DNA from: an uncultured delta proteobacterium
GTDB lineage: Bacteria > Desulfobacterota > Binatia > Binatales > Binataceae
Assembly (NCBI GenBank): GCA_963774665.1
Contig: CAVZGB010000021.1
Span: 255,467 to 319,466 of the forward strand
Length of the DNA stretch: 64,000 nt
Direction: 5' to 3'
Positions within the stretch are counted from its first letter, which is position 1; each line of letters opens with the position of its first letter. The position numbers and the translations under genes were made by a program. This document shows positions 1-64,000 of the stretch, one piece after another. The notes beneath the pieces were generated by a model. That model was not told the origin of the DNA and did no database searches. It was given only the letters and a program-made list of their open reading frames with translations.

Positions 1-139
1 GGCCTACGCACAGAAGGAAGCCGAACGGCAGGGGCTGACAGATCAAATCGACATGCAGAAGCTCGAAAAAGCCGTCGAGCAGAAGACCGGCGTCCCGACC
101 TACATCATGCCGGGCCCGGCCCCTGGCAGCGCCAGCTAA
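1..139 (+). CDS. 3' end of a gene truncated by the window edge (...AYAQKEAERQGLTDQIDMQKLEKAVEQKTGVPTYIMPGPAPGSAS*); product not recognised
   Basis: Open frame in phase 2 from the window start to TAA at 137-139. Absent from the ORF track because it is truncated. Confidence 0.35.
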   Translation, partial: AYAQKEAERQGLTDQIDMQKLEKAVEQKTGVPTYIMPGPAPGSAS

Positions 140-153
140 GTCGGGGGAAGTCA

Positions 154-265
154 GTCACTTTTATTTTATGTGAAACCCGCCGTGGGTTTCACACTTCCTT
201 GGGCAGGGGCGACCCCTGCACCCAATGTTAAGACGAAGATGCGGGACTTCGTCCCTGTTCGAACG
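154..265 (+). repeat. Structured intergenic repeat, family 1, copy A. It has three consecutive hairpins: GTGAAACCC/GGGTTTCAC, CAGGGG/CCCCTG and GGGAC/GTCCC.
   Basis: About 90% identical to 43644-43748 and to the reverse-oriented partial copy at 4529-4596. It begins 15 nt after the upstream stop codon. Confidence 0.8.
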
Positions 266-291
266 GGTGAAGAGGATCCGTCTGCGCACGA

Positions 292-1914
292 TTACTTTGG
301 AGCGGCGACCTGCTTCTTTACGAGGTAAAAATATCGATGGCCGAGGCCGAACGGGCCGGGCCATTTTAGCCGCCGGACGACTTCCATGCCGGCGATCGGT
401 TCGCTCGCGATCGTGTACTCGTTCACTTTCGGCGACGTGATCATCGGGATTCCCGACTCGAGCTCCATCGTTTCGATTCCATGCTTGGGGTACCGATAAA
501 GATCTTCGCCGTTGAGCGGATAGCCCGCATCGATCGCTGATCGCGGAACTCCCTGGTGCTCCAGTTCGTTCCGGGTCGCGAGGACCACGGCCAAACCTCG
601 TTGATACGCATACGTCCCGCCTAGCGACATCAAGCCCATCGCGAGCGTCATCGCAAATCCCGCTGCCATGACCAGCCTCCTTCGAGGGAGCGGCGCAAGC
701 GCAAGCACGATCGCGCCGGCCGGCACCAGCACCAAGTAATAGCGATCGTTGTAAAACCATAACGGCACGGTAGCAGCCCAATAAATTAACGCCGCTATCA
801 GGATCGCCGCCGACGCTCGCCCGAGAGTTTTGAAGGTTGACGCTAGGGCAACGAAAAATCCGGCCGCGCCCACGCTCGCGAGCGCCAGCAGCACGTACTG
901 CCAGTCGCCTTCCCACATAAAGCGATTCGCCCCTCCGCGCAGTATCAGGACGTTGTGCCAACCGCCGAAGCAACTGTACTCGGGCGTTACGGGTAGCTCA
1001 TGGTCCAACTGCATCAGGATCAGAGCGGCTGCGAAAATCCCGACACCATAGAGCACCACTCTCCGCCATCGCGACGTTGTGAGCTGCAGAATCGCCAGCG
1101 GCGACAATACCGTGCCCAGGTAGAGCGCCGGGCCGAGCAATCCTGCGCGCAGGTAGGTCGCGAGCGGCACCAAAAAAAGGTAGTGGAAACGATTTTCGTT
1201 GAGCAGCAGGTCCCACGGCTTCGGGCCCAATACCGTCAGCCAGATCCACAGCCCCGTGCAGACCGCCAGCGCGACGCCGAACGGCGCCATCATCTTGATC
1301 CATCGCGCGAGGTCCCACCGATTGGTTCCGCGCGGCCTCGCATCGTAAACCAGCATCGCGCCGACGCATCCTGCTATCGCCATCGCGCCGAACGGCCGAA
1401 TCATGAATGCGATCACCGCCATCGCCGCGGCTAGCCACATCCACAACTGCTCGTGCTCCCCTTCCGCCTTGGCGAATGCAAGATGCGCCGCGACCAGCGC
1501 GGTCAGAAACGGAATTTCGGTCATGAACGAAAAACTCAGGAAGGTGAAGCACGGATTGCAGATCAGCAGCCCCGTCGCCGCGAGCGCCTGCCATCGCGGC
1601 GCTCCGCATTTGATCGCGAGCGCGTGGAACATCACGCCGCACAGCACTGCCAGCATCACCACCGACAGTTCCAGCGAAACCGAGTTCGCGCCGAACGCAT
1701 GCGCCCAGCCCACGCCGTAGAAGACCTGCGCTATCGGCATGTCCTGCGTGAAGCCGGCGAACCTCATCTCACCGGTGCGCAGGAACCGCCGCACGGCAGA
1801 GTCGTAGAGCCAACTGTCCACGACGGGCGCTTCCGTCAGCGGATGTAAAATCCAAAGCGCAAACGCGTACCATCCGATCACCACCGCTGCCGCGGTCCAT
1901 CCTGCGCGCCTCAT
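292..1914 (-). CDS. Polytopic GT-C fold membrane glycosyltransferase (ArnT/PMT-like, GT39/GT83-type) with a C-terminal soluble domain
   Basis: 540-aa ORF with 10 or more predicted transmembrane helices and an ArnT/PMT-type periplasmic loop layout. It is adjacent to ArnB-like and UXS-like genes. Family call is by resemblance only. Confidence 0.55.
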   Translation of the reverse strand: MRRAGWTAAAVVIGWYAFALWILHPLTEAPVVDSWLYDSAVRRFLRTGEMRFAGFTQDMPIAQVFYGVGWAHAFGANSVSLELSVVMLAVLCGVMFHALAIKCGAPRWQALAATGLLICNPCFTFLSFSFMTEIPFLTALVAAHLAFAKAEGEHEQLWMWLAAAMAVIAFMIRPFGAMAIAGCVGAMLVYDARPRGTNRWDLARWIKMMAPFGVALAVCTGLWIWLTVLGPKPWDLLLNENRFHYLFLVPLATYLRAGLLGPALYLGTVLSPLAILQLTTSRWRRVVLYGVGIFAAALILMQLDHELPVTPEYSCFGGWHNVLILRGGANRFMWEGDWQYVLLALASVGAAGFFVALASTFKTLGRASAAILIAALIYWAATVPLWFYNDRYYLVLVPAGAIVLALAPLPRRRLVMAAGFAMTLAMGLMSLGGTYAYQRGLAVVLATRNELEHQGVPRSAIDAGYPLNGEDLYRYPKHGIETMELESGIPMITSPKVNEYTIASEPIAGMEVVRRLKWPGPFGLGHRYFYLVKKQVAAPK

Positions 1915-2008
1915 CGACTCCTGCCTTGCTCCCGTTTTGACCTATCCCTTATACTCCGAAATTAACTCGACCAACGGGACTGCACCGATTTCAATCGAAT
2001 CACACACG

Positions 2009-3190
2009 ATGCGACAAGTAGCTTTTCATCGTCCGTCCATCGGACCCGACGAGGAGCGTGAGGTACTCGACACCCTGCGCTCCGGATGGATCACCACCGG
2101 CCCCAAGGCCAAGCGCTTCGAAACCGAATTCGCCGACTACGTCGGCGCCAAACACGCCCTCGCCCTTTCCCATTGCACCGGGGCGCTGCATCTCTCGCTA
2201 TGGGCGCTCGGCATCGGCCCCGGCGACGAGGTTATCACCACGCCGTTCACCTTCACCGCGACTGCTGAAATTCTCGGCTACCTCGGCGCGCGTCCGGTGT
2301 TCGTCGACGTCGATCCCGGCACCTTCAACATCAATCCCGCCCGTATTGAGGAGGCGCTCGAGAGCGGCGCGAACAAACGCGTCCGCGCGATTCTGCCGGT
2401 TCACTTCGCCGGTCATGCCTGCGACATGGACCGGATTCTCAACATCGCGCGCACCTACAATTTGAAAGTTGTCGAAGATGCCGCGCACGCCGCCGGTTCC
2501 GCGCGCCACATGGACGGCCGCGGGATGGCGAAAGTCGGCACCATCGGCGACCTCACCTGCTTCAGTTTCTACGCCACCAAAAATTTCACCACCGCCGAGG
2601 GCGGCATGATCACCACCTCGGACGACGCGCTGGCGGAGAAAATCGCGGTCGCCAGCCTGCACGGGATGAACAAGGACGCGTGGAAGCGCTACGACAAGAG
2701 CGGCTCGTGGTACTACGAAATCCACGACATGGGCTTCAAGTACAATCTGTCCGACGTGCACGCCGCCATCGGATTGGCTCAGCTCAAGCGCGCCGACGAC
2801 TTCATGCGCCGACGCGGTGAAATCGCGCGCGCCTACAACGACGCCTTTCGCGGCGACGACGCGCTCCAGCCTGCGTACTCCGAGCCCGGCATCGAGCACG
2901 CCTGGCATCTCTACGTCCTGCGGATCCGCCCCGAGCGGCTCAAGCTCGGCCGCAATCAGTTCGTCGAACTTTTGCGCGAGCGCGGCGTCGGATGCTCCGT
3001 GCACTGCATCCCGCTGCACACGATGCACTACTACCAGCGGATGTACGGTTACCGCGACGGCGATTTTCCCATCGCCGAAGACATCTTCAGCCGATGCCTG
3101 TCGCTGCCCATTTACGCCGCCATGACCGACGACGACGTGGCTTACGTGATCGAAACCGTTCGCGCCATCGCGCGTGAAAACCGTCGCTGA
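2009..3190 (+). CDS. DegT/DnrJ/EryC1/StrS PLP-dependent sugar aminotransferase (ArnB-like, UDP-4-keto-pentose aminotransferase)
   Basis: Motifs are collinear with ArnB: SGWITTGPK, GDEVITTP, ILPVHFAG, VVEDAAHA, FSFYATKNFTTAEGGMITT, FKYNLSDVHAAIGLAQL and HAWHLY. The ORF track starts at 1937; the ArnB-like N-terminus begins at M25 (MRQVAFHRPSIG). Confidence 0.8.
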   Translation: MRQVAFHRPSIGPDEEREVLDTLRSGWITTGPKAKRFETEFADYVGAKHALALSHCTGALHLSLWALGIGPGDEVITTPFTFTATAEILGYLGARPVFVDVDPGTFNINPARIEEALESGANKRVRAILPVHFAGHACDMDRILNIARTYNLKVVEDAAHAAGSARHMDGRGMAKVGTIGDLTCFSFYATKNFTTAEGGMITTSDDALAEKIAVASLHGMNKDAWKRYDKSGSWYYEIHDMGFKYNLSDVHAAIGLAQLKRADDFMRRRGEIARAYNDAFRGDDALQPAYSEPGIEHAWHLYVLRIRPERLKLGRNQFVELLRERGVGCSVHCIPLHTMHYYQRMYGYRDGDFPIAEDIFSRCLSLPIYAAMTDDDVAYVIETVRAIARENRR

Positions 3191-3205
3191 CCCGGGAGAA
3201 CAACT

Positions 3206-4147
3206 GTGCGAACACTGGTAACCGGCGGAGCAGGATTTCTCGGCTCTCATCTATGCGAGCGCCTGCTCAAGGACGGCGAGGAGGTCATCTGCCTCGACAA
3301 TTTCTTCAGCGGCAAACGCGCCAACATCTCGCATCTGCTCGGCAACCGCAATTTCGAATTCATCCGTCACGATGTAGTCGAGCCAATCCTGCTCGAAGTC
3401 GATCGCATCTTCAGCCTTGCTTGCCCCGCCTCGCCCGTGCATTACCAATACAACCCGGTGAAGACCACAAAGACCTCGGTAATGGGCACGATCAACATGC
3501 TGGGCCTCGCCAAGCGGGTCCACGCACGCATCCTGCTCACGTCGACCAGCGAAGTTTACGGCGACCCCGAGGAGCATCCGCAAACCGAATCATATTGGGG
3601 AAACGTAAATCCGATCGGCGTGCGCTCCTGCTACGACGAGGGCAAGCGCGTCGCCGAATGCCTCATGATGGACTATCACCGGCAGAACAACGTCGACACT
3701 CGCATCGTGCGCATCTTCAACACTTACGGCCCGCGGATGGCGATCAACGACGGCCGCGTGGTCTCGAACTTCTGCGTCGCTGCACTGCGCGGCGAAGATC
3801 TCGAGATTTACGGCGACGGCAATTCGACCCGCTCGTTCGCCTACGTCGACGACATCATCGACGCCCTCGTGCGCATGATGAATCAGGACACGCATATCGG
3901 GCCGGTGAACATCGGCAACCCCGACGAATTCACGATCGCGGAACTCGCCAAGCTCGCGATCGAGCTGGCGGGCAGTTCCTCGAAGGTAGTGATCAAGAAT
4001 CCGCGCGCCGACGATCCAGTCCGCCGCAAACCAAATATCGAGCTGGCGAAAAAAGTTCTCGGATGGGAGCCGCGTATCGCGCTTCGCCCCGGCCTCGAAA
4101 AAACCATCCTGCATTTTCGCGAAATACTCGGCATCCCGCAGAAATAG
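3206..4147 (+). CDS. UDP-glucuronate decarboxylase (UXS-type short-chain dehydrogenase / ArnA-decarboxylase-like)
   Basis: 313 aa with GTG start. [10 protein letters not shown] Rossmann motif and YDEGKR catalytic motif. Strongly UXS1-like along its whole length. Confidence 0.8.
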
Positions 4148-4242
4148 CGCGCTTTTGTAAGCAGCCGTTCGGCTTGCGATTCGTTTCCGACGGCGACAAG
4201 ATAATCTTAGAGTCCTTTCTCCGCGCAAATCACCGAAGCATC

Positions 4243-4524
4243 ATGAATTCAAGGATTTCGCGAGCCGCGTTCCCATTGCTTTTGTTAGTCGCGATCGCGG
4301 GATGCTCCGCGACACCACCGCCGCCTGCTCCCGCGCCGGCGTCAATCGTGTACATGCCGCCAGATCCCAATCCGCCTCCGCCCGACGAATGGAACATATT
4401 GCCCGACCCGACCACCGGTCAGGTCGACGTCTATCATCAAGGCGGCTACGTAGGCTCCGTCACCGGCGACGAGCCCGCCAACCAGGACCCACCAATCCCG
4501 CACCCCGTCCCGCGCACGGACTAA
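4243..4524 (+). CDS. Small proline-rich lipoprotein
   Basis: Last 93 codons of the 3253..4524 frame. Lipobox LLLVAIAGC followed by a Pro-rich tract. The upstream part of that frame overlaps the UXS gene out of frame and is not coding. Confidence 0.45.
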   Translation: MNSRISRAAFPLLLLVAIAGCSATPPPPAPAPASIVYMPPDPNPPPPDEWNILPDPTTGQVDVYHQGGYVGSVTGDEPANQDPPIPHPVPRTD

Positions 4525-4528
4525 ATAC

Positions 4529-4596
4529 TGGGCGCAGGGGTTACCCTGTCGAAGGAAGTGTGAAACCCACCGCGGGTTTCACATTAAATAAAGTTC
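4529..4596 (-). repeat. Family 1 repeat, truncated copy B in reverse orientation (first two hairpins only)
   Basis: Its reverse complement matches copy A positions 161-230. It lies between the convergent lipoprotein and acyl-CoA dehydrogenase genes, so it sits 3' of the minus-strand gene. Confidence 0.7.
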
Positions 4597-4613
4597 TCCA
4601 GTTCCCCTGCCCT

Positions 4614-5786
4614 TCACTTCAGAAGGTTGCGCGCGATCACGACGCGCTGAATCTGCGAAGTGCCCTCGTAGATCTGTAATAACTTCGCGTCGCGCATCAG
4701 CTTCTCGACCGGATATTCCTTCATATAGCCATAACCGCCGAAAATCTGCACCGCGTCGGTCGTGATCCGCATCGTCGCGTCGGCGCTAAACGCTTTCGCG
4801 TACGCTGAAATCGTGTTCGCCCCCTGTCCCTTGTCGACCAGCCACGCCGCCTTGTACGTCAGCAGCCGCATCGCTTCGATTTCGATCGCCATGTCCGCCA
4901 TCATGAACTGGATCGCCTGGAAGTTTGCGATCGGCTGCCCGAACGCGCTGCGCTGCTTCGAGTACTTGAGGCATTCGTCGAGCGCGCGCTGCGCAATCCC
5001 GATCGCGATCGCGCCAATCTCCGGCCGGCTGTGATCGAACGTCGCCATCGCGTACTTGAAGCCCTCGCCCTCGCGCCCGACCAGCGCGCTGGCCGGAATC
5101 CGCACGTCCTCATAAAAAATTTCGCCGGTATCCGCGGCGCGCTGCCCGAGCTTGCCATGCATCCGGTTGCGCGTGATTCCCGGCACACTCGACGGAAACA
5201 CGAAGCATGAGATGCCCTTGTGCTTGAGCCGCTTGTCCGACGTCGCGAAGGTGACGTACCAGTCCGCGCGCGACCCATTCGAGATGAAATGCTTGGTGCC
5301 GTTGAGGATGTACTCGTCGCCCTCGCGCCGATAGGTCGTGCTCATCGCAGCGACGTCCGAGCCCGCGCCTGGCTCCGTGATCGCGAACGCGCAGAAGGTC
5401 AGCTTCTTTACCAGCTGCCCGAGATAGGTTCGCTTCTGCTCGTCGTTGCCCGCGATCAGAATCGGCAGCGTCGCGAGGTCGTTGGCGCCGACCGCGTTCG
5501 AGATTCCCGCGCATCCGTAGTTCAGCTCCTCGACGATCAGGCTGGTGTCGAGCACGCCAAGCCCCGGTCCGCCCAGCTCCTTCGGTACTCCGAAGTTCAT
5601 CAGCCCCGCCGCGAACGCCTTCTCGCACACGTCGACCGGAAAAATTTCCTTTTCATCGTACTCACGAGCGCGCGGAATTATTTCCTGCTCGGCAAACTTA
5701 TGCGCCAGCTGTTTCAGTTCGAGCTGTTCGTCGGTCAAATCAAAACCCAGCATCGTAATATTCTCCCCGCGATCGATCGTCGCCAT
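4614..5786 (-). CDS. Acyl-CoA dehydrogenase
   Basis: 390 aa with typical ACAD N-terminal, middle and C-terminal domains (…YEGTSQIQRVVIAR…). Confidence 0.9.
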   Translation of the reverse strand: MATIDRGENITMLGFDLTDEQLELKQLAHKFAEQEIIPRAREYDEKEIFPVDVCEKAFAAGLMNFGVPKELGGPGLGVLDTSLIVEELNYGCAGISNAVGANDLATLPILIAGNDEQKRTYLGQLVKKLTFCAFAITEPGAGSDVAAMSTTYRREGDEYILNGTKHFISNGSRADWYVTFATSDKRLKHKGISCFVFPSSVPGITRNRMHGKLGQRAADTGEIFYEDVRIPASALVGREGEGFKYAMATFDHSRPEIGAIAIGIAQRALDECLKYSKQRSAFGQPIANFQAIQFMMADMAIEIEAMRLLTYKAAWLVDKGQGANTISAYAKAFSADATMRITTDAVQIFGGYGYMKEYPVEKLMRDAKLLQIYEGTSQIQRVVIARNLLK

Positions 5787-6039
5787 TTGTGTTAATCGAC
5801 CGCACGCCCCAATGAAAGAGCAGCGCCTTCTGTCATGCTGAGGAAGCGAGCAGCGCGAGCGGAAGGAAGCATCTCGGACAGGTTCGCTTCACGCGAACCC
5901 GGTTCCGGTCTCTGTAATCGCGCGCTTCGCGCGCTCCTCTATCAGCCGCGCCGTTCGCTCAAAGCTCTTGCGCGCCTTGAAAAACCGCGCGCATGTCGAT
6001 ACGAGGGTAGATGAGTTTGAAAACTAAAGGAGATCCACG

Positions 6040-6339
6040 ATGCCGATTACCGTGATTGCGAAACTTAAAGTACAGCCCGGCAAAGACGCCGAGTTCGAAG
6101 CAGCAGCAAAACAAATGATCGCGACCGTGAAAACCGCTGAGCCCGGCACTCTTTCCTACGTCCTCCACAAAAACACCAAGGATGCGACCGAGTTCATCTA
6201 CTACGAGGTCTACCAGGATCAGGCCGCGTTCGACGCGCACGGCAAGACTGATCACATGAAAGCTTTCGGTGGCAAAATCGGCGCGCTGCTGGCCGGCCGC
6301 CCGGAGATCTCGATCCTCCAGGAAGTCGCCCGCAAATAA
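6040..6339 (+). CDS. Antibiotic-biosynthesis-monooxygenase (ABM) domain protein / putative quinol monooxygenase
   Basis: 99 aa matching the ABM fold pattern. Strong RBS AAGGAG lies 8 nt upstream. Confidence 0.65.
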   Translation: MPITVIAKLKVQPGKDAEFEAAAKQMIATVKTAEPGTLSYVLHKNTKDATEFIYYEVYQDQAAFDAHGKTDHMKAFGGKIGALLAGRPEISILQEVARK

Positions 6340-6344
6340 TATCT

Positions 6345-6431
6345 GCGCGATTGTTGCCCTTCCCTCGGGTTAGGCAGACTCTAATTCCGGTTCCCCTTCC
6401 CACTCGGGGAGGGCTTGGGGGTTAGGTTGCT
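6345..6431 (+). repeat. Structured intergenic repeat, family 2, copy i: a CCCCTTCCC-loop-GGGRAGGG hairpin followed by GGGGTTAGGTT, about 1.5 units
   Basis: Shares CGCGATTGTTSCCCTTCCCTCG…GGTTAGG with 12495-12544. Also related to 43830-43870, 60695-60738 and 50237-50278. Confidence 0.75.
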
Positions 6432-6668
6432 GCTTTTGGAGATGTCCAACTTTGCCTGACCCCAGCGGATTTTCTGTGCTACGCATATTCGCGTGGACAA
6501 ACGTCATCACATCCCGGCGTCGCCCAAATGAGGCGACGCCGGCTTCTATTTGACGGAACGAGCTACCCTTGATAGCGCCATGACGCATTTTTGCTGGTGA
6601 AAATCTCCTCCGGCAAAGATTTAGTTCTGATAGGAGGTTCAGAATATTGCGTACTAGAGGGAGGAACG

Positions 6669-7865
6669 ATGGCACGCAGCAACGGATGGATGCGCAGGAA
6701 ATGGCGGTCTCTAATTTTCGCGTCTGCGATCAGCAGCCTGATTATTTTCGCAAACGGGACAGCGTCCGCTAAAACAACTCCCCCGCTTTCGCTATGCGTT
6801 AATCACGCCGGCTCGGGCGGATGCTTAACCACAATCCAGGGCGCAGTGGACATGGTGCCGGCGGGCGGCAACGCGACTATTACCATCGCTGCCGATGTCA
6901 CCCCGTACGTAGAAGACGTCACTGTCACCGACGCAACCGTCAGCTTCGTAGGCGGCGGTGCTGGAATGACCGTGGTGGACGGCACCAACGTTTCGAGCAT
7001 TCCCACATTCAAGTTTCAAAATGATTCGAATGGCGAGCTGCACTCGATGACGATCGAGAACGGCAACGGCGGTCAAGGCAGCAACGTGAATTTCATCCAG
7101 TTCGCTTCGAAGGGCAACGGGGGCGTCGGAACCCTGAAGATCGAGAATTGTGAAATTACCGGCGGTGTACGGCCTTCCAACATCCTTCCGGAGGGCGCCA
7201 TCTTTTTCGTCGGAAAGACGCTCATCATCGATTCCTCCAGCATCGACAACAATGTGGACCAGGGCATTCTCATCGGTGGCGCGCCACACGTATTCATCAC
7301 CAACACCACCATCAGCGACAACGACACCACCGGCAATAACGGCAATGCGACCGGATGCGGAATGCACATTTCGTCGGGCACAGTTGTGCTCAACAACGAC
7401 ACCATCACAGACAACCATTGCGTGGGAGGTTCCGGCCACGGGCAATCGCCGACTGTAGGGGGCGGACTTTTCATCGATTTCCCCGCCAAAGTCTCGATAT
7501 CGAACACCGTGATTGCAAACAATACCGTCGCTGGCACTTTGCCCGCCGGGCCGGACTGTTTTGCACCCGGCAAGGGCGTCAAGTCGAAGGGATTCAATCT
7601 GATAAAGGATACCTCGTCCTGCACTATCAAGCTCCAGAAATCTGATATCGCCGCGGGAACCGACCCTTCGCTGGGTTCGCTCGCTGCGTGTGCGTCCAGC
7701 GGACTCGAGGTTGAAACGCCGCTGGGAGGCAGCCCGATAATTGGAAAAGGAAATCCGGGCAAGCTTACCGGCAAGGTTGGCGCTAAGGGCTCGAGCTGTC
7801 TGCCCACCGACGAATGCGGAGCCGCGCGCGCAAAAGGAACGTGCACCATCGGCGCTGCCCAATGA
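6669..7865 (+). CDS. Secreted right-handed parallel beta-helix repeat protein (pectate-lyase-fold; possible polysaccharide lyase or adhesin)
   Basis: Signal peptide MRRKWRSLIFASAISSLIIFANGTASA. Repeated motifs ITG/IxN/NNT…DN/G-rich rungs, and a Cys-rich C-terminus. The ORF track begins at TTG 6591; the internal ATG at about 6669 gives a proper signal peptide. Confidence 0.55.
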   Translation: MARSNGWMRRKWRSLIFASAISSLIIFANGTASAKTTPPLSLCVNHAGSGGCLTTIQGAVDMVPAGGNATITIAADVTPYVEDVTVTDATVSFVGGGAGMTVVDGTNVSSIPTFKFQNDSNGELHSMTIENGNGGQGSNVNFIQFASKGNGGVGTLKIENCEITGGVRPSNILPEGAIFFVGKTLIIDSSSIDNNVDQGILIGGAPHVFITNTTISDNDTTGNNGNATGCGMHISSGTVVLNNDTITDNHCVGGSGHGQSPTVGGGLFIDFPAKVSISNTVIANNTVAGTLPAGPDCFAPGKGVKSKGFNLIKDTSSCTIKLQKSDIAAGTDPSLGSLAACASSGLEVETPLGGSPIIGKGNPGKLTGKVGAKGSSCLPTDECGAARAKGTCTIGAAQ

Positions 7866-7924
7866 AGGGTTCGCTGACGACGTGAAATATTTTATACTTC
7901 AAGTAATGGTTTAGATTAATCACA

Positions 7925-9175
7925 ATGCCTTCCACCCTCGCAATCCTCGGCGGCCAGCCGCTTCGCACTCGCCCCTTCCCGGCGTGGCCAGTTTTCGACG
8001 TCCGCGAACGTGCGCAGCTCGAAGACGTCCTCACCTCGCAAAGCTGGGGCGGCTACCCAAGTCCCAATCGCAAGGCCGCCGAGTTCGCCGCCGCATTCGC
8101 CGCCTACCAGGGCGCTCGCTTCGCGATTCCGACCACGTCCGGCACCAGCGCGCTCGAGGTCGCACTCAAAGCACTCGGCATCGGCGCCGGCGACGAGGTC
8201 ATCGTCCCCGCGATCACTTTCGCCGCGACCCCTTACGCTGCCGTCGCATGCATGGCGCGTCCCGTCTTCGCCGACGTCAGCGCTGCTGACGCATGCATCG
8301 ATCCCAAATCCGTCAAGCGTCTGATCACGCGCCGCACCAAGGCGATCATCCCGGTCCATTACGGCGCGTCGCTCGCCGATCTCGACGCACTCGCGGAAAT
8401 CTCGCGCGCGCATTCCATCCCGATCGTCGAAGACTGCGCCCACGTCCCCGGCGCTCAGTTCCGCGATCGCGGCGTCGGCACTCACGGCGCTCTCGGATGC
8501 TTCAGTTTTCAGTCCTCGAAGCCGATGACCGCGGGCGAAGGTGGAATGATCACGACCGACGATCCCGAGCTCGAGCAGCGATGCCAGTCGCTCATCAACT
8601 GCGGACGCCGCCGCCCGGAAGACAATTTCGAAGGTCCGCTGATGGGCGCGAACTATCGGATGACGGAATGGCAATGCGGAATTCTGCTCGCGCAACTCGC
8701 GCGCCTGCCCGAACAGATCGAGCACAAGAGCCGCGCCGCCGCCCGCCTGCGCGCAGAACTCGCCGCCATCAAGGGTCTGAGCCCGATCGCACGCGATCCA
8801 CGGGTCACGCGCGAAGTAGTCTACGCATTTGTATTTCTCGTCGACGAATCCGCGCTCGGCGTGTCGCGCAATCGATTCGTCCGCGCACTTCGCGCCGAAG
8901 GCATACCATGCGGCGTCGCCAACGACCCGGTTTATCGCTCCGCACTATTTCCGCGCGAGTCCGCCCCCTATCGCAAAGCAGTTGAACTGGCGGGCGCCAA
9001 TCCCGACACCGCCGCGATCGATTGCCCCGTCGCTGAGCGTTTGTTCGAGCACGCCATCGTCTCGATACCGCACGAATGCCTGCTCGGCGACGACCACGAC
9101 CTCGACGACATCATCGCCGCAGCCGCCAAAGTGGCTTCCGGAGCCACCGACCTCGCCTCGGCCAAATTGAAATGA
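7925..9175 (+). CDS. DegT/DnrJ/EryC1/StrS family PLP-dependent aminotransferase (second paralog)
   Basis: 416 aa with aminotransferase motifs: FAIPTTSGTSALEVAL, IIPVHYGAS, IVEDCAHV and FSFQSSKPMTAGEGGMITT. Confidence 0.85.
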   Translation: MPSTLAILGGQPLRTRPFPAWPVFDVRERAQLEDVLTSQSWGGYPSPNRKAAEFAAAFAAYQGARFAIPTTSGTSALEVALKALGIGAGDEVIVPAITFAATPYAAVACMARPVFADVSAADACIDPKSVKRLITRRTKAIIPVHYGASLADLDALAEISRAHSIPIVEDCAHVPGAQFRDRGVGTHGALGCFSFQSSKPMTAGEGGMITTDDPELEQRCQSLINCGRRRPEDNFEGPLMGANYRMTEWQCGILLAQLARLPEQIEHKSRAAARLRAELAAIKGLSPIARDPRVTREVVYAFVFLVDESALGVSRNRFVRALRAEGIPCGVANDPVYRSALFPRESAPYRKAVELAGANPDTAAIDCPVAERLFEHAIVSIPHECLLGDDHDLDDIIAAAAKVASGATDLASAKLK

Positions 9176-10538
9176 GTCCCCTCTTCGCCGGAGCCGCACG
9201 CGTGAAACTCGACCCGCCGGCCGGCCTGGCGATGCTCGGTTACGGCAATCGCGTCGGCCGCAACGCCGGCATCCATGACGACCTCGCCGCGCAGGCGCTC
9301 GTGCTGAGCGACGGGGTGAACAAAGTCGCGATAGCCGGCGTCGATGTGCTCGCAATCGGGATTCGCATCGCTGACGAGATTCGCGAACGCGTCGCCGCGA
9401 GCTCCGGCATCCCGGCCGATTCGATCCTGGTTTGCGCGACGCACACGCATTCTGCGCCCGCCTTCAACATCTTCGCGACTCCGCGCGTCGACGCGAAGCC
9501 TGCTGAGGGCCGCGACCTCGAATGGGAGCGCGCGCTGCCTGAGAAGATCGCCAGCGCAATCATTCAGGCGAGCGAAAAGCTGGAGCCAGCGACGCTCCGC
9601 GCGGCTGCCTCCCAATTCACGCTCGGAATCAATCGGCGCCTGATGCGTCCGCATCGTCAAATTCAGCTTGCCGCAAATCGCGCCGGCCCAGCCGACGCCG
9701 AAGTCAGCACGCTCGGTGCATATCGCGCCGAACGGATCTCCGATCGCATTCCTGATGAACTATCCATGCCACGGCGTCGTGCTGTGCGAGGACAACCTGC
9801 TCTACTCGCGCGACTGGCCCGGCTTCGCGATGGACGAAATCGAAACCGCGGCCGCCTCCGCCGGAGGCCCTGCGCCCAATTTCGATTTTCATCCAGGGCG
9901 CGACCGGCAATATCGATCCGCGCAGCCGCGGCAACTTCGAAGTCGCCGAGCAGCACGGACGCGCGATGGGCCGCGGCGCGTTCGAAGCGCTCCAGCAGGC
10001 TCCCTCGATTGCCGACGCACGAATTGCCGCGCGCAGAATCGCGCTGAATCTCAAGCTCAAAGATCTCAGCGCCGAACTCGCCATATCGCGCGCTTGCGCC
10101 GACCAGACCCAGGCCTCGCTCGACAACCATCGCGGCGGCGACGGCTATCAGTTGAAACGTCTGCGCGACCACCATGCGCAGTCCCGCGCGGCGCTGGCCG
10201 CTCTGGAAGCCCTCGAGGAGCAAAACCGCCGCGACCGACGCGTCGACATCGAGCGCGGCGAGCTTGCCACCGCGATGACGGTCGTGACTGTCGGCAATCT
10301 CGCGATCGTCGGCATCCCCGGCGAGCTCTTCGTCGAGCTCGGACTTGCGATTAAGGCGAACCCGAACTTCGCGCGAATTTTTGTCGCCGGCTACTGCAAC
10401 GATCTCATCGGGTATATTCCCACCCGCGCCGCGTACCCCGAAGGCGGCTACGAAGTCGATACGGCGAGAATTGCCGCCGGCAGCGGCGAGACGATCGTCG
10501 ACACCGCCCTCTCAGCGCTCGCTGCGATGCGCGCGTAA
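9172..10538 (+). pseudogene. Neutral/alkaline ceramidase-like hydrolase, split over three reading frames as assembled
   Basis: Frame 1 carries MSPLFAGAARVKLDPPAGLAMLGYGNRVGRNAGIHDDL…HTHSAP. Frame 2 carries GSPIAFLMNYPCHGVVL…DW. Frame 3 carries FIQGATGNIDPR…GYCNDLIGYIPT. The single-nucleotide shifts are near 9735 and 9890. Confidence 0.5.
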
Positions 10539-10541
10539 CTC

Positions 10542-10897
10542 GTGCGCGAGATTCAACATCGCGAACTGCTCCAGATGCTCTTCGTCCGACGCGCAGGTCG
10601 TCGACGCTCTCCCGACGCACGAGTACGCCACCGCTCACATCCGCGGCGCAATTCACATCCCGGTCGGACGCGTCCTGCGCGACGCACCAGCGTTGCTCGA
10701 CCGCACGCGCCCGGTCGTCGTCTATTGCCGCGATTCGTTGTGAGACCTCAGCGCGCGAGCTGCGGCGCAGCTCGAGTTGCTCGGCTTCACCGACGTCCGC
10801 CACTACTTCCGCGGCAAGGTCGACTGGATCGTTCGCGGATCTGCCGACCGATCCGCCGGCGCCGCTCTCAGAGCGGATGCGCGCGCTTCGCTACTTC
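10542..10897 (+). pseudogene. Single-domain rhodanese (sulfurtransferase), disrupted as assembled
   Basis: The N-terminus MREIQHRELLQMLF is in one frame. SSDAQVVDALPTHEYATAHIRGAIHIP…RPVVVYCRDSL is in another, with a shift near 10585. An in-frame TGA at 10741-10743 follows the active-site CRDS. The C-terminal …AAAQLELLGFTDVRHYFRGKVDWI continues after it. Confidence 0.5.
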
Positions 10898-11257
10898 ATG
10901 AATAATCTCGCGCCCGGCCTGCGCGCGTTCTGGATTCACTACTCAGACCGGGTGCGGGTCGCCGAGTTCATGCGCGACGACCTGGTCCGCCTCGGCCCCG
11001 AAGACCACGTCCCGCCCTCTCCTCCCGATTCGCCAACGCCGCGCGCCGTCGTGCTCGATCGCAACGAAGTCTTGCTCGGCACAATCGAACGAGCCGAACC
11101 GTCACCACGCGCACTCGATACGATGAATCCCAACCCGCAAACAATCCGCCCCGACATGACCCCGCGCCTCGCTAAGAAGCTGTTGGCTTCAAATCCATAC
11201 CTGATAGTGACGACCGCGAAGGGCAAATATCTTGGACGCTACGTCCCTGAAGACTGA
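10877..11257 (+). CDS. CBS-domain protein
   Basis: C-terminal LDTMNPNPQTIRPDMTPRLAKKLLASNPYLIVTTAKGKYLGRYVPED is CBS-like. The start is uncertain; an alternative ATG lies at about 10970. Confidence 0.4.
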   Translation: MRALRYFMNNLAPGLRAFWIHYSDRVRVAEFMRDDLVRLGPEDHVPPSPPDSPTPRAVVLDRNEVLLGTIERAEPSPRALDTMNPNPQTIRPDMTPRLAKKLLASNPYLIVTTAKGKYLGRYVPED

Positions 11258-11260
11258 GCT

Positions 11261-11689
11261 CTATCGCTCGATCACGCCATCGCTCGAGATATCCAGATGG
11301 TAGGCGACTTCGCGCGCGAGCTGCTCTGGCCGTGCGCGATAGTACTCGACCTGCGGCACACCTGGGATTGCCGCGATGACGTCGTCTACTGCGACTGCCT
11401 TGAAACCGTGATGCTCGAAGAACTCGTCAGCGTCACTGCCGAACAAATAAAGATGGCGTGCGCCGCGCGTGTGCGCAGCCTTGCGCGCCGCCGCGATGAG
11501 CGCGGCTCCGATTCCTCGCCCCCGACTCGATTCATTCACGTACAACGAGCGAATCAGCGCCGCATCGATCATCGACTCGACGCCAATTACTCCGACCGCT
11601 TCATCGCCGATGTACGCCACGATGTAACACGCCGCCGGCCACTCGATTCCGTCGGTCATCATGCCGGCCCGCGCGAGCATTTCGCGCAC
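11261..11689 (-). CDS. GNAT family N-acetyltransferase
   Basis: 142 aa with acetyl-CoA binding motif …RGRGIGAALIAAA…. Confidence 0.8.
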   Translation of the reverse strand: MREMLARAGMMTDGIEWPAACYIVAYIGDEAVGVIGVESMIDAALIRSLYVNESSRGRGIGAALIAAARKAAHTRGARHLYLFGSDADEFFEHHGFKAVAVDDVIAAIPGVPQVEYYRARPEQLAREVAYHLDISSDGVIER

Positions 11690-11768
11690 GAGCGTCGAGG
11701 TTGCGCGTCTGCTCGACTACCAGTTCGCCTGCGCGATGCTTGCGTATCGCCATGTCGCCGTTCGTGAT

Positions 11769-11999
11769 CTACTTTTTCGGCGGCGGAAACAGCTGCACTC
11801 CCGCCTCGTCTACCACCGTGATTGCCTTCACCGGACACGAACGCGCAGCCGAAACAATTATCGAGTCGTCCGCGCCCGACGGGTTGACGACTTCGGACTT
11901 GCCCTCGTCGTCGAGTTGAAACACGGCCGGCGCCGTTTCCACGCAGTCGCCGCTGCCGATGCAGCGGGTTTTGTTTACCGAGATCGAAAGCTTCGCCAT
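11769..11999 (-). CDS. Small single-cluster ferredoxin (about 8 kDa)
   Basis: 76 aa carrying CIGSGDC…CP cluster ligands. Confidence 0.75.
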   Translation of the reverse strand: MAKLSISVNKTRCIGSGDCVETAPAVFQLDDEGKSEVVNPSGADDSIIVSAARSCPVKAITVVDEAGVQLFPPPKK

Positions 12000-12089
12000 C
12001 GCTACCTCCGGGGTTCTGCTTGAACAATAGAATCCACGCCGAGCGCGCGCAATTGAATCCGCCCGCAGCGCGGCTAATACTCATTCGCG

Positions 12090-12482
12090 ATGAGCCAAAT
12101 CGCAGGCACCGGCATCGACGTCATCGAAGTCGATCGCATCGAGCGCGCCCTCACGCGCCCCTCAACCGGCGAGCGCTTTCGCGCCCGTGTCTTCACTGCC
12201 GGCGAGATCAAGTATTGCGAGTCGCGCGGGCTTCCCCGCTACCAGAGCTACGCTGCGCGTTTCGCGGCCAAGGAAGCGACGATGAAGGCGTTAGGCACGG
12301 GATGGAACCGCAACGTCGGATGGAGCGAAATAGAAGTCGTGCGCGAGCGCGGCAAAGCCCCGACGATCGCGCTATCGGGCAAGGCTGCCGCCTTCGCACA
12401 GCGCAAACAAATCACGCGCTTCCACCTGAGCATCACCCACACCGCCGCCCAGGCGATCGCCCACGTGATCGCAGAAACCTGA
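12090..12482 (+). CDS. acpS: Holo-[acyl-carrier-protein] synthase (4'-phosphopantetheinyl transferase)
   Basis: 130 aa with GIDVIEVDRIERAL…FTAGEIKYC…AARFAAKEATMKALGTG. Confidence 0.85.
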   Translation: MSQIAGTGIDVIEVDRIERALTRPSTGERFRARVFTAGEIKYCESRGLPRYQSYAARFAAKEATMKALGTGWNRNVGWSEIEVVRERGKAPTIALSGKAAAFAQRKQITRFHLSITHTAAQAIAHVIAET

Positions 12483-12494
12483 GATCTTATTTAT

Positions 12495-12544
12495 CGCGAT
12501 TGTTCCCCTTCCCTCGAGGGAAGAGGTTAGGGGTTAGGTTGCCG
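12495..12544 (+). repeat. Family 2 repeat, copy ii (CCCCTTCCC TCGA GGGAAGAGG hairpin followed by TTAGGGGTTAGGTT)
   Basis: Immediately 3' of acpS, between convergent genes. Related to 6345-6431, 43830-43870 and 60695-60738. Confidence 0.75.
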
Positions 12545-12676
12545 CGGATCGAGAATAGGCCGAAAGGACGCCGCAACGCAAAACCGGAACCGGCGGCGCT
12601 TACGCGCCGCTGTCCGGAGGCCAGAAGCCAGTTCCTGCCGCTCGCGTTGCTCGCTTCGGTCAGGATGACAGGGAGG

Positions 12677-14107
12677 CTACTTCGCCGGTGACGCGGCGGC
12701 CTGCGGTGGTGGCGGCGGCGGGGCTTTTGCCATGTACAGCGGCGCGGGACGGTTGAGTTGCTCGAAGCTGAAATTGCTCAGCGAGTATACTGCCTTACTC
12801 CCGCCTGACGTCGCGTAGTATTCGGTTCGCTGTGCTGGCTCGCCGGGCATTGGCGGTGCAGTCGGCTTGACGCTGATCTTCGCGAGCTTGACCATTCCGA
12901 GCTGCTTGCCGTCCTTGCCTTCCAGCGTGATTTCGAGCGCGGGATTGTCGAGTCCGAACGGCTGCGCACTCGGCATCGGATCGGCGACGATCGATTCGCC
13001 CTTCAGATCGCGGAACTGATTGAGCAGCCGCTCGACGACTGGAATATCGGCCTCCGTCGTCTTGCTGCCAACTATGACGGACCAATTGCCGACCGGTATG
13101 CGCTTGAGGGTAAATTCGCCGTCGCTGGTTTTAACCTTGACCGTCTCGACCGACTCGGGATCAATCTTGACGATAGTCTTGTCGCGAAAATCCAGCGGCG
13201 ACTTGTCCAGGCTCGTCATTACGTATTCGGCCACCGCGTAAACCGGCGCGCGTTCTCCGCGACGCACGTAGATTCCGCTCTTGCCCTCGCCGGCCTGCTT
13301 GAATCCGAACAGCATCGATTGTTGCTCGCCGTTCTTGAGCACCACCGTGGCAGTCAGATGCGGTTTTTCGAGCCCGTATTGCGCGACGTTGGGGGGCGCG
13401 TCCGACACGAAGTCAGTCGCGCGCGCATTGACTAGCGTGCCGAGCGCCAGCCGGACCGCGGTATCATCAGCTGACGACGGTGCAGGCTTGACGATCTTCC
13501 AGTTGTCGCCGTCGCGATCGATTTCAACCGTAGCACCGTTGTCGCGCGTGATTATCAGTTTTTGAACGTCGTCGATTTTGAACGCCATCAAGTCGCGAAC
13601 GCGCAAATCATTGACCGTCTTGTTCATTCCGGCCGAGAACGCGCCTTCCGTCAGCAGCACCGCAGGACTGTTGGAGAGGTGAACGTAAGCGTTAAAGCCG
13701 ATCGGAGTCGATTTCCCGACCTCGATCGATGGAAGTGTTTTCTGGTCGAAGGTCGTCACCGTGATTGTCGTAGTGGGCGGCTTGAGCCCGAACGGCGCGA
13801 GGTCCGCTGGCTTGTCATCGACGGTGCGAACCAGGACGCCGTCTGCAATCGCACGCGCGAGGTTGTTGGCCTGCGTCTGATCGGCGTCGGCGCCGACGGG
13901 CTTCACGAGGCGCCATGACTTGCCCTTGTCGCGCTCGAGCACGATGTCCCGATCGGAATACTTGAGTTCGATTTTCGCGATGTCGTCCGGCTTGACGTTG
14001 ATCAGTTTCGGCTTTTCCTCATTCGCCGAATAGTGACCGACCACAAAAGCGTAGCCGCCGACAATCGCGAACAGGATTAGAACGATAATGGTGTTGCGCA
14101 AGCGCAT
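12677..14107 (-). CDS. DUF4340-domain protein (partner of GldG-type ABC systems), N-terminal membrane anchor
   Basis: 476 aa with a transmembrane helix at the N-terminus and a Pro-rich C-terminus. Lies immediately downstream of the GldG-like gene in the same operon. Confidence 0.6.
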   Translation of the reverse strand: MRLRNTIIVLILFAIVGGYAFVVGHYSANEEKPKLINVKPDDIAKIELKYSDRDIVLERDKGKSWRLVKPVGADADQTQANNLARAIADGVLVRTVDDKPADLAPFGLKPPTTTITVTTFDQKTLPSIEVGKSTPIGFNAYVHLSNSPAVLLTEGAFSAGMNKTVNDLRVRDLMAFKIDDVQKLIITRDNGATVEIDRDGDNWKIVKPAPSSADDTAVRLALGTLVNARATDFVSDAPPNVAQYGLEKPHLTATVVLKNGEQQSMLFGFKQAGEGKSGIYVRRGERAPVYAVAEYVMTSLDKSPLDFRDKTIVKIDPESVETVKVKTSDGEFTLKRIPVGNWSVIVGSKTTEADIPVVERLLNQFRDLKGESIVADPMPSAQPFGLDNPALEITLEGKDGKQLGMVKLAKISVKPTAPPMPGEPAQRTEYYATSGGSKAVYSLSNFSFEQLNRPAPLYMAKAPPPPPPQAAASPAK

Positions 14108-14136
14108 CGGAGATTAGGTCGCAGCCGCGGGACGCC

Positions 14137-15702
14137 TCAATTGCGCCGTTCCCACCACACAACGATCCCGGCAATCAGCAGCAACTCGGGCAGCAGCAGC
14201 ACTGCGAATGCGAACACGATCGAGAACTGCCCCTCGGTCAGGCGGAAGCGCGACGCGCGAATCGAGCGCGGCCGGATCGAGATCGAGTTTTCTTCGCCGG
14301 TCAGCCAGTCGGCGCTGTTAACGAAAAAATCGCGGTTGAAGAACGTGGTCACATATTGATTGTCGGCAAACTCGGAGCTGCCGAACACCACGATGCGCGC
14401 ATCGCCTTTGCCCCATCCCAGCTGCTGGAGGTCGCCGTTCACCGCCATCGCCACCGCGATCGGCCCGCGAGTGTCCTTCGCGCTCAGCTCGGCCTTTTGC
14501 TGCCGGAACAGCGTATCGAGGTCGACCTCCGCCCACGACGTATCACTGGTGTTCGCGATCGGCGCGACCGTAAGGCCCGGTTTCAGATTCGGCTCGGCGG
14601 TCAGCGATCGCGACATCGGGAACACGGTGCGCTGCTTGAAATCCTTGGTGATCGGATGATCGCCGTAGTTCTGCACGATCGGATTCAGACCAAGCGCGGG
14701 ACCCTCGAACAGACGGACGACCTGGTCCACCACGATGTCGTTGCCGACTTTGACGCCCCACTCGCTCGCCAGCTTGACCATCGCTTCTTCGTCGATCGGA
14801 TTGTCGGGACGCTGCGGCCGGAACATCGCGATCATGCGCCCGCCATGCTTCAGGTAGTCGTTCAACGCGTCAATCTCATGCTGCCCGAGCGGCTTGATCG
14901 GTCCCGCTACCACGACCAGGTTCGCGTCGTCAGGCACCTTCGGCAGTTGCGCGAGCTCGAGCTTGCGGACCTCGTAACCCTCGCCTTCCAGATCTTTTTT
15001 GATGGTCCCGTAGCCGGTCTGGGTTTCCGCGTCGTCGGGATCCGCCTCGCCATGCCCATCGAGGAACTCGATCACCTTCTTGGTGCTTCGGGTCGCGCGA
15101 ATGATCGCGTTGGTCAGCGATTCCTCGGTGAGGTCGGTGACGTTGGTGCCCTCGCCGCTATCAGGTCCGCCGTATTGCAGATGCGTCGTGCCCATCACAG
15201 ACACCTTGAAACGCTCGGCCAGCTCCGGATGCTTATCGGGATCGACCAGTTCGTAGGTGAACTTGGGCGAGTAGTACGCGAAGGTCTCGTAGAGTTCGCG
15301 CGCCGCCGGATTCTCGCCGCCCTGGAAGAAGCCGTACAACTTCAGCGGCTTCTGCAGCCCTTTGACCACGTTTATCGATTGGCTTGAAAGGCTGTAAACC
15401 TTTTCGCTCGTAAGGTCGAGCCGCGTGTGATGTATCGACGAAATATAGTTGACCGCGACCAGCAACCCGATGAACGCAATCGAGTAGATTGCGGCGTTGG
15501 CGCCGTAACGCGCAGAACGTCCGGTCGAGATCGATGAAAGTTCGGAGCGGCTGGACGTGATCCACAGGACGATCGCGAAGATGCCGCCGGCCAGGTTGAC
15601 CCATACGAACAGCCGAAAGCCGCTCGAAATAAAATAGTCAACCAGCCCGAACGCGAGCAGAACCAGGCCGAGAATTCCGTAAAGAGCCGCCGATCGCCGC
15701 AT
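14137..15702 (-). CDS. GldG-like auxiliary component of an ABC-2 transport system
   Basis: 521 aa with N- and C-terminal transmembrane segments flanking a large periplasmic domain. Operon position is after the ABC-2 permease. Confidence 0.7.
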   Translation of the reverse strand: MRRSAALYGILGLVLLAFGLVDYFISSGFRLFVWVNLAGGIFAIVLWITSSRSELSSISTGRSARYGANAAIYSIAFIGLLVAVNYISSIHHTRLDLTSEKVYSLSSQSINVVKGLQKPLKLYGFFQGGENPAARELYETFAYYSPKFTYELVDPDKHPELAERFKVSVMGTTHLQYGGPDSGEGTNVTDLTEESLTNAIIRATRSTKKVIEFLDGHGEADPDDAETQTGYGTIKKDLEGEGYEVRKLELAQLPKVPDDANLVVVAGPIKPLGQHEIDALNDYLKHGGRMIAMFRPQRPDNPIDEEAMVKLASEWGVKVGNDIVVDQVVRLFEGPALGLNPIVQNYGDHPITKDFKQRTVFPMSRSLTAEPNLKPGLTVAPIANTSDTSWAEVDLDTLFRQQKAELSAKDTRGPIAVAMAVNGDLQQLGWGKGDARIVVFGSSEFADNQYVTTFFNRDFFVNSADWLTGEENSISIRPRSIRASRFRLTEGQFSIVFAFAVLLLPELLLIAGIVVWWERRN

Positions 15703-15714
15703 CCGCCCCCTACC

Positions 15715-16488
15715 TTACCGCCAGCGCGCCGACTCGACCGATCGTTGGGTCAAGAACAGCGCCACGAAGATGAGACTCAGGAAATAGACAATGTCGCGCG
15801 TGTCGATGATACCGGTAACCATCTGCGCGAAATGGTCCGGCAGCGAAAGATAGCGCAGCAAGTCGGAGAATGACGATCCGCCCGCCTGCGCCGGCCACGA
15901 AATCACGAACAGCCCCAGCAGCAGGCCGAAACAACTGATCGCCGCAATTATCTGATTCTGCGTCAGCGAGCTGGTGAACAGCCCGATCGAAACGAACGAA
16001 ATCGCCAGGAACGCGAGACCCAGGTAGCCGGCGAACATCACGCCGATTTCCGGGTTACCGAATGCAATCAGGATCAGCGGGAACATTCCGGCGAGCCCGA
16101 TCATGATCAGCATGAACGCCGCCGCCGCGATGAACTTTCCCGCGACTATCTCGCCCGTGCGGATCGGCGCGGTGAGCAACAGCTCGTAGGTGCCGGTGCG
16201 CTTTTCCTCGGCAAAACTTCGCATCGTGATCGCAGGTACGAGGATGACGAGCACGATCGCGAGGTTGTGCAGCATCGGCATGATTACTCGCTCGTTGAGA
16301 TTGAGCTTCTGCAAAACTTCCGGATTCTGCATCGCAGCATATGCGGTCAGCGTCACTTCGAAGTAGCGCAGCAGCGCAAAGAAAAAGAAGCCGCCCAGCA
16401 GCAGGAACACCGTCATCACGACGTAGGCGACCGGCTGCAGGAAATATCCCGCGAGCTCCTTGCCCGCGATTGTCAGAGAATTTTTCAT
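15715..16488 (-). CDS. ABC-2 family transporter permease (GldF-like)
   Basis: 257 aa with six transmembrane segments. Follows the ABC ATPase gene. Confidence 0.75.
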   Translation of the reverse strand: MKNSLTIAGKELAGYFLQPVAYVVMTVFLLLGGFFFFALLRYFEVTLTAYAAMQNPEVLQKLNLNERVIMPMLHNLAIVLVILVPAITMRSFAEEKRTGTYELLLTAPIRTGEIVAGKFIAAAAFMLIMIGLAGMFPLILIAFGNPEIGVMFAGYLGLAFLAISFVSIGLFTSSLTQNQIIAAISCFGLLLGLFVISWPAQAGGSSFSDLLRYLSLPDHFAQMVTGIIDTRDIVYFLSLIFVALFLTQRSVESARWR

Positions 16489-16503
16489 TCGAGCGGCACG
16501 GGT

Positions 16504-17271
16504 CTAGGTATGCCCCGCTCCAACCTCCTCCAGCTTTTCTTCCGCCGTCGCACCGTCCTCGTGATGCTCTTTGGTGATCGCGTTCAGGAAAATATCTTCG
16601 AGCGAGGTCCCGGCCGGCAGCTTCTTCAGGTATTCCTCGAGCACCACACGGCCGTCGGCGATGATCACGACCTTGTCGCAAATCTGCGACACCTCGGGCA
16701 GGATGTGCGTCGAGAGCACGACGGTTCTATTGCCGGCGAGATGGTGAATCAGCCCGCGAATTTCGTGAATCTGGCGCGGGTCGAGACCGATGGTCGGTTC
16801 GTCGAGCACCAGCACCGGCGGATCATGAATCAATGCTTGCGCCAGGCCGACGCGCTGTCGATAACCCTTCGATAGCTGTCCGCAAATCCGATGCGCCATG
16901 TCGGTGAGTCCGCAAACTTCGAGCACATGCTCGAGCGCCGACTCGATCTTCGCGCGCGGGACGTCGCGGAGCTTCGCAACGAACCGCAGGTAGGCCTCGA
17001 CGCGCATGTCCGGATAGAGCGGAGGATTCTCGGGGAGGTAACCGATTTTGCGGCGAGCCTCGAGCGACTGCGAAAAAATATCGAGTCCGTCAATCAGCAC
17101 GGTGCCCGCAGTCGCCGGCATATACCCCGTGATGATGCGCATCGTGGTGGTTTTGCCGGCGCCGTTGGGGCCTAGAAAGCCGAGGATGGACCCGCTCTCG
17201 GCCTTGAACGATACGTCTTTAACCGCGACAAAGTTGCCGTAGGCTTTAGTTAGGTTTTTAACCTCAATCAT
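16504..17271 (-). CDS. ABC transporter ATP-binding protein (GldA-like)
   Basis: Walker A GPNGAGKTTT, signature LSKGYRQRVGLA and Walker B VLVLDEPT. Confidence 0.9.
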   Translation of the reverse strand: MIEVKNLTKAYGNFVAVKDVSFKAESGSILGFLGPNGAGKTTTMRIITGYMPATAGTVLIDGLDIFSQSLEARRKIGYLPENPPLYPDMRVEAYLRFVAKLRDVPRAKIESALEHVLEVCGLTDMAHRICGQLSKGYRQRVGLAQALIHDPPVLVLDEPTIGLDPRQIHEIRGLIHHLAGNRTVVLSTHILPEVSQICDKVVIIADGRVVLEEYLKKLPAGTSLEDIFLNAITKEHHEDGATAEEKLEEVGAGHT

Positions 17272-17580
17272 TCAGTTCGTCCGATTCCAGAGCCGCCTGC
17301 GTCACAACCGAGTCGGTCGGTCAAATGAATTGACGATACGAACCACACGGTAATTCGATCAACAACAAGGCAACCGTCTAATTAAACACGCCACGCTGAA
17401 CTGTCAATACGATGATCTAAGGCGGTAGTGGTTCAGTTCAAAAGTCCGACTGACTCTTCGACGGTCCAAACCAGGTCCGAAACGTTGGCTTCCATCGCAA
17501 GCGTAAACTGATTCTCCATGCGCGAGCGGAGCCGTTGGCCGATCGCGGATGGTGTGTTAACTTTGTGATGGATAGAGATC

Positions 17581-17760
17581 ATGAAGCATCAGGCTAACAC
17601 GAAACGCTCTGAGACCAAGCGCCCTAAGACCAGCCTTCGAGACTTGGAACGGGTCGGTGAAGTCATTTCTGAAAGCCGCAGTTTTTTCGGTAATCTTCCA
17701 GAAATCAAACTAGCGAAGAAAATCCGATTGGATCGAATCGTGAAAGTCGCCAAGCGATAG
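17581..17760 (+). CDS. Small ORF (59 aa, basic), possible antitoxin-like partner of the downstream PIN gene
   Basis: ATG 17581 to TAG 17760, below the ORF-track length cutoff. Lies in the low-GC islet in the same frame and direction as the PIN N-terminus. Confidence 0.25.
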   Translation: MKHQANTKRSETKRPKTSLRDLERVGEVISESRSFFGNLPEIKLAKKIRLDRIVKVAKR

Positions 17761-17772
17761 AGCGCCTTTCAG

Positions 17773-18287
17773 TTGCCCGCGAATCGGCATCTCTTCAGCG
17801 ACAACCCGCTCCCGACCGAAATCGTTGTCGATTCCAGCTTTGTTTTCCATGCGCTGATAGAAGACGAGAGAAGCGGATATCACGTCCCCGCCGCGACTTT
17901 GCGGAAAGATTGCGCGGTGCGAACGCCACCCTGATCTATTCGGCTTTGATTTTCCTCGAAGCGCCTCAATGCTGGAAACGCTTGTACAATACGGGCGCGC
18001 TGCTCCCGTCAAAGCGGGGTGCGGATCTCGCCAACGACAGAGCGAGCGCTTTCACTGAAGCAAATACTGCTCTTCAAACCTTTCTTTCCGCGTTCAACAG
18101 AAAGGAAGTGCGCGTTACGAAACAGCTCATGAAAAGCGCGACTGCTCAGGTCGCTGAGTTCAATCTCGGTTCCCACGATGCAATTGCAGTTGCAATTTCT
18201 CGTTCCGGGGTTCCAAATGTTGCCGCTCTTGATCGGGGATTCAAGAGGGTTGACGGAATCGAGCTATGGGACGGAATGCTCACGTAG
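17773..18287 (+). pseudogene. PIN-domain (VapC-like) toxin homolog, frameshifted as assembled
   Basis: N-terminal EIVVDSSFVFHALIEDE is in one frame, with a TTG start at about 17773. …LIYSALIFLE…LGSHDAIAVAISRSGVPNVAALDRGFKRVDGIELW is in the 17910..18287 frame. The shift is near 17905. Confidence 0.4.
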
Positions 18288-18340
18288 GCGATTTGCTTTT
18301 GGGACCCTGTTGCTTTGCGGACTGTATCGGATAGTTTCGA

Positions 18341-20938
18341 TTGATGGCCGCAGATCGCAAGCAGCTGATTCTGGTCGACGGATCGGGTTACATCTTCCGC
18401 GCATTTCATGCGCTGCCTCCCATGAATACCTCGCACGGGCTGCCGACCCAGGCGGTTTATGGATTCATCAGGATGCTGCTGAAACTACTGAAGGACGTGC
18501 GCCCGTCGCATATCGCGATCGTCTTCGACTCGCCGAAAAGAACTTTTCGCGACGACCTGTTCGCTGACTACAAGGCGAATCGCAGCGAGGCGCCCAATGA
18601 TCTCATCGTGCAGATTCCGTATATCCATCGCGCGGTCGCGGCGTTCAGGATCAAGTCGCTGATGATCGAGGGCTTCGAGGCTGACGACGTGATCGGCACG
18701 CTCGCCAAGCGTGCGGCGAAAGAGGACTTCGTAGTCACGCTCATCACCGCGGACAAGGATTTCATGCAGCTAGTCGGCCCGCACGTGACGCTCTGGGACA
18801 CGATGCGTGACAAACGAGTCGGAGCGCGCGAGGTGCGCGATCGCTTCGGCGTCGAGCCGTCGGCGCTGGTCGATATCCAGGCACTGACGGGCGACTCGAT
18901 CGACAATATCAAAGGCGTGCCGGGCGTCGGCGAGAAGACGGCGTCCGCGCTGATTCAGAAATTCGGCAGCATCAAGCAGCTTTACGAGAACCTCGACCAT
19001 ATCGAGGAATCCGGGATTCGAGGCGCCAAGAAAGTGGCGGGCCTGCTCGCCGAGCATCGCGCGGCGGTGGACCTCGCGCGAAGATTGGTCCGCATCGAGA
19101 CCGACATGCAGCTCAAGATCGAGCCCGACGAGTTCGCGTGGCAGGGCGTCGACGAGAAGTTGGCCGCCGATCTCATGCGCGAGTTGGAGTTCAATTCGAT
19201 CATTCGCGAGATATCGCCGTCGCAGGCGGACCTTCCAGGCCTGGAATCGAGCGCGACGCCGGTTGCGACCGTCAGTGGAAAAGATCTTGCTGAGGCGCTC
19301 CAGGCTCTCGCCAGCGCCCCACGCATTGCAGTTGATCTCGCGACGTCTGAAAACGGCAAAGACACGTTGCAGCTCGCGAGCGCCGAGCAGACGGTCGTCA
19401 TCGAGCATGACGGGATCGCGAGCGCGGCATCCTTGCTCAGCTCCGAGAGCCCGCCCAAATCGGTCCACGATCTCAAGAATCAACTCGAAGCGTTCGCGCG
19501 CCACGGAATTGCTCTGGCGGGTGTCGATTTCGACACGATGCTGGCAGGGTTTCTGATCAATTCCGGGCAGGGCGAGCCTTCCCTCACCCAGCTATATCAC
19601 GAGTATCTTGCACCGCTGGGTGCGAGTACTCCGCCGGGGACGAACGCGGACCTGGTGAGAAATCTTCGCGAGGCGTTGACGACGCGTCTGGAAGCCGACG
19701 GGCTAATCTCGATGTACAGCGAGATCGAGATGCCGATTGCGCCGATCCTGGCCGAGATGGAAACCGCCGGAATCGGGATCGACGGCGAGGCGCTCAAGGT
19801 CATATCGAAGGAATTTGCCGAAGAGATAAATCGGCTCGAGCGCGAATGCTACGAGCTGGCCGGCCGCGAGTTCAATCTCAACTCGCCCATCCAGTTGCGC
19901 GACGTTTTGTTTACTCACCTGAAACTGTCGGCCAAGGGCCTGAAAAAAACCAAGAGCGGATTTTCCACCGACGTCGATACGCTCGAGAAGCTCGCGGCGG
20001 TGCATCCGATGCCGCGCAAGCTGATCGAGTACCGCACGATCTCGAAATTGAAATCCACTTACGCCGACGCGCTGTCCGAAGTGATTCGCTCGGGCACGGG
20101 CCGAATCCATACGACATGGCATCAGGCTCTGGTGCCGACTGGACGCGTCAGTTCGAGCGATCCGAATCTTCAGAACATCCCGACTCGCAGCGTCGAGGGC
20201 CGCAGGATTCGCCGCGCGTTCGTGCCCAAGCCGGGATGCATCTTCGTGTCTGCCGACTATTCGCAAATCGATCTGCGCGTGATGGCACATCTGTCGGGCG
20301 ACAAGACTCTCGTCGATGCGTTCACTACCGGCGAGGATATTCATATCCGCACCGCGACCGAGGTGCTGGGAGTCACGGCAGACAAGGTTAACGCTGAAGC
20401 GCGGCGGCTGGCCAAGGTGATAAACTTTGGGATTATCTACGGGATGGGATCGCAGCGGCTGGCGGGCGAACTCGGGATTGCGCTAGCTGAGGCCTCGGAC
20501 TACATCAAGCGCTACTTCGAGCGGCTTCCCGGCGTGCGCGCATGGCTCGACGATACGGTTCGTATCGCGCGTACGACAGGCTACGTAACGACGATGTACG
20601 GACGCCGTCGCTACCTGCCCGAGCTGAACGCGCAGCCGGGTGGAGCGCGTGCGCAAGCGGAGCGAATCGCAATCAATACTCCCATCCAGGGCACGGCGGC
20701 AGACCTGATAAAACTCGCTATGATACGCCTGGATAGAGTGCTCAAAGAGCGTGGCCTCGCCGCGCGAATGATTCTGCAGGTGCATGACGAACTACTGCTG
20801 GAAGCGCCGGATGGCGAATGGCAAGAGGTCGCGGCGCTGGCAAAACGCGAAATGGAGGGGGTGGCCGATCTCAAAATTCCGCTCAAAGTTGAGCTGAAAT
20901 CCGGTCCAAACTGGGCCGAGATGAGCGGAGCGGCATGA
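18341..20938 (+). CDS. polA: DNA polymerase I
   Basis: 865 aa with a 5'-3' exonuclease domain (…GYIFRAFHA…), motif A DYSQIDLRVMAHLSGD, motif B RRLAKVINFGIIYG and motif C QVHDELLLE. Confidence 0.95.
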   Translation: MMAADRKQLILVDGSGYIFRAFHALPPMNTSHGLPTQAVYGFIRMLLKLLKDVRPSHIAIVFDSPKRTFRDDLFADYKANRSEAPNDLIVQIPYIHRAVAAFRIKSLMIEGFEADDVIGTLAKRAAKEDFVVTLITADKDFMQLVGPHVTLWDTMRDKRVGAREVRDRFGVEPSALVDIQALTGDSIDNIKGVPGVGEKTASALIQKFGSIKQLYENLDHIEESGIRGAKKVAGLLAEHRAAVDLARRLVRIETDMQLKIEPDEFAWQGVDEKLAADLMRELEFNSIIREISPSQADLPGLESSATPVATVSGKDLAEALQALASAPRIAVDLATSENGKDTLQLASAEQTVVIEHDGIASAASLLSSESPPKSVHDLKNQLEAFARHGIALAGVDFDTMLAGFLINSGQGEPSLTQLYHEYLAPLGASTPPGTNADLVRNLREALTTRLEADGLISMYSEIEMPIAPILAEMETAGIGIDGEALKVISKEFAEEINRLERECYELAGREFNLNSPIQLRDVLFTHLKLSAKGLKKTKSGFSTDVDTLEKLAAVHPMPRKLIEYRTISKLKSTYADALSEVIRSGTGRIHTTWHQALVPTGRVSSSDPNLQNIPTRSVEGRRIRRAFVPKPGCIFVSADYSQIDLRVMAHLSGDKTLVDAFTTGEDIHIRTATEVLGVTADKVNAEARRLAKVINFGIIYGMGSQRLAGELGIALAEASDYIKRYFERLPGVRAWLDDTVRIARTTGYVTTMYGRRRYLPELNAQPGGARAQAERIAINTPIQGTAADLIKLAMIRLDRVLKERGLAARMILQVHDELLLEAPDGEWQEVAALAKREMEGVADLKIPLKVELKSGPNWAEMSGAA

Positions 20939-20981
20939 ACAACTCCCTGAATTTAGTCGCCCTCATTAGCGTCTACTCAAG

Positions 20982-21560
20982 TTGAGAACACTAGGCCGCC
21001 ATGACGGCGACGAAGCCGAGCTCATCGAACGCTCCCGCAAGGGCGATTCGGAGGCGTTTGGCGTGCTGGTGGAGCGGTACCAGCGCAGAGTGGTCGGAGT
21101 CGCGTTGGCGGTGGTGCACAACCAGGATGATGCGATAGAACTGGCGCAAGAAACTTTCGTCCGCGCCTATGAAAACCTCACAAAATTCGAATCTCGCTCG
21201 AGCTTCTCAACCTGGCTCTATCGAATCGCGGCCAATCTCGCGATCGATTTCTGGCGCCGCGAGGGACGCCACGTAGTTCTGCATGGAGAAGACGCTGAAA
21301 CTGAGATCGGCAAACTGCCGACTACTACCGGAGATTCGTTCAAGGAGGTCAGCCGCAGTGAACTTTCGGCGCGCCTAAAGCAAGCACTGGAGGAGTTGAC
21401 GCCGGAACATCGTGCAGTGATACTTCTACGCGAAGTTGAAGGAATGTCATACGACGAGATTAGCGACGTTTTGCAGTGCCCAAGGGGGACGGTCATGAGC
21501 AGGTTGCACTATGCACGCACGCACCTGCGTAACATCCTGAAGGATCTGGGCGGGAACTGA
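20982..21560 (+). CDS. ECF-subfamily RNA polymerase sigma-70 factor
   Basis: Region 2 (…FSTWLYRIAANLAIDFWRR) and region 4 (…REVEGMSYDEISDVLQCPRGTVMSRLHYAR) are present. Starts with TTG. Confidence 0.9.
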   Translation: MRTLGRHDGDEAELIERSRKGDSEAFGVLVERYQRRVVGVALAVVHNQDDAIELAQETFVRAYENLTKFESRSSFSTWLYRIAANLAIDFWRREGRHVVLHGEDAETEIGKLPTTTGDSFKEVSRSELSARLKQALEELTPEHRAVILLREVEGMSYDEISDVLQCPRGTVMSRLHYARTHLRNILKDLGGN

Positions 21561-21569
21561 GCGACGTAT

Positions 21570-22157
21570 ATGGCTGAATGCGGTGAAATTAGCATGATGC
21601 TCGGCGCGTTCGAGGACTCGGAACTCGAACCCAACGAGATGCAGGAAGTCGCGTATCATCTGGCGCGATGCGAATCCTGTACGGGCGTCCTCGCCGATTA
21701 CTCGACGCTGGGACGAGACCTGAGATCCATTACAGAAGCACCTTCGCTGGCGGGTTTCTCGAATGCGGTAATTGCTCGCATCGATCGCCTGCCGAAGCCG
21801 GTGCTGACAAGAATCGAGCGTTTCTTCAGGCGTCAGTTCGAGTCGGTCGGCACCGGGTTCGCGTGGGGCAGCGCTGTAGTGGCGGCCGCTGTCGTCACGA
21901 TAGTTCTGATGACGCCGTACGCCGAGCAATTAGCCAATCGAAGCGCGATGCCGACGATCGTCGCCAGCTCGAATCACAACGTCGCGCCTGCGCCCGCGCC
22001 TGCTCAGATGGCTGATGCGGCCACCAGCGAGCCCACAATGGCGGACAACGATTCTCATGCCGACATCTCACGCCTCGAGTCGGAGAACCATTCTGTTGCA
22101 GTTTGGAGCGAGCCCCGCAGGGACACCACGGTCATCTGGTTGCCGGATCAGCCTTAG
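21570..22157 (+). CDS. Anti-sigma factor (zf-HC2 N-terminal domain, one transmembrane helix)
   Basis: HLARCESC zinc-finger motif followed by a transmembrane helix. Lies immediately downstream of the ECF sigma gene. Confidence 0.7.
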   Translation: MAECGEISMMLGAFEDSELEPNEMQEVAYHLARCESCTGVLADYSTLGRDLRSITEAPSLAGFSNAVIARIDRLPKPVLTRIERFFRRQFESVGTGFAWGSAVVAAAVVTIVLMTPYAEQLANRSAMPTIVASSNHNVAPAPAPAQMADAATSEPTMADNDSHADISRLESENHSVAVWSEPRRDTTVIWLPDQP

Positions 22158-22163
22158 GTCGCC

Positions 22164-22682
22164 ATGTCGCTGCGTCCCGGTAGCCTCACTTTCCTCATCA
22201 TAGTGATCTCGGCCTTCGGACAGGCCGGCATCACCAACGCGCAGTTAGCGTCGAAGCAGGTTAACGTTTACGTCGATTCGGTGATGGCCGCCGATACCAA
22301 CGAGGGGACCGACCCGCGGCTCGCACCAATGGGCCAGAAGCTGCGCGGCCTGTTCGGCTTCTCGACTTACAGTCTGATCGGTCACAACGAGGGCGAGACC
22401 GATTGTGGCAAGATGATCGCGTTCACTCTGCCCGGCGGCAAGATTCTCCACGTGCAGCCGCGCGCGATCGACGGCGACATGATCGCGATGGAGATCGTGC
22501 TGTTCGACGGCACGCGCCCGATGATGACAACCGACCTCAAGCTCAAGAACAACGGGACCTTGATCGTCGGCGGTCCGCGTTACGAGCAGGGGATGATGAT
22601 CATCTCGATCGGCGCGAGCACCGGCGGAACTCCGCCAATGCAGGCGCAGGCCACTCCTCCAGGCGAAGCGACTTCTCGTTAA
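22164..22682 (+). CDS. Secreted protein of unknown function, third gene of the sigma/anti-sigma operon
   Basis: 172 aa with N-terminal signal peptide …LIIVISAFGQAG. Confidence 0.45.
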   Translation: MSLRPGSLTFLIIVISAFGQAGITNAQLASKQVNVYVDSVMAADTNEGTDPRLAPMGQKLRGLFGFSTYSLIGHNEGETDCGKMIAFTLPGGKILHVQPRAIDGDMIAMEIVLFDGTRPMMTTDLKLKNNGTLIVGGPRYEQGMMIISIGASTGGTPPMQAQATPPGEATSR

Positions 22683-22686
22683 GACT

Positions 22687-23343
22687 TCACAACGGATCGA
22701 AATACGGCGCTACGCGGCCACTGAAGTGGAACTCGCGCGCGAGTGCAATCCACTTGCGATCTACGCCATGCAGCGGCTCGGGCAGACTATCCAGCGGAAA
22801 GAACGCGGCTGCGAGCGCCTCGAGCGGATTCGGCTTCAGCTCACCGCCGACAATTCGACAATAAAAAAGCATCGAGTAGATATGGCGCGCAGGTGAGCCG
22901 TACTTCTTGTTGTCGATCACAGCGATCAGACGCTCGGGCTCGACGATAAGGCCAGTCTCCTCGCGCGCTTCCTTCGCCGCGTTCTCAGCGGGCGATACGC
23001 CGACATCGCAGAACCCGGTGGGATACCACCACTTCCCGGTTGGCCGCTGAATCATCAGGATTTCGTCGCGATCGTTGAACGCGATCACGCCACATCCTAC
23101 CGCCGCGGTGACGTATCCTTCGTAGCCGGCGATCACCTGCTGGCGCCATCGGCGGCGCAATGCTTCCGCGTCGTCGTCGTTCGCACCGGCTACGACCGAA
23201 TGCATCCGCGCCGCCTCTTTGAGCAATTCCTCGTAGCGCTCGGAATCGTAGCCGTCGGGCTTAAAGGCGAATCCGGTACGCGCGATCGCCGTGATGCGTT
23301 CGATAAAGCGCGCCAGTTCAGGGAGCAGATCAGAGTCGGACAT
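22687..23343 (-). CDS. NUDIX hydrolase with an N-terminal accessory domain
   Basis: Nudix box GFCDVGVSPAENAAKEAREETGL. The start is taken at MSDSDLLPE (M22 of the track ORF). Confidence 0.8.
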   Translation of the reverse strand: MSDSDLLPELARFIERITAIARTGFAFKPDGYDSERYEELLKEAARMHSVVAGANDDDAEALRRRWRQQVIAGYEGYVTAAVGCGVIAFNDRDEILMIQRPTGKWWYPTGFCDVGVSPAENAAKEAREETGLIVEPERLIAVIDNKKYGSPARHIYSMLFYCRIVGGELKPNPLEALAAAFFPLDSLPEPLHGVDRKWIALAREFHFSGRVAPYFDPL

Positions 23344-23536
23344 GCGATGTTCCTTGTCGTGAGTTCGCCGAGGAATATAGCATGAGCTCGCGTCGCTCCC
23401 TGTCATCCTGAGGGTAGCGAAGGATCTCGCGCGTAGCGCGTACTGATAGACGCCGAACGCAAGGCGTCCGTCGAGATTCTTCGCTACAGCAGCTTCCGCT
23501 CAGAATGACAGAAGAAGTTAGGAACGGATTTGTGCG

Positions 23537-24385
23537 ATGAAACTTATCCTCAGCCGCAAGGGATTTGATTCGGCCAACGGCGGATGTCCGAGCCCAATCC
23601 TTGACGGCCAACTTTGCTCGCTTCCGATTCCGGATGCTGATGCGCCGACGTGTTACGCCGGAATTTCCTCGTTCAACGGCTCGTCGATCGCTCAAATGGT
23701 CGAAGACCTGACCCGCGGTCGAGTCCGTCGGAGCGATGGCGCACATCTCGATCCCGATTTGCGTCGCGATTCTATCTCGCGCGCCGCTGGATGGCGTCCG
23801 ATCTTCGGCCAGGCAGCAGCTGCGCAGAGTCATCTCGCGCGGCACGAGGTAGGATGCGGCGATCTCTTTCTTTTCTTCGGAAGCTTCCGACAAGTCGAGA
23901 AGATTGGAGGCACGCTCCACTTCGTTCGAGATGCGCCGAGACTTCACGTTATCTTCGGATGGCTCCAGGTTGGGAGAGTGTCACGCGCAACCAATGAGCT
24001 TACGACTGAAATCCCGTGGGCGAACGGACATCCGCATCTCGCCGCGCCCGAGCGATACAAGAACAACACGCTTTATTTCGCGAGCGATCTTCTCTCGTCA
24101 ATTGGCCTCAAAACCAGAGGCGCCGGAACCTTCGACCGTATCAGACCTGCATTGATACTCACGGAGACCGACGCGAATTGTTCAACGTGGCGACTGCCGC
24201 GATGGTTCAATCCAAAGGGCCGCCCTGCCCTTTCTTATCACTCGAAGCCGGCGCGCTGGACGGATTGCGACAACTCGATGCGCTTGCAGTCGGTCGGCCG
24301 CGGCCAGGAGTTCGTGCTCGACGTCGACCAGTACTCTGAAGCGCGCGCCTGGTTGCGATCGATCTTTCGCGCCGCTAATCGCTAA
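23537..24385 (+). CDS. Conserved hypothetical protein, family not recognised (MKLILSRKGFDS…GGCPSPI… N-terminus)
   Basis: 282 aa with balanced, non-repetitive composition. Divergent from the NUDIX gene. Its 3' end overlaps the convergent kinase-family gene by 4 nt. Confidence 0.5.
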   Translation: MKLILSRKGFDSANGGCPSPILDGQLCSLPIPDADAPTCYAGISSFNGSSIAQMVEDLTRGRVRRSDGAHLDPDLRRDSISRAAGWRPIFGQAAAAQSHLARHEVGCGDLFLFFGSFRQVEKIGGTLHFVRDAPRLHVIFGWLQVGRVSRATNELTTEIPWANGHPHLAAPERYKNNTLYFASDLLSSIGLKTRGAGTFDRIRPALILTETDANCSTWRLPRWFNPKGRPALSYHSKPARWTDCDNSMRLQSVGRGQEFVLDVDQYSEARAWLRSIFRAANR

Positions 24386-25440
24386 CGCCGCGAAGCCGAG
24401 TTGCATACCGACCAGGCCGCGTCGGCGAGCGCGGGCACTCGTTCCTTGCTGGCAGCGAACAGTGGATCATCGGTCTGGCCGAGCACGAAGCGCGCGTAGC
24501 TGCCCTCCATAATGATCGCGAGCTTGAAGAGCGCAAACGCCTGGTAGAACGGGAAGTCGCGCATCGCGCGGCCGGTGAGGCGCTCGTATCGATCGATCAT
24601 CTCGCGCCGCGTGAGCCATCCTGGCGCCACTTGCATACTGGCGATCACGCCGCCCGACGCGTCGGTCGGGTCGGGCCAGTAGGTCAGCATCCAGCCGAAA
24701 TCCGCGAGCGGGTCGCCAATCGTCGACATCTCCCAATCGAGCACGGCGATCGCGCGCGCACTCTTCGGATCGAACATCACGTTGTCGAGCTTGTAATCGC
24801 CATGGACTATAGTCGGCGCCGGCGACTGGGGGATTCGCGCGCGCAGCCACGCCTTGACGTTTTCCATGACAGGCAGCGGACGCGTGTGCGGAATCGTGCG
24901 TTCGAGCTGATCGGTCCATCGCGTGAGCTGGCGTTCGAGATAGCCGTCCGGCCGCCCGAAGCCTTCGAGGCCGGCCGCGCGCCAATCGACCTCCTGCAGC
25001 GCGACCAGCACATCCACCATCTGCTCGCTAACCTGCCGGCGCAGCTCGGGGGTCTGCACGAAGTGCTTGTTGTCGGCACGCACGACGTCGCCGCGCATAT
25101 ACTCCATCAGGTAAAACGGCGCGCCGATGTATGACGGATCGTCGCATCGCGCATACACGCGCGGCACCGGCACCGCCGTTTGCTGCAGGGCTTCGATCAC
25201 GCGATATTCGCGCATCATGTCGTGGGCTGTCGGGAGCAAAGGCCCACGCGGAGGGCGACGAAGGGCCCACGACTTGCCGTCGAAATGAATCAGGTGGACC
25301 TCGTTGGAATGGCCAAACGAGATGTTTTCGGATCGAAGCGCGCTCGTATTACCGAGCTTGCGCTGATCGAGGAAGCGCTTGAGGCCGTTGAGATCGACCG
25401 TGGCGGACGGTCCGGTTTTTTCCTGCGTCGTAGTACTCAT
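24382..25440 (-). CDS. Phosphotransferase (APH/choline-kinase-like) family protein, often found with acyl-CoA dehydrogenases
   Basis: Brenner motif HGDYKLDNVMF and DWEMSTIGDPLADFG. Confidence 0.8.
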   Translation of the reverse strand: MSTTTQEKTGPSATVDLNGLKRFLDQRKLGNTSALRSENISFGHSNEVHLIHFDGKSWALRRPPRGPLLPTAHDMMREYRVIEALQQTAVPVPRVYARCDDPSYIGAPFYLMEYMRGDVVRADNKHFVQTPELRRQVSEQMVDVLVALQEVDWRAAGLEGFGRPDGYLERQLTRWTDQLERTIPHTRPLPVMENVKAWLRARIPQSPAPTIVHGDYKLDNVMFDPKSARAIAVLDWEMSTIGDPLADFGWMLTYWPDPTDASGGVIASMQVAPGWLTRREMIDRYERLTGRAMRDFPFYQAFALFKLAIIMEGSYARFVLGQTDDPLFAASKERVPALADAAWSVCNSASRR

Positions 25441-25528
25441 CGAGCGTACTGTTTTCGCAAACGGGGCTCGCGGTCAAGCGCCTGCCCATCTTGCGAGAGC
25501 AAACCACGCACCTATACAACGAAATGCA

Positions 25529-26440
25529 GTGACCGCGGCGCCAAAGTTGAACGACAGTCCGAGCACGAGCAAGGTGGCCGCGATATTCCGCCTCGCGCGG
25601 CCTCATCAATGGATCAAGAACGCGTTGGTGCTGGCGCCATTGGTTTTCGGCCAGCGGCTGTTCGTGTTGCACGACGTCGTGCTTGCAATCGTGGCATTCG
25701 TTGCGTTCTGCGCACTCTCGAGCGCCGGATACGTTCTAAACGATATCGCCGACCGTGACGCCGATCGGCTGAATCCTGAAAAATGCGACCGTCCGCTGGC
25801 GCGGGGCGATCTCTCCGTCGCGACGGCGACCCGGGCGGCCCTGGCGCTGGCCGCGATCGCAATCGTGCTGAGCATTATACTGGGCGGCGCGTTCCTGGGA
25901 ATCGCCGTCCTATACGCCGCGCTTCAACTCTTTTATTCACTCTGGGCCAAGCACCAGGTGATACTCGACATTATCGCGGTTGCGATCGGGTTCGTGCTGC
26001 GCGCATTCGCCGGCGGCGTCGCGATCAACGTCGAAGTATCGCCATGGCTGGTTTTCATCACGTTCGTGTTGGCGATGTTCCTGGTGTTGGCGCGCCGACG
26101 CCACGAGCTGATCGCGCTGGGCGACGGAGCCATCGCGCATCGCAGCGCGCTCTCGGAATACAGTGTCCGGCTGGTCGATCAGATGATCTCGATCGTCGCC
26201 GGCGCAGCGCTTGTCAGCTACATGATTTACACGGCGTCGGCCGAAGTCGAAGCGAAACTCGGAACCCGGCACCTTTATCTGACGGTGCCGTTCGTCGCAT
26301 TCGGAATCCTGCGTTATCTCTACCTGATTGATGAGCGCAACGAAGGAGGCGACCCCGCCCGCGCATTGATCCACGACCGGCCGCTGCTGCTCGCGGTCGC
26401 GTTGTGGATACTTACAGATATCGCGTTGCTCTACTTCTAG
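25529..26440 (+). CDS. UbiA-family prenyltransferase resembling decaprenyl-phosphate phosphoribosyltransferase (DPPR synthase)
   Basis: …LARPHQWIKNALVLAPLVF…, Asp-rich YVLNDIADRDADRLNPEK and eight or more transmembrane helices. The start is uncertain: GTG 25529 or TTG 25547. The track ORF from 25379 overlaps the divergent gene. Confidence 0.65.
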   Translation: MTAAPKLNDSPSTSKVAAIFRLARPHQWIKNALVLAPLVFGQRLFVLHDVVLAIVAFVAFCALSSAGYVLNDIADRDADRLNPEKCDRPLARGDLSVATATRAALALAAIAIVLSIILGGAFLGIAVLYAALQLFYSLWAKHQVILDIIAVAIGFVLRAFAGGVAINVEVSPWLVFITFVLAMFLVLARRRHELIALGDGAIAHRSALSEYSVRLVDQMISIVAGAALVSYMIYTASAEVEAKLGTRHLYLTVPFVAFGILRYLYLIDERNEGGDPARALIHDRPLLLAVALWILTDIALLYF

Positions 26441-27654
26441 GGCGTCCCTTCGCGCGCGGCTGGAGCTTCAGCATGAGGTAATTCCGAGCGCATCCTCTCC
26501 CGGAAGATCAGCGCGGCGCAAAGGTACGCAGCCAGCAGCATTGGGAAACTTGGACCCGGCACCGCCTTGATCAAGGCGGACACGATCAAGAAAGCGAGCA
26601 TCGCGCTGCCAGCTATCAATCCGATGTTGCGGGTTGGTTCGCGAGGCTCGAACCCCTGCCATGCGGCGGTCAGTCCGAATAAGCACGCAGGCAGCAGCAG
26701 TATGAAATCCTGTCTCCACGCCAGCGGGGACATCAACACCGCGAGTGCGACCCACAGTCCGAACGCGAGGTCGTCGAGATCGGCGCGTCCTTGGGCTGCT
26801 ATCGTGGCCGCAGCCGCGATTGCTATCAGCAGGAGGTCGATAAGCGCGGTCAATCCCCAGACTGCGAAGAGCGGCTCGACGTTGATCCTCGTACCAGTGA
26901 AGTACGCCGCGCTGGCTCGCGCAAAGGAGAGCACGCTAAGTCCGTGGCGCCCGGCGATGCGATATGCGATTGGCAGCCCATTCGTCGCAAGCGCAATCCA
27001 ATGCACAGGATTCGTCAGCAGTACGCCGGCAGCGAAAAAGCCGATCGTCCAGCCGAGTGCACGCGATCGGCGGCCAAACAAAAAATATCCAGCCACTGCT
27101 GCGGGATAGAGCTTCAGCAACGCCGCGAGCGCCAGCCACAGTCCGGCGGCAGCCTGGCTTTGTCGCCGCGCGCAGAACCATGCCGCTGACAACAGCGCCA
27201 GCAGCATCGGCGCTATCTGGCTCCATACCAATGCGGCCGCGAACGGACTCGATAGTATCGCAAGCGAAAGCACGATGATCGTCGGCGCGGAGCCAAGCGG
27301 CGACGCACATCCGCGCGCCAGCAGGAGCACGGCGATCACCATGCACAGGATTTGCGACGCCTGCCAGATCCAGAACGCAGTTTTCTGGTCGAGCCGGGCG
27401 AGCGGTGAAAATATCTCGACGAAAGCCGGCGTGTAGTTACAACCACGCATCGGTCCCCGCTGATCAGTCCACGGGTCGCCGCCGTTCGAATAGTCGCTCC
27501 ACCAGCCGTAGAAGACGACGAAATCGAACTGATCGTATCGATGCGAGATGGTATGCAGACGCTGGGCAAGCAGGAGCGCCGCGACGACCATCAGGATCGC
27601 CGCCCCAGCCCTGGTAATCCTAAGCCGCTGCTGAGCCGGAATTTCTGTCTTCAA
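26437..27654 (-). CDS. GT-C membrane glycosyltransferase of the DUF2029/GT87 type
   Basis: 405 aa, polytopic. Its stop overlaps the UbiA-family gene stop tail-to-tail. Family call is by architecture only. Confidence 0.5.
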   Translation of the reverse strand: MKTEIPAQQRLRITRAGAAILMVVAALLLAQRLHTISHRYDQFDFVVFYGWWSDYSNGGDPWTDQRGPMRGCNYTPAFVEIFSPLARLDQKTAFWIWQASQILCMVIAVLLLARGCASPLGSAPTIIVLSLAILSSPFAAALVWSQIAPMLLALLSAAWFCARRQSQAAAGLWLALAALLKLYPAAVAGYFLFGRRSRALGWTIGFFAAGVLLTNPVHWIALATNGLPIAYRIAGRHGLSVLSFARASAAYFTGTRINVEPLFAVWGLTALIDLLLIAIAAAATIAAQGRADLDDLAFGLWVALAVLMSPLAWRQDFILLLPACLFGLTAAWQGFEPREPTRNIGLIAGSAMLAFLIVSALIKAVPGPSFPMLLAAYLCAALIFRERMRSELPHAEAPAAREGTP

Positions 27655-27666
27655 GCACTTGAAGTT

Positions 27667-30285
27667 TCAATAATTCGGCAGCACTCCGGTCGGTGCCCCG
27701 ACCAAGCCCTGCGTCTGGAACGGATTGCGTCCGAACGGACTGCGTCCCACCGAGCCCAAGCCGCCCAGCGTCAACTGGAACTGGACCTGCACTTCGTTGG
27801 GATTGGTCGAATCGGTGATTCCAAGATCCGCCGCCCAACAATCGCAGGGCGATTTCAGACGCACACCGTATTCGGTGGACAGCATCCTGTTGTCCGCGAG
27901 ATCGTAGCTGGGCGCAATGTAGACGCCGAGTCGATCGAATAGGTCTGTGTACGCGCGCCCCGATACGAATTGCGCAGCGTTTCTGGCCGTCGCGGGGAAG
28001 ACTGTAGCCTTCCTGGCGGCGTAGTTGTATGCGAACTGAAGGAACGAGCCTTGCAACGCTTTGCCCAGGTATATCGGCGCGCCTTTGTTGCCCCAGGGCG
28101 GCTGAATATCCAGCGCCGCGTTCGCAAACGTGATCCCGGCATGCGCTCGCGGATTGTAGTCGAGTTGGGAAGACAGTCTGAAGATCTGGGTCGCATTGAC
28201 GTTCAGCAGTCCCTCGATGTCCGACACTTTCGAACCGTCGGTCGCCACCTCATGCGAGGTGTCATACGCCTGCAGTACCGTGAGCGAGCCAAGTTCCTGC
28301 GAACGTTCGCCATTGCGAGTGATATTTCCGCCGCGAGGCGCCAAAGAGTCCGCGAGCGGATCTTCATGGAACGGCCCGACGTTCGAGTCGCCGTTAGGGG
28401 ATATCGCTTCCGTCGGAGTCGCGTCGGTGGTCGTATCTTCCGCCGCTTCTCCCTTCATCTTGGCGTATAGCCGCGTGGTGAATCCATACGTGATGAGACT
28501 GCGCGAATTCAGACGATCGGTCTGATCGAACAGGGGCTGATTACCCTGGTAAATGCGCGGCACGTACGCATAGTTGGCAAACGGCTCGATCGTGTTTTTC
28601 AGCTTCTCGATCGATTTCCATTGGAAGTCGTAAACGCGATCGAGGACCGTTGAGATTCCCGCGCTGGCGTATGGGACCATTCGGGCGCTGGTTCCGTCGG
28701 CGCCAAATGGACTCAAAGTGACACAATTATTGAAAGCGAGAGAAACGCCGCCACCGCCAGGGCAAGTCCGGTTAGCGTGGTTGACAGGAGGGACGGTTCC
28801 GACCGGAATGATATGAATATCCCGTCCAGCCGTGTCGTAGAGAACACCTTGCGTACCCACCTGCCCGTAGCCAGTCAGGTAGTCGCCCAGGCGCCATGGC
28901 AGTGTGATCTTGGGCTTGGCAGAGAAGCGCCCGCCGTCGATCCCCTGGTACCGGTAGAAGTTGACCGCCTCCGTATCGTAGTCCGCGAACATGGTGTTAT
29001 TGAACAATTCCTGGCGTCCGTTCACCGTCAGATCGGGCAGCCGTTGCAACGCAAACTGTTGCGGCTGAATCAGATCCTGGTTCCAGGTGCCTTGCAGACG
29101 CGCGTAGGCGTTTTCAAATTGATCGATTAACCCGAAGTTCGACATCGCATTGGTCATCGATCCGAAATTTATCGCGCCTCCCGGCCCATTGGCGAAGCCG
29201 CGCGACAACGTCCATACATCCATTTCGCGCAAGTACAGGCTGTCACTCACGGAAACTGTGTCGCCGTATGCGATCAGATTGTCCGTGAGATGCTGCCGCG
29301 TCATCGCGATAATCCCAAAACGATTGATCGGGATATGCGGATCGGCGATCTGCCCATCTACGATATTGTTCAGCCGATTCGCTTCAGATCGGAGCGACTC
29401 GTTGTAGAATGCGCCATCCGCCCACAGGTAGTCGTCTTTGCCATTGACCAGCCGGTATTCTGCCAGGCCTCCGACCCGCTGCGAGGTCTCGATATCGCCC
29501 GCCACCGTCGCGTCGGAACTCTTATTGATCGCGATGTAGTACGGCTGCAGCCACTGAAAGCCCCGCAGTCCCGATTGTCCCTCGCGCCCGCTCAGGAAGC
29601 CGCTGTGACGATCCGAGTCAGCCGGAAAAACCATGTACGGCAACGGAATCAGCGGGTAGCCGGCGACGTTGAAGGTGCCATTGTGGACGGTCCCCGTCTG
29701 CCCGACGTTCACTGTCATCTGCTTCGCGTTAATCGACCAGTCGGGGGTGCCCTTCTCGCATCCGCAGGTCGTGAAGTATCCGTCTTTGACCTCGTAGGTC
29801 TGCCCCTCGAGCTTCGTAACCTGTTTGCCTTCAAGGTGATAGATATTTTGCTTCGCCAATATCTTGGTGTTGTAGAGCACCATCGTCTCGTTGGTCATGT
29901 CGATAGTGCCTTCGGTCGCCCACATCTCGACCTCAGGATCGATCAGATGGACATGGCCAATCGCGCGGGCCTTGCGGTCGCGGCGCATGATGTCGATCTC
30001 GTCGGCCTTCAACACGCTGCCGCCCTGGGTCATGACGGCGTCGCCCTTGACCACGAAGGTGTCGGTCTTCGAATCGTAGATAGTTTCCTGACCGGTGACG
30101 TTGACCGGTTCTTCGTGCTCGGCGCGGACCGGGGTTGGAATTCCACCGGATTTCTTTTTCGCAGGCGCCGCAGCAGCGGCAGGAGGATCGGCGGCACGGA
30201 CGACAGCCACGGAAAGCAGCGCGGTCCACACGATCGCGAGCGTGATAGCTAATCTTTTAAGCGCCGGCTTCAGGAAACAACCCAC
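27667..30285 (-). CDS. lptD: LPS-assembly outer-membrane protein LptD (OstA N-terminal domain plus C-terminal beta-barrel)
   Basis: 872 aa. Signal peptide, then OstA-like …VKGDAVMTQGGSVLKADEIDI…IGHVHLIDPE, then a long barrel with a C-terminal aromatic residue. Confidence 0.8.
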   Translation of the reverse strand: MGCFLKPALKRLAITLAIVWTALLSVAVVRAADPPAAAAAPAKKKSGGIPTPVRAEHEEPVNVTGQETIYDSKTDTFVVKGDAVMTQGGSVLKADEIDIMRRDRKARAIGHVHLIDPEVEMWATEGTIDMTNETMVLYNTKILAKQNIYHLEGKQVTKLEGQTYEVKDGYFTTCGCEKGTPDWSINAKQMTVNVGQTGTVHNGTFNVAGYPLIPLPYMVFPADSDRHSGFLSGREGQSGLRGFQWLQPYYIAINKSSDATVAGDIETSQRVGGLAEYRLVNGKDDYLWADGAFYNESLRSEANRLNNIVDGQIADPHIPINRFGIIAMTRQHLTDNLIAYGDTVSVSDSLYLREMDVWTLSRGFANGPGGAINFGSMTNAMSNFGLIDQFENAYARLQGTWNQDLIQPQQFALQRLPDLTVNGRQELFNNTMFADYDTEAVNFYRYQGIDGGRFSAKPKITLPWRLGDYLTGYGQVGTQGVLYDTAGRDIHIIPVGTVPPVNHANRTCPGGGGVSLAFNNCVTLSPFGADGTSARMVPYASAGISTVLDRVYDFQWKSIEKLKNTIEPFANYAYVPRIYQGNQPLFDQTDRLNSRSLITYGFTTRLYAKMKGEAAEDTTTDATPTEAISPNGDSNVGPFHEDPLADSLAPRGGNITRNGERSQELGSLTVLQAYDTSHEVATDGSKVSDIEGLLNVNATQIFRLSSQLDYNPRAHAGITFANAALDIQPPWGNKGAPIYLGKALQGSFLQFAYNYAARKATVFPATARNAAQFVSGRAYTDLFDRLGVYIAPSYDLADNRMLSTEYGVRLKSPCDCWAADLGITDSTNPNEVQVQFQLTLGGLGSVGRSPFGRNPFQTQGLVGAPTGVLPNY

Positions 30286-31598
30286 TCCGCCCCTCGCGGC
30301 TTAGAAAGTACGGGTAAACTTCGCCGATAAGATACACCGATCCCGTAACAAGCGCCACGTCGTCTGCCGCCAGTTCAGAACACACACGCTCGATCGCGCG
30401 AAGCGGATCGCGCTCGACGCGTGCCGGACAATGCGCCGCGAAATGCGCCAGCAGCTCTTCAGGTTCGAGCGGGCTCTTGGGTTTGGCGCGTGTCAAAGTG
30501 ACGTCGCGCACGCGAGGACCGATCATCGCCGCCATCCGCGTCCATTCCTTGGCGGATTGGCAGCCAAATATCAGCCGCGGCTTCACCTCGGGCCCAAGTT
30601 CGACGCTCATCGTTTCGAGCAATGCGGCAATACTCATCTCGTTATGCGCGCAATCGAGGATAACGAGCGGCCGCTTCGATACGACATCGAAGCGCCCCGG
30701 CCAGTATATTTCGCCGCAGGCCCGTCCGTATTGCGTCTTCATCCATACGCCAGCCCTGCGCGCGCAAAGCTTCGAGGGTAGCAACCGCAATCGCGGCGTT
30801 CTCATGCTGAAACGGACCCGCGAGCCCAAGCTCGAGATCGCGTAGCTCCAGTCCAAGGCCGTGATAGTCCAATCGATGCGCCGGCGCGTGCGACTTGTAC
30901 GAAAAATCACGATCGATCAAGCGCACGGCGCTTCGTCGCTGCGCCGCAATCGACGTCAACGCGAGCCGCGATTCGTCGTCACGCGCACCAATCACTACCG
31001 GGACGTCGTGCTTGATAATCCCGCCCTTCTCGCCCGCAATCGCCGCGATCGTGTAGCCGAGATATTCCATGTGATCGAAGCCGATCGGCGTGATAACGCT
31101 CAAAATCGGCGTCACGACATTGGTAGAATCCAGCCTGCCCCCCAGCCCCGTCTCGACGATCGCGATATCGACGTTCTCCTCAGCGAAGTACAGGAACATC
31201 ATCGCAACCGTGAACTCAAAAAACGTGAGCGCGAGGCCCGCGCGATCGTAAATCGCGCGCAGCCGCTCGATATAGTCGAGCATCAGCCCCGCCGGAATCT
31301 CCGCTCCCGAAATCCGTGTCCGCTCCGCGAGGTTCACAAGATGCGGCTTGGTGTAGAGTCCCGTCCGATAACCCGCGCTCCGCAGACAACTATCAAGCAT
31401 CGCGGCGACGGATCCCTTACCCTTGGTCCCCGCGATATGCACCGCCTGAATCCGCCGATGAGGATTGCCAATGACCTCAAGCGCAGCCTCCATCCGCTCG
31501 AGCTTGTAAATCTCCCCGCGCGCCTCGAGCGAATAGAGCCAATCGATCGTCTTGCTGAGCTGATCCATATCCAGCCGAAGTTTATCGGCTATCAGCAT
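30257..31598 (-). CDS. folC: Dihydrofolate synthase/folylpolyglutamate synthase, frameshifted near 30713 as assembled
   Basis: The N-terminal 318-aa ORF carries GTKGKGS and …DHMEYLG…. The C-terminal ORF carries YWPGRFDVVSKRPLVILDCAHNE. The junction …GLRRNI/YWPGRF implies one extra base in a TTT run (plus-strand 30709-30711). Confidence 0.8.
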
Positions 31599-31645
31599 TG
31601 GGCGGAAGATTGCGATATAAAGAGTGGGCGTTTGAGGAGGAGTCG

Positions 31646-31936
31646 ATGAGCGAAAGCAAGCGGTTCGATCAGGAACAGATGCGCGGTGCCCGGTTTTGCG
31701 GATGCGGTCTGGCGCAAGCCGAATTTGACGACGTGGACTTGGCTGATTCCAGATTTACTAACGTAAATTTGCGCCAGTCGTCATTTACAAACATAAATCT
31801 GGAGGGCGCCAAGCTCACCGACGTCAATCTCGCCCATGTCAGCATCGACAACGCGAACATCAGCGGCCTGACGATCCTCGGTTGGAATATCGCTGACCTG
31901 ATCAAAGAGGCGCAGCAAAAAAAGAGTTCAACTTAG
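31646..31936 (+). CDS. Pentapeptide-repeat protein
   Basis: Tandem A(D/N)LxX pentapeptides (DLADSRFTNVNLRQSSFTNINLEGAKLTDVNLAHVSIDNANISG). RBS GAGGAGG precedes the ATG at 31646. Confidence 0.7.
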   Translation: MSESKRFDQEQMRGARFCGCGLAQAEFDDVDLADSRFTNVNLRQSSFTNINLEGAKLTDVNLAHVSIDNANISGLTILGWNIADLIKEAQQKKSST

Positions 31937-32817
31937 GACACTCCCCTGCGCTTGCCCTTCGGTGCGCCCTGCCCCGCGCCGCGATTCCCCCGCGGCTTCG
32001 TCAGCATCGCTAGGATTCGTGACAACGTGAAACGCATCTGATGGCGCGGGACGATCGCGTCGAGCATCCCGTGCGCAAGGAGGAACTCGGCGCGCTGGAA
32101 ATCGTCGGGCAGTTCCTGATTGCTGGTCTGCGCCGTCACCCGCCGGCCCGCGAAACCGATCAGCGCGCCCGGCTCGGAGATATTCAAATCGCCGAGCATC
32201 GCGAACGACGCCGCCACGCCGCCTGTCGTGGGATCGCACAGCACGGAAATGTACGGCAGGCGCGCGTCGCGATATCGCGCGATCGCCGAAGATACTTTCG
32301 CCATCTGCATCAATGACAGCGGACCTTCCTGCATTCGCGCGCCCCCCGACGCGACAAATATGATCACCGGCAGCTTGCGCTCGCATGCGATATCGAAAAG
32401 CCGCGCGAGCTTCTCGCCGACTACCACGCCCATGCTGCCGCCCATGAATTCAAAATCCATCACGCCGAGAGCCACCGGCCGATTCTCGATCTTGCCGATC
32501 CCCACCACCACCGCGTCGTTGCGGCCGCTGTTCGCGCGCGCCTGTTCCATCCGCTTCGGATACGGCCGCGAATCGACGAAGCCGAGCGGGTCGCCAATCG
32601 CCATCTCGACCATCAGCTCGCGCCAGGTCCCGCGATCGACGCTGATCGAAAGCCGCTGCGGCACCGTCACGCGGAAATGATATCCGCACTTCGGGCACAC
32701 GTTCAGATTGCGCTCCACTTCCTTGCGGAACGCCATCTCCTTGCACGACGGGCACTTCGACCAGATGTCGTCCGAGGGGGCCTGCGTCGTAACCGGCGTC
32801 TGTTCCCGTTCAGCCAT
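31933..32817 (-). CDS. accD: Acetyl-CoA carboxylase carboxyltransferase beta subunit
   Basis: Zn-ribbon CPSCKEM…CPKCGYH plus the carboxyltransferase domain. The start overlaps the trpA stop. Confidence 0.9.
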   Translation of the reverse strand: MAEREQTPVTTQAPSDDIWSKCPSCKEMAFRKEVERNLNVCPKCGYHFRVTVPQRLSISVDRGTWRELMVEMAIGDPLGFVDSRPYPKRMEQARANSGRNDAVVVGIGKIENRPVALGVMDFEFMGGSMGVVVGEKLARLFDIACERKLPVIIFVASGGARMQEGPLSLMQMAKVSSAIARYRDARLPYISVLCDPTTGGVAASFAMLGDLNISEPGALIGFAGRRVTAQTSNQELPDDFQRAEFLLAHGMLDAIVPRHQMRFTLSRILAMLTKPRGNRGAGQGAPKGKRRGVS

Positions 32818-33662
32818 CAGAATTCTCCGCCACGGGCGTTTGCTCGGTGCGTCGCGCCGACTTCATCGCATCCTTCATCGCGCCGACCAGACCGCCCACC
32901 GCCATCCGGCACGTCGCCGGACTTCGCATGCTCTTCGATCAACAATGAAATCGCGCTGCCTACCACCACCGCATCCGCCATCCTCGCGACTTCGGCAGCC
33001 TGCTCAGGCGTCGAGATACCGAAGCCAACGCCAATCGGCAAATCGGTCACGCTGCGAATCTCGCGCATGTGCTCGGCAATGCCGGTGTCGAGATGCGTCC
33101 GCGCGCCGGTCACACCAGTCACCGACACATAATAGAGAAACCCGCTGGCGGAGCGCGCGATCGCGCGACTTCGGTCGATAGGCGTCGTGGGCGCGAGCAG
33201 GTAAATCAGGTCCAGCCCGTTGGCGCGCGCCGGCTTCTTGAGCTCGCCGGACTCTTCAGGCGGCAAATCGATCACCAGCAACGCGTCGATACCCGCACGC
33301 GCAGCGTCTGCGCAGAGCCGCTCGCATCCGTAGTGAAAAATCGGGTTGTAGTAGCCGAACAGGATCACCGGAATCTGCGTCTGCGCGCGAAGCTCGCTCA
33401 CCATCGAGAGTATCGCTGCCAACGACGCGCCCGCGCCGAGCCCGCGCGCCAGCGAGCGTTGATTGGCGGGTCCGTCGGCCATCGGATCGGAAAACGGCAC
33501 ACCCAGCTCGATCAAGTCGGCGCCGCGCGCCTCGAGCTCGAGCACCAGCTTGCGCGTCGTATCCATATCGGGATCGCCGGCCACGATGAACGGGATCAGC
33601 GCCGCCTCGCCGCGCGCGCGCAGCTCGCGAAACTTCCGTTTGATTCTATGCGCCGCTGCCAT
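32810..33662 (-). CDS. trpA: Tryptophan synthase alpha chain, with an apparent frameshift about 25 codons before the C-terminus
   Basis: …ALIPFIVAGDPD…GVPFSDPMADGP…. The tail reads naturally (…GLVGAMKDAMKSARRTEQTPVAENSDG*) only in the -1 frame, which then overlaps the accD start. Confidence 0.8.
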
Positions 33663-33664
33663 CG

Positions 33665-34858
33665 CTACACCGTCACCCCGAACGCCTTGGCGACCGTCTG
33701 CATATCCTTGTCGCCGCGCCCCGACAGATTCACGATCATGATTTGTTCCTTCGTCATTTGCGGCGCCAGCTTGATTGCATGCGCCACCGCATGCGAGCTC
33801 TCGAGCGCCGGGATAATTCCCTCGGTCTCCGACAGCGTCCTCAACGCGTCGAGCGCCTCGGCATCCGTCACCGACGTGTATTCAGCGCGCCCCACGTCGT
33901 TCAGCCACGAATGCTCGGGGCCGACGCCCGGATAGTCGAGACCCGCGGCTATAGAATGCGTCTCGCGAACCTGCCCGAGTTCATCCTGTAGCAAGTAGGT
34001 TTTATTGCCATGCAGTACGCCGACGCTGCCCGCCGTGATGGTGGCCGCATGATGCGGTCCGCTGATGCCGAGACCGGCCGCCTCGACGCCAATCATCTTC
34101 ACGTTGGTATCTTTGATAAACGGATAGAAAAGCCCGATCGCGTTGGAGCCGCCGTTGACGCATGCGACCAGCACGTCGGGCAGCCGTCCTTCGTGCTTGA
34201 GAATCTGACGGCGCGCCTCGCGCCCGATGACCGCCTGGAAGTCGCGCACGATCATCGGGTACGGATGCGGCCCCGCGGTGGTGCCAATCAGGTAGTAAGT
34301 GTTGCGCACGGTCGCGATCCAATCTCGCAGCGCCTCGTTCATCGCGTCCTTCAGGCTCTTGCTGCCGCTCTCGACAGGCGAAACCTTCGCGCCGAGCAGC
34401 TTCATCCGAAAGACGTTCAGCGATTGCCGCTCGACGTCCACCGATCCCATGAACACTTCGCACTCGCGGCGGAACAACGCCGCCATCGTAGCCGTCGCGA
34501 CGCCATGCTGTCCCGCGCCGGTCTCGGCAGTGATCCGCGACTTGTTCATCCGCACCGCGAGCAACGCCTGCCCGAGCGTGTTGTTCACCTTGTGCGCGCC
34601 GGTGTGGCAAAGGTCCTCGCGCTTCAAATAAATTTTCGCGCCGCCAAGTTTCGATGTGAGATTCTCGCACAGGTAGAGCGGCGTCGGACGACCAACGAAC
34701 TCGCGCGATCGATTCTCGAGCTCTTCGCGAAACTTCGGATCGCGGCGCGCATCTTTGTAGGCGCGCTCGAGCTCGAACAGCGCGGGCATCAGGGTTTCCG
34801 CGACGTACTTGCCACCGAACTGGCCGAAATGGCCGCGGCTATCGGGAACGTTTTGCAT
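33665..34858 (-). CDS. trpB: Tryptophan synthase beta chain
   Basis: 397 aa with [12 protein letters not shown]-lysine motif and GGGSNA. Confidence 0.95.
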
Positions 34859-35447
34859 TGTTGACGAAGCTCCTAAGTTTGTCGTGATCCTTCACGCCCG
34901 GCGACGACTCGACTCCGCTCGCACAATCGACCGCGTAAGGTCCGAGCGCTGCGACCTCGGCGACGTTGTCGGGATTCAATCCGCCGGCGATAAACGCACG
35001 GCTCAAATCGACCGCGCGAAGTTGATCTAACGAAATACGATTTCCGGTACCGCCAAACAGTTTCGCGTCGAAGGCATCGTACAGCACATAGTCCGTACGG
35101 CGCACGGTCACACTCGACATCTCGCCCAGCTTCAGCCGTCGCGCGACGATCGATGGAACGGGCCAGCCGGCGAGCGCTGCGTCATCCTCGTCGCCGGAGA
35201 ACTGGATCATGTCGAGCGACACGGCGCGCAGGCGCTCATCTATATATGACCGGTTCGCGTTCACGAACACTCCGACCACCAAAGCGCGCGCGCCAACCGA
35301 CGCCCGAATCTCACACGCGCGATCGACGTCGACGAAGCGCGGCGTCTTCGCGTAGAAGTTCAGTCCAATCATATCGGCGCCGGCCGCAATCGCCGCGCGC
35401 GCATCTTCGACGCGCGTGATGCCGCAAATTTTGACTCGAACTGTCAT
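34839..35447 (-). CDS. trpF: Phosphoribosylanthranilate isomerase
   Basis: 202 aa with VKICGIT and …QFSGDE… motifs. Operon position between trpC and trpB. Confidence 0.85.
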
Positions 35448-36223
35448 AGCGCTCGCATCAGTTCGCCAAGTTTCGCGCCTGGCTTTCCGCCTCGCAGCAA
35501 ACTCTCGCCTATTAGAAATGCGCGCGCGCCTGCCGCGTCGAGCCTCCGAATATCGTCAGGCGAATCGATTCCACTTTCTGTAACGATCACCGCGTCGCCC
35601 TTGTAGCCGTTAAGCAACCGCTCGGTCACCGCGATATCGGTCACGAAAGTGTGCAAATCGCGATTGTTGATGCCGATAAGCTCCGCGCCAATCTTCCTGG
35701 CGAGCGCGAACTCGGCAGCATCGTGCGATTCGACCAGCGTCGCCATCCCAAGCTCACGCGCGAGCGCCGCCAGCGATCGCATCTCACCTTCTTTCAGCAT
35801 CGCGGCGATTAGGAGAATGCAATCCGCGCCCGCCGCGCGTGCCTCATAAACCTGGTACGGCTCGAAGATGAAGTCCTTGCGCAGGAGAGGGATGTCCACC
35901 GCGGCGCGGACCGCACGCAGATCGTCGAGCGTGCCTTTGAAATGTACGTCGGTCAGAACCGAGATTGCGGCAGCGCCTCCGGCGACATACTCGCGCGCGA
36001 CGTTTGCCGGATCGAGTCCCGGCATGATGTCGCCCTTGCTCGGGGACGCGCGTTTGATTTCGGCGATTATCGCGGGACGACTAGCGCGCAGCGCTCCGAT
36101 GAAATCGCGCGGCTTGGGCGCCCTCCCCGCTTCGGCGACGATCGCCATCGGCGATACGACCGCGCGTCGAGCACGCACTTCGACGCGTTTAGCGGCGTAA
36201 ATGTTGTCGAGGATCGAGGTCAT
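35444..36223 (-). CDS. trpC: Indole-3-glycerol-phosphate synthase
   Basis: …IIAEIKRASPSKG…LRKDFI…. Confidence 0.9.
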   Translation of the reverse strand: MTSILDNIYAAKRVEVRARRAVVSPMAIVAEAGRAPKPRDFIGALRASRPAIIAEIKRASPSKGDIMPGLDPANVAREYVAGGAAAISVLTDVHFKGTLDDLRAVRAAVDIPLLRKDFIFEPYQVYEARAAGADCILLIAAMLKEGEMRSLAALARELGMATLVESHDAAEFALARKIGAELIGINNRDLHTFVTDIAVTERLLNGYKGDAVIVTESGIDSPDDIRRLDAAGARAFLIGESLLRGGKPGAKLGELMRAL

Positions 36224-37242
36224 TGTAATCCGTTGCTGGCGCGCCGCATCTTGTCGAGGACTTCCAGCGCGCGGCTCTTGGCGATGATTTCGCGCGCCAT
36301 GTCGACGCCTTCTTTCAGCGACGCGGCCTTGCCGCCCACGTAAATCGCAGCGCCGCCGTTCAGCGCGAGCACATCTTGCGCCGGCCCCGCGCCGCCATCA
36401 AGCGCGCCGCGCAGAACTCGCACGGCATCGTCAAGATTCGTGATCATAAGCGCGCGAAGGTCGCTGCGAGGTATGCCGAAGGTTATCGGCGTAACTTGAT
36501 ACTCCGCCAGTTCGCCGTCGCGAAGTTCCACTATCCTGGTCGGGCCGCTGATCGCGATTTCGTCGATTCCATCGCCGCCGTGCACGACCATCGCGCGCCG
36601 CGTTCCGAGCGCCTTGAGCGCATTCGCCATCGGCCGGATCAAATTCTCTTCGGCGACGCCCAGCAGATGGAAGCGAGGACGCGCCGGGTTGCCGAGCGAC
36701 CCCATCAGATTGAAGATGGTGCGAATTCGGAGCTCGCGCCTGAGCGGCGCAATCTTTTTGAACGCTGGATGATACACCTGCGCGAAGATGTGACAGCATC
36801 CCGCGGCGTCGAGGCATCGCTTCAGCCCGTCGGGATCGCAATCGATCTTAACGCCCAGCGCTTCGAGCACGTCTGCCGTGCCTACTGTGCCACTGATCGC
36901 GCGATTGCCGTGTTTGGCGACCGGCACACCAGCGGCGGCCGCGATCAACGCGGCGCCGGTCGAGATGTTGAAGGTGCTGGCGCCGTCGCCACCGGTGCCG
37001 CAGGTATCGAGCACCTTACCATCGCGAAGATTCAGCGGACGCGCGCGTGCGAGCATCGCGCGCACCGCGCCTGCAAGCTCGTCGGCCTCAGCGCCCTTGA
37101 TTTTCAGCGCCACCAAAAACGCGCCGACGACAGCGTCGGACGCGCCGCCGTCCATGATCTCGCCAATCGCCAGTTCAGCCTCGGCGTCGGTGAGCGAGCG
37201 CCCGTCGATGAGCGCCTGCAGGGCTTCGTGGAGTCCGCTCAT
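36220..37242 (-). CDS. trpD: Anthranilate phosphoribosyltransferase
   Basis: …DTCGTGGDG…VAKHGNRA…. Confidence 0.9.
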   Translation of the reverse strand: MSGLHEALQALIDGRSLTDAEAELAIGEIMDGGASDAVVGAFLVALKIKGAEADELAGAVRAMLARARPLNLRDGKVLDTCGTGGDGASTFNISTGAALIAAAAGVPVAKHGNRAISGTVGTADVLEALGVKIDCDPDGLKRCLDAAGCCHIFAQVYHPAFKKIAPLRRELRIRTIFNLMGSLGNPARPRFHLLGVAEENLIRPMANALKALGTRRAMVVHGGDGIDEIAISGPTRIVELRDGELAEYQVTPITFGIPRSDLRALMITNLDDAVRVLRGALDGGAGPAQDVLALNGGAAIYVGGKAASLKEGVDMAREIIAKSRALEVLDKMRRASNGLQ

Positions 37243-37857
37243 TGCGCGGTTCCGTTTTTGTCGAGGCTGTCGAGAAAGTTTTGCAGCAGATGCTTTCCCT
37301 CGAACGTCAGAATCGATTCGGGATGAAATTGCACCCCTTCGACTGCGTAATGCTTGTGGCGAAGCCCCATGATTTCGTCTTCCGCCGTGCGGGCACTGAC
37401 TTCCAGTGCCGGCGGAATCGACGCCGCGTCAACCAGCAGCGAATGATAGCGCATCGCGTCGAACGGGCTCGGGATGCCCTGCGAAAATCGTCTTGCCGTC
37501 GTGGATTATCGGCGACGTCTTGCCGTGCATCAGGCGATCGGCGCGCACGACTTTGCCGCCGAACGCCTCGCCGATACATTGCAGGCCGAGGCACACGCCG
37601 AGAATCGGCAGTTCACCCGCCATCTCGCGCAGCAGAGTCAGCGAGATTCCGGCCTCGGTGGGAGTGCATGGCCCGGGCGAGATTACGACCGCCGCGGGAT
37701 GAAGCGCGCGAACGCCGGCGACGTCGATCGCGTCGTTGCGCCTGACGATGACGTCGGCGCCGAGTTCGCCGAGGTACTGCACGATGTTGTAGGTAAACGA
37801 GTCGTAGTTGTCGATCATCAGCACTCGTTTTTTAGTGTTTGACGCCATCGTGATCAC
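37239..37857 (-). CDS. trpG: Anthranilate synthase component II (glutamine amidotransferase), frameshifted near 37465 as assembled
   Basis: The N-terminal ORF carries catalytic …ILGVCLGLQ… and ends …GKTIFAG. The second ORF continues with …RYHSLLVD…GVQFHPES…. One extra base in a CCC run (plus-strand 37477-37479) explains the break. Confidence 0.8.
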
Positions 37858-39359
37858 CTCTTCGCCGCGGTTTCGAAATCGCGCGCGGCCTGGAGTGCCC
37901 GCACCATTGCGCGAGCCTTGTTCACCGACTCCTCGAACTCGGCGCCGGGGTCAGAATCTGCGACGACGCCGCCGCCTGCCTGGATGTACACGCGGTCCTT
38001 CTTGATCAGCAGCGTGCGCAGCGCGATCGCGGTGTCGGTGTTGCCGGTGTAGCTGAAGTAGCCGACCGCGCCCGCATAGACGCCGCGACGCACCGACTCG
38101 AGCTCGTCAATGATTTCCATCGCGCGGATTTTCGGCGCGCCGGAGACTGTCCCTTGTGGAAAGGTCGCGGCGAACGCGTCGAACGCGTCGCATCCTTCGC
38201 GCAGCACGCCGGTGACGTTCGACACGATATGCATCACGTGCGAGTAGCGCTCGACCACCATCAGCTCGGTCACTTTCACCGAACCGATTTCAGAGACGCG
38301 GCCGACGTCGTTGCGCCCGAGGTCGACCAGCATCACGTGCTCGGCGCGTTCCTTTGGATCGGCGAGCAGCTCGGCTTCGAGTTCGCGGTCCTCGGCCTCG
38401 GTCACACCGCGGCGGCGAGTGCCTGCGATCGGCCGCAGCGTGATCTCGCGACCCTCGACTCGCACCATCACCTCAGGCGACGCGCCGACCAGCGTCTGAT
38501 CGCCCAAGCGCAGGTAGAACATGTACGGCGACGGGTTAATCGTGCGCAGGCTGCGGTAGATATTGAACGGATGCGCGGTGAGAGGCGCTTCAAAGCGCTG
38601 CGACGGGACGACCTGGATAACGTCGCCGGCCGCGATGTATTCCTTCGCGGCGGAGACCATCGCCATGTAGCCTTCGCGCGTCATGTTCGAGGTGATCGAC
38701 GTGTCGTTGATCGCGACGTTGCTCGCGCCTTCGAGAAACGGCGGCACGGCGGGACGCTTGAGGCGCTCGATTATCTCGTCGATCTTAATGCGCGCGCTTT
38801 GATACGCCATTTTCGTCGAGGCGAATTCCTCGACCGGCACGTTGGCGATAATTTTGAGCGTCTGGCGGACGTTGTCGAAACACAGCACCGTGTCGGTGAA
38901 CATCAGGTGAAAATCCGGAGTGCCGAGATCGTCGGTGGCGGTTTCGGGAATCTTCTCGAAACATCGCACGATGTCGTAAGCGAGAAATCCGACGGCGCCG
39001 CCGAAGAAGCGCGGCAGGTTGGGCAGCTCGGGGGCGCGGAAGCGCTTGACCTCGGCGCGCAACTCCTCGAAGGAATTCTCGACCGAGCGCACCTCGACGC
39101 CGCGGCCGGGCCGGATGATATCCATGCGGTTCTTACGCGCGCGCATGACGAGGAAAGGATCGGAGCCGAGGAAGGTGTAGCGGCCCCATTTCTCGCCGCC
39201 GCGAACGCTCTCGAGCAGGAAGGCGTAATCGTCGCGCGCGATTTTGAGGAAGGCGGAGACCGGAGTCTCGAGATCGGCGGCGACCTCCTCGAAAACCGGG
39301 ATGAGGTTGAATCCGTCAGCCGCCAGTCGTTCGAATTCTTTTTCCGTTGGCTGCAACAT
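37854..39359 (-). CDS. trpE: Anthranilate synthase component I
   Basis: 501 aa. Chorismate-binding domain …[12 protein letters not shown]…GAVGYFSY…. Confidence 0.95.
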
Positions 39360-39393
39360 CTAGTTTGCCTCTGTTACGTCCGACTCCATCACT

Positions 39394-39435
39394 CCAAAAA
39401 GAAAAGGGCCGCAGGTTTCGCCTGCGGCCCTTTTT
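39394..39435 (-). terminator. Intrinsic terminator of the trp attenuator (GGGCCGCAGG-CGAAA-CCTGCGGCCC followed by UUUUCUUUUU on the minus strand)
   Basis: Perfect 10-bp GC stem, 5-nt loop and U-tract. Lies about 35 nt upstream of the trpE start and 27 nt downstream of the leader-peptide stop. Confidence 0.7.
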
Positions 39436-39456
39436 AAAAATCGGTTTTGCGATGAA

Positions 39457-39537
39457 CTACAAAGCCGGCGCGCAGGCGGGTGCATCGAGGTGCCAGCGCC
39501 ACCATCCCGCGCAAACATTTCGGCTCATGAGATTCAT
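39457..39537 (-). CDS. trpL: trp operon leader peptide (MNLMSRNVCAGWWRWHLDAPACAPAL*) with three Trp codons in a 4-codon stretch
   Basis: 26-codon ORF between the upstream gene's stop and the attenuator terminator. TGG TGG CGC TGG falls at codons 12-15. The CGCCTGCG segment in the ORF can pair with CGCAGGCG in the terminator's left arm, giving an antiterminator. Confidence 0.55.
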   Translation of the reverse strand: MNLMSRNVCAGWWRWHLDAPACAPAL

Positions 39538-39544
39538 CTTGGGG

Positions 39545-40270
39545 TTAATCATGATGGCGAGTCAGGTGCTTGTCAACTGGATGAGCCGTCCCGACTACTC
39601 CGAGGGTGAAGTTCAGGGTGGTGAAGTATGGGACGAAGAGGCCGCCGGATTCGGTGACGTCGAAGTAGCGCGCGATGCGTTCGATCATCAGGCGGTCGTC
39701 GAAGCCGGTGTGTTCGTGACGCGGGATTTTGTCGGTTTGGCTTAGCGCGCCTGCCACCAGGTCGCGCCAGGACAGGCGGTCGCCGTACATCCCAAGCGCA
39801 CGGTAGCCGAGTTGCTTCGCTACCAGCATCGCGCCGCGCTCGACCGGGATAGTGAAGAACACCGGGCCGCGCACGACGCGCGCGAGAAGCCGCAGATAGC
39901 CATCGACGTGTTCGTCGGGAAGGTGCTCGAGCGTCTCCATGCAGATGCCGACGTCGAAGGTCGCCGACAGGTCGATGTCGGATGGCGATTTCGATTTCAT
40001 GATCGCCACTTCGGAGCGCGTGGCCCATTGCGCCTTTACCCAGTCCAGGATGTCGTCGTCGGCCTCGTAGCCGACGTATCGGTTGACGGCAATACCGCTG
40101 CGCTCGAGGTAGGAGATCGTTTTTGCGTCGTAGCATCCGATTTCGATTATGTCGGCGCGGCGGATGTTCAGCCGGCGCAATCGATCGACGAGCCACCAGA
40201 AGCGGCGCTCGTGCAGGAAGCGGCGCGCGCGATTACCGTTAAAGAGACTATCGTTGTAGGTGTCGGGCAT
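39545..40270 (-). CDS. Class I SAM-dependent methyltransferase (putative)
   Basis: Rossmann-like …IIEIGCYDAKT…VGYEADDD… and LEHLPDE. The start is taken at MPDTYND, because the first 28 codons of the track ORF run through the AT-rich palindrome. Confidence 0.5.
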   Translation of the reverse strand: MPDTYNDSLFNGNRARRFLHERRFWWLVDRLRRLNIRRADIIEIGCYDAKTISYLERSGIAVNRYVGYEADDDILDWVKAQWATRSEVAIMKSKSPSDIDLSATFDVGICMETLEHLPDEHVDGYLRLLARVVRGPVFFTIPVERGAMLVAKQLGYRALGMYGDRLSWRDLVAGALSQTDKIPRHEHTGFDDRLMIERIARYFDVTESGGLFVPYFTTLNFTLGVVGTAHPVDKHLTRHHD

Positions 40271-40271
40271 T

Positions 40272-40349
40272 AGTAGGACGAAATTTATTTCGTCGATTCC
40301 GATTTGACGGAATAAACTATTTATTTGACGGAATAAATTCCGTCCTACT
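40272..40349. promoter_or_regulatory. AT-rich dyad-symmetric element: 22-nt imperfect inverted repeats (GTAGGACGAAATTTATTTCGTC … GACGGAATAAATTCCGTCCTAC) flanking a direct repeat TTTGACGGAATAAA x2
   Basis: Seen directly. About 30% GC in a genome that looks 60-65% GC. Lies between the SPOR-protein gene stop and the methyltransferase start. Confidence 0.5.
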
Positions 40350-40350
40350 G

Positions 40351-41049
40351 TCAATGCGAGGTCGTGTAGGCCTGCTTGTATTGTTCGCGCAGTTGGTTTT
40401 GTGCGGCGTTGGCTTCGTCGGCGCTCGCATAAGGGCCGACGCGGACGCGATACCAGACCCCGCCGTTGAGCGCGGTTTTCACTTCCTGCGCGTTGTAGCC
40501 AAGGCCCTTCAGCCGCGAGACCATCTCGTCCGCCCCACTCTTGTCCATCACGGCTTCGATCTGAATGTTGTAACCCTTGGAGCCGGGAGGAAGAGCGCGC
40601 GGCGGTGCGGTGGGCGCCGAGGCTTCCTCGGTATCGTCTTCGGTGTCCTCATCAGATGGAGGGTTAGCCGCAGGCGCCACGGCCGGCGGTCTGATGCGTG
40701 CGACGGCGGCCGGTGAAGTTCGCGCTGCGGGATGCGCTTCGCCGATTGCGGGCGCTGGCGGTTTGACCGGCTCATGCGGGATGGCGGGCACGGCGGCCCG
40801 CCCCACTGATGGCGGCACCGACGCGACCGCAGGCGACGCGGCGGCCGCCGGCGACATCTCGGATACCGGAGGCAGCTTTTCAGGGGGATTCGGCAGCGGG
40901 TAGGTCGAAGAGATTTGACTCACGTCGGGCTGCGTCTGCCGCGCCATCTCGTAGCCCGCGACCAGTCCCAGCGCGAAGACCGCACCCGAGAGTCCGACCA
41001 ATCCGGCTAGAATCAGAAACCCGCCGCCCGCCCTGATTTCGAATCGCAT
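40351..41049 (-). CDS. SPOR-domain cell-division protein (FtsN/DedD-like): N-terminal transmembrane anchor, Pro/Ala-rich linker, C-terminal SPOR
   Basis: C-terminal …GYNIQIEAVMDKSGADEMVSRLKGLGYNAQ…GVWYRVRVGPYASADEANAAQNQL. Lies downstream of argS, as is typical. Confidence 0.75.
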   Translation of the reverse strand: MRFEIRAGGGFLILAGLVGLSGAVFALGLVAGYEMARQTQPDVSQISSTYPLPNPPEKLPPVSEMSPAAAASPAVASVPPSVGRAAVPAIPHEPVKPPAPAIGEAHPAARTSPAAVARIRPPAVAPAANPPSDEDTEDDTEEASAPTAPPRALPPGSKGYNIQIEAVMDKSGADEMVSRLKGLGYNAQEVKTALNGGVWYRVRVGPYASADEANAAQNQLREQYKQAYTTSH

Positions 41050-41065
41050 CAGCTTCTTCCGTTCC

Positions 41066-42742
41066 TCACATCCGCTCCGGAGCGCTCACTCCGAGCAACT
41101 CCAGTCCGCCCGCGATCGCATCCTTGAGAATCCCGGCCATGTACATCCGCGCCAAACTGAGCTCGCGATCCGGTCCAATTATACGATTCGCGGGCTTGTT
41201 GTAGTAGCGATGGAACTCGCCGGCCAAATCGAGCAGATAGAACGGAATCCGATGCGGCTCGAGCGCCTCGGCGGCGGCGGACATGACGTCGGGGAGTCCA
41301 ATCGCGCGCTTGGCGAGATCGAGTTCCTCGGCGCCGAGCAAATTGAGATCGATCGCGGACGTGTCCGCGGGAAGCGTCAAGTCCTTCGCTGCCCCCTCGC
41401 GGAAGATACTCGCGAGGCGCGCGTGCGCATACTGGACGTAAAAGACGGGATTTTCCGGCGCCTGCTTTTTGGCGAGTTCGAGATCGAAATCGAGCTGGCT
41501 GTCGGACTTGCGGAACAAAAAGAAAAATCGCACCACGTCGGCGCCGACCTCGTCGATCAACTCGTCGAGCGTGACGTATGTCGCCTTGCGCGTCGACATT
41601 TTGACTTTCTCGCCAGCGCGCGTGAGCGTGACGAACTGGTAGATGATCGCGTGGACCGGAGTGATGTCGTAGCCGAGCGCCTTGACCGCGGCGATGACCT
41701 CCTGGTGCTCAGCGATATGATCGGCGCCGAAGACGTCGACGATCAAGTCGAAACCGCGCTTCAGCTTCTCGATGTGATAGGCGATGTCGGGCGTGCGGTA
41801 AGTCGGCTGCTTGTCGGGTCCGGAGCGCACCAGCACCGCATCCTTGGGAAGTCCAAGCGGCTCGCCGCGCAGGAATATCGCGCCGTCCTGCTCGAAGGTG
41901 AGACCCGCGTCGTGCAAAGCCTTCAGGACATCGTCGACCTTTCCCGCGTTGAAGAGATCGAGTTCGTTGGTGAAGACGTCGAAGCGTATTCCGAGGCGCG
42001 TGCAGGTCTGATTGATGTCGGCGAAGATCGCTTTGACAGCCACCGAGCGGAAAATCTCGAGATCGGTCACGGACACGAGCGAATCGCCCCGCTCCGCTTT
42101 CAATGCGCGCGCGATGTCGACGATGTACTCGCCCTGGTAGCCGTCGGGGGGCATCGGAGCGTCGATGCCGTGCGCTTGCAGATAGCGCGCTCGGACCGAC
42201 TCGCCGAGCAGCTTCATCTGGCGGCCGCCGTCGTTGAAATAATATTCGCGCGTTACGTCGAAGCCCGCCGCCTCGTAAAGGCGCGCGATCGTGTCCCCGA
42301 GCACCGCATTGCGGCCATGACCGACGGTCACGGGTCCGGTGGGATTTGCGGAGAGAAATTCGACCTGGACCTTCTTTCCAGCGCCCGGACGCAACTCCCA
42401 CGAGCGTGGCTTCCAGAACGCGCGGCCCGCGCTCGCAGCCTGGCGCATCTCGGAATGCCAGTACGTCGGCGACATTTTGAAATTGATGAAGCCGGGGCCG
42501 GCGACTGAGACCTCGCTTACTTCGGCGGGCAGCGTGACGTGCGACTTGATTATCTCGGCGATTGCGCGAGGCGGTTTGCGCTCGGGCTTCGCGAGCGTCA
42601 GCGCGATGTTCGAGGCGATGTCGCCGTGGGCGGAATCGCGCGGCGCCTCGATTCCGATCGACGGAACTTCGGAACTCAACTGACCAGCGGCGCGCGCCCG
42701 CCCGATTGCGTCGCGAAGGATGGAGACGATCAGTTCTTTCAT
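41066..42742 (-). CDS. argS: Arginine--tRNA ligase
   Basis: 558 aa with class I HIGH-type (…PTGPVTVGHGRN…) and KMSK-like (KMSTRK) motifs, plus the C-terminal DALR anticodon-binding domain. Confidence 0.95.
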   Translation of the reverse strand: MKELIVSILRDAIGRARAAGQLSSEVPSIGIEAPRDSAHGDIASNIALTLAKPERKPPRAIAEIIKSHVTLPAEVSEVSVAGPGFINFKMSPTYWHSEMRQAASAGRAFWKPRSWELRPGAGKKVQVEFLSANPTGPVTVGHGRNAVLGDTIARLYEAAGFDVTREYYFNDGGRQMKLLGESVRARYLQAHGIDAPMPPDGYQGEYIVDIARALKAERGDSLVSVTDLEIFRSVAVKAIFADINQTCTRLGIRFDVFTNELDLFNAGKVDDVLKALHDAGLTFEQDGAIFLRGEPLGLPKDAVLVRSGPDKQPTYRTPDIAYHIEKLKRGFDLIVDVFGADHIAEHQEVIAAVKALGYDITPVHAIIYQFVTLTRAGEKVKMSTRKATYVTLDELIDEVGADVVRFFFLFRKSDSQLDFDLELAKKQAPENPVFYVQYAHARLASIFREGAAKDLTLPADTSAIDLNLLGAEELDLAKRAIGLPDVMSAAAEALEPHRIPFYLLDLAGEFHRYYNKPANRIIGPDRELSLARMYMAGILKDAIAGGLELLGVSAPERM

Positions 42743-42862
42743 TGCAGCAGCCGTGGGCGCTTACCGCAATCGTGTCAGATAGAAGCCGTCATGTTAAGGC
42801 GGGTTGACCCTCGCGACGGTGCGATGCGAACGTGGAAGCCAATCATATAGAGGTTATCCACA

Positions 42863-43642
42863 ATGGAACTCGGACTTGGCGGCAAAGCGGCAATCGTCAC
42901 TGGCGGGAGCAAGGGAATCGGGCGCGCGACCGCAATCGGGCTCGCAGCGGAAGGCGCGTCGGTGCTGGTATGCGCGCGCGGTCGCGAGGCGCTGGATGAA
43001 ACCGTAAAGCTGGCGCGCGGACGCGACGGCGCTCGCGTTGAAGCGATCCAGGCGGACCTCAACCAACCTGAAGACGTGAAGCGAGTCGTCGCGCGATGCG
43101 TCGAGGCGTTCGGCAAAATCGACATCCTGGTGAACAACGCGGGCAGCGCGCGGCCCGGCGATTTTCAGAAGCTCACCGATGACGAATGGCTCGAGGATTG
43201 GAATCTCAAGTTCTTCGGCTACGTGCGAATGGCGCGCGAAGTCTTGCCGCAGATGCAAAATCAGGGGCATGGCGTCGTTGTCAACGTGATCGGAACCGGC
43301 GGGCTGATCCCGACTGGCGGCTACATGATCGGCGGATCGGCAAATGCTGCGCTCAACCATTTTACCAAGGCGCTCGCGAACGAGGGATCGAAGCATGGCG
43401 TGCGCGTCGTGGGCGTGAATCCAGGGCCTATTTTCACCGACAGGCTGCGTCTATTCACCGAGCGGCGCGCAGCGGGCGGCAACATCGACGAGGTGCTGAA
43501 GCGGATGACGCCGCTCGGGCGTCCCGGCAAAGCGGAGGAAGTCGCGGACCTGGTGATGTTCCTCGCGTCGGAGCGGGCGGCTTTCATTCATGGCGCGAAC
43601 ATCACGATCGACGGCGGCGCGAATCCGGGGCTGATCGGGTAA
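42863..43642 (+). CDS. SDR-family oxidoreductase (3-oxoacyl-ACP reductase-like)
   Basis: TGGSKGIGRA cofactor motif, NNAG, and a Y-x3-K catalytic core. Confidence 0.85.
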   Translation: MELGLGGKAAIVTGGSKGIGRATAIGLAAEGASVLVCARGREALDETVKLARGRDGARVEAIQADLNQPEDVKRVVARCVEAFGKIDILVNNAGSARPGDFQKLTDDEWLEDWNLKFFGYVRMAREVLPQMQNQGHGVVVNVIGTGGLIPTGGYMIGGSANAALNHFTKALANEGSKHGVRVVGVNPGPIFTDRLRLFTERRAAGGNIDEVLKRMTPLGRPGKAEEVADLVMFLASERAAFIHGANITIDGGANPGLIG

Positions 43643-43643
43643 G

Positions 43644-43748
43644 TCACTTTATTGAATGTGAAACCCGCGCGTGGGTTTCACGCTTCCTTGGGCAGGGGTG
43701 ACCCCTGCACCCAGTGAGAAGAAAAGATGCGGGACTTCGTCCCTGTTA
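43644..43748 (+). repeat. Family 1 repeat, copy C (full three-hairpin unit)
   Basis: Starts 2 nt after the SDR gene stop. About 90% identical to copy A at 154-265. Confidence 0.8.
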
Positions 43749-43829
43749 GGAGCGTTAGTTCGCTGGGAGGTTTGTCTGCGCCTGTGTTCCCTTCTCGAGC
43801 GAGCGAAGTGCGGTTACTCCATCCCCTCT

Positions 43830-43870
43830 GGTTCCCCTTCCCACTATGGGAAGGGGTTAGGGGTTAGGTT
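43830..43870 (+). repeat. Family 2 repeat, copy iii (CCCCTTCCC ACTA TGGGAAGGGG hairpin followed by TTAGGGGTTAGGTT)
   Basis: About 80 nt downstream of family 1 copy C. Overlaps the last codons of the convergent VOC gene. Confidence 0.75.
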
Positions 43871-44315
43871 CCTTCTTCCTAGTCCAGGTAGGGTCGCTAT
43901 TTAGAGTTGGATAGCCTGAGCCTAGTTGGATCAGGACGCCGTGGGAGGAGCGCGGGGAGATGAAGGACTCGAAGCTGGTTGGCGACCACTCGTGCTCGTC
44001 AACGATTCGCACGCCCTGCTCTTTCAGCCCGACGGTCTTTTCCTTGCAGTCGGGGACGTTGAACGTCAAATGATGCATCCCCTCGCCGCGCTTCTCAAGG
44101 AACTTGTGCAGAAACGAACTCGCTCCGAGCGGCTCCAGGAGCTCGATTGACAGTCCGTTCAGATCGAACGCAGCCAGCGTGAAGCCGGCCGCTTCATTGG
44201 CAGCCTCAAATTGAAAAGTGGCGCCGAGAACGCCTTCGAAAAACTTGCGCGCCTCGGCGACGCTCTTCACCGCGATTCCGATATGGTCGAGTTTGCCGAT
44301 TGGTGGATTTGCCAT
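43857..44315 (-). CDS. Glyoxalase/VOC-family protein (methylmalonyl-CoA epimerase-like)
   Basis: 152 aa from MANPPIGKLDHIGIAVKS… with …GMHHLTFNV…. The upstream 144 codons of the track ORF are Arg-rich out-of-frame noise and are discounted. Confidence 0.65.
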   Translation of the reverse strand: MANPPIGKLDHIGIAVKSVAEARKFFEGVLGATFQFEAANEAAGFTLAAFDLNGLSIELLEPLGASSFLHKFLEKRGEGMHHLTFNVPDCKEKTVGLKEQGVRIVDEHEWSPTSFESFISPRSSHGVLIQLGSGYPTLNSDPTWTRKKEPNP

Positions 44316-44366
44316 CGCCACAGTCTCCAGATCGATTGACGTGATGTCGAATATGATCGAATAGAG

Positions 44367-44867
44367 ATGGCTATGCCAGCGACGCAATGGAAGATGCCAC
44401 CGATTATCAAGGTGTACGAAGCCCTCGGAGCGATTGGAGACGGACGCGTGCGAGTTGAGGACGAGCGGCGGGCGACGGTGACGTCGTCGGACGGGTCGAA
44501 GACTTATGAGGTCGAAACATCGGCCGACGGGCGCGAGATCGCATCGAACGACAACGCGTCGTACTGGCAGGGCTACGTTGGATATCCTGCAATTGCGGTG
44601 CTGATCGCGCGCGGGCTTTATCGTCCACCGGCGAACGTCACCGACGCGCTGGCGGGAGTGCCGTGGAAGGAGCTCAATCGCAAGTACAAGAATGACTTTG
44701 CGAAGACGATTGCGGAAGTCGAGAAAGAGCTCGAGCAGGCCGGGCACGATCCCGATGCGGTGCGATCGGAAGCTGAGGCCGTACTGAATTTTCTTCGGAC
44801 ACTGCGGCCGGTGCGCGGCAAGCGCACTCGCCCACCGTCGGAAAAGCCGGCAGTCAAGATTCGCTAG
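44367..44867 (+). CDS. Hypothetical protein
   Basis: 166 aa with balanced composition (…YEVETSADGREIASNDNASYWQGYVGYPAIAVLIARGLY…). No family recognised. Confidence 0.4.
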   Translation: MAMPATQWKMPPIIKVYEALGAIGDGRVRVEDERRATVTSSDGSKTYEVETSADGREIASNDNASYWQGYVGYPAIAVLIARGLYRPPANVTDALAGVPWKELNRKYKNDFAKTIAEVEKELEQAGHDPDAVRSEAEAVLNFLRTLRPVRGKRTRPPSEKPAVKIR

Positions 44868-44871
44868 CTAA

Positions 44872-45180
44872 TTAGCTGCAGGTACCTGTCACTGACACAT
44901 TGTACGACTGCACGAGAAAGAAATCGCGCACGCTCAGCTCCGTTGTCACTCCCGACACTTTGCCGGTGGCGCAGTTGCTCAGCAGGTTCGCGAGCGCGGT
45001 CTGGGTGAGTCCTTGCGGCGCTACCAGATGTAGGTAGCCAAGGTCGCTGGCGTTCGCGCTGATTGGATTTCCGGCGCCGGAGCGGTCGGCGATCGCGCTC
45101 GATTGCACGAAGACGCATCCGTAACTCTGCGCGCATCCCGCAACAATCGCGGCCACAAGGATCCAGTTGAGGCGTTTCAT
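44872..45180 (-). CDS. Small lipoprotein
   Basis: Signal peptide plus lipobox MKRLNWILVAAIVAGCA. Start is at M8 of the track ORF. Confidence 0.5.
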   Translation of the reverse strand: MKRLNWILVAAIVAGCAQSYGCVFVQSSAIADRSGAGNPISANASDLGYLHLVAPQGLTQTALANLLSNCATGKVSGVTTELSVRDFFLVQSYNVSVTGTCS

Positions 45181-45282
45181 CGTCGCGATGCTAATTCGCA
45201 TAGTGAATTTGTGTCAATCGCACTGTTGCGCGAGCGGTCGGGATGGTAACGTTGCAAGACTCGAGACGGGACGGGGGCTTCG

Positions 45283-45987
45283 ATGGCGAATGGGGCTGGC
45301 GGCTCGATCGCACCTTACTTCACGATTTGGACTGAACCGCGCGCGACGATTCGGCGTATCGTCGACACGAATCCGACCCGCAACGTAATCGCGCTCGCGG
45401 CTATCGGGCCAGCGATTAGTGCGCTTTCCTTTGAGTGTTTGAAGGCGAAAGAGCTCGGCAGCGAACACATCAGTCTGCTATGGGCCACCGCCTTCGTCGC
45501 AGCCAAGCCAGTTCTCGGAGTAATCAACCTGTTTATTGGTGGCGTGGTTTTAAGATGGACAGGAAGCCTGCTGGGCGGCGTCGCGAGCTCCGTCGAACTG
45601 CGGGCCGCGATCGCGTGGCCTCAGGTAATCAAGATTGGCGGTGGGATTCTCGGGCTGCTGATCTGGATCGTGCTCGGCATGCCGGTACCTCATCTTACGC
45701 CTGGAACGTTGCAGCAAATCGATTCTCCGTTTCCTCGTATCGCGGTCGTCGGGGGACTAGTCGGAGGAGCGTTCGTGTTTTGGGAACTCGTCGTCTGGCT
45801 GAAGTGTATTGGCGAGGTGCATCGTTTCTCGGCATGGCGCGCATTGGCGGCGACGCTGATACCAGGGCTCATTGGGTTTGCCGCATTCGTTTTCATCGAC
45901 TCTGCATTGGGTCCTCTATTACATCACCGATCAAATTCACCTAAAATCGCGCAGCCTGAACCGAGAAGCGACGGCGCTCATCCCTGA
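45283..45987 (+). CDS. Yip1-domain membrane protein, paralog 1
   Basis: 234 aa with five transmembrane segments. The N-terminal 45 aa and 60 nt of 5' leader are identical to paralog 2. Confidence 0.55.
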   Translation: MANGAGGSIAPYFTIWTEPRATIRRIVDTNPTRNVIALAAIGPAISALSFECLKAKELGSEHISLLWATAFVAAKPVLGVINLFIGGVVLRWTGSLLGGVASSVELRAAIAWPQVIKIGGGILGLLIWIVLGMPVPHLTPGTLQQIDSPFPRIAVVGGLVGGAFVFWELVVWLKCIGEVHRFSAWRALAATLIPGLIGFAAFVFIDSALGPLLHHRSNSPKIAQPEPRSDGAHP

Positions 45988-46104
45988 CTGCGGCCCCGCG
46001 CGATTGTAACGACCTCATGCTCTCGACTGCGGCCGAGCTTCCATCTGTTGCGCGAGCGGTCGGGATGGTAACGTTGCTAGACTCGAGACGGGACGGGGGC
46101 TTCG

Positions 46105-46743
46105 ATGGCGAATGGGGCTGGCGGCTCGATCGCACCTTACTTCACGATTTGGACTGAACCGCGCGCGACGATTCGGCGTATCGTCGACACGAATCCGACC
46201 CGCAACGTAATCGCGCTCGCGGCTATCGGGCCCGCCGTCGGTGCGCTGGCGAATCAGTGGTCGAAGGCGCTGGGCGATACCACCAATCTGTCGTCGCTGT
46301 GGCCGATCGAGGTCGCGTTCTCGGTCGCATTCGCGGCGGTCCTCGGCGTGGTCTCTCTGTACATTTCGGGCGTGATCTTGAAATGGTCGGGAGGACTGCT
46401 AGGCGGCGTCGCGAGCCGGGTCGAAGTGCGGGCCGCGCTGGCCTGGGGGCAGATTCCTGCGATCGCCGCCGAGATCATCCTGCTGCTCGCGGTCCTTCAG
46501 GGCATCGCAATACCGCATCCGACGGCAGCCGAGATGCTCAAGGTCGATCCGGCGTTTTACAAGGTCGGCGTCGTCGAAGGCGTGCTGACAATCTGGGGCA
46601 GTATCGTCGTGCTGTACTGTATCGCCGAAGTGCATCGATTCTCCGCGTGGCGGGCGTTTTGCGCGACTCTGATCCCGGCTCTCATTGCGATGGTCGTCCT
46701 CGGGGCCGCGGTCTGGGTGCTCTACGGACTCGTCCATCACTGA
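46105..46743 (+). CDS. Yip1-domain membrane protein, paralog 2
   Basis: 212 aa, about 45% identical to paralog 1 after residue 46. The shared C-terminal motif is …IAEVHRFSAWRA…. Confidence 0.55.
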   Translation: MANGAGGSIAPYFTIWTEPRATIRRIVDTNPTRNVIALAAIGPAVGALANQWSKALGDTTNLSSLWPIEVAFSVAFAAVLGVVSLYISGVILKWSGGLLGGVASRVEVRAALAWGQIPAIAAEIILLLAVLQGIAIPHPTAAEMLKVDPAFYKVGVVEGVLTIWGSIVVLYCIAEVHRFSAWRAFCATLIPALIAMVVLGAAVWVLYGLVHH

Positions 46744-46747
46744 GGGA

Positions 46748-48973
46748 TCAGTCGACATGTAACCGCGCTGCCAGGCGCGAGAAGCGCCGACGCTCGTCCT
46801 GATTCCGCACCGCCTGCTGCAATGCGCTCTTCGTCCCGACCAGCACGCATACCCGTTCGGCGCGCGTGATTGCGGTGTAGAGCAGGTTGCGACGGAGCAT
46901 CAGGTAGTGACTCGAATGTATCGGCATCACGATCGCCGGATACTGGCTGCCCTGGCTCTTGTGCACTGAGATCGCGTAGGCAAGCGCGAGTTCGTCGAGC
47001 TCGGACAGGTCGTACTCGGCGTGAGTCTCCTCGAACATGACGCTCAGGCGCGCCTTATCAGTATCGATTCCAAGAATCCTTCCGATCGAGCCGTTGTAGA
47101 CGCCTTTGTCGTAGTTGTTGCGCAACTGGATTACGCGATCGCCCTCACGAAAAGTTCGATCGCCGGAGCGGATTTCGCGTCCCACGGGATTCAGCAATGC
47201 TTGCAGCTCGCGATTCAGAAGGTGCGTGCCGAGCGGGCCGCGATTCATCGGGGTCAGCACCTGGATTTCGCGAGGGTCGCTGATTCCGAAGCGTCCAATC
47301 AGCCGCTGTTGCACGAGCTGCTTGATCGTCGCGAGCACATCCTCGGCGGCGTTGCGCTCGAAGAAAAAGAAGTCGCCTTCGGCGTCGTTGGAGAGTTGCG
47401 GGAACTCTCCCCGATTCAGTCGATGCGCGTTGGCGACGATCAGGCTGCGGCGCGCCTGCCGATAGACTTCCTTCAACTGCACCACGGGCACGAAGTCGGA
47501 AGCGATCACGTCCTTGAGCACGCTGCCCGGACCGACGGAAGGAAGCTGATCGCGATCGCCGACGAGCAACAGCGAGCAGTTCGGCATCAGGGCGGAGAGC
47601 AGGCTCGAGGCGAGCTCGACGTCCATCATCGAGGCCTCGTCGATGATCAGATAGTTGGTGCGCAGCGGAAAATTCTTGCCGCGGATGAATCCGCCGCTCT
47701 GCGGATCGTATTCGAGCAGACGATGGATAGTTTTCGCGTCGCGGCCCGAGGCCTCCTGGAGCCGGCGAGCGGCGCGTCCGGTCGGTGCGGCCAGTGTCGG
47801 CTTCAATCCGACGTCGGCGAGTGCGACCAGCAGCGAGCGCAGCAGAGTCGTCTTGCCGGTGCCGGGACCGCCGGTGATGACGGTGACGCGGCTCGCCAGC
47901 GCGCATCGAAGCGCGCTCTTTTGTTCGGCTGAGAGCTCGAGCTCCGACGATTTGATCGCAGCCGCGACCGCGCGATCGATGAGGTCCTTGTTCATCGCGC
48001 GGCCTGCGTTCAATTCCGCGATTCGCGTGGCGACGTTCACTTCGGCCTCGTGCAGGCGCGCGAGGTAAATCGCGATGTGATCGTCTGCCTCTTCGGCAAT
48101 CACCTCGCCGCTGGCGGCGAGTTCGTTCACTGCGTCGTGCGCGAGGTCGGGTTCCATCTCGAGCGCGGTGCGGAACTGGCCTTCGAGATATTCGAACGGC
48201 GAATAGACGTGGCCCTCGTCGGACATGCGTTCGAGGATGTACAGCACGGCGGCGCGCGCGCGTTGGATCGAGTTGCGCGGGATGCCGAGTTTCTCCGCGA
48301 TGGCGTCGGCGGTGCGAAATCCGATGCCGTGAATCGTGCGCGCGAGCACGTAAGGATCGCGCTTGACTACGTCGAGCGCGTCCTTGCCGTAGAACTTGTG
48401 GATTCGTCGAGCGTGCGAGGCGGCCAGCCCGTGTCCGCGCAAAAAGACGGTGAGCTCGCGCAAGCCTGACGCGTCGCGCCATGCTGTGGCGATCAGTCGC
48501 GCAACCGCGCCGCCGATGCCCGGAACTTCGCGCATGCGTTCGGGCGCGTTGTCGAGCACTTCGCCGAGCGTGTCGCCGAAGTGTTCCGCGATTCGCCGCG
48601 CGAGCCTGGGGCCGATGCCTTTTATTTCGGAAGCGAGGTAGCGTTCTATCGCGACGGCTCCTGCAGGGCGCAGCGTTTCGAAATCGACGACGTGGAACTG
48701 CTCGCCGAAGCGCGGATGCTTTTCAAAGCCGCCCAGCGCCCGGATGGTCGAGCCGACTTCGAGACCCGCGAGATTGCCGACGACGGTGACGCGGCGAAAA
48801 TCGCCATGCTCCTGCGGGATGACGACGACGGCGACCGAGTAGCCGTTCTTGTCGTTGACGAACAGGACCTGATCGAGGATGCCCTCGACAGTCTCGGTCG
48901 CTTGAACCGCTTGTGCCACGGCAACAGGATTACGCGCGACGGAGGCGGCGTCCAGTTGATGCGTCGCGCGCAT
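46748..48973 (-). CDS. recD2: RecD2-type ATP-dependent DNA helicase (RecD/TraA family)
   Basis: Helicase motifs …VITGGPGTGKTT…, LLLVGDRDQLPSVGPG and …VHKSQGSQY…. The start is taken at MRATHQ (M47 of the track ORF); it overlaps the stop of the upstream kinase-family gene as TGATG. Confidence 0.85.
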   Translation of the reverse strand: MRATHQLDAASVARNPVAVAQAVQATETVEGILDQVLFVNDKNGYSVAVVVIPQEHGDFRRVTVVGNLAGLEVGSTIRALGGFEKHPRFGEQFHVVDFETLRPAGAVAIERYLASEIKGIGPRLARRIAEHFGDTLGEVLDNAPERMREVPGIGGAVARLIATAWRDASGLRELTVFLRGHGLAASHARRIHKFYGKDALDVVKRDPYVLARTIHGIGFRTADAIAEKLGIPRNSIQRARAAVLYILERMSDEGHVYSPFEYLEGQFRTALEMEPDLAHDAVNELAASGEVIAEEADDHIAIYLARLHEAEVNVATRIAELNAGRAMNKDLIDRAVAAAIKSSELELSAEQKSALRCALASRVTVITGGPGTGKTTLLRSLLVALADVGLKPTLAAPTGRAARRLQEASGRDAKTIHRLLEYDPQSGGFIRGKNFPLRTNYLIIDEASMMDVELASSLLSALMPNCSLLLVGDRDQLPSVGPGSVLKDVIASDFVPVVQLKEVYRQARRSLIVANAHRLNRGEFPQLSNDAEGDFFFFERNAAEDVLATIKQLVQQRLIGRFGISDPREIQVLTPMNRGPLGTHLLNRELQALLNPVGREIRSGDRTFREGDRVIQLRNNYDKGVYNGSIGRILGIDTDKARLSVMFEETHAEYDLSELDELALAYAISVHKSQGSQYPAIVMPIHSSHYLMLRRNLLYTAITRAERVCVLVGTKSALQQAVRNQDERRRFSRLAARLHVD

Positions 48974-49874
48974 CAACAGGTGCGCTTGCGATCGGCGAGG
49001 ACTTCGTCGATCTGGCGCCGGGCCATCGCGACGATCACGGGGTTGGTGTCCAGGTAGTAAGGGAGAGCGATCAGGCCGGTCGAGAGCGCCCAGCCGCGGC
49101 TTCTCGCCCAACTGGCGTCATCGATAGACAGCGCCACGCGGAATGCGTCACGGCTCTCGCCGGAGAAGAGCGTCCACGCAGCTACGAAGTCGCACGCGGG
49201 ATCGCCTACGGCCAAGCCGCCGAAGTCGATGACGGCGCTTAGATGGCCGTGGTCGACCAGCAGGTTGCCAGCATGGAGGTCTCCATGGATCCAGACGGGC
49301 GGACCGTCCCACGCAGGTGCTTGGGAAGCCTCGTCCCAGGCCGCGGTGACAGCGTCAGTATCCAGCTCGTTGTGCAACTTCGCGATCGCGGCCCTCGTGT
49401 CTGCGTCTCGTATTGCCAGCGGGACGCCGCGGCCAAAGTTGTGTGCCCCGGGACGCGGGCCGCCGGTGATATCGATCCGCTGCATCGCGGCTACGAATTG
49501 CGCCAGGGCGATCGCAGCCTGGCGAAGATCTGCGAAGCGCTCGACGATCGCGTTCTCGCCCGGGGAGCCATCGACAAACCGACCAATGCCAGGGGTAACC
49601 GTCGGCGGGCATCCCTTTCGCGAGCGGGACCGGGATGGCGAGTGGCAGATGCGGGGCCAGTCGAGGCAGCCACTGAAGCTCCTTGTCGACCTGAGTGGTC
49701 GCCCACTCGATGCGCGGCAGTCGGACGCACATGTCGTCGCCGAGGCGATAGATTGCGTTGTCGGTCCCGCCGGAGCGAACGCGCTCGAGGGGAAGATTTG
49801 CCCATTGCGGATAACTGCTCGGCGAGCAACCGGCGCACGAGGGATGCGTCGATGTCGATCTCGGTAGCATGCAT
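48973..49874 (-). pseudogene. Aminoglycoside/choline-kinase-type phosphotransferase (APH family), spread over three frames as assembled
   Basis: MHATEIDIDASLVRRLLAEQ, then YPQWANLPLERVRSGGTDNAIYRL…WLPG, then …IHGDLHAGNLLVDHGHLSAVIDFG…. The shifts are near 49815 and 49555. Confidence 0.55.
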
Positions 49875-50236
49875 TTTAACAGCGCACATGAGCGGCTTTC
49901 TGGACGAGATTCAGGGGCGATCGGGGCGATTTGTGGTGGAGACGATGCCGAATTGCGATCGGTCGTTTCGAGGGAGACTTGCAATTCATACCACCTGTTG
50001 TGGTTCAGTGATGTGAGTACCACCATCGGTAGCTTTGTTCCGTCAAATTTGGTGTTTTCGAAACGAATGTTGCCCGAGGCGTCGAGTGGAGGGTGCTGAC
50101 GGTTGATCACACCGTATGTCGTAGCATGATGTGCGCGCAGCAGGCAGGCTGAACAGTTCATCCATGAACGCGGAGAGAAAAAAGAGCCGGGAATCTTCGA
50201 CGCTCTGAAGACACGACGCGCGCTGCCCCAGCGGAG

Positions 50237-50278
50237 CCCTCACCTTTGCCCCGTCTCACGGGAGAGGGGAAGAAATCC
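50237..50278 (+). repeat. Family 2-related hairpin (…GCCCCGTCTC ACGG GAGAGGGGAAGAAATCC), partial
   Basis: 17 of 18 positions match the GGAGAGGGGAAGAGATCC segment at 60721-60738. Lies just 3' of the MATE gene on the minus strand. Confidence 0.55.
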
Positions 50279-50333
50279 AAACGAGGCTATGCGGGGTCAT
50301 CCTTGCAGGGAAAGGAAAGAAAGCTGAGCCGGG

Positions 50334-51731
50334 TCAGACTTCGATTGTTTCCCAGTGGGCGGATTGGAAGCGCCAGACTTTTACCGTTGAGCGGACGATG
50401 TAGTCGGCGATCAGCGACCACCAGATGTAGTTGATGCTGCCGCCGTGGTACCAAATCAGAATTGTCAGGAAGAGGCGCATGCCGTAGAAGCCGGCGAGCG
50501 AGCCGTAGAGCGGGAATTGTGAGTCGCCGGCGCCGCGCAGTGCGCCGGTGATGGTCCAGTCGATTGCCATCAGGGGTTGTGCGGCGGCGAGTGCGTACAT
50601 GAACTGCACCGTGTATGCGATGACGGTTTTGTCGTCGATGAAGAGCGCTGCGATCCAGTGGGCGAAGGCAATAAACAGCAGGCCCATGGCTGTCATCAGC
50701 ACTATCGACATCCGGGTCGCTTCCCATCCGGCTTTGCGCGAGAACTTCGGGTCGCCCGCGCCGAGGCCCTGGCCGACGAGGGTAGCGGAGGCGGCGGAGA
50801 ATCCGAAGCCGGGCAGGAATGACAGCGCGAGGATTCGCACGCCGATAAAATAGGCGGCGATTTCCTTGGGGCCGTAGCGCGCGACGAATCCGACGTAGGC
50901 GACGAAGCCGAACTGGATCAGCAACTGTTCGATAGCGGCGGGATTGCCGACGCTTAGAATTCGCCGGCCGAGGCTGAGGTCGGGCCATAGACCACGCCAT
51001 CGGAAGTTCAGCACCATCCCGGGGATCGACAACGCATAGAAAAATAAAATTCCGCCGAATGCGATCGCGAGCAAGGTCGCGACCGCCGAGCCGTCGACGC
51101 CGAGTGCGGGAAATCCGAACTTGCCGAAGATGAGCACGTAGTTGAGCAAAATTGCGAGCACGTCGATGATACCGCCAATCCACAGCGGCGTGCGCGTGTC
51201 GCCGGCGCCACGCAATGCCGACGCGCACATCAGGAAGATTCCCTGGAACGGCTCCGACAGCATCACGACCTGGAGGTAGCGCGCGCCCATGTCGGCCATT
51301 TGGCCATGCACCTGGAACAGGCCCATCAGCGGACGTGCGAAAATGATTACCGGGATCGCGATGATGGTCGAAACCAGCACTCCGAAGACAACCGACTGCT
51401 TCAGCACCTCCTCGGCGCTGTCGCGATCGTTCGCACCTATGTAACGCGCGACCAGCGCGACCGTGCCGGTGCCGACCGCGGCGATTCCTGCGCGCACCGC
51501 GCCGAGGATCTGCGTCGCCAGCCCGACCGCGCCGACGGCATCCGCGCCGAGGCGTCCCACCATCAGCATCGAGGAGAGACCGAGAATCGAATCGAGGCCG
51601 AACGACAGGATCACCGGCCAGGCGAGCGCCCACACTTCGAAGCGGATCCGCTCGATCGGTGGCAGGGTCATCGCGACCCCGCCTCCGCCCTGCGCACCGA
51701 CCTCGGGGACCGCTTCCAGAAACTCGGACAT
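50334..51731 (-). CDS. MATE-family multidrug/toxin efflux transporter
   Basis: 465 aa with 12 transmembrane helices in a duplicated 6+6 MATE pattern. Confidence 0.85.
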   Translation of the reverse strand: MSEFLEAVPEVGAQGGGGVAMTLPPIERIRFEVWALAWPVILSFGLDSILGLSSMLMVGRLGADAVGAVGLATQILGAVRAGIAAVGTGTVALVARYIGANDRDSAEEVLKQSVVFGVLVSTIIAIPVIIFARPLMGLFQVHGQMADMGARYLQVVMLSEPFQGIFLMCASALRGAGDTRTPLWIGGIIDVLAILLNYVLIFGKFGFPALGVDGSAVATLLAIAFGGILFFYALSIPGMVLNFRWRGLWPDLSLGRRILSVGNPAAIEQLLIQFGFVAYVGFVARYGPKEIAAYFIGVRILALSFLPGFGFSAASATLVGQGLGAGDPKFSRKAGWEATRMSIVLMTAMGLLFIAFAHWIAALFIDDKTVIAYTVQFMYALAAAQPLMAIDWTITGALRGAGDSQFPLYGSLAGFYGMRLFLTILIWYHGGSINYIWWSLIADYIVRSTVKVWRFQSAHWETIEV

Positions 51732-51777
51732 GATTCTGATCAGTTACGCCAGCACGAGGCGAGATAGTCAATGGACT

Positions 51778-53286
51778 ATGCTCGAACGTGCGGCAGGCAG
51801 AAGATTGCGCGCGCGAAATCCGCTATATCTCGCGCGGTGGGCCGACAGCACAATCCCGATGGGCGGTAGAGCGTCGCGGCGGCCGCTCGAAATCTTCGCA
51901 GCGATATTTGTCGCCGCAGGTTTTATCTATTCGTTTCATCTTGGCACGGACGCGCTCGGCGCGAGCGAGGCCTACAGCGCGTGGGCGGCGGCGAAGCCGG
52001 GGCTCGGGGCGATCGTTCGCACACCGGTGCTGCATGATCCCGGCAAGCAGGTTTTTTATTACGTCATCCTGCACTACTACACGCGGATATTTGGGCTGAG
52101 CGAACTTTCGCTGCGATCGCTGTCGGTGATCTTTTCACTAACGACGCTGGTGCTGGTGTTCGCGATCGGCTGCGAAATGTTCGACGACAACACTGCGCTC
52201 GCGGCGGCTGCGATGTGGGCGTTCAATCCGCTCGCGGTTGTGTTCGCGCATTCGGCGCGAATGTATTCGATGCTGATTGCTTTAGCGCTCGCACAACTGC
52301 TGACGCTTTGGCGGGTGCGCAAGCGTCCGAGCATGAGCGGCGCAGTGGCATGCGGTATGGCGGGCGCCGCGCTCCTCTACACACACCTCGGCGGCATCCT
52401 GTTTATCGGAGTGGGCGTTGCGATGCTCGTGCGCGATTACCTTCACGGGCGGAAAAATCAGATGGCATGGATCGCGATCGCTATAACCCTGGTGCTGTTT
52501 GTTCCGTACGTGCCGGTTGCGCGTGCGCAGAGCGAAACGCTGATCGCGGGCCATTGGCTCGACTGGATCGGAACGGGATATGAGTATCCACTGGCTATCA
52601 AAGTAGTATTGGCACTCGCGGCGGGCGCGGTGGCGCTGTGGTTTGTGGCTGCAAAGACCCGAGACTCGGGCGACGGCCAGCTCATTTGGCTTGGCGCATG
52701 GACGATCCTGCCGGGACTCATGCTGGCGGCGGGGTCGATCGTGATCCGGCCGATGTTCAACCTGCGCTACGTAGCGCCGTCAACAGCGACGCTCGCATTG
52801 TTGACCGCGGCAGGATTGGCGTGGGTCAGCGTGAAATGGCGCAACCTGCTGGTGGCGGGCTTCGCGCTGGCATGCTTGATCGTGCTGCCGTTCGACCGAT
52901 CCGACCCGCAACCGTGGCGAGCTTTCGCCCGGCAAGTATCGCAAGGCGGTTCATCCGATCCCGTATTCTTTGAATCCGGATTTGTCTCGACCGGCAATGC
53001 GTCGAGCATTCCGAACGGCGGATTTCCATTCGGCTATTACTCAGTTCCTTTCGATTACTACTTCCGGGGCAACAATCCGCGAATAGCTATTCCCGGATTC
53101 GATGCCACGTCGGCGCGAATGACTATTGAGGAACGGGTGTCATCGGCGGGCGGCGGATGGCTCGTCAGTTGGAAGGATGGTGACGCGGTAAGCAGCGAGC
53201 TTCCCGATCCGAAGCGGTTCGATGCGGTCGAGAAGTATCGTGGCGACCATCTCGGGTTTTATCGGATCACTCCGGTTGGGAAGTGA
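51778..53286 (+). CDS. GT-C membrane glycosyltransferase of the PMT_2/GT39 (ArnT-like) type
   Basis: First periplasmic loop …GASEAYSAWAA… resembles the D/E-x-x-Y motif. Polytopic with a C-terminal soluble domain. The start is taken at MLERAAG; upstream codons of the track ORF overlap the MATE gene. Confidence 0.6.
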   Translation: MLERAAGRRLRARNPLYLARWADSTIPMGGRASRRPLEIFAAIFVAAGFIYSFHLGTDALGASEAYSAWAAAKPGLGAIVRTPVLHDPGKQVFYYVILHYYTRIFGLSELSLRSLSVIFSLTTLVLVFAIGCEMFDDNTALAAAAMWAFNPLAVVFAHSARMYSMLIALALAQLLTLWRVRKRPSMSGAVACGMAGAALLYTHLGGILFIGVGVAMLVRDYLHGRKNQMAWIAIAITLVLFVPYVPVARAQSETLIAGHWLDWIGTGYEYPLAIKVVLALAAGAVALWFVAAKTRDSGDGQLIWLGAWTILPGLMLAAGSIVIRPMFNLRYVAPSTATLALLTAAGLAWVSVKWRNLLVAGFALACLIVLPFDRSDPQPWRAFARQVSQGGSSDPVFFESGFVSTGNASSIPNGGFPFGYYSVPFDYYFRGNNPRIAIPGFDATSARMTIEERVSSAGGGWLVSWKDGDAVSSELPDPKRFDAVEKYRGDHLGFYRITPVGK

Positions 53287-53430
53287 TCGCGGATAGACTC
53301 AAAACACGACGCTGCAAATTGTTGCTGTAGCCCAGAACCCTCACCGCTGGCCGCGTTGCGGCCAGCTGCCTCTCCCAACGGGCGAGGTAAGAGTATGCGA
53401 ACCCAACATTCTGAGTCGGGCGAGGGAAGA

Positions 53431-55509
53431 CTAAGCGGCTTGGGAGGTTTGCGGGATCGACATTGAGCCGGCGCCGACGCGGATCGGGAGAATCACCAGG
53501 CTGTAGCCGTAGAGCTGCAGCCAGTTCTGGAGTTCGAGCGAGGTGTGATTGTGAAGGAAGCGGCCGATGAACCCTTCTATCTCGTCGGAGAAGATGAGCT
53601 TGCCGGCGAAGAACACGACGTGCGGGAATTCGTGCGCGACTTCCAGGCATAGCCGGCGCAGCTCGACGACGACGTCGGGCGCGAGGCCGGCGCGCAATTC
53701 GGGATGATACCCAAGGTCAGCGGCGAACTGGCAGTACTCATTCAAGTCGTCGGTCATCCGCTGCTCGAGCTCGTGCACTTCTTCGGGACCTTTGAGCAAC
53801 GCCGCATCGACTTCGCCGACTCCGATGAAGACCATGTTGCGGAACTCGCCCGGGAACAGTTGATGGACCTGCAACAGGGTAGCGAGCCCCAGACCATTGA
53901 AGCCGCTGATCAGGATCGCGGCCGTTGGGGCATTGGGATCGCGCTTGGCGGGCTCACGCTTTTTGACCGCGTACAGCTTCGGCAGAATATCGGCTTCGAG
54001 CTGCTCGATTGCCTTCGAAACCCGTTCGTAATGGCGGCGCACGGTGTAGCACAGCGCGATCAACCCGCCGGTGATTATTACGGTCACCCATCCGCCCTGG
54101 AAGAATTTGAGCGTCAGTGTGATGAAGAGAATGGTCGCCGTGAAGAATGTCCCGACGCCGTTGATGAGCAGCTTGCGAAGCCAGTGCTTGTCGGTCTTGC
54201 GCACACTCCACCAGTGCGTCGTCATGCCGAGCTGCGAAAGCGTGAACGTCACGAAGACGTTGATCGCATAGAGGACGACCAGCAGATCGACTTTCGCCTC
54301 GGTGCCAATGAGCAGCAGCGTGGCGGCGAGTCCGATCGTGATGACGCCGTCCTGCGTCACCAGGCGCGCGCTGAGGTTTGCGAAGCGTCGCGGGAGCCAT
54401 CGGTCGGACGCCATCGTTGCGAGCACGCGAGGTCCGTCGACGAAACCGGTCTGCGCGGCAACGAATAGCAGCGCGCCTTCGGTCAGCAGCGCGAAGGTGA
54501 TAATTGCGGGCCCTACGTGCAAGCCGAATATCTGCCAGTTGGAAGCGAGCCGATCGAACATGACGGCGTTGAGCGTCTTGCCGGCCTCAGCCTCGACGTT
54601 GAGCAGCAGGTAGCCGAGTAAGATTCCGCCCGCGAGGAAAGCGAGCGAAATCGCCATGTACATCATCGTGCGCTTGCCGGTCTCGGCGCGCGGCTCGCGC
54701 AAAATCGGCAGACCGTTGCTTACGGCCTCGATTCCGGTGTAGGTGCCGCCGCCGAGGCTGTAGGCGCGGAAGAAAATCACCGCGAGCGCGAACATCCCCA
54801 TGCTATTGGCGCTGGCGTGGACCTCGCGCACGGCGTGGCCGACGATTGACGGAAGCTCGGGCGCGCGGCTGAAGATCGCGTAGCCTACCAACCACGCATG
54901 CATGACGATGAAGGCGATGAAAATCGGCAGAAGCGACAGCACCGATTCCTTCACCCCACGCAGATTCATCAGGACCATCAAGACGACGACCAGAAGGCAC
55001 AACCAGAACTTGAACGGAAGCCACGATACGGGCAGAAAGCTGAAGATCGCGTCGGCGCCGCTCGCGATTGAAATCGCGATGGTCAGCACGTAGTCGACGA
55101 CCAGCGCCGATCCGGACACCAGGCCGAAATATTTGCCGAGCAATTTGGTCGCGACCAGGTAACCGCCGCCGCCGGTCGGGAAAAGATCGATGGTTTGCGA
55201 GTATGACGCCGAGATGATGAAGACGGTCAGCGCCATCAGCATCGCGAGGAACACCGCCAGGTATTGATGGTGTCCGAGCGCGAGGAAGGCCTCTTCGGGG
55301 CCGTAACAGGATGAGCTCAGGCCGTCGGAGCCCAGGCCGACCCATGCCAGAAACGCGACCAGCGAAAGGCTATGGAATATCTCGGGGTCGCGGACGTCGC
55401 GCGGCGGTCCTATCAGGACGTCGCTCAGCGTGCGCTTGCCAGAGCGCTCGCCGGTCGAGGCGGTAGTCTTCGAGCCGTTGGTTTTCGAGCCGGTTGTCGA
55501 TGATGACAT
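53431..55509 (-). CDS. APC-superfamily permease with a roughly 230-aa C-terminal cytoplasmic domain (KimA-like architecture?)
   Basis: 692 aa: 12 transmembrane segments, then a soluble domain. The APC family call is confident. The potassium-transporter (KimA-like) suggestion is speculative. Confidence 0.7.
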   Translation of the reverse strand: MSSSTTGSKTNGSKTTASTGERSGKRTLSDVLIGPPRDVRDPEIFHSLSLVAFLAWVGLGSDGLSSSCYGPEEAFLALGHHQYLAVFLAMLMALTVFIISASYSQTIDLFPTGGGGYLVATKLLGKYFGLVSGSALVVDYVLTIAISIASGADAIFSFLPVSWLPFKFWLCLLVVVLMVLMNLRGVKESVLSLLPIFIAFIVMHAWLVGYAIFSRAPELPSIVGHAVREVHASANSMGMFALAVIFFRAYSLGGGTYTGIEAVSNGLPILREPRAETGKRTMMYMAISLAFLAGGILLGYLLLNVEAEAGKTLNAVMFDRLASNWQIFGLHVGPAIITFALLTEGALLFVAAQTGFVDGPRVLATMASDRWLPRRFANLSARLVTQDGVITIGLAATLLLIGTEAKVDLLVVLYAINVFVTFTLSQLGMTTHWWSVRKTDKHWLRKLLINGVGTFFTATILFITLTLKFFQGGWVTVIITGGLIALCYTVRRHYERVSKAIEQLEADILPKLYAVKKREPAKRDPNAPTAAILISGFNGLGLATLLQVHQLFPGEFRNMVFIGVGEVDAALLKGPEEVHELEQRMTDDLNEYCQFAADLGYHPELRAGLAPDVVVELRRLCLEVAHEFPHVVFFAGKLIFSDEIEGFIGRFLHNHTSLELQNWLQLYGYSLVILPIRVGAGSMSIPQTSQAA

Positions 55510-55607
55510 TCGATTTGTGCGGGCGGTCCCCTAATGCAATTTGCAAATGTACGGGAAACTCGAACCTTGCGCAAAGCAATGCGCCGCGGGTCCGTCCAGC
55601 GCCGTCC

Positions 55608-56510
55608 TCAGACCGAGTACGCGGCGCGCGGTAATCCGAGCTGATAGCGCGTCGCGTCGATCAGGTTTTGCATGAGTGCTGCCACGGTCATCGGACCGGT
55701 CCCGCCGGGATTGAGCGTGATCCAACCAGCGACTTCTTTGACAGCTTCGAAGTCGACATCGCCAACGAACTTGCCGGGACCGACGCGGCGAAAGCCCACG
55801 TCAATCACGCAGGCGCCCGGCTTCACCATATCGGCCGTGATCAGGTAGGGCTGGCCGGTATGCGCGCCGACGCATGGAATGAGAATGTCGGCCTCGCGGC
55901 AAATTGCGGCGAGGTCGCGGGTGTGGCGATGGCACCACGTAATTGTCGCGTTACGCAGCCGCCCGCCGAGAATCAGCGCGGTCGGCTTGCCCGCGATATC
56001 GCTGCGTCCGATGATCGTGGCGCGCGCGCCGTCAACCGGCACCTGGTAGTAGTCGAGCAAGGTCAGCACGCCGCGCGGAGTGCACGGAATAAAGCGTCCC
56101 CATTCACCGCGATAGAAGCCGCCGACGCTGGCCGAACTGACGGCGTCGAGATCCTTTTCGGGCGCGATCGCGTCGAACAGGCGGAACCGGTCGACCGAAT
56201 CGGGAATGGGCAGTTGGAGCAGGATCGCGTTGACGTCCTTGTCGGCGTTGAGCTCGGCGATAACCTTCAGCAACGAATCGGTGGTCGCCTCGTCTGCCGT
56301 CATCCGCACCGTGCGGCTCTCGCATCCGAGTTCCGCCGCGACGCGCTGCTTATTCTTCACGTATTGCCGCGACGCCGGATCGTCGCCGACCAGGATTGCT
56401 GCCAGCGACGGGGTGCATCCGAACTCGCTCTTGAGCTGGTCAACGTGAGCGCGCAACTCCGGCATCAGATGCGCGCTGAGCGCCCGGCCATCCATGATAA
56501 TCGCAGCCAT
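55608..56510 (-). CDS. folD: Bifunctional methylenetetrahydrofolate dehydrogenase/methenyl-THF cyclohydrolase
   Basis: 300 aa. …ILVGDDPASRQYVKNK…TPRGVLTLLD…GRSDIAGKP…. Confidence 0.9.
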   Translation of the reverse strand: MAAIIMDGRALSAHLMPELRAHVDQLKSEFGCTPSLAAILVGDDPASRQYVKNKQRVAAELGCESRTVRMTADEATTDSLLKVIAELNADKDVNAILLQLPIPDSVDRFRLFDAIAPEKDLDAVSSASVGGFYRGEWGRFIPCTPRGVLTLLDYYQVPVDGARATIIGRSDIAGKPTALILGGRLRNATITWCHRHTRDLAAICREADILIPCVGAHTGQPYLITADMVKPGACVIDVGFRRVGPGKFVGDVDFEAVKEVAGWITLNPGGTGPMTVAALMQNLIDATRYQLGLPRAAYSV

Positions 56511-56640
56511 CGGATATCAGTCGGATTATAGCACCGGGTCGCGGCGAGCAAGGCGCTGTGGACAGAAGGTCGGCGCTGTTGGCAGATCACGAGCGCCCGT
56601 CTCGTTCCTCCGAAACCGGTCTGTTAGAATTTTTTCGTTG

Positions 56641-57774
56641 ATGAATGCGCCCAAGCGCACCGTTCTGTTCGACCTTCACCAGAAACTCGGCGCACGGATG
56701 ACCGTTTTCGGTGGTTTCGAGATGCCCGTGAGCTACAGCGGGATTATCGAGGAGCATCTTGCGGTCCGAAATTCGGCGGGAGTTTTCGATCTGAGTCACA
56801 TGGGTGAGTTTGAAATCAGCGGACCGCATGCGCTCGAGACGCTCGAACGAGCGTTCACCAATTCCGCGGCGCGGCTCAAGCAGGGCCAGGCGCAATACAC
56901 GATTATGTGCGCGGAGGACGGCGGCACGATCGATGACCTGATCGTCTATCGGCTCGGACCGGAGCGCTACATGCTCTGCGTCAACGCATCGAATATCGAC
57001 GCCGATCGCGAATGGATCGTCGAACTGAACGGCGGGCGCGCGAAGTTCGAAGATGTGAGCGAGGCTACCGCACTGATCGCAGTACAGGGCCCGGTGGCGG
57101 TCGCGATATTGGCGACGCTCGCGGATTTTCCGATTGCCGATATCGCGCGCTTCGGCGTCGCCGAAGGAACTGTAGCGGGAATCACGTGTCTCGCGGCGCG
57201 TACCGGATACACCGGCGAAGATGGCTTCGAGCTGTTCGTGGACAACGCCGGCGCGCGGCAATTGTTCGAGGCGATTCTCGACGTCGGCGCCGCCGCCAAC
57301 GCCAAGCCAGTCGGGCTCGGCGCGCGTGACACGCTGCGGCTCGAAGCGGGCCTGCCGCTCTACGGTCACGAACTCGATCGCAATTCATCGCCGCTCGAGG
57401 CGGGCCTCGGAGTCTTTGTGAAGCTGGGGCGTCCGTTCATCGGCGAGAAGGCACTTTCAGCGCAACGCAATCACGGACTCAAGAAGACACTAGTCGGCTT
57501 GCAGACTGACGACGGCAGAATGGTCGCGCGGCAGGGTTACCGCGTACTTCGCAACGGCGACGAGGCGGGAGTTGTGACCAGCGGGACGTTCGCGCCGTCG
57601 ATTCAGCGGCCGATCGCGATGGCATATCTAAACGTCGAGGGCGCGAAAAATCCGCCATCCGTGGGCGAGTCGCTCGAAGTGGAAATTCGCGAGCGCAAAG
57701 CGCGGGCAACAATCGTGCGGCGGCCGTTCTATCGGCCCGACGAAAACCATGCGGCATCAACTGCGAGCGTGTGA
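56641..57774 (+). CDS. gcvT: Glycine cleavage system aminomethyltransferase T
   Basis: …LFDLHQKLGARMTVFGGFEMPVSY…DLSHMGEF…. Start is at ATG 56641, in frame with the longer track ORF. Confidence 0.9.
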   Translation: MNAPKRTVLFDLHQKLGARMTVFGGFEMPVSYSGIIEEHLAVRNSAGVFDLSHMGEFEISGPHALETLERAFTNSAARLKQGQAQYTIMCAEDGGTIDDLIVYRLGPERYMLCVNASNIDADREWIVELNGGRAKFEDVSEATALIAVQGPVAVAILATLADFPIADIARFGVAEGTVAGITCLAARTGYTGEDGFELFVDNAGARQLFEAILDVGAAANAKPVGLGARDTLRLEAGLPLYGHELDRNSSPLEAGLGVFVKLGRPFIGEKALSAQRNHGLKKTLVGLQTDDGRMVARQGYRVLRNGDEAGVVTSGTFAPSIQRPIAMAYLNVEGAKNPPSVGESLEVEIRERKARATIVRRPFYRPDENHAASTASV

Positions 57775-57827
57775 TTGAATTGTAGGCCAAGTGGAGGCTG
57801 AGCGGGGGTGAAGGACGAACTGATTCC

Positions 57828-59180
57828 ATGAGATTCATGCCACATACCGACAGCGATGTCGCGTCGATGCTCGAGACGATCGGCGCCAAGCATCTTGACG
57901 ATCTGATCGCGCACGTGCCGGCAAATTTGCGCGCGAGCGCGACGATCAACCTCGAACGCGGGCGAAGCGAATCTGATGTAGTACATGAGATTTCAGCACT
58001 CGCGGCTCGCAATACTGGCGCGTCGGGGTTTGCGAGCTTCCTGGGCGCCGGCTACTACCGTCATTACGTCCCCGCCGCCGTGCGCGCCGTAATCGCGCGC
58101 GCGGAATTCGCGACCAGCTACACGCCGTACCAGGCCGAGGCGAGCCAGGGGACGACTCAGGCGATTTTCGAATTTCAAACGCTCATCACGCAGCTCACCG
58201 CGATGGAGGTCGCCAACGCCAGCATGTATGACGGCGCGTCGGCCGCGGCAGAGGCGGTTCTGATGGCGCGACGGCTGATGCCGAAGCGCGCGGTCGTCGC
58301 ACTCTCGCGCGCGTTGTGGCCGGACTATCGCGCAACTATTCGCACCTACCTGAGCGCGCTCAAGGGAATCGAAATCGTCGAAGTTCCGTTCGACGACGCA
58401 ACCGGCGCGACCGACGCCGCTGCACTCGATCGAATCGCCAACGATCGGTTGCTGTGCACCGTCACCGGCTATCCCAACGCGTTCGGCGTGATCGAGCCGC
58501 TCGGGGCGATTACTGAAAGAACGCATCGTGCCGGCGCGGTCGCGATCTCCGCCACTGCTGAGGGAATCGCGCTGGGACTGCTGCGCGCGCCGGGCGAACT
58601 CGGCGTCGATATCGCAGTCGGCGAGGGCCAGAGTTTCGGGCTGCCGCTTCAATACGGCGGACCGGGCGTCGGCTTCATGGCCGCGCGAACTCCTCATCTG
58701 CGCCAGATGCCGGGACGCCTGGTTGGACAGACCCGCGATCGCGACGGTCGCCGCGCGTTTTGCCTGACGCTCAATACTCGCGAGCAGCATATCCGTCGCG
58801 AACGCGCGACCTCGAACATCTGCACCAATCATTCGCTGTGCGCGCTGGCCGCGACGGTCTATCTCTCGTTGATGGGGCGCACGGGATTGCGCGAGCTGGC
58901 GGAGAGAAACGTCGAGCTGTCGCATCAGGCGGCCGACACGCTCGCGGCTGCGGGCATCGAGCGACGCTTCTCGGGACCGTTCTTCAACGAGTTTGCGCTG
59001 AAGCTTGCGAACCCCACGGCCGCTCTGGAAGCGGCAGAGCGCAAGCAGATACTCGCGGGCGTCCCGCTCGGCGACGACTATCCCGAACTTTCTGACGCGC
59101 TGCTGGTTTCGGTCACCGAAATGAATCGCGGCGATGAGTTCGCTCGGCTTGCGGCGGCAATTGGGGGAGGCCAGCGGTGA
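57828..59180 (+). CDS. gcvPA: Glycine dehydrogenase (decarboxylating) subunit 1
   Basis: 450 aa. …FLGAGYYRHYVPAAV…SYTPYQAEASQGTTQAIFEFQT…. Confidence 0.9.
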   Translation: MRFMPHTDSDVASMLETIGAKHLDDLIAHVPANLRASATINLERGRSESDVVHEISALAARNTGASGFASFLGAGYYRHYVPAAVRAVIARAEFATSYTPYQAEASQGTTQAIFEFQTLITQLTAMEVANASMYDGASAAAEAVLMARRLMPKRAVVALSRALWPDYRATIRTYLSALKGIEIVEVPFDDATGATDAAALDRIANDRLLCTVTGYPNAFGVIEPLGAITERTHRAGAVAISATAEGIALGLLRAPGELGVDIAVGEGQSFGLPLQYGGPGVGFMAARTPHLRQMPGRLVGQTRDRDGRRAFCLTLNTREQHIRRERATSNICTNHSLCALAATVYLSLMGRTGLRELAERNVELSHQAADTLAAAGIERRFSGPFFNEFALKLANPTAALEAAERKQILAGVPLGDDYPELSDALLVSVTEMNRGDEFARLAAAIGGGQR

Positions 59181-60706
59181 TGGCGAGTGCGGGCAGAATC
59201 GGACCAGTCCCGGTCACCGAGGATACTTCGACCATCGACCGAATCGAACCGATGGCGGGCGTTCCGCTTATCTTCGAACTTTCATCCGAGGGTCGGCGCG
59301 GAGCCGATTTGTCGCCGCGCACGGCTGATAGACGGGGCGCCGAACTACTGGGCGCCGAGCTTTGCCGCGAGGATCTCCCCGGTTTTCCCGAACTGAGCGA
59401 GCCACAGGTGCTGCGGCACTTCCTGCGTCTGTCGCAGCTCAACTTCGCGCAGGCGCTGGAGTTCTATCCGCTCGGATCGTGCACGATGAAGTACAACCCG
59501 GTCGTGAACGATGAACTCGCGGCACTGCCTGGGCTGGCGGGACTGCATCCGGCGACGCCCGCGCACCTGGCGCAAGGCGCGCTCGAATTGATCGCGCGGA
59601 TGGAAGCTGCGCTCGCGGAAATCACCGGCATGGACGCCGTGTCGCTGCATCCGGCGGCCGGCGCGCAGGGCGAGTTGACGGGACTTCTGATGGTCCGCGC
59701 GTATCATCGCAAGCGCGGCGAAGTGCGGCACAAGGTGATCATCCCGGATACGGCGCACGGCACCAATCCTGCCAGCTGCACGCTCGCGGGCTTCGAGGTG
59801 ATCGTCGCGAAATCGAACCGGCGCGGCTATCTCGAAGCGGCTGAGGTTCGGCGGTTGGTGAGCGACGACGTGGCCGCGATGATGGTCACCAATCCAAACA
59901 CGCTCGGAATTTTCGAGCCGCAAATCCAGGAGATCGCGGCTGCGCTGCACGAGCGTGGCGCGATGCTCTATCTCGACGGCGCGAATATGAATGCCCTGCT
60001 CGGCGTTGCGAAGCCCGGACACATGGGCGCGGACATCGTGCAACTGAACTTGCACAAGAGTTTCTCGACTCCGCACGGCGGCGGCGGTCCGGGCGCGGGA
60101 CCGGTTGCGGTGAGAAAGCATCTCGAGCCGTTCCTGCCGCTCCCCCGCTTGAAGCATTCCGACGCCGGGTACGAAATCGACGGCGATCGGCCGGACTCGA
60201 TCGGACGGATGCGCTCCTATCACAACAACTTCGGAATGATTGTGCGCGCCTATGCGTATATTCTCGCGCTCGGCGGCGACGGACTCGGGATGGCGAGCCG
60301 GCTCGCGATTCTCGGCGCGAACTACGTGCGCAAACGGCTGGAGCCGCACTTTCCGAGTGCCACCGGCGAGCCGTCGATGCATGAATGCGTGCTCTCGCAC
60401 GACCTAGAAAAGCGCGCCGACGTGAGCACGCTCGAAATCGCCAAGCGTCTGCTCGATTTCGGTATCCATCCGCCGACGATCTATTTCCCGCTGGTAGTGC
60501 CGGGCGCGCTGATGATCGAGCCGACCGAGACCGAGAGCAAGCAAATCCTGGACAGCTTCGTCGATACGATGGAGCGCATTTACGACGAAGCGTTGAGCGA
60601 TCCAGAGCGCGTCAAGAATGCGCCGCAGACCTTGCCGGTCTCGCGCGTCGACGAGGCGCTGGCCGCGCGCCGCCCGATTTTGAGGTGGGAGAAACCTCTC
60701 CCCTAA
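59180..60706 (+). CDS. gcvPB: Glycine dehydrogenase (decarboxylating) subunit 2
   Basis: …NLHKSFSTPHGGGGPG… carries the PLP-lysine. The GTG at 59177 or ATG at 59180 overlaps the gcvPA stop. Confidence 0.9.
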   Translation: MASAGRIGPVPVTEDTSTIDRIEPMAGVPLIFELSSEGRRGADLSPRTADRRGAELLGAELCREDLPGFPELSEPQVLRHFLRLSQLNFAQALEFYPLGSCTMKYNPVVNDELAALPGLAGLHPATPAHLAQGALELIARMEAALAEITGMDAVSLHPAAGAQGELTGLLMVRAYHRKRGEVRHKVIIPDTAHGTNPASCTLAGFEVIVAKSNRRGYLEAAEVRRLVSDDVAAMMVTNPNTLGIFEPQIQEIAAALHERGAMLYLDGANMNALLGVAKPGHMGADIVQLNLHKSFSTPHGGGGPGAGPVAVRKHLEPFLPLPRLKHSDAGYEIDGDRPDSIGRMRSYHNNFGMIVRAYAYILALGGDGLGMASRLAILGANYVRKRLEPHFPSATGEPSMHECVLSHDLEKRADVSTLEIAKRLLDFGIHPPTIYFPLVVPGALMIEPTETESKQILDSFVDTMERIYDEALSDPERVKNAPQTLPVSRVDEALAARRPILRWEKPLP

Positions 60707-60738
60707 CCCCTCTCCCTTCTGGAGAGGGGAAGAGATCC
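60695..60738 (-). repeat. Family 2 repeat, copy iv, in reverse orientation (CCTAACCCC / CCCTCTCC CTTCT GGAGAGGG)
   Basis: Overlaps the last three codons and stop of gcvPB. Lies between the convergent gcvPB and mobA. Confidence 0.7.
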
Positions 60739-60742
60739 CGTT

Positions 60743-61360
60743 CTATCTCGAGAGACCGGCCAGCTCTAGGGCGCGCTGGTAGTCCTCGGGGGTGTTCACG
60801 TTGAAGAAACTGGTGAGCTGCGGGTCGAGCTTTCTGAGTTCCTCTTCGCCGACCTTTCTTGCGTTGATTGTGCTGGCGTTGGCGGTCAGTCGCTTCTCGC
60901 CGCCGGCTGCGAGCGACTCGATCGCGTTTGCGCATTGCTTGCGATAGACCGCGTGCAGCGGCTGCAGCTTGCCACCGACTTCCGGGATAACGGCGTCAAA
61001 GTCATCGAGCATCGCAACCAAGTCGGCCGCAACGTCGGAATTCAGCATCGGCAGGTCGCACGAACAGGCAAACGCAATGCCGTGATCGAGCGCATTCAAG
61101 CCACGCCTAAGCGCGTCGAGTGGTCCTGCGAAGGCCGTCTCGTCGTGAACGATTTTCAAGCCGGGAATCTCGATGCGGGGCAGGCCTTCCGACTTGGGCG
61201 CCGCGACGATCACAATTTCGTCGAACCACCATTTGAGCTCGATGACAATCCTGGTAAGCAATGGCATCCCGCCGAAATCCAGCGCCGCTTTGGGCTGGCC
61301 CATCCGCGAGCTTCGCCCGCCGACCAGCACGATCGCGCCGGCTTCTTTGGCTGATGGCAC
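60743..61360 (-). CDS. mobA: Molybdenum cofactor guanylyltransferase
   Basis: …AIVLVGGRSSRMGQPKA… N-terminal nucleotide-binding motif. 205 aa. Confidence 0.8.
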   Translation of the reverse strand: MPSAKEAGAIVLVGGRSSRMGQPKAALDFGGMPLLTRIVIELKWWFDEIVIVAAPKSEGLPRIEIPGLKIVHDETAFAGPLDALRRGLNALDHGIAFACSCDLPMLNSDVAADLVAMLDDFDAVIPEVGGKLQPLHAVYRKQCANAIESLAAGGEKRLTANASTINARKVGEEELRKLDPQLTSFFNVNTPEDYQRALELAGLSR

Positions 61361-61399
61361 GCGATGAGTGTAGAGTGCGCGCGATTGACGCGCCAGCGC

Positions 61400-62039
61400 T
61401 TACGCCGCGGCTCGGCTCTCTGGTGCGCGATTTGCGCGCAACTCGGTGCCGATGATTCGCAGTGCCTCGGGATGGAAGATCAGCGCCAGATGACCGACGT
61501 CGTGCAGCGTCACGATCCGTCGAAACGCGGCGCTATTCACCAGCGGTTCGATTGGCGCAGGCACGATCGGGTCGTCGTCGCCGAAAATCCCGACCTCGGT
61601 CGGACTCCACTGGCCGTAGGAATACGGTGAGCCGAGCGTGATCAGCGATCGCACCGCGCTTTTCGGCGCGCTCGTGGCGTAGCGGCGAGCAACGGTACCG
61701 CCGAGACTGTGACCGATCAGATGAACGCCGTTGTCGCCCGATTTTTCCTCTGCGATACGCCCGAGTTGGGCGGCGGAATCAGTCAAGCGTCTGCCATCGC
61801 GGGTACTCGAAATAAGAAACGTTGTCGAATCCCGCCAGCCGCAGATACGCCGCGAGCGCCAGCAGATTCGAACGGCTACCGCCGAATCCGTGAAGTAAAA
61901 TAACGGGTTCGCTCGACGGCTCGCAGAAGTACGGCTCGCCTCGTTTGACCAGCCAGTCCATCGGATACGAGCCGAGCAATGCGCCCGCCGCGGCGATTTC
62001 GGTGATGACAGTTTTCGATTTCACTTTTTCGCTGTTCAA
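61400..62039 (-). CDS. Alpha/beta-hydrolase (lipase/esterase, GHSLGG nucleophile elbow), frameshifted near 61785 as assembled
   Basis: The upstream ORF carries …PVILLHGFGGSRSN…YPRWQTLD*. The downstream ORF continues with DSAAQLGRIAEEKSGDNGVHLIGHSLGG…. Confidence 0.6.
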
Positions 62040-62244
62040 TGCCTCCGCGATGAAAAGCTAACCACCTCTCATCTGTACGGCAACCGGGCGCGGGCACGGC
62101 GGCCCGCCCCACCAGGAGTATGCGCGCGCGCATTAGTTTCGCTGCTACGGCGCCGCAGCGTTACGAATCGGGTGTTTTGAAAAACCAAGGTACATTCCGG
62201 TATATACGCTAGACGCGCGGCAATCTCGGAGGGGGGAAATCGCG

Positions 62245-64000
62245 ATGGCTCGAAGATTCGCGGCCGGTCGTTTGATAGTCAATTGGGCGAGTTTGCTGTT
62301 CGCATCGATGCTGTTGTTCGGGCTTGGCGCGGCTAGCACATTTGCACAAAAGCCCGCAGACGTCGTCGGCAATTGGAGCGGTGCTTTGCAGGTGGACGGT
62401 GGCTTGCTGCGCCTGGCTCTGCATGTGAACACAGATACTGCAGGCAAGTTGAGCGTCACACTCGACAGCCTCGATCAGAACGCGATGGGCCTGCAGGGCA
62501 GCAATGTCGTGCTCAAAGGCGACAGTTTCAGTTTCGAAATTCCTTCAGTCTCCGGCACATACACGGGAACACTTGACGGCGACGGCAAAAATATCAGAGG
62601 CACGTGGAGCCAAGGCGTTCCGCTGCCGCTGGTTTTCACTCGTCAGAATGGTGGACCCATGCCAACCGCGATGCCGACTCCGACGCCGGCGCCTGCGATG
62701 CCTCCCGTTGCATTGGATAATCTCAAACCGGTCCTGGATCGCGAATTGGCGCCTGTCCTCGACCATGGATTGCTCAGCAAGGCGAGCGGCGGCGGCGGAT
62801 TGGTGATCGGTGTAATGGATCACGGCCAGCGGCGCATCTTCGCTTACGGCACCGCGAAGCCGGATTCGATTTTCGAGATCGGATCGATCACCAAGACGTT
62901 TACCGGGCTGGTTCTGGCGCAGATGGTGGTGCAGAAGAAGGTCACGCTCGATACTCCCATTCGTACGCTGCTGCCGGCTGGCGTTGTGGCGAAGCCCAAG
63001 GGCACGGAAATCACGCTGGTCGATCTCGCGACGCAGCATTCCGGGCTGCCGCGGATGCCGGATAACTTCAAGCCGCAAAATCCATTGAATCCATATGCCG
63101 ACTACCACGCGGCGCAACTGCAAGAGTTCATTGCCAAGCACGGCGCCGCCAAGCCGGCCGACGCTGCATTCCTCTACAGCAATCTCGGTTTCGGATTGCT
63201 TGGTTACGGGCTTTCATTGCGATGCCGGTGTTCCCTACGGACAATTGGTCTCGACCGAAATCACCGGCCCACTGCACATGAGCGACACCGGCGTCACGCT
63301 CTCGCCGGAGCAGCGATCGCGGCTGATCCAAGGTTATGATTACAACTTCGACCCGACCCCTCCGTGGGATCTGGATGCGTTCGCCGGCGCCGGTGCGATC
63401 AAATCGACGGCGGCGGACATCCTCACTTATCTCGACGCGAACCTGCATCCGGACAAGTACGCGACCGGCGCAGCCGCCGATTCGCCGGCGGCAACGCTGC
63501 CTGCCGCAGTCGCGCTGGACCATCAAGTGCGCTCGAACGTCACTGTTAGCGGCGACGACCAGGATAGCGTTGGCCTGGTTCTTCAATCCTAAGACGGGAT
63601 CCTACTTCCATTCAGGCGGCACCGGCGGATACAGGTCATTGGCTACGATTCAATCCTGCTCGAGGATCGGGCGATCGTGGTGCTCTACAATCGTGACGAC
63701 ACAGATCCCGGAGCGCCACGGTTGGTCGAACGGGTCGTGGAAAACATTGACGATTTGATGACCGGGAAGCCGTCGATCCCGTTGGATTTCATATCGGAGG
63801 AGGAACGTCTCGCGCTGGTTCCGCTGACCTTCACAGACAGATCGATCCAGGGCCCGTATCATTGCACGCTTACGCCATTTTCGCTGCCGCCCACAATCAA
63901 AGATCCCTTCAAGCCGACGGGGACAGGCGATATTCATATCGTTGCGGACGGCAACGGCAAATATTCGGAGGGAACCTGGATCGATTATATCCGGGCTCCC
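62245..64000 (+). pseudogene. Beta-lactamase/transpeptidase-family serine hydrolase with an N-terminal extra domain. Runs off the window; at least three frameshifts as assembled.
   Basis: Signal peptide, then S-x-x-K (GSITKTF) and Y-x-N (YSNLG). The text continues in other frames: …AGVPYGQLVSTEITGPLHMSD…, then …WFFNPKTGSYFHSGGTGGYRS…, then …VVLYNRDDTDP…. Shifts are near 63225, 63345-63590 and 63640. Confidence 0.55.

Follow-up and report, generated by a model that had tools for sequence, protein, structure and literature searches.

The REP and BIME elements of Enterobacteria and Pseudomonas are short palindromic extragenic units, enriched after gene 3' ends, which form mosaics with other motifs, frequently occur as inverted doublets and have been proposed to act as barriers protecting the upstream mRNA. 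A conserved GTAG (or CGTC) tetranucleotide reportedly heads the REP palindrome, and the genes of RAYT (Y1 transposase) are typically flanked by their REPs. To our knowledge, neither a loop-linker pseudoknot nor a length-matched linker is known in REPs. The modular repeats of Gram-positives and Neisseria (BOX, RUP, SPRITE, Correia and ERIC/IRU elements) are non-autonomous, intergenic and ~100 nt long, have stable RNA folds and can affect nearby transcripts in their stability or termination. Telomerase RNA, the SAM-II and preQ1-II riboswitches and viral 3' UTRs contain H-type pseudoknots in which a strand lies along the helix groove; ENE triple helices and exonuclease-resistant RNAs are comparable in function. 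As summarised in PMC12306157 (its reference 17), E. coli REPs are concentrated 1-20 nt past ORFs and affect translation when they lie <16 nt from the stop.

The repeat described here shares with REP/BIME elements the short palindromic units, the extragenic location, the enrichment after gene 3' ends (many copies lie <=20 nt from a stop), the mosaic combination with other motifs, the frequent inverted doublets and the proposed barrier role. It differs in being a composite of ~77-110 nt, in the wide spacing of its doublets (100-700 nt, where REP doublets are tightly spaced) and in having a predicted loop-linker pseudoknot whose linker length is matched to the stem. The GTAG or CGTC head is absent from our alignments: the first hairpin (HP1) starts with GTGAAACCC after AAT, the second (HP2) with GGCAGGGG. 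With BOX, RUP, SPRITE, Correia and ERIC/IRU elements it has modularity, intergenic location and length in common, whereas their terminal inverted repeats, target duplications or boxA-B-C arrangement were not seen, and neither a plasmid search nor Rfam detected any sequence relationship. Integron attC sites are similarly structured, 60-140 nt long, fold as single strands and start at or in the stop of the preceding ORF. Unlike these, the present copies stand in both orientations after housekeeping genes, tens of kb apart; the three in the analysed 64-kb stretch are separated by 4 kb and 39 kb and follow dehydrogenase and acyl-CoA dehydrogenase genes. We rejected an attC assignment, as cassette arrays and an integrase were missing and the ends fit RYYYAAC/GTTRRRY poorly.

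Results

Three copies in the window

In the window, i.e. the whole 64-kb stretch of DNA that was analysed, GTGAAACCC-N(3-9)-GGGTTTCAC occurs exactly 3 times, as compared to 0 occurrences in 100 shuffles. A previous sequence-only reading had placed three copies, about 90% identical, at 154-265 (c1), 43644-43748 (c2) and, reversed, 4529-4596 (c3). Their positions are correct and pairwise identities are 85-91%: 91.3% between c1 and c2 over 104 aligned bases, and 85% and 88% between c3 and c1 and c2, respectively. A covariance model run over the whole 64 kb with filters off scored c2 at 93.4 bits and c3 at 78.4 bits and revealed no fourth or diverged copy. The features are as follows.

1..138, plus strand: 3' end of the gene preceding c1, partial, without Pfam hit (orthologous locus L085, flanks 91% identical)
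139..169, plus strand: c1 leader, a G-rich tract (GGGGGAAG) and then the AT-rich, stop-rich box CACTTTTATTTTAT, which is conserved in the alignment
170..192, plus strand: c1 HP1, GTGAAACCC / loop GCCGT / GGGTTTCAC; compensatory changes at pairs 1, 2 and 4 in the unbiased sample
193..202, plus strand: c1 pyrimidine linker ACTTCCTT with G201 and G202; T200, G201 and G202 predicted to pair with loop G182, C181 and C180
203..219, plus strand: c1 HP2, GCAGGGG / CGA / CCCCTGC
220..264, plus strand: c1 spacer ACCCAATGTTAAGACGAA and optional type-A module GATGC-GGGAC-TTC-GTCCC-TGTTCGAAC, third hairpin (HP3) at 243-255
4522-4524: stop of the convergent small gene, far border of c3
4525..4613, minus strand: c3, full core without 3' module (leader 4613-4583, HP1 4582-4560, linker 4559-4551, HP2 ~4550-4534, tail to 4525)
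4614..5786, minus strand: acyl-CoA dehydrogenase gene upstream of c3, used in the orthologue presence/absence test
43643..43657, plus strand: c2 leader GTCACTTTATTGAAT, immediately behind the TAA that ends a short-chain dehydrogenase gene (42863-43642)
43658..43708, plus strand: c2 core (HP1 43658-43681 with a 6-nt loop, linker 43682-43691, HP2 43692-43708)
within 43658..43708, plus strand: c2 predicted pseudoknot pairs C43670-G43690 and G43671.T43689
43709..43752, plus strand: c2 spacer and type-A module, HP3 at 43731-43743, tail TGTTAGGAG

The distances of 2-17 nt given earlier between stop codon and copy are correct for all three. The TAA before c1 lies at 136-138, with the conserved part from ~154; c2 starts at 43643/43644 after the TAA at 43640-43642, and c3 at ~4596 on the minus strand after a TGA (TCA on the plus strand, 4614-4616). 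The reversed c3 follows the minus-strand acyl-CoA dehydrogenase gene in matching orientation, as had been noted. It had also been called truncated, but its core (leader, HP1 and HP2) is complete and only the optional third module is missing. This copy occupies the entire 89-nt gap separating two convergent stop codons (4524 and 4614), and c1 and c2 likewise lie between convergent genes. The description of three stem-loops per unit was accurate except for the N5 first loop, which is 6 nt in c2.

A repeat family of Candidatus Binatus/Binataceae

A scan of reference genomes yielded at least 115 further loci, all but a few of them titled Candidatus Binatus, Binataceae or uncultured deltaproteobacterial MAGs, and a metagenome scan yielded at least 120; soil metagenomes hold many more copies. 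A purely local duplication is thereby ruled out. Among the matches listed, the 115 genome loci plus the window contain at least 133 exact-pattern copies, and the covariance model added ~33 diverged copies in the first 100 loci, ~1 extra per 17 kb. The window has 3 copies per 64 kb, and across the DNA sampled the family recurs about every 17-21 kb, a distribution reminiscent of the REP/BIME elements of enterobacteria. Rfam 15 gave 0 matches for the whole window, with only chance-level hits (E >= 4.6) around c2; the family is absent from Rfam 15 and from the literature searched, and the plasmid search returned no hit. The copies belong to one family of dispersed repeats, modular and structured, that is specific to the lineage of Candidatus Binatus/Binataceae (phylum Binatota in NCBI/GTDB naming), a group of uncultured soil bacteria.

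Anatomy of the element

The core of ~77 nt comprises an AT-rich, stop-rich leader, the 9-bp hairpin HP1, a pyrimidine linker and the adjoining HP2. The leader box ACTT-N-ATT-N-AAT is conserved across the aligned copies. Both HP1 (23 nt) and HP2 (17 nt) are palindromic; HP1 is a perfect 9+9 palindrome of near-invariant sequence, and most stem positions are near-invariant in sequence, not merely in pairing. HP2 also occurs with other upstream and downstream modules and is common to other repeat families. The third hairpin, previously regarded as a fixed part of the unit, belongs to one of at least two alternative 3' modules. Copies carry type A (the commonest, which contains this hairpin), type B or, in about one third of cases, no module.

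Compensatory change in the stems, which the sequence-only reading had suggested looking for, was found at HP1 pairs 1, 2 and 4 in an unbiased sample and at the apical pair of HP2 (G:C in 100 copies, C:G in 11, U:A in 4). The nested stems contain 6 G.U pairs vs 12 A.C mismatches, small numbers that give no G.U excess.

A conserved predicted pseudoknot

The hairpins are not three independent ones, as had been supposed. Three of the five HP1 loop nucleotides are complementary to the 3' end of the linker, an H-type pseudoknot arrangement, and mutual information in the alignment peaks at this loop/linker pair. At its centre, 55 copies have a G:C pair, 49 have C:G and 3 another combination; the flanking pairs are C:G (102) or U:G (9), and G.U (87), G:C (13) or A:U (7). 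The observed covariation score was reached in 0 of 500 shuffles, and slid-partner controls were far lower. A third compensated state combines the loop ..CGC with the linker ..CCGC-G. The two main states show no linkage to other variable sites or to the type of 3' module. In an independent metagenome sample anchored on HP2, the central pair is C:G in 28, G:C in 24 and other in 4 copies, and a second parse of this sample gave 62/65 Watson-Crick pairs. Three compensated states, and a pattern reproduced across two differently ascertained samples, support by compensatory change a conserved predicted H-type pseudoknot as part of the element.

The linker keeps pace with the stem: 9-bp stems have 9-nt linkers in 59/62 copies and 8-bp stems 8-nt linkers in 5/5, and variants combine a 7-bp GC-rich stem with a 6-nt linker and a 4-bp stem with a 3-nt linker. 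Linker base 3 covaries with stem pair 4: U accompanies A-U in 46 copies and C accompanies G-C in 12, with 4 exceptions. This one position suggests a triplex of the linker along the stem. On the opposite strand, the conserved G.U of the pseudoknot would become a C.A mismatch, so the pseudoknot argues for one particular strand; all strand evidence comes from it, the nested stems being silent.

With the groove-strand pseudoknots of telomerase RNA and its like, the Binatus element shares a hairpin loop that pairs downstream, a pyrimidine strand spanning a purine-rich stem arm, the covariation from U with A-U to C with G-C, and a presumed location at an RNA 3' end. It differs in its short second stem of 2-3 base pairs, the lack of association with ligand genes and its very many copies after unrelated genes.

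Genomic context

Genes were called with a crude codon-score caller written for this analysis. Among the 124 copies with a called upstream neighbour, this neighbour is co-oriented in 81, and only 2/133 copies lie inside a called gene. A co-oriented stop codon is found 0-40 nt before HP1, sometimes inside the leader, for ~72 copies; ~40 copies have no co-oriented ORF ending beside them. A position always just 3' of a stop codon, as proposed from the window, therefore holds only for its three copies; in the family as a whole, about two thirds of copies abut the stop of a co-oriented gene. The broader part of that proposal is borne out: the repeat is of REP type, non-coding, dispersed and structured, is concentrated at the 3' ends of genes and points the same way as the gene upstream. 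Tight abutment is one-sided, with the 5' end of the element against stop codons, and the distance to the next downstream gene is broad. Divergent intergenic regions contain 16/114 copies. Neighbouring copies within 1.5 kb are convergent in 20 cases, divergent in 2 and tandem in 8; since convergent doublets predominate, a sense copy faces transcription arriving from either side. Copies without and with a co-oriented upstream gene are equally intact: the pseudoknot is complementary in 38/40 vs 64/68, and HP2 is intact in 33/43 copies without such a gene vs 57/76 of the rest.

Gain and constraint at one locus

The acyl-CoA dehydrogenase locus carries the element in 4/5 members of a clade ~90% identical in the DNA of this gene (L081, L086, L088 and the window). 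It is absent from the fifth member and from all 8 more distant orthologues, which were fetched by protein. Between filled orthologues, 17-23% of the third codon positions in the adjacent gene are different. Nevertheless, the HP1 and HP2 stems are identical in L081, L086 and L088, while loop, linker and leader differ, and compensated switches of the pseudoknot state occur across the four filled orthologues. Comparison of the filled sites with an empty one (L236) gave no target-site duplication. In the alignments inspected, the ends ..ACTTTATTTAAT and ..TGTTAGAAC share a complement of <=5 nt, the exact element ends not being sharply defined, and no obvious terminal inverted repeats were found; a MITE was rejected on these two grounds. 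The earlier statement that the repeat is not like a mobile-element terminal repeat agrees with these ends, but was too strong in view of the gain at an orthologous locus in the Binatus lineage. In our preferred reading, insertion placed copies at gene ends as Binatus evolved, and they were retained thereafter.

Discussion

We judge the chances about even that the repeat is a mobile structured element, similar to REP/BIME, which serves as a 3'-end barrier in the transcript of the gene upstream. The element would be transcribed as the 3' end of that mRNA, its compact pseudoknot-plus-hairpin fold would block 3'-to-5' exonucleases, and it would insulate transcript ends between closely packed, often convergent genes. 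The data show the family with its anatomy, the pseudoknot covariation, the biases in position and orientation, a gain at one locus and stems under constraint; the RNA nature of the folded molecule, the block of decay or read-through and the mode of spread we infer. Copies lacking a co-oriented gene would be expected to decay if upstream mRNA were the sole source of constraint, and their equal intactness argues against this. The near-invariant stem sequence fits protein recognition or recent spread better than a generic barrier.

A less likely but serious alternative is purely selfish mobile DNA of the REPIN or non-autonomous type. Hairpins and loop-linker pairing would then be features of the single-stranded DNA substrate of a transposase encoded elsewhere, and the gene-end position would mark where insertion is tolerated or targeted, which is compatible with the barrier explanation. 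The gain at the acyl-CoA dehydrogenase locus, the intactness of copies in any gene context, convergent doublets resembling REP doublets, the mosaic architecture with an HP2 common to other repeat families and the near-invariant stems all agree with it. However, tblastn with a single distant query, E. coli RayT, over 1.66 Mb around ~250 copies gave a best E of 0.35 and no RAYT, a search of limited sensitivity. Neither terminal inverted repeats nor, between filled and empty sites, a target-site duplication were seen, and the one-sided abutment and the near absence of divergent doublets also speak against selfish DNA, as does the integrity of stems in copies inherited vertically. Individual old copies are not usually kept intact by selection for transposition, although gene conversion could do so.

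Intrinsic (Rho-independent) terminators that happen to share sequence would account for the location after stop codons and between convergent genes, for a stable 9-bp HP1 followed by CUUCCUU and for the T-rich stretch after both 3' modules (...GTTAGAAC-TTTTTT and ...GGTTC-TTTT). Canonical terminators are not enriched in window positions 1-6000 (5 vs 6.1 expected), so something else may do their job. Yet a terminator scan flagged no hairpin of c1 or c3, and no hairpin stands directly before a U-tract: runs of at least 4 T occur in 17/50 type-A and 9/26 type-B copies, starting at least 9 nt past the stem, and ~1/3 of copies have no 3' module. A terminator requires no conserved sequence, nor does it require a pseudoknot whose formation has to await transcription of the linker. 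We regard this explanation as improbable, and the terminator part of the sequence-only reading is not upheld. A double-stranded DNA site bound by a dimer such as a nucleoid-associated protein, gyrase or IHF, a role suggested for BIMEs, seems less probable still. It would suit the near-invariant HP1 palindrome, and, the IHF consensus being WATCAANNNNTTR, the leader AATCACTTTATTG is one mismatch away and may be a candidate site. Against it, pairing and not sequence is kept by the compensatory changes, which affect three pairs of HP1, the apical pair of HP2 and the pairing between loop and linker; the latter contains a conserved G.U and is possible on a single strand only; and longer stems go with longer linkers. 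None of these points follows from a duplex binding site. That each copy is a separate small-RNA gene driven by a promoter of its own is very improbable. The element is structured, ~60-110 nt and multicopy, and some copies are located between divergent genes, but nothing conserved is found 35 nt upstream, a space often taken by the coding end of the preceding gene. The AT-rich box has no good -10 hexamer, and the only promoter-like match is a weak one (9/12) on the opposite strand of c1. A small RNA processed out of the 3' UTR is possible.

A more elaborate form, rather doubtful when all its parts are taken jointly, is a self-spreading RNA 3'-end module: a mobile cassette with pseudoknot and triplex, a stop-supplying leader and a mobilising enzyme other than RAYT. 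The pyrimidine linker would lie along the purine-rich arm of HP1 as a short triplex, making the element a bacterial counterpart of viral and eukaryotic exonuclease-resistant and ENE-type 3' structures, and leader stop codons in several frames would allow landing at or in a gene end. As for the 3'-end barrier itself, copies whose hairpin starts <=15 nt from the stop may also affect the terminating ribosome, as is reported of E. coli REPs.

A dispersed repeat of Binatia in the window and beyond

The repeat is a dispersed, REP/BIME-like element found in Binatia, and its conserved core is predicted to form a pseudoknot; this bears out the REP-type option of the sequence-only reading. Three copies (c1 to c3) lie in the window, exactly where that reading had placed them:

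154-265, + strand: c1; upstream gene partial, without Pfam match
43644-43748, + strand: c2; upstream gene a short-chain dehydrogenase (42863-43642, Pfam)
4529-4596, - strand: c3; upstream gene an acyl-CoA dehydrogenase (4614-5786, minus strand, Pfam)
4148-4524, + strand: small gene on the far side of c3, without Pfam hit

Over these coordinates c1 and c2 are 91.3% identical, and the minus-strand copy c3 shares 85% identity with c1 and 88% with c2. The first hairpin (HP1, GTGAAACCC-N5/6-GGGTTTCAC) is exact in all three copies and in none of 100 shuffles. A covariance model of the repeat (R1), run over the whole window with filters off, found just c1, c2 and c3 (scores 93, 91 and 78 bits). All three have more stable folds than their shuffled versions (z -2.0 to -3.2), as do the reverse strands, because the stems are Watson-Crick. 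Convergent genes flank all three copies.

The minus-strand copy c3 had been called truncated. It occupies the whole 89 nt separating two stop codons, and the C-terminus of the gene on its far side (..GSVTGDEPANQDPPIPHPV..) is kept in four other genomes; c3 is therefore a complete core minus the third hairpin, not a broken copy. The C-terminal region of this small gene reads ..DEWN(I/L)LPDPTTGQVDVYHQGGYVGSVTG.EPA.QDPPIPHPV. A mechanical ORF list fuses the gene into a spurious long ORF (3253-4524) overlapping the epimerase gene at 3206-4147. Public calls at three fetched loci (L236 3160-3438, L238 3159-3476, L239 3171-3473) are ORFs of 92-105 aa without Pfam hits, directly after the acyl-CoA dehydrogenase gene, and correspond to this small convergent gene.

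No description of the element was found in Rfam 15 or in the papers searched: Rfam 15 gave no match at gathering thresholds on the whole window and none in E-value mode around c2, and literature on Binatota repeats and the hairpin sequence yielded nothing relevant. Copies extend far beyond this contig region. Scanning one genome per species with HP1 plus CTTCC listed at least 115 loci, nearly all in metagenome-assembled genomes (MAGs) titled Candidatus Binatus, Binataceae or 'uncultured delta proteobacterium', with several genomes supplying many loci each. Together with the window these loci hold at least 133 exact-pattern copies. Within the first 100 loci R1 picked up some 33 additional, more diverged copies. 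The flanking DNA thereby gains about one copy per 17 kb, which agrees with three per 64 kb in the window. A metagenome scan anchored only on the second hairpin (HP2) gave at least 120 soil loci (forest, peat and permafrost). Plasmids yielded no match and 2.9 million viral contigs only three.

A constant core with variable modules

Oriented copies share a constant core followed by a variable tail:

Leader: (A/T)CACTTTATT(T/G)AAT or GGAACTTAATTGAAT, often with GGGGAAGGG(G/T)AAA before it
Core order: leader, HP1, linker RCTTCCTT, HP2, then ACCC(A/G)GT..AAGA
HP2: GGCAGGGG-TGA-CCCCTGC
Type A tail (51 of 133 copies): third hairpin (HP3) with conserved flanks, GATGC-GGGAC-TTC-GTCCC-TGTTAGAAC
Type B tail (32 of 133): a different long hairpin, AATC-GCAAAATGGCG-AGGA-CGCCATTTTGC-TCTCAGGTTC
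No recognisable tail (50 of 133)

The three-hairpin unit first described is thus real for type A copies but is not the rule for the family. Where the tail is missing, this is often because a convergent gene starts at that point.

In the HP2-anchored metagenome loci HP2 proved to be a shared module in itself, found in these settings:

With canonical HP1
With HP1 variants
With a 4-bp mini-hairpin (AATCGCC-TGCGC-GGCG-GGC)
With a 7-bp GC-rich hairpin
Without HP1, another module following (L133, L144, L147, L150, L156, L201, L203, L207, L213, L221, L223)
In an unrelated-looking doublet family

The module that follows HP1-less HP2 is the hairpin AAGGCCGCGCTCCGTTGTCGCGCGCGGCC (23 copies). Such combinations are a mosaic of the BIME kind. 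The doublet family carries HP2 inside tight inverted doublets (AAGGGCCTCCGGCG-GGCAGGGGTGACCCCTGCACCC ... reverse complement; L128 1278-1382 and 4953-5018, L173, L180, L205, L168, L216); it is REPIN-like and comes from other metagenomes, possibly from another organism. At L048 (420-528) two copies of opposite orientation overlap and have one HP2 in common (HP1-HP2-HP1'), forming a compact palindromic unit. One minus-strand copy (L061, ~7239-7314) has a long C run and then a long T run just downstream, which looks like an assembly artefact.

Covariation predicts pairing of the HP1 loop with the end of the linker

RNAalifold on 44 type A copies recovered the three hairpins as proposed, with most stem positions invariant. 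Covariation predicts that the HP1 loop additionally pairs with the end of the pyrimidine linker between HP1 and HP2, forming a pseudoknot. Mutual information over 130 copies placed one pair far on top, namely base 3 of the HP1 loop and the final linker base before GGCAGGGG. A 117-copy alignment shows this central pair as G:C 55 times, as C:G 49 times and as something else 3 times. On one side of it stand C:G (102 copies) or U:G (9), on the other G.U (87), G:C (13) or A:U (7). The observed covariation score was matched by none of 500 shuffles, and sliding the 3' partners by 1-3 columns lowered pairing from 94% to 35-48%. Both central states are spread evenly across other variable positions and tail types and are therefore no artefact of two sub-families. 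A third state (loop ..CGC, linker one base shorter and ending ..CCGC) is also complementary. Because of the conserved G.U, only the strand shown can form the pseudoknot; the asymmetry of G.U against A.C in the nested stems added nothing as a strand test (6 vs 12, with an unreliable parse of HP3).

Since the pattern behind the first sample had fixed HP1 and CTTCC, the analysis was repeated on the HP2-anchored metagenome copies. Here the central pair is C:G in 28, G:C in 24 and other in 4, and compensatory change, which the sequence-only reading had proposed to look for in the stems, appears at three of the nine HP1 pairs: pair 1 (G:C 56, U:A 6, A:U 3), pair 2 (U:A 58, C:G 6, A:U 1) and pair 4 (A:U 48, G:C 14).

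Linker and stem change length together. A 9-bp stem goes with a 9-nt linker in 59 of 62 copies and an 8-bp stem with 8 nt in all five; the 7-bp variant has a 6-nt and the 4-bp variant a 3-nt linker. Moreover, linker base 3 follows stem pair 4 (U with A-U 46, C with G-C 12, four exceptions). Both observations fit a linker spanning HP1 to reach its loop. The register suits a strand of pyrimidines running parallel to HP1's purine-rich 5' arm (C.G-C, U.A-U, U.A-U) and not an antiparallel helix. A triplex of the linker along HP1 is put forward as a hypothesis, because the pattern may go back to a single ancestral change.

Two other pairings were rejected. A helix of the G-rich leader (GGGGAAGGGG) with CTTCC fails since copies with a CCTCC linker keep GGAAGGG leaders, without co-variation. 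Co-variation also links the central base of the HP2 loop to a position 3' of that hairpin (G:C 100, A:U 14), but for a second pseudoknot the 3-nt loop is too short to reach, the two states are not in the same register and the A:U copies look like a single sub-family; we treat this pair as a lineage marker.

Position and orientation relative to genes

Genes were called with a codon-score caller written for this analysis and trained on long ORFs of the fetched loci. The earlier claim that the repeat always lies just 3' of a stop codon holds for c1 to c3; family-wide it is a two-thirds rule. Of 124 copies, 81 have an upstream neighbour in their own orientation, and in about 72 its stop lies 0-40 nt before HP1, often directly before the leader and sometimes within it, so that the stop comes from the leader. 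The spacing to the next gene downstream varies widely. Convergent genes enclose 38 copies and divergent genes 16; in tandem gaps 37 copies are co-oriented and 23 anti-oriented. For 43 copies the upstream gene is on the opposite strand, and a missed ORF was plausible before just 2-3 of these. Neighbouring copies at most 1.5 kb apart are convergent in 20 cases, divergent in 2 and tandem in 8 (18, 0 and 2 within 700 nt). Such a convergent doublet presents a sense copy to transcription arriving from both sides.

Gain and constraint at the acyl-CoA dehydrogenase locus

As loci found via the element cannot reveal its absence, orthologues of the c3 upstream gene were fetched by protein (82-96% amino-acid identity). 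With R1, filters off, the element was absent from all nine such loci with DNA; in several, the next gene begins 10-30 nt past the stop. In the gene tree the filled window, L081, L086 and L088 form one clade of about 90% nucleotide identity with the empty L236 (16-nt gap), and all eight more distant orthologues are empty. The simplest history suggested by the tree would be one gain in this clade, then one loss. No target duplication is visible between filled and empty loci.

Third codon positions differ by 17-23% among the filled orthologues. The 30-odd bases of the HP1 and HP2 stems are nevertheless identical among L081, L086 and L088, which has a chance of about 0.0005 per pair at 20% neutral divergence. 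Either selection or conversion from other copies therefore keeps the stems unchanged. Unlike the stems, leader, loop and linker vary, and the pseudoknot is in the G:C state in the window and L086 and in the C:G state in L081 and L088.

Function and significance

We give about even chances to a role in RNA, in which the element would end the transcript of the upstream gene with a barrier to decay or read-through and, where the stop is very close, might affect terminating ribosomes. The precedent comes from E. coli REPs (PMC12306157). The main rival, a purely selfish element acting at the DNA level, we hold to be the less probable account, and it is compatible with a role in RNA. More decay had been expected in copies not placed after a gene, yet these are no less intact than the others; this counts against a purely mRNA-based role and against our preferred explanation. 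Concerning the REP comparison, the GTAG head is absent here, so membership is incomplete, and tblastn with E. coli RayT as the single query found no RAYT in the 1.66 Mb of DNA that surrounds some 250 copies.

The sequence-only reading had also offered a terminator or a small RNA; a canonical terminator or a small-RNA gene with its own promoter looks unlikely. As a canonical terminator the element fails, the scan flagging no hairpin of c1 or c3; terminator-like sites are not enriched in window positions 1-6000, and T-runs follow the tail modules in a minority of copies, at a distance from the stem. A promoter-bearing small-RNA gene was rejected, as there is no conserved -35/-10 and nothing is kept where a promoter would be. 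Gene context ruled out an attC array.

If the fold forms in RNA, it would be a new, well-supported structured motif, present about once per 17-21 kb in the DNA sampled from a phylum known through metagenomes only. One mobile module would then link many unrelated genes in their 3'-end biology. Three compensated pseudoknot states, with stem and linker lengths changing together, make the family a natural experiment, usable for studying how mRNA-end pseudoknots affect decay, read-through and terminating ribosomes. Should the structure serve transposition instead, this would point to mobilisation by an enzyme different from the known REP-associated transposase. In Binatia MAGs such repeats lead to assembly breaks and to false calls of small ORFs; a covariance model would improve annotation.

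Further repeats nearby

A second dispersed repeat, a TTCCCCTTCCC-N5-GGGAAGGGG hairpin followed by TTAGGGGTTAGGTT, likewise lies at gene ends:

6390-6442, 12502-12554 and 43831-43883, + strand: second repeat, one copy about 85 nt downstream of c2
60683-60731, inverted: second repeat

The fetched loci contain 58 matches to its 21-nt core when up to 3 mismatches are allowed. A 225-nt direct repeat (45223-45447 and 46045-46269; 94% identical, 822 nt apart) lies in two adjacent + strand ORFs (45283-45987 and 46105-46743) and probably reflects duplication of a gene in tandem. A third repeat, GTGTCATTC(A/T)GAGCGAAGCGAAGAATCC, is absent from the window; 23 copies are present in the fetched loci (e.g. 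L094 ~2380-2440, L067, L082, L084), often after the T-rich end of type A or type B modules.

Follow-up and report, generated by a model that had tools for sequence, protein, structure and literature searches.

Intergenic repeats with an intrastrand-triplex signature in Binatia and their link to DUF559 nuclease cassettes

Introduction

What are the short hairpin-and-tail sequences scattered between the genes of a relative of Candidatus Binatus, and how do they spread? The question arose from a 64,000-nt stretch of this genome (the window), in which an initial annotation had placed five loci carrying a pyrimidine/purine hairpin with a G-rich tail, read as bidirectional terminators or REP/BIME-like composite elements. 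Hairpins with such tails recall the class II intrastrand triplex motifs described in E. coli (Hoyne et al. 2000, cited in Holder et al. 2015, PMC4666352). This BoxC/PIT/TM class has stood unexplained since the 1990s, with neither a function nor a means of spreading, and its main survey never found a transposase or integrase remnant near the motifs.

Results

All five loci are present where they had been placed, and the window holds four clear copies and one decayed copy of the family (Table 1). The tail 16-mer GGTTAGGGGTTAGGTT, at up to three mismatches, gave four matches in the window against 0.14 expected, and none of 100 shuffles reached four; a relaxed hairpin-plus-tail finder likewise returned four window matches, against zero to one in 20 shuffles. 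Each unit spans 35–45 nt. A short leader precedes a hairpin whose 9-nt Y arm holds pyrimidines only and whose complementary R arm holds purines only, with a 4–5 nt loop between them; TTA forms a second loop, and after it 9 nt of G, A and T (RH) mirror R. The initial annotation saw the tail TTAGGGGTTAGG and missed this defining feature: the tail is a third strand, a mirror copy of the hairpin's purine arm in which A is often written as T.

Table 1. Repeat copies and the partner repeat in the window, with their parts given 5' to 3' on the strand shown. Fold energies (ViennaRNA) describe the hairpin only, the third strand lying outside the model.
Feature	Position	Strand	Parts	Remarks
Locus i remnant	6347–6374	+	leader; pyrimidine arm GCCCTTCCC; loop; GGTTAGG	GATTGTT-leader/TCGA-loop copy, read directly; purine arm and most of third strand deleted
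Copy i	6386–6428	+	leader TCCGG-TT; Y CCCCTTCCC (6393–6401); loop ACTC; degraded R GGGGAGGG; CTT; third strand GGGGGTTAGG; TT	decayed triplex motif; also in relative of 97.7% identity
Copy ii	12496–12540	+	leader GCGATTGTT; Y CCCCTTCCC (12505–12513); loop TCGA; R GGGAAGAGG; TTA; third strand GGGGTTAGG (12530–12538); TT	one stem mismatch
Family-1 unit	43658–43745	+	GTGAAACCC..GGGTTTCAC; GGGCAGGGG..CCCCTGC; GCGGGAC..GTCCC	three hairpins; precedes copy iii
Truncated older copy	43786–43816	+	GTTCCCTTC-TCGA-GCGAGCGAAGTGCGGTTA	decayed; ends at ..GGTTA, then CTCC; precedes copy iii
Copy iii	43827–43870	+	leader TCTGG-TT; Y CCCCTTCCC (43834–43842); loop ACTAT; R GGGAAGGGG (43848–43856); loop TTA (43857–43859); third strand GGGGTTAGG (43860–43868); TT	intact; perfect 9-bp stem; -11.6 kcal/mol, z -2.7
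Copy v	50237–50269	-	GGTGAGGG tail	decayed; different subfamily; weak call
Copy iv	60695–60729	-	Y CCCCTCTCC; loop AGAAG; R GGAGAGGGG; TTA; third strand GGGGAGAGG, perfect mirror of R	intact; second stem type; perfect 9-bp stem; -11.2 kcal/mol

Locus i resolved into two copies, the deleted remnant and copy i. The leader and loop of the remnant fit a defined GATTGTT/TCGA lineage, and the upstream sequence CGCGATTGTT, which had been reported as shared, is indeed the leader of one lineage, linked to the loop TCGA (found in 14 of 20 GATTGTT-leader copies). The stem of copy i is 8 bp long with a T.G pair, and its DNA fold reaches only -6.1 kcal/mol (z -0.09). Alignment to members at loci L025 and L064 puts copy v, in decayed form, in the CCTCTCCCT/AGGGAGAGG/GGTGAGGGT subfamily: it retains its Y arm and third strand, carries a mutated R arm and folds poorly. 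Upstream of copy iii, CCATCCCCT (43819–43827) is a 9/9 mirror tail for the opposite strand too, and the junction between the truncated older copy and copy iii (R arm with GGTTA, then CTCC-N8-12-CYGGTT and the new copy) recurs at L018, L062, L100, L065, L040, L071 and L031. The family-1 unit, another dispersed repeat, had been noted directly before one copy, which is copy iii. Co-occurrence of the two families was borne out across the Binatia loci: the family-1 core lies 20–142 nt upstream of a triplex motif in the same orientation in 15 of 46 units, and in any other arrangement only once. Family 1 is a recurrent polar partner of the motif.

Class II motifs are defined by pyrimidine, purine and reverse-Hoogsteen arms in 5' to 3' order on one strand, with stems of 6–15 nt, at most one mismatch and loops of 1–6 nt (PMC4666352). 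Copies iii and iv have this order with arms of 9+9+9 nt and perfect Watson-Crick stems; the first loop of the motif is 4–5 nt long, the second TTA. Antiparallel G·G.C and (A or T)·A.T triplets account for 9/9 positions in copy iv and 8/9 in copy iii (8/8 if one A is bulged), the major stem type carrying one non-canonical triplet or bulged A (GGGGTTAGG against the ideal GGGGTTGGG). Between these two copies, all three strands show compensation. Tail and stem co-vary in 10 stem types or more. Searching for perfect 9-bp pyrimidine/purine hairpins without regard to the tail yielded 14 stem types in 117 loci and the window; in the 13 that remain when the type used for fetching is left out, the tail was an at least 8/9 mirror on one strand in 28 of 72 hairpin-strand instances (36 hairpins), compared with 0.3% of random genomic 17-mers. 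When anchored on G alone, every G was mirrored in 20 combinations of R arm and tail from 10 stem types (null 47/20,700), and the positions mirroring an A held A 32 times, T 18 times, G once and C never. Such a composition is exactly the purine-motif code, for which a G-quadruplex or a plain hairpin would have no need. Our class II finder matched 137 times in 722 kb of Binatia DNA and not once in the reversed sequence.

By sequence, the mirror tail and the three-way covariation thus give the window motifs the hallmark of a class II purine-motif intrastrand DNA triplex. When the G-rich strand becomes single-stranded, Y and R would pair as a Watson-Crick hairpin, and RH would return along the major groove, antiparallel to R, through G·G.C and A·A.T or T·A.T triplets. 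Motifs built in this way in E. coli, TTA loop included, form stable single-strand triplexes by CD and NMR (Tm 70–82 °C); in vivo, DMS footprinting did not detect the triplex, and as a double strand the sequence is an ordinary duplex (PMC4666352).

The window contains no DUF559 gene, and the link to this nuclease rests on sister genomes, in which two inverted motif copies surround a DUF559 gene to form a cassette of ~0.47 kb. The encoded proteins are small and stand-alone (117–131 aa), belong to Pfam DUF559 with no Y1_Tnp match, and match PDB 3HRL (E 2e-17) as well as the catalytic domain of the mobile-intron homing endonuclease 3R3P (E 3e-4). At all nine Binatia loci, five of them selected by protein similarity alone, a major-family motif ends 8–25 nt before the DUF559 start codon, and at six of the nine an inverted copy covers the stop codon. 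One unit (L092) has lost part of its ORF internally and kept both ends intact. Loop type is the same at both ends in 4–5 of six units (about 0.12 by chance); units with a GCTC loop encode proteins 85–100% identical to the L090 reference, and those with other loop types proteins 71–73% identical. Another 80 loci, from metagenomes, were selected on DUF559 similarity alone (37–64% identity). A motif lay just upstream in 28 of 73 testable cases, an inverted motif at the stop in 31 of 73 (24 of them with a start between -14 and +9 nt from the predicted gene end) and motifs at both ends in 22 of 66; in this broad sample the strict finder picked up flanking motifs beside no more than about 40% of DUF559 genes. 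These flanking motifs comprised 29 different R arms, and motif density in the far flanks was 0.07 per kb, about 35-fold lower than beside the genes. In E. coli K-12, the 3' end of the DUF559 gene ycjD is a decayed inverted motif, and the 367-nt spacer downstream contains, besides an intact BoxC/TMECO, part of the 3' end of a second DUF559 gene; BoxC copies are present also in strains that lack ycjD. Bioinformatic work has grouped YcjD with Vsr (PMC1189080). The bracketing holds in three independent data sets, with motif lineage tracking protein lineage, and this systematic arrangement makes DUF559 a concrete candidate partner for the motif class. Taken alone, the association cannot tell a nuclease that mobilizes the motif from a selfish nuclease gene homing into it or a motif that regulates the gene.

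Comparison of close relatives addresses mobility. Copy iv, shared by the window and a relative of 95% identity, is an insertion of exactly 35 nt when set against empty sites in relatives of 92–93% identity; the latter encode a GcvPB with an intact C-terminus (..EKKA-stop or ..EKKE-stop), and in the window the last codons and stop of gcvPB (..EKPLP-stop) come from the copy itself. A 39-nt gap between L116 and L066 likewise equals the presence versus absence of a motif. Copy ii and the adjacent 125-nt repeat are both missing in a relative of 97.7% identity, and in one of 84% identity the copy ii junction holds a copy of opposite orientation. No target-site duplication was seen at the gcvPB insertion or the L116/L066 junctions, and no clear target consensus emerged beyond pyrimidine-rich flanks. 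Clean empty sites in close relatives argue that the copies move; those in the window are non-coding, non-autonomous mobile units, and probably solo ends of DUF559 cassettes. The reading we favor, and hold to be reasonably likely, is that triplex-motif units are mobile solo terminal repeats of the cassette, spread in trans by its nuclease. We infer this dependence on the nuclease: the Vsr-like PD-(D/E)xK enzyme would act on the folded or foldable motif, and the bracketed cassette may thus explain how the repeats spread.

It is unlikely that the motifs are instead structure-prone "accident sites", produced by slippage, fork stalling and error-prone repair with no dedicated enzyme, as Holder et al. 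proposed for TMECO (PMC4666352), and that DUF559 genes are selfish homing-like genes for which they are cutting and insertion targets rather than passengers. Such an origin would accord with the unusual variability of E. coli TMECO loci, where no mobility gene was reported, with the frequent position of new copies inside or beside old ones, with slippage expansion of the heptamer GGGGTTA in some copies (L081, L037 and L213), with the resemblance of DUF559 to a homing-endonuclease domain, and with the location of ycjD at a site that has lost an operon on at least two occasions (PMC12817139). However, a mirror repeat is beyond the reach of slippage, which also cannot put an exact 35-nt three-part unit into an unrelated site; linked leader-loop variants are each common to 7–9 genomes, identical at non-orthologous sites; and homing would split its target into halves rather than leave two complete inverted copies of matching lineage.

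Placement relative to genes bears on a role in RNA or in chromosome organization. As the initial annotation would have predicted, further copies exist, in at least 29 related genomes, and they avoid coding regions: 113 of 137 Binatia copies were cleanly intergenic by a crude gene finder that called 84% of the sequence coding, and Pfam supported none of the six most internal-looking overlaps as a true interruption. Motif density is ~1 per 13–16 kb in the window and the fetched Binatia loci.

That the motifs serve as RNA-level 3'-end hairpins, either bidirectional terminators or 3' exonuclease barriers stabilizing upstream mRNAs, we consider very unlikely. Some REPs do stabilize upstream mRNAs against 3' exonucleases, an RNA copy of the 9-bp G+C-rich stem would be stable, and each of the five window copies follows a gene end on the same strand. 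Three of them (ii, iii and iv), and not four as first described, lie between convergent genes, copies i and v between tandem ones; copy ii separates an ACPS gene (stop 12482) from a DUF4340 gene (stop 12677), and the TAA stop of a convergent glyoxalase-family ORF is the complement of the copy iii TTA loop. Convergent contexts are in excess among the 113 intergenic copies (36, versus 21.5% of background gaps), and the convergent gene's stop falls inside the tail in 17 of 58 cases. Yet 23 of the 113 lie in divergent (promoter) regions and the tandem ones split into 32 sense and 22 antisense, so that copies occur in every gene arrangement and the terminator reading finds no support. The tail TTAGGGGTTAGGTT has no T-run, and a terminator scan of positions 1–20000 picked a canonical terminator after copy i (6514–6542) and none of the elements. 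A conserved, co-varying third strand would have no role in an RNA hairpin; Rfam gave no match at gathering threshold in the window, with only chance-level matches around copy iii (E above 1). Moreover, purine-motif triplexes do not form in RNA, and the related PIT elements of E. coli show neither terminator nor promoter activity (PMC4666352).

Host DNA-binding protein sites for nucleoid organization or replication pausing, kept by selection for host benefit, are still less plausible. The high copy number, the exact sequence conservation across about 29 species and a weak tendency of the G-rich strand to coincide with the strand in C excess (85/134) are in their favor, but the skew is not significant with one element per locus (46 vs 34), copies come and go between strains of 93–98% identity, many are decayed (i, v and the remnants), and proteins do not read repeats by mirror symmetry. 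Least probable of all is a regulatory or replication signal made by a G-quadruplex of the G-rich half (R, TTA and RH), or by an i-motif of the C-rich strand, with the pyrimidine arm acting as a modulator only: a quadruplex is a formal competitor for TMECO according to Holder et al. (PMC4666352) and GGGAAGGGGTTAGGGGTTAGG has G-runs of 3, 4, 4 and 2, but canonical quadruplexes have four runs of at least 3 with short loops between them, GA-type subfamilies (GGAGAGAGG-TTT-GGAGAGAGG) have no run above 2, neither positional mirror symmetry, C exclusion at A positions (0/51) nor a perfect complementary Y arm would be needed, and the 18 imino signals in NMR of the E. coli motif fit a triplex and not a quadruplex (PMC4666352).

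Discussion

The closest known relatives are the BoxC/PIT/TMECO repeats, which share the 9-nt pyrimidine arm, 3–6 nt loop, 9-nt purine arm, 3-nt loop and 9-nt mirror G-rich third strand, and are multi-copy, strictly intergenic, single or in inverted pairs, and strain-variable. The 3-nt loop of TMECO type A is TTA, as in the window copies, and in both groups the third strand often has one mismatched triplet. Stems differ, however (CCCCTTCCC and CCCCTCTCC in the window, CCCTCNCCC in TMECO): no window copy fits TMECO/BoxC sensu stricto (CCCTCNCCC-N3-6-GGGNGAGGG-N3-GGGNGAGGG), a pattern that matched only L015 and L101 among the fetched sequences, and the repeats are of the same class and a different family. 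Binatota were outside the 2015 survey (PMC4666352), and density is higher in Binatia. Insertion boundaries there are exact and a gene is linked, in contrast to E. coli, for which no function in mobility was reported.

As for the suggested REP/BIME-like composite element, the comparison is a good analogy rather than an identity. Like REPs, the motifs are short, structured, dispersed intergenic repeats in hundreds of copies and BIME-like mosaics, variable in presence between close relatives and clustered with other repeats; in related genomes a cognate, single-copy-type gene sits between two inverted copies, as RAYT genes do by REPs, and repeat and gene lineages go together. Unlike REPs, they have leaders (TCCGGTT or GCGATTGTT) with no GTAG foot and carry a third strand, a lone 35-nt motif, not a doublet, can make up the mobile unit, and the flanked gene encodes a PD-(D/E)xK Vsr-like nuclease rather than a tyrosine HUH (Y1) transposase. 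The cassette also resembles insertion sequences and MITEs, with ~43-nt terminal inverted repeats around one small ORF and, in L092, a deletion derivative that keeps both ends, but its ORF falls outside known transposase families, and no target-site duplication was seen at the solo-copy junctions. The commonest derivative is a solo end, one structured repeat, rather than the TIR-spacer-TIR of a MITE, a unit under 300 bp with a target-site duplication; two ends occur only in the DUF559 cassette and L092, and each terminal repeat is a three-part foldable structure.

By sequence, the nuclease fold is that of Vsr, the EDxHD homing endonuclease I-Bth0305I (PDB 3R3P) and the DUF559 structure 3HRL, but the cassette genes have no mismatch-repair or intron context and are embedded between triplex motifs. 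H-DNA uses the same triplet chemistry and purine-strand mirror symmetry; it arises, however, in supercoiled duplex and takes two segments only, whereas the motif adds a complementary pyrimidine arm on the same strand, giving a predicted self-contained single-strand fold, and where RH has T in place of A, the homopurine tract essential to H-DNA is interrupted.

If DUF559 nucleases spread the motifs, effects on the host (donated stop codons, stable 3'-end hairpins and local indel-prone sites) would be side effects. For annotation they matter, as motifs donate stop codons and change neighboring C-termini, as in gcvPB. More tentatively, and with slightly less than even confidence, we suggest that BoxC/PIT/TM repeats in general could be terminal inverted repeats and solo derivatives of previously unrecognized ~0.47 kb DUF559 cassettes across phyla (Binatota, many metagenomic lineages and E. 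coli ycjD), whose nuclease would recognize or process the three-stranded fold. The window element carries a known, functionally unexplained repeat class into an uncultured phylum at high density, and the link gives a likely role to a large family named for a domain of unknown function, in what could be a natural example of DNA triple-helix reading by a protein. A direct test is possible in E. coli K-12 with ycjD and BoxC. If true, DUF559 nucleases would be to triplex motifs what RAYT transposases are to REPs.

Repeat anatomy and a mirrored third strand

The dispersed hairpin repeats of the window are real. All five loci proposed in the initial annotation are present where it placed them, and their tail (GGTTAGGGGTTAGGTT, ≤3 mismatches) matches the window four times against 0.14 expected, a number reached in 0 of 100 shuffles. 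Copies iii and iv form perfect 9-bp stems with one all-pyrimidine arm (Y) and one all-purine arm (R) (DNA hairpin energies -11.6 kcal/mol, z -2.7, and -11.2 kcal/mol, z -2.2, respectively), and copies i, ii and v show progressive decay. Locus i comprises two copies, and a truncated older copy precedes locus iii. With flanking genes named by Pfam and ORF lists, three copies (ii, iii and iv) lie between convergent genes rather than the four originally counted, and i and v occupy tandem gaps. The host is a Binatia (Binatota) bacterium, since the window GcvPB shares 95% identity with a Candidatus Binatus protein; ENA contig_23502 (L001), with one protein identical to the window's and 97.7% identical DNA, represents a sister strain. 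The window also contains a direct repeat that takes in the 5' ends of two adjacent ORFs together with the sequence upstream of each and is probably a tandem gene duplication.

Coordinates of the repeat copies and of other features in the window and in fetched database loci (L numbers)
Feature	Locus	Position	Strand	Context
Copy i	window	6386-6428	+	tandem genes: ABM, then beta-helix protein
Copy ii	window	12496-12540	+	convergent pair ACPS / DUF4340
Copy iii	window	43827-43870	+	convergent pair short-chain dehydrogenase / glyoxalase-family ORF
Copy iv	window	60695-60729	-	convergent pair gcvPB / MobA-like gene
Copy v	window	50237-50269	-	tandem genes: MatE, then APH
Family-1 repeat, three hairpins	window	160-233	+	
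Family-1 repeat, three hairpins	window	4544-4592	-	
Family-1 repeat, three hairpins	window	43658-43745	+	
Canonical intrinsic terminator	window	6514-6542	+	11-bp stem CCGGCGTCGCC..GGCGACGCCGG then CTTCTATTTG; ~85 nt past copy i
Dispersed repeat, ~125 nt	window	12545-12670	+	directly 3' of copy ii
Inverted partial match of ~125-nt repeat	window	5843-5868		
Direct repeat, 225 nt, 94% identity	window	45223-45447 / 46045-46269		
ORFs at direct repeat	window	45283-45987, 46105-46743	+	
Interrupted DUF559 ORF	L221	301-747		Binatia
DUF559 gene ending in inverted motif	L114	5980-6490		MAG labelled 'delta proteobacterium'
Strict TMECO pattern	L015	offset 5037	-	Binatia
Strict TMECO pattern	L101	7890-7925	+	Binatia

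Scanned in one genome per species, the exact 18-mer tail occurs in at least 117 stretches. The matches listed fall mostly in ~29 Binatia genomes, with a few in Nostocales cyanobacteria and one in Gemmata, and the same hairpin stands 5' of the tail in nearly all Binatia matches listed. Further copies, whose absence from the rest of the genome the initial annotation had named as counterevidence, exist in at least ~29 related Binatia genomes. When perfect pyrimidine/purine hairpins were sought in the fetched DNA irrespective of tails, 14 stem types were recovered, and in each the segment past the purine arm mirrors that arm (as purine arm-loop-tail: GGGAAGGGG-tta-GGGGTTAGG; GAAAGGGGG-tga-GGGGGATAG; GGGGAGAGG-ttt-GGAGAGGGG; GGAGAGGGG-tta-GGGGAGAGG, the type of copy iv; AGGGAGAGG-atgaa-GGTGAGGGT; GGAGGAGGG-tta-GGGTGGAGG). 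Across 13 stem types, the type used for fetching being left out, 28 of 72 hairpin-strand instances (36 hairpins) reached a mirror score of ≥8/9 on one strand, compared with 0.3% of random genomic 17-mers. With anchoring on G only, every G was mirrored in 20 distinct types from 10 stem types (null 47/20,700), and the positions mirroring A in those 20 types held A 32, T 18, G 1 and C 0 times. A class II finder returned 137 elements in 722 kb of Binatia DNA and 0 in the reversed sequence. The element has a three-part anatomy, Y, R and a mirror third strand (RH), whose segments covary.

Mirror symmetry with A/T equivalence is the code of a purine-motif triple helix, which is built from G*G.C and A*A.T or T*A.T triplets and whose third strand runs antiparallel to the purine arm; the order Y-R-RH on a single strand gives a 'paperclip' triplex. 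A G-quadruplex reading was rejected on the basis of the subfamily sequences and of the A/T-only rule at A-mirroring positions. A pyrimidine-motif triplex on the C-rich strand is disfavoured, because T-for-A changes in RH would place A in the Hoogsteen strand. Rfam returned nothing credible for the whole window at gathering threshold or around copy iii at E up to 10, and neither tRNA nor tmRNA was found in the window.

Membership in a known triplex-motif class

The window element is a further member of a known triplex-motif class, the class II intrastrand triplex motif, an assignment that we make with high confidence. In Escherichia coli this motif was named BoxC, then PIT elements, then TMECO, with the pattern CCCTCNCCC-N3-6-GGGNGAGGG-N3-GGGNGAGGG and TTA as loop 2 in type A (PMC4666352). 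The window copies show all sequence criteria of the class but depart from the strict TMECO pattern. That pattern (CCCTCGCCC..GGGNGAGGG-TTA-GGGTGAGGG) was seen in two Binatia loci (L015 and L101), where it co-occurs with local motif families.

Single-stranded oligos of the E. coli motif fold into highly stable triplexes (CD, 18 imino signals, Tm 70-82 C), no triplex is seen in duplex form or by in vivo DMS footprinting, and RNA forms no purine-motif triplexes (PMC4666352). By analogy with these data, and given the covariation, the window sequences very likely fold into triplexes when single-stranded; the fold would act at a single-stranded DNA stage and not in RNA. The E. coli motifs are always intergenic, without strand bias, at times in inverted pairs and associated with local genomic variability; PIT elements lack promoter and terminator activity, G/C-rich motifs abound in some cyanobacteria, and a mobility gene was never found near these motifs (PMC4666352).

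The major stem type (TTCCCCTTCCC-loop-GGGAAGGGGTTAGGGGTTAGGTT) also occurs in Nostocales (L002, L008, L012, L016, L019, L047, L055, L061, L085, L104 and L105), where it usually faces a GA-type motif head-to-head with 22-30 nt of A+T-rich DNA between the two, and in Gemmata (L060). Either convergence in a small sequence space or horizontal transfer may account for this distribution. Literature on cyanobacterial 'small dispersed repeats' yielded nothing relevant.

Genomic placement

Elements do not lie inside coding regions as often as between genes, a pattern named at the outset as counterevidence: 113/137 Binatia elements are cleanly intergenic, with 84% of the sequence called coding by a crude gene finder. 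Among 20 apparent 'inside ORF' cases, the six most internal-looking proved on Pfam search to be one over-extended 5' end and five ORFs without Pfam support; the others, judged by position, mostly lie at the end of an ORF or within a very short one. The intergenic copies occupy 36 convergent, 32 tandem-sense, 22 tandem-antisense and 23 divergent gaps, against a background of gaps ≥40 nt that is 21.5% convergent, 23% divergent and 56% tandem; motifs are mildly over-represented in convergent gaps. Placement is independent of transcription direction and promoter regions hold one-fifth of copies, which speaks against termination and against any RNA role tied to one strand. The terminator function suggested in the initial annotation is thus unsupported, and was rejected on a terminator scan and the gene-context counts, whereas its 'REP/BIME-like' description stands as a fair analogy. 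The ABM gene's true terminator is probably the canonical hairpin downstream of copy i and not the repeat itself.

Opposite-strand genes stop at a TAA within the tail in 17/58 cases, as does the glyoxalase ORF at copy iii; at copy iv, the co-directional plus-strand gcvPB stops at a TAA that is the complement of the TTA loop. The G-rich strand lay on the locally C-rich strand in 85 vs 49 cases (134 Binatia elements, L003-L118, local GC skew), a bias that falls short of significance when each locus contributes a single element (46 vs 34) and comes from 8-kb windows too short for a replication-strand test; no bias was found relative to majority gene direction (65 vs 72).

Motifs form mosaics with other repeats. 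A core of family 1, a separate three-hairpin repeat that has no Rfam match, precedes a motif by 20-142 nt in the same orientation in 15 cases and shows any other arrangement in one. Co-occurrence, which the initial annotation proposed to test, holds for 15/46 Binatia family-1 units, which carry a triplex motif downstream in the same orientation. GAAAGGGGG-type motifs often stand ~30 nt ahead of major-type motifs. The ~125-nt repeat next to copy ii has stretches of 77-84% similarity in L045, L029, L046, L044, L082, L065 and L071.

Gain and loss as an exact unit

Motifs are gained and lost as exact units. The window GcvPB ends in ..ILRWEKPLP-stop and that of a 95% relative in ..ILRWERPLP, compared with ..ILRWEKKA-stop or ..ILRWEKKE-stop in 92-94% relatives and ordinary ends in remoter ones. 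The empty site GGGAGAA/GAAGG of 92-93% relatives keeps the same neighbour genes, and relative to it the window holds exactly 35 extra bases, consisting of RH, TAA, R, loop and Y. A major-type motif corresponds to a clean 39-nt gap (L116 vs L066), the ACPS/DUF4340 junction of an 84% relative carries a copy in the opposite orientation, and the 97.7% sister strain lacks copy ii together with the adjoining 125-nt repeat, a useful polymorphism.

The conserved unit extends from -7 to +2 around a 34-nt core, and the ..GGTTA of an older copy is a frequent insertion point for a newer one. Leader and loop are linked (GATTGTT with TCGA; CCGG or CTGG with GCTC, GCGC or ACTAT), and every combination is found in several genomes; this pattern is characteristic of propagation from distinct source copies. 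The heptamer GGGGTTA (purine-arm end plus loop 2) has grown to 3-4 units in some Binatia copies (L081, L037 and L213/L217), and some genomes, cyanobacterial and other, contain long tandem arrays of it (L014, L030, L073 and others), which suggests slippage seeded by the motif.

DUF559 genes enclosed by inverted motifs

A search for genes enclosed by inverted motif pairs identified, in two Binatia genomes, an ORF of 127-131 aa that matches Pfam DUF559 (E 1e-31 and 1e-35), a Vsr-like PD-(D/E)xK nuclease domain. In both, 8-25 nt separate a major-family motif from the start codon that follows it, and an inverted motif overlaps the stop codon, with leader and loop type common to both ends of each unit. 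In a third genome (L092) the same two ends are kept but the ORF between them carries an internal deletion, and L090 carries an extra motif followed by the 5' remnant of a DUF559 gene. Five more Binatia DUF559 genes, chosen by protein similarity alone, have a motif 20-24 nt before the ATG (5/5); two of them have an intact inverted copy at the stop and one a partial copy, the fourth gene is interrupted by a motif and the fifth is truncated. Overall, Binatia DUF559 loci bear a 5' motif in 9/9 and a 3' motif in 6/9 cases. Motifs are not only linked to these genes but co-diverge with them: proteins of GCTC-loop units are 85-100% identical to the L090 reference, and those of TCGA-, GCGC- and ACTAT-loop units 71-73%. 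PDB structures matched by the Binatia protein are 3HRL and, less strongly, 3R3P, the catalytic domain of a mobile-intron homing endonuclease.

In L221, an inverted triplex motif interrupts a DUF559 ORF whose coding sequence resumes downstream; the presumed partner gene can therefore itself receive motif insertions. The inverted motif at the gene end in L114 has an unusually long second loop (15 nt) that itself forms a hairpin, and the units are in tandem, since the end of an earlier DUF559 gene with the same motif sits just upstream. Among viral contigs, the 21-mer occurred in 5 stretches and a DUF559 match in 0.

The link extends beyond Binatia. In 80 metagenome loci picked solely by DUF559 similarity (37-64% identity), the strict finder detected 127 motifs in 257 kb, with 29 different R arms among the flanking motifs. 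A motif lies just upstream of the gene in 28/73 testable loci and an inverted motif at its end in 31/73 (24/31 starting -14 to +9 nt from the predicted end), and both are present in 22/66; flanks >300 nt from the gene hold 13 motifs in 183.5 kb. In a model-free inverted-repeat test, about half of the loci exceed the 95th percentile of a cross-locus control, chosen over 'direct orientation' because a hairpin also aligns with itself; every one of the best alignments reads Y-loop-R-loop-RH. In E. coli K-12, the end of the DUF559 gene ycjD (..NRRSPSP-stop) is a decayed inverted motif, and the 367-nt ycjD-fabI spacer holds part of a second DUF559 3' end abutting ..GGGTTAGGGG and an intact TMECO, CCCTCGCCC-ctctg-GGGAGAGGG-TTA-GGGTGAGGG. 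Present in 3,378/5,426 complete E. coli genomes, ycjD sits where the eefRABCD operon, lost at least twice, once was (PMC12817139), and YcjD was placed with Vsr by earlier bioinformatics (PMC1189080). E. coli 536, which lacks ycjD, has no motif on the fabI side of the locus; place counts in E. coli do not separate ycjD-plus from ycjD-minus strains.

A candidate mobility partner

We consider it reasonably probable that class membership, mobility and a functional tie to DUF559 hold together. The window copies would be solo cassette ends, which the DUF559 nuclease encoded by such cassettes would move or copy in trans. That DUF559 is the mobilising enzyme in the sense in which RAYT transposases serve REP repeats is a more tentative proposition. 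In the main rival reading, DUF559 genes would home into motifs already in place, which arise and turn over through replication and repair accidents. Our literature searches (BoxC with triplex, DUF559, ycjD, intrastrand triplex after 2016) found no paper tying the motif to DUF559 or ycjD; as their coverage excludes subscription journals, this is not proof that the connection is novel. Tracing the motif into related genomes yields a specific, testable candidate, DUF559, for the mobility partner that this repeat class has lacked.

Follow-up and report, generated by a model that had tools for sequence, protein, structure and literature searches.

One-base insertions in nine genes of a Candidatus Binatus contig: probable consensus errors from co-occurring strains

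Interrupted genes in bacterial sequences have several known sources. The pseudogene-rich genomes of Mycobacterium leprae and Sodalis glossinidius carry mixed lesions under relaxed selection that are shared by descent, and bacterial pseudogenes have a deletional bias. Programmed frameshift sites, such as that of prfB, are conserved among orthologs. Homopolymer errors are mostly under-calls of run length, and frameshift-correction tools such as proovframe exist. In metagenome assembly, a collapsed-strain or mosaic consensus is reportedly what the strain-phasing tools Strainberry and Strainy address. Frameshift errors in consensus sequences made from Nanopore reads alone are documented (Sereika et al. 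2022, PMC9262707; PMC12313526), and the Microflora Danica long-read catalogue includes quality-control remarks on such indels (PMC12313526).

The DNA considered here (“the window”) is a stretch of 64,000 nucleotides from a soil metagenome-assembled genome (MAG) of Candidatus Binatus, and its 438 kb contig belongs to the long-contig type of assembly. With nine of about 56 genes interrupted, the window resembles the genomes of M. leprae and S. glossinidius, but it lacks their mixed lesions and relaxed selection, and 13 of its 15 lesions are unshared or non-identical in other assemblies. It is also like long-read-only Nanopore consensus sequences, in that single-base indels truncate conserved genes, essential and accessory alike, are specific to each assembly and are essentially missing from the probable short-read assemblies of this population. 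Unlike those errors, however, the indels of the window lie outside homopolymers, are all insertions and fall preferentially on SNP sites, where they bring in the other allele, which favors collapsed strain diversity over homopolymer miscalls. As in a collapsed-strain consensus, several haplotypes 1–8% apart co-occur, and the window alternates between their alleles.

Judged from these sequence comparisons, the 15 frameshifts are very probably errors in the assembled consensus and not mutations of the organism, with the collapse of co-occurring strains as the best-fitting mechanism. Six independent lines support the original prediction that indel errors of the assembly, and not genuine pseudogenes, lie behind the breaks: all lesions are +1, the frames are cleanly restored, selection is not relaxed, the frequency of private coding frameshifts follows assembly type, essential genes are broken in sister assemblies, and the inserted bases tend to match SNP alleles.

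Frameshifts and intact genes

Three-frame translation, together with tblastn of 54 intact proteins from close relatives against the window, located 15 one-base insertions in nine genes between 9.1 and 64 kb, in keeping with an earlier count of at least 12 frameshifts in nine or more genes. Frame hops were required only in these nine genes, listed here with the ferredoxin gene, which carries a sixteenth insertion:

9172–10538, plus strand: ceramidase-like gene (PF04734), two insertions, an extra G at 9730 and an extra G at 9872, placed by alignment with relatives
~10545–11257, plus strand: rhodanese and CBS-like protein, two insertions, at ~10580 and 10839, and an in-frame TGA at 10741–10743
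11261–11753, minus strand: GNAT acetyltransferase, one insertion, an extra T at 11695; missing from the original prediction
11772–11999, minus strand: ferredoxin gene, the sixteenth insertion, a C at 11769 within the stop codon
30257–31598, minus strand: folC (Mur ligase M and C domains), one insertion, an extra C at 30714
32810–33662, minus strand: trpA, one insertion, at 32902
37239–37848, minus strand: trpG (class I glutamine amidotransferase), one insertion, at 37481
48973–49874, minus strand: APH-family kinase, two insertions, at 49561 and 49812
61400–62024, minus strand: alpha/beta hydrolase (the “lipase-like” gene), one insertion, at 61781
62245 to beyond 64000 (off the end of the window), plus strand: beta-lactamase family gene, four insertions, at 63222, 63557, 63646 and 63662

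All 15 lesions are +1 insertions, and no nonsense mutations, deletions or IS elements were found in the nine broken genes. When the 15 bases are deleted, each gene has a length divisible by three and no internal stop, and the corrected proteins give full-length Pfam matches that span each break. The ceramidase-like gene, for example, comes out of tblastn as three HSPs, one in each of frames 1, 2 and 3, which bears out the two shifts claimed for it, and its corrected, stop-free protein of 454 aa matches its Pfam family. GNAT is read in two frames, and its corrected protein likewise has a Pfam match, as does that of folC (446 aa). In trpA, the last ~30 codons are out of frame after the insertion. 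The APH-family kinase has the expected two shifts, both called against a single comparator, L012, which is itself error-prone; its corrected protein of 299 aa covers positions 5–239 of the 239 in the APH profile. Three or more shifts had been anticipated in the beta-lactamase family gene, and four were located. This gene is intact in four JGI versions of 669–672 aa, among them one of 669 aa on contig L025, and the corrected window protein matches Pfam.

The insertion in the ferredoxin gene changes the stop from TAA to TAG and leaves the protein unaffected: residues 1–76 align at 100% identity in one frame, and the extra base is absent in all eight relatives compared. A broken PIN/VapC-like gene that had also been proposed was not recovered, as no such domain was found; the further broken genes of that stretch are GNAT and the rhodanese gene in its C-terminal part.

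The remaining ~45 genes are unbroken. In agreement with what had been noted for polA, lptD, recD2, argS and the rest of the trp operon, each of these, as well as accD, aligns over its full length in a single frame. The 15 frameshifts cluster in accessory genes, with 11 of them in a total of ~4.5 kb. Relaxed selection would predict such clustering, and so would higher local strain diversity. Rfam and tRNA scans of the whole window found nothing, including no tRNA genes in the 64 kb, and no repeats were found in a variable spacer at 17.3–18.3 kb.

Sequence context of the inserted bases

All indels were polarised against relatives from other metagenomes that are 96–99% identical to the window, and the comparison took in 25 homologous loci at 93–99% identity. 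The close relatives of the window are Candidatus Binatus sp., and a protein scan of GTDB representatives gave distant relatives only, at most 76% identical, with no genome of the same species among them.

The inserted base stands alone at 12 of the 15 sites, belongs to a run of two at two sites and to a run of three at one. The run-extending sites are 30714 and 32902, where one base becomes two, and 49561, where two become three. Of the 96 homopolymer runs of at least 5 nt in the window, none carries an insertion, and no common motif or slippery run was found across the 15 sites. An explanation by GATC methylation motifs was dropped, as two insertions create GATC but without a consistent pattern. 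An extra base in a homopolymer, the cause originally given for the breaks in trpG, trpA and folC, fits at most three of the 15 sites. None of the three lies in the homopolymer named for it. In trpG, a single G has been added at 37481, next to and not within the CCC at 37477–37479 to which it had been assigned, and the inserted C of folC sits at 30714 rather than in the TTT at 30709–30711. In trpA, for which a GG run near 32895 had been named, the insertion is at 32902, where the plus strand goes from C to CC (GG on the strand of the gene).

The inserted bases instead tend to match neighboring alleles. At six of the 15 sites, close relatives have the inserted base as their alternative allele at an adjacent position (null 4.8%, P = 4e-5). 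A wider Binatus panel raises the match to nine of 15 (P = 4e-4 against a null of 18%), with trpA, folC and trpG among the nine; at six sites the comparators show no alternative allele. The same signature is present in eight of 23 private insertions in the other long-contig assemblies (P = 7e-6). Both CGC and CGG alleles of the folC codon at 30714 are found among Binatus contigs, as are GAT and GAG for the trpA codon adjoining 32902. In trpG, the window sequence TTCGCAGGGC combines parts of the alleles TTCGAGGGC and TTCGCAGGC (GAGGGC and GCAGGC alleles), and this allele with its insertion has no exact match in the GTDB representative genomes. At 61781 in the hydrolase, the window mixes two haplotypes that are distinct at four bases in a row, and here as well as at ~10580, 10839, 63222 and 63662 it swaps between the alleles of different relatives within a few bases.

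In the best-fitting sequence of events, reads of two or more co-occurring Binatus strains, 1–8% divergent, would be collapsed into one consensus. Wherever the strains have a SNP or several SNPs close together, both alleles would be written in succession during consensus building, so that a base kept from one haplotype while the other is followed would add one base and shift the frame. Strain mixing in the reads would be the step that lies behind the observed insertions, their private or non-identical state between assemblies, their polymorphic location and their presence in otherwise perfectly conserved genes. That strain collapse may lead to +1 insertions is a link we infer from the present data set.

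Ordinary assembly errors, either homopolymer-length miscounts or random residual errors at low coverage, with no mixing of strains, are an unlikely source. Homopolymer indels are the main documented error of Nanopore consensus sequences (PMC9262707). The three run-extending sites, the six sites without an observed alternative allele and a private deletion in an A-run of argS at 41517 in one sister assembly would all fit such errors. However, this explanation sits poorly with the 12 lone inserted bases, with the untouched longer runs and with a match to neighboring SNP alleles that is far above chance; homopolymer errors, moreover, chiefly under-call length, whereas every lesion here is an insertion.

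Relatives, assembly type and selection

Compared with the 25 loci, the extra base occurs in the window alone in GNAT, folC, trpA, trpG, the hydrolase and at two of the beta-lactamase sites; the strictly private coding insertions with at least two comparators number seven. The GNAT base at 11695 is absent in eight of eight relatives, and the trpG base at 37481 in five of five, four of which are JGI contigs. The remaining insertions either differ from one assembly to another or have just one comparator, save two that recur identically in a second long-contig assembly, 9730 in ERZ25039482 and 63646 in ERZ25039537, and these could mean inheritance. A comparison with orthologous loci in close relatives had been proposed as a check on the original prediction, and apart from these two sites, its outcome agrees with it.

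Other shifts seemingly shared with ERZ25039482 differ in sequence. Site 9872 reads TG in the window and GT in ERZ25039482; at 10839, the window has allele A plus an added A, and ERZ25039482 has allele C plus an added C. The apparent sharing at 9872 and 10839 appears to reflect independent errors at one multi-SNP site. Inheritance of the shifts at 9872, ~10580 and 10839 was ruled out, since the sequences differ.

The frequency of breaks depends on the type of assembly. The window and five ENA “contig_N” long-contig assemblies together contain 43 private coding indels that are not a multiple of three in 173 kb, and 17 JGI short contigs from the same population contain one, a compensated pair, in 110 kb; this corresponds to 0.25 versus 0.009 per kb of coding sequence (Fisher P = 1.9e-8). 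The long-contig data probably come from Nanopore sequencing, with Flye as the assembler and no short-read polishing. Within the window, private indels are ~9-fold scarcer in coding than in intergenic DNA, which counts against a uniform error process.

The “contig_N” naming of the ENA assemblies is shared with the Microflora Danica long-read project, which used Nanopore R10.4.1 reads, Flye and one round of Medaka (PMC12313526); the shared naming is a lead only.

The same genes are broken at different positions in each assembly. The sister assembly ERZ25039605 has breaks in argS and gcvT/PA/PB, ERZ25039482 in polA, and ERZ25039537 in folC, accD and recD2. These include genes that cannot be dispensable, each broken at a different position, which supports an artefact. 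A supposed accD frameshift in the window was rejected, as it is ERZ25039537 that has the indel, at 32026.

The broken genes are under purifying selection with no relaxation. Window-private substitutions in the nine genes comprise 36 synonymous and nine non-synonymous changes (pN/pS 0.083), compared to 172 and 51 in the intact genes (pN/pS 0.098), and neutrality would give ~34 non-synonymous changes in the broken genes rather than nine. The private changes in the ceramidase-like gene are four synonymous and none non-synonymous. Real decay had been considered possible for the ceramidase-like and rhodanese genes, an idea that gained no support, as these genes show purifying selection and share the artefact signature of the others.

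Genuine recent pseudogenising mutations in this Binatus lineage, in all nine genes or at least in the accessory ceramidase, rhodanese, APH, hydrolase and beta-lactamase genes, are very unlikely. The identical insertions at 9730 and 63646 speak for them, as does the observation that the ceramidase and beta-lactamase genes are each broken in three long-contig assemblies. The population also has real frameshift polymorphism, as in adh_short, where two JGI contigs have a 2-nt indel in common. However, pN/pS is not raised in the broken genes, the exclusive +1 insertions are contrary to the deletional bias of bacterial pseudogenes, break positions differ between assemblies, the four JGI beta-lactamase versions are intact, argS, polA and accD are hit alike in the sister assemblies, and the tandem-allele pattern holds for the inserted bases. 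Were trpG, trpA and folC truly inactivated as well, the result would be a strain auxotrophic for tryptophan and folate. Even less likely is a scenario in which a free-living soil Binatus would have very recently lost trpG, trpA and folC along with accessory genes and become an auxotroph fed by its community, in an early burst of inactivation by an insertion-biased process acting at inter-strain recombination junctions.

Functional recoding, with normal expression through programmed +1 ribosomal frameshifting or transcriptional slippage, has in its favor that the genes are otherwise intact and nothing further, and is hardly credible given that orthologs 97–99% identical lack the extra base, that the 15 sites share neither a motif nor a slippery run, and that programmed frameshift sites are normally conserved among orthologs.

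If the insertions are consensus errors, this Binatus genome should be taken to have an intact trp operon, an intact folC and intact accessory genes. Taken at face value, about one-sixth of the genes in the contig would be mis-annotated as pseudogenes or fragments, and metabolic reconstruction would wrongly infer tryptophan or folate auxotrophy. Because the error type is not homopolymeric, homopolymer-aware polishing would miss such errors, and strain-aware polishing or protein-guided frameshift correction would remove them. The signature of both alleles in tandem would serve as a cheap test for such artefacts that needs no reads.

A conserved TGA codon in the rhodanese gene

The rhodanese gene had been described as broken by one shift and an in-frame TGA. 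The frameshift part of this stands, with two shifts at ~10580 and 10839 rather than one; the TGA as a lesion does not. The codon, at 10741–10743, is in frame in all six relatives whose DNA aligns across it, and a Rhodanese profile match at positions 3–99 of 102 spans it. At this column, 17 of 18 full-length homologs have Cys, and the TGA is a candidate selenocysteine codon. The Rfam SECIS models gave no match at this site. An 8-bp hairpin at 10756–10774, CGAGCUGC-GGC-GCAGCUCG, begins 12 nt after the UGA; it has no Rfam match, and its folding z of -0.73 is unexceptional. In many Binatus assemblies, gene callers cut this candidate selenoprotein into two pieces.

Single-base insertions in nine genes

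Intact proteins of relatives, 54 in all, aligned full length to the window in a single frame by tblastn, with the exception of nine genes: those for ceramidase (spread over three frames), rhodanese (with "hyp159"), GNAT, folC, trpA and trpG, an APH kinase at 49-50 kb, an alpha/beta hydrolase and a beta-lactamase-family protein. The breaks in folC, trpA and trpG were borne out by three-frame translation. The window, part of a contig from a metagenome-assembled genome of an uncultured soil lineage (Binatota; named cluster mates of its proteins are mostly Candidatus Binatus sp.), has a G+C content of 61%, and homologous DNA with 93-99% identity to it was taken from other metagenomes. It comes from five ENA long-contig assemblies with Flye-style "contig_N" names (ERZ25039537, -496, -506, -482 and -605; loci L001-L005, L012, L013, L024 and L026) and 17 JGI/IMG short contigs (L006-L011, L014-L023 and L025), all loci combined covering 4.3-64 kb of the window.

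Base-level alignments with this DNA placed the lesions at 9730, 9872, ~10580, 10839, 11695, 30714, 32902 and 37481, and at 49561, 49812, 61781, 63222, 63557, 63646 and 63662. The original count of at least 12 frameshifts in at least nine genes thus holds, with 15 shifts across 9 genes, the APH sites having a single, error-prone comparator. A 16th insertion, at 11769, lies inside the ferredoxin stop codon, which it changes from TAA to TAG without effect. A frameshift in accD was suspected early, but the window gene is intact and the indel belongs to ERZ25039537.

Each of the 15 lesions adds exactly one base. The added base differs from both neighbors in twelve cases, makes a run of two in two cases and a run of three in one, and the 96 homopolymer runs of at least 5 nt in the window are all spared. 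The homopolymer cause originally proposed is therefore wrong for trpG and folC, the inserted bases lying outside the runs named; for trpA, it survives weakly, as a change from G to GG. When the 15 bases were deleted in silico, every gene became a multiple of three in length and free of internal stops, and Pfam matches ran across the former breaks (Ceramidase_alk, Rhodanese, GNAT, Mur_ligase_M and Mur_ligase_C, Trp_syntA, GATase, APH, Abhydrolase and Beta-lactamase). No PIN/VapC domain was found among the Pfam matches of the corrected proteins; a PIN/VapC-like gene had been listed among the broken ones.

Bacterial pseudogene decay is deletion-biased, and the pure +1 insertion spectrum of the window is the opposite; nonsense codons, deletions and mobile elements were not found among the lesions of the broken genes. 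Of the window-private substitutions in these nine genes, 36 are synonymous and 9 non-synonymous (pN/pS 0.083), whereas under neutral decay about 34 of the 45 would be expected to be non-synonymous; in the intact genes, the counts are 172 and 51 (pN/pS 0.098). Neither the substitutions nor the insertions support real decay of the accessory genes, which had been considered possible.

Origin of the insertions

Coding indels private to one assembly and with a length not a multiple of three were counted by assembly type. The window and the five ENA assemblies have 43 such indels in 173 kb, whereas the 110 kb of JGI contigs have one, a compensated -2/+2 pair (Fisher P=1.9e-8). The density in the window, 15 per ~52 kb of coding DNA, is the same as in its sister assemblies (0.29 per kb). 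Private indels are ~9-fold rarer in coding than in intergenic DNA. The sister assemblies are broken at positions of their own: argS, gcvT, gcvPA and gcvPB in ERZ25039605, polA in ERZ25039482, and folC, accD and recD2 in ERZ25039537. None of these genes can be dispensable. The beta-lactamase gene is broken in three long-contig assemblies at different sites, while four JGI versions of 669-672 aa are intact.

Alignment with relatives revealed that insertions lie on polymorphic sites and bear the other allele. At 63222, T in two relatives and A in a third correspond to AT in the window, and at 63662, C or G in these relatives corresponds to CG. At ~10580, the CTC of one haplotype is fused to the T-TCG-TCC-GAC of another. 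At 10839, the window has GGT-CTG-CCG plus the A of GGA-TTA-CCT, while ERZ25039482 combines this second haplotype with a C from the first; at 9872, TG in the window stands against GT in ERZ25039482 and T in the others. The shifts seemingly shared with ERZ25039482 at 9872 and 10839 thus differ in sequence and arose independently at one multi-SNP site. The insertions at 9730 and 63646 are each identical in one other long-contig assembly.

Among close relatives, 6 of the 15 inserted bases match the alternative allele of an adjacent SNP, compared to 4.8% when insertions are placed at random within 300 nt (P=4e-5). With 80 Binatus contigs as a wider panel, trpA (GAT/GAG), folC (CGC/CGG) and trpG, where the window reads TTCGCAGGGC and the alleles are TTCGAGGGC and TTCGCAGGC, bring the matches to 9/15 against a null of 18% (P=4e-4); no alternative allele was seen at six sites in either set. 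The same signature is found in 8 of 23 private insertions in the other long-contig assemblies (P=7e-6), including those in polA, accD, gcvPA and gcvPB.

Selection, lesion spectrum, assembly type, the sister-assembly controls and SNP position all support the original reading of assembly errors rather than pseudogenes. The set of insertions as a whole is very probably artefactual, it is highly improbable that trpG, trpA and folC are truly inactivated, and as a biological feature, the frameshifts are not real. The specific mechanism is probably strain collapse, in which reads of co-occurring Binatus strains would be collapsed into one contig and a consensus or polishing step would retain one base per haplotype at SNPs or short multi-base differences, yielding a +1 shift. 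Eleven of the 15 shifts fall in the ceramidase-to-GNAT stretch, the APH gene and the hydrolase/beta-lactamase stretch, where haplotype identity is 92-96%, compared to 97-99% elsewhere; under strain collapse, the shifts would cluster there because the haplotypes diverge most. Frameshift errors in Nanopore-only consensus sequences are well documented (PMC9262707), and for a large catalogue of soil MAGs from long reads (Flye plus one round of Medaka), the authors checked for frameshift errors and discuss microdiversity (PMC12313526). The sequencing technology behind the window and the ENA assemblies is one that we infer.

The in-frame TGA of the rhodanese gene

about 10545-11257, + strand, rhodanese-CBS-like gene with an in-frame TGA at 10741-10743, in the active-site loop

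The TGA had been taken for a further lesion, which it is not: it is kept in 6/6 relatives aligned across the site, including two JGI contigs, and aligns with cysteine. The frame remains open past it, from the rhodanese domain into a C-terminal part (annotated as CBS in some sources) that ends at 11257, and the Rhodanese Pfam match spans it (profile positions 3-99 of 102). Full-length homologs (224-251 aa, annotated "rhodanese-related sulfurtransferase") have Cys in this column in 17 of 18 cases and Trp in one, within the motif VVYCRD[S/C]L[C/U]DLSARAAAQL; the window reads VVYCRDSL-TGA-DLSARAAAQL. The remaining matches listed are mostly C-terminal pieces of about 157-162 aa, the TGA evidently having been read as a stop by gene callers, and in many Binatus assemblies, the gene is called in two parts, a "rhodanese" of 55 aa and a hypothetical protein of 159 aa.

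Rhodanese-related sulfurtransferases are among the listed selenoprotein families of prokaryotes (PMC1088965), and from its sequence context, the TGA is a likely candidate for a selenocysteine codon. An 8-bp hairpin begins 12 nt past the UGA; its folding energy is unexceptional, and no Rfam match was found for it. The window copy of the gene also bears two of the artefactual insertions.

Other variation in the population

In ERZ25039537, the homolog of window 62245-63817, the beta-lactamase-family gene (L024 7481-9070), has about a dozen private 1- or 2-base insertions within 700 nt and 91-93% identity to other versions, far below the rest of its contig; in this stretch, a consensus of mixed strains has probably been garbled locally. 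The APH-family kinase gene (region 48973-50330), between a MATE transporter and recD2, is found in the window and ERZ25039605. ERZ25039537 lacks it, with the flanking genes ~150 nt apart (L013 11398-11553), and the gene is thus a presence/absence polymorphism within the population.

Between an ABC ATPase gene and polA, the window has an 870-nt non-coding spacer (17419-18288), for which searches for terminal repeats, tRNA genes and Rfam families were negative; ERZ25039496 and ERZ25039482 have ~19 nt in its place, and JGI contigs can be aligned only partly. One of the few window-private deletions, at 17296, lies 25 nt 5' of the start codon of the ABC ATPase and leaves one base fewer than in 10/10 relatives. 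At 62024-62042, the window has 8 extra bases relative to three relatives, directly 5' of the alpha/beta hydrolase start codon, and the ribosome-binding region of this gene may therefore differ.

The short-chain dehydrogenase gene (adh_short, 42863-43642, + strand) has indels that look like genuine frameshift polymorphisms. A 2-nt indel near its 5' end (~42995), common to two independent JGI contigs (L015 1402-2174 and L018 3-472), splits it into 48-aa and 221-aa calls. At the 3' end, a 1-nt indel at 43582 is common to three other JGI contigs: L017 and L019, in which the whole gene is called, at 256 aa, and L015, which carries the 5' indel as well.
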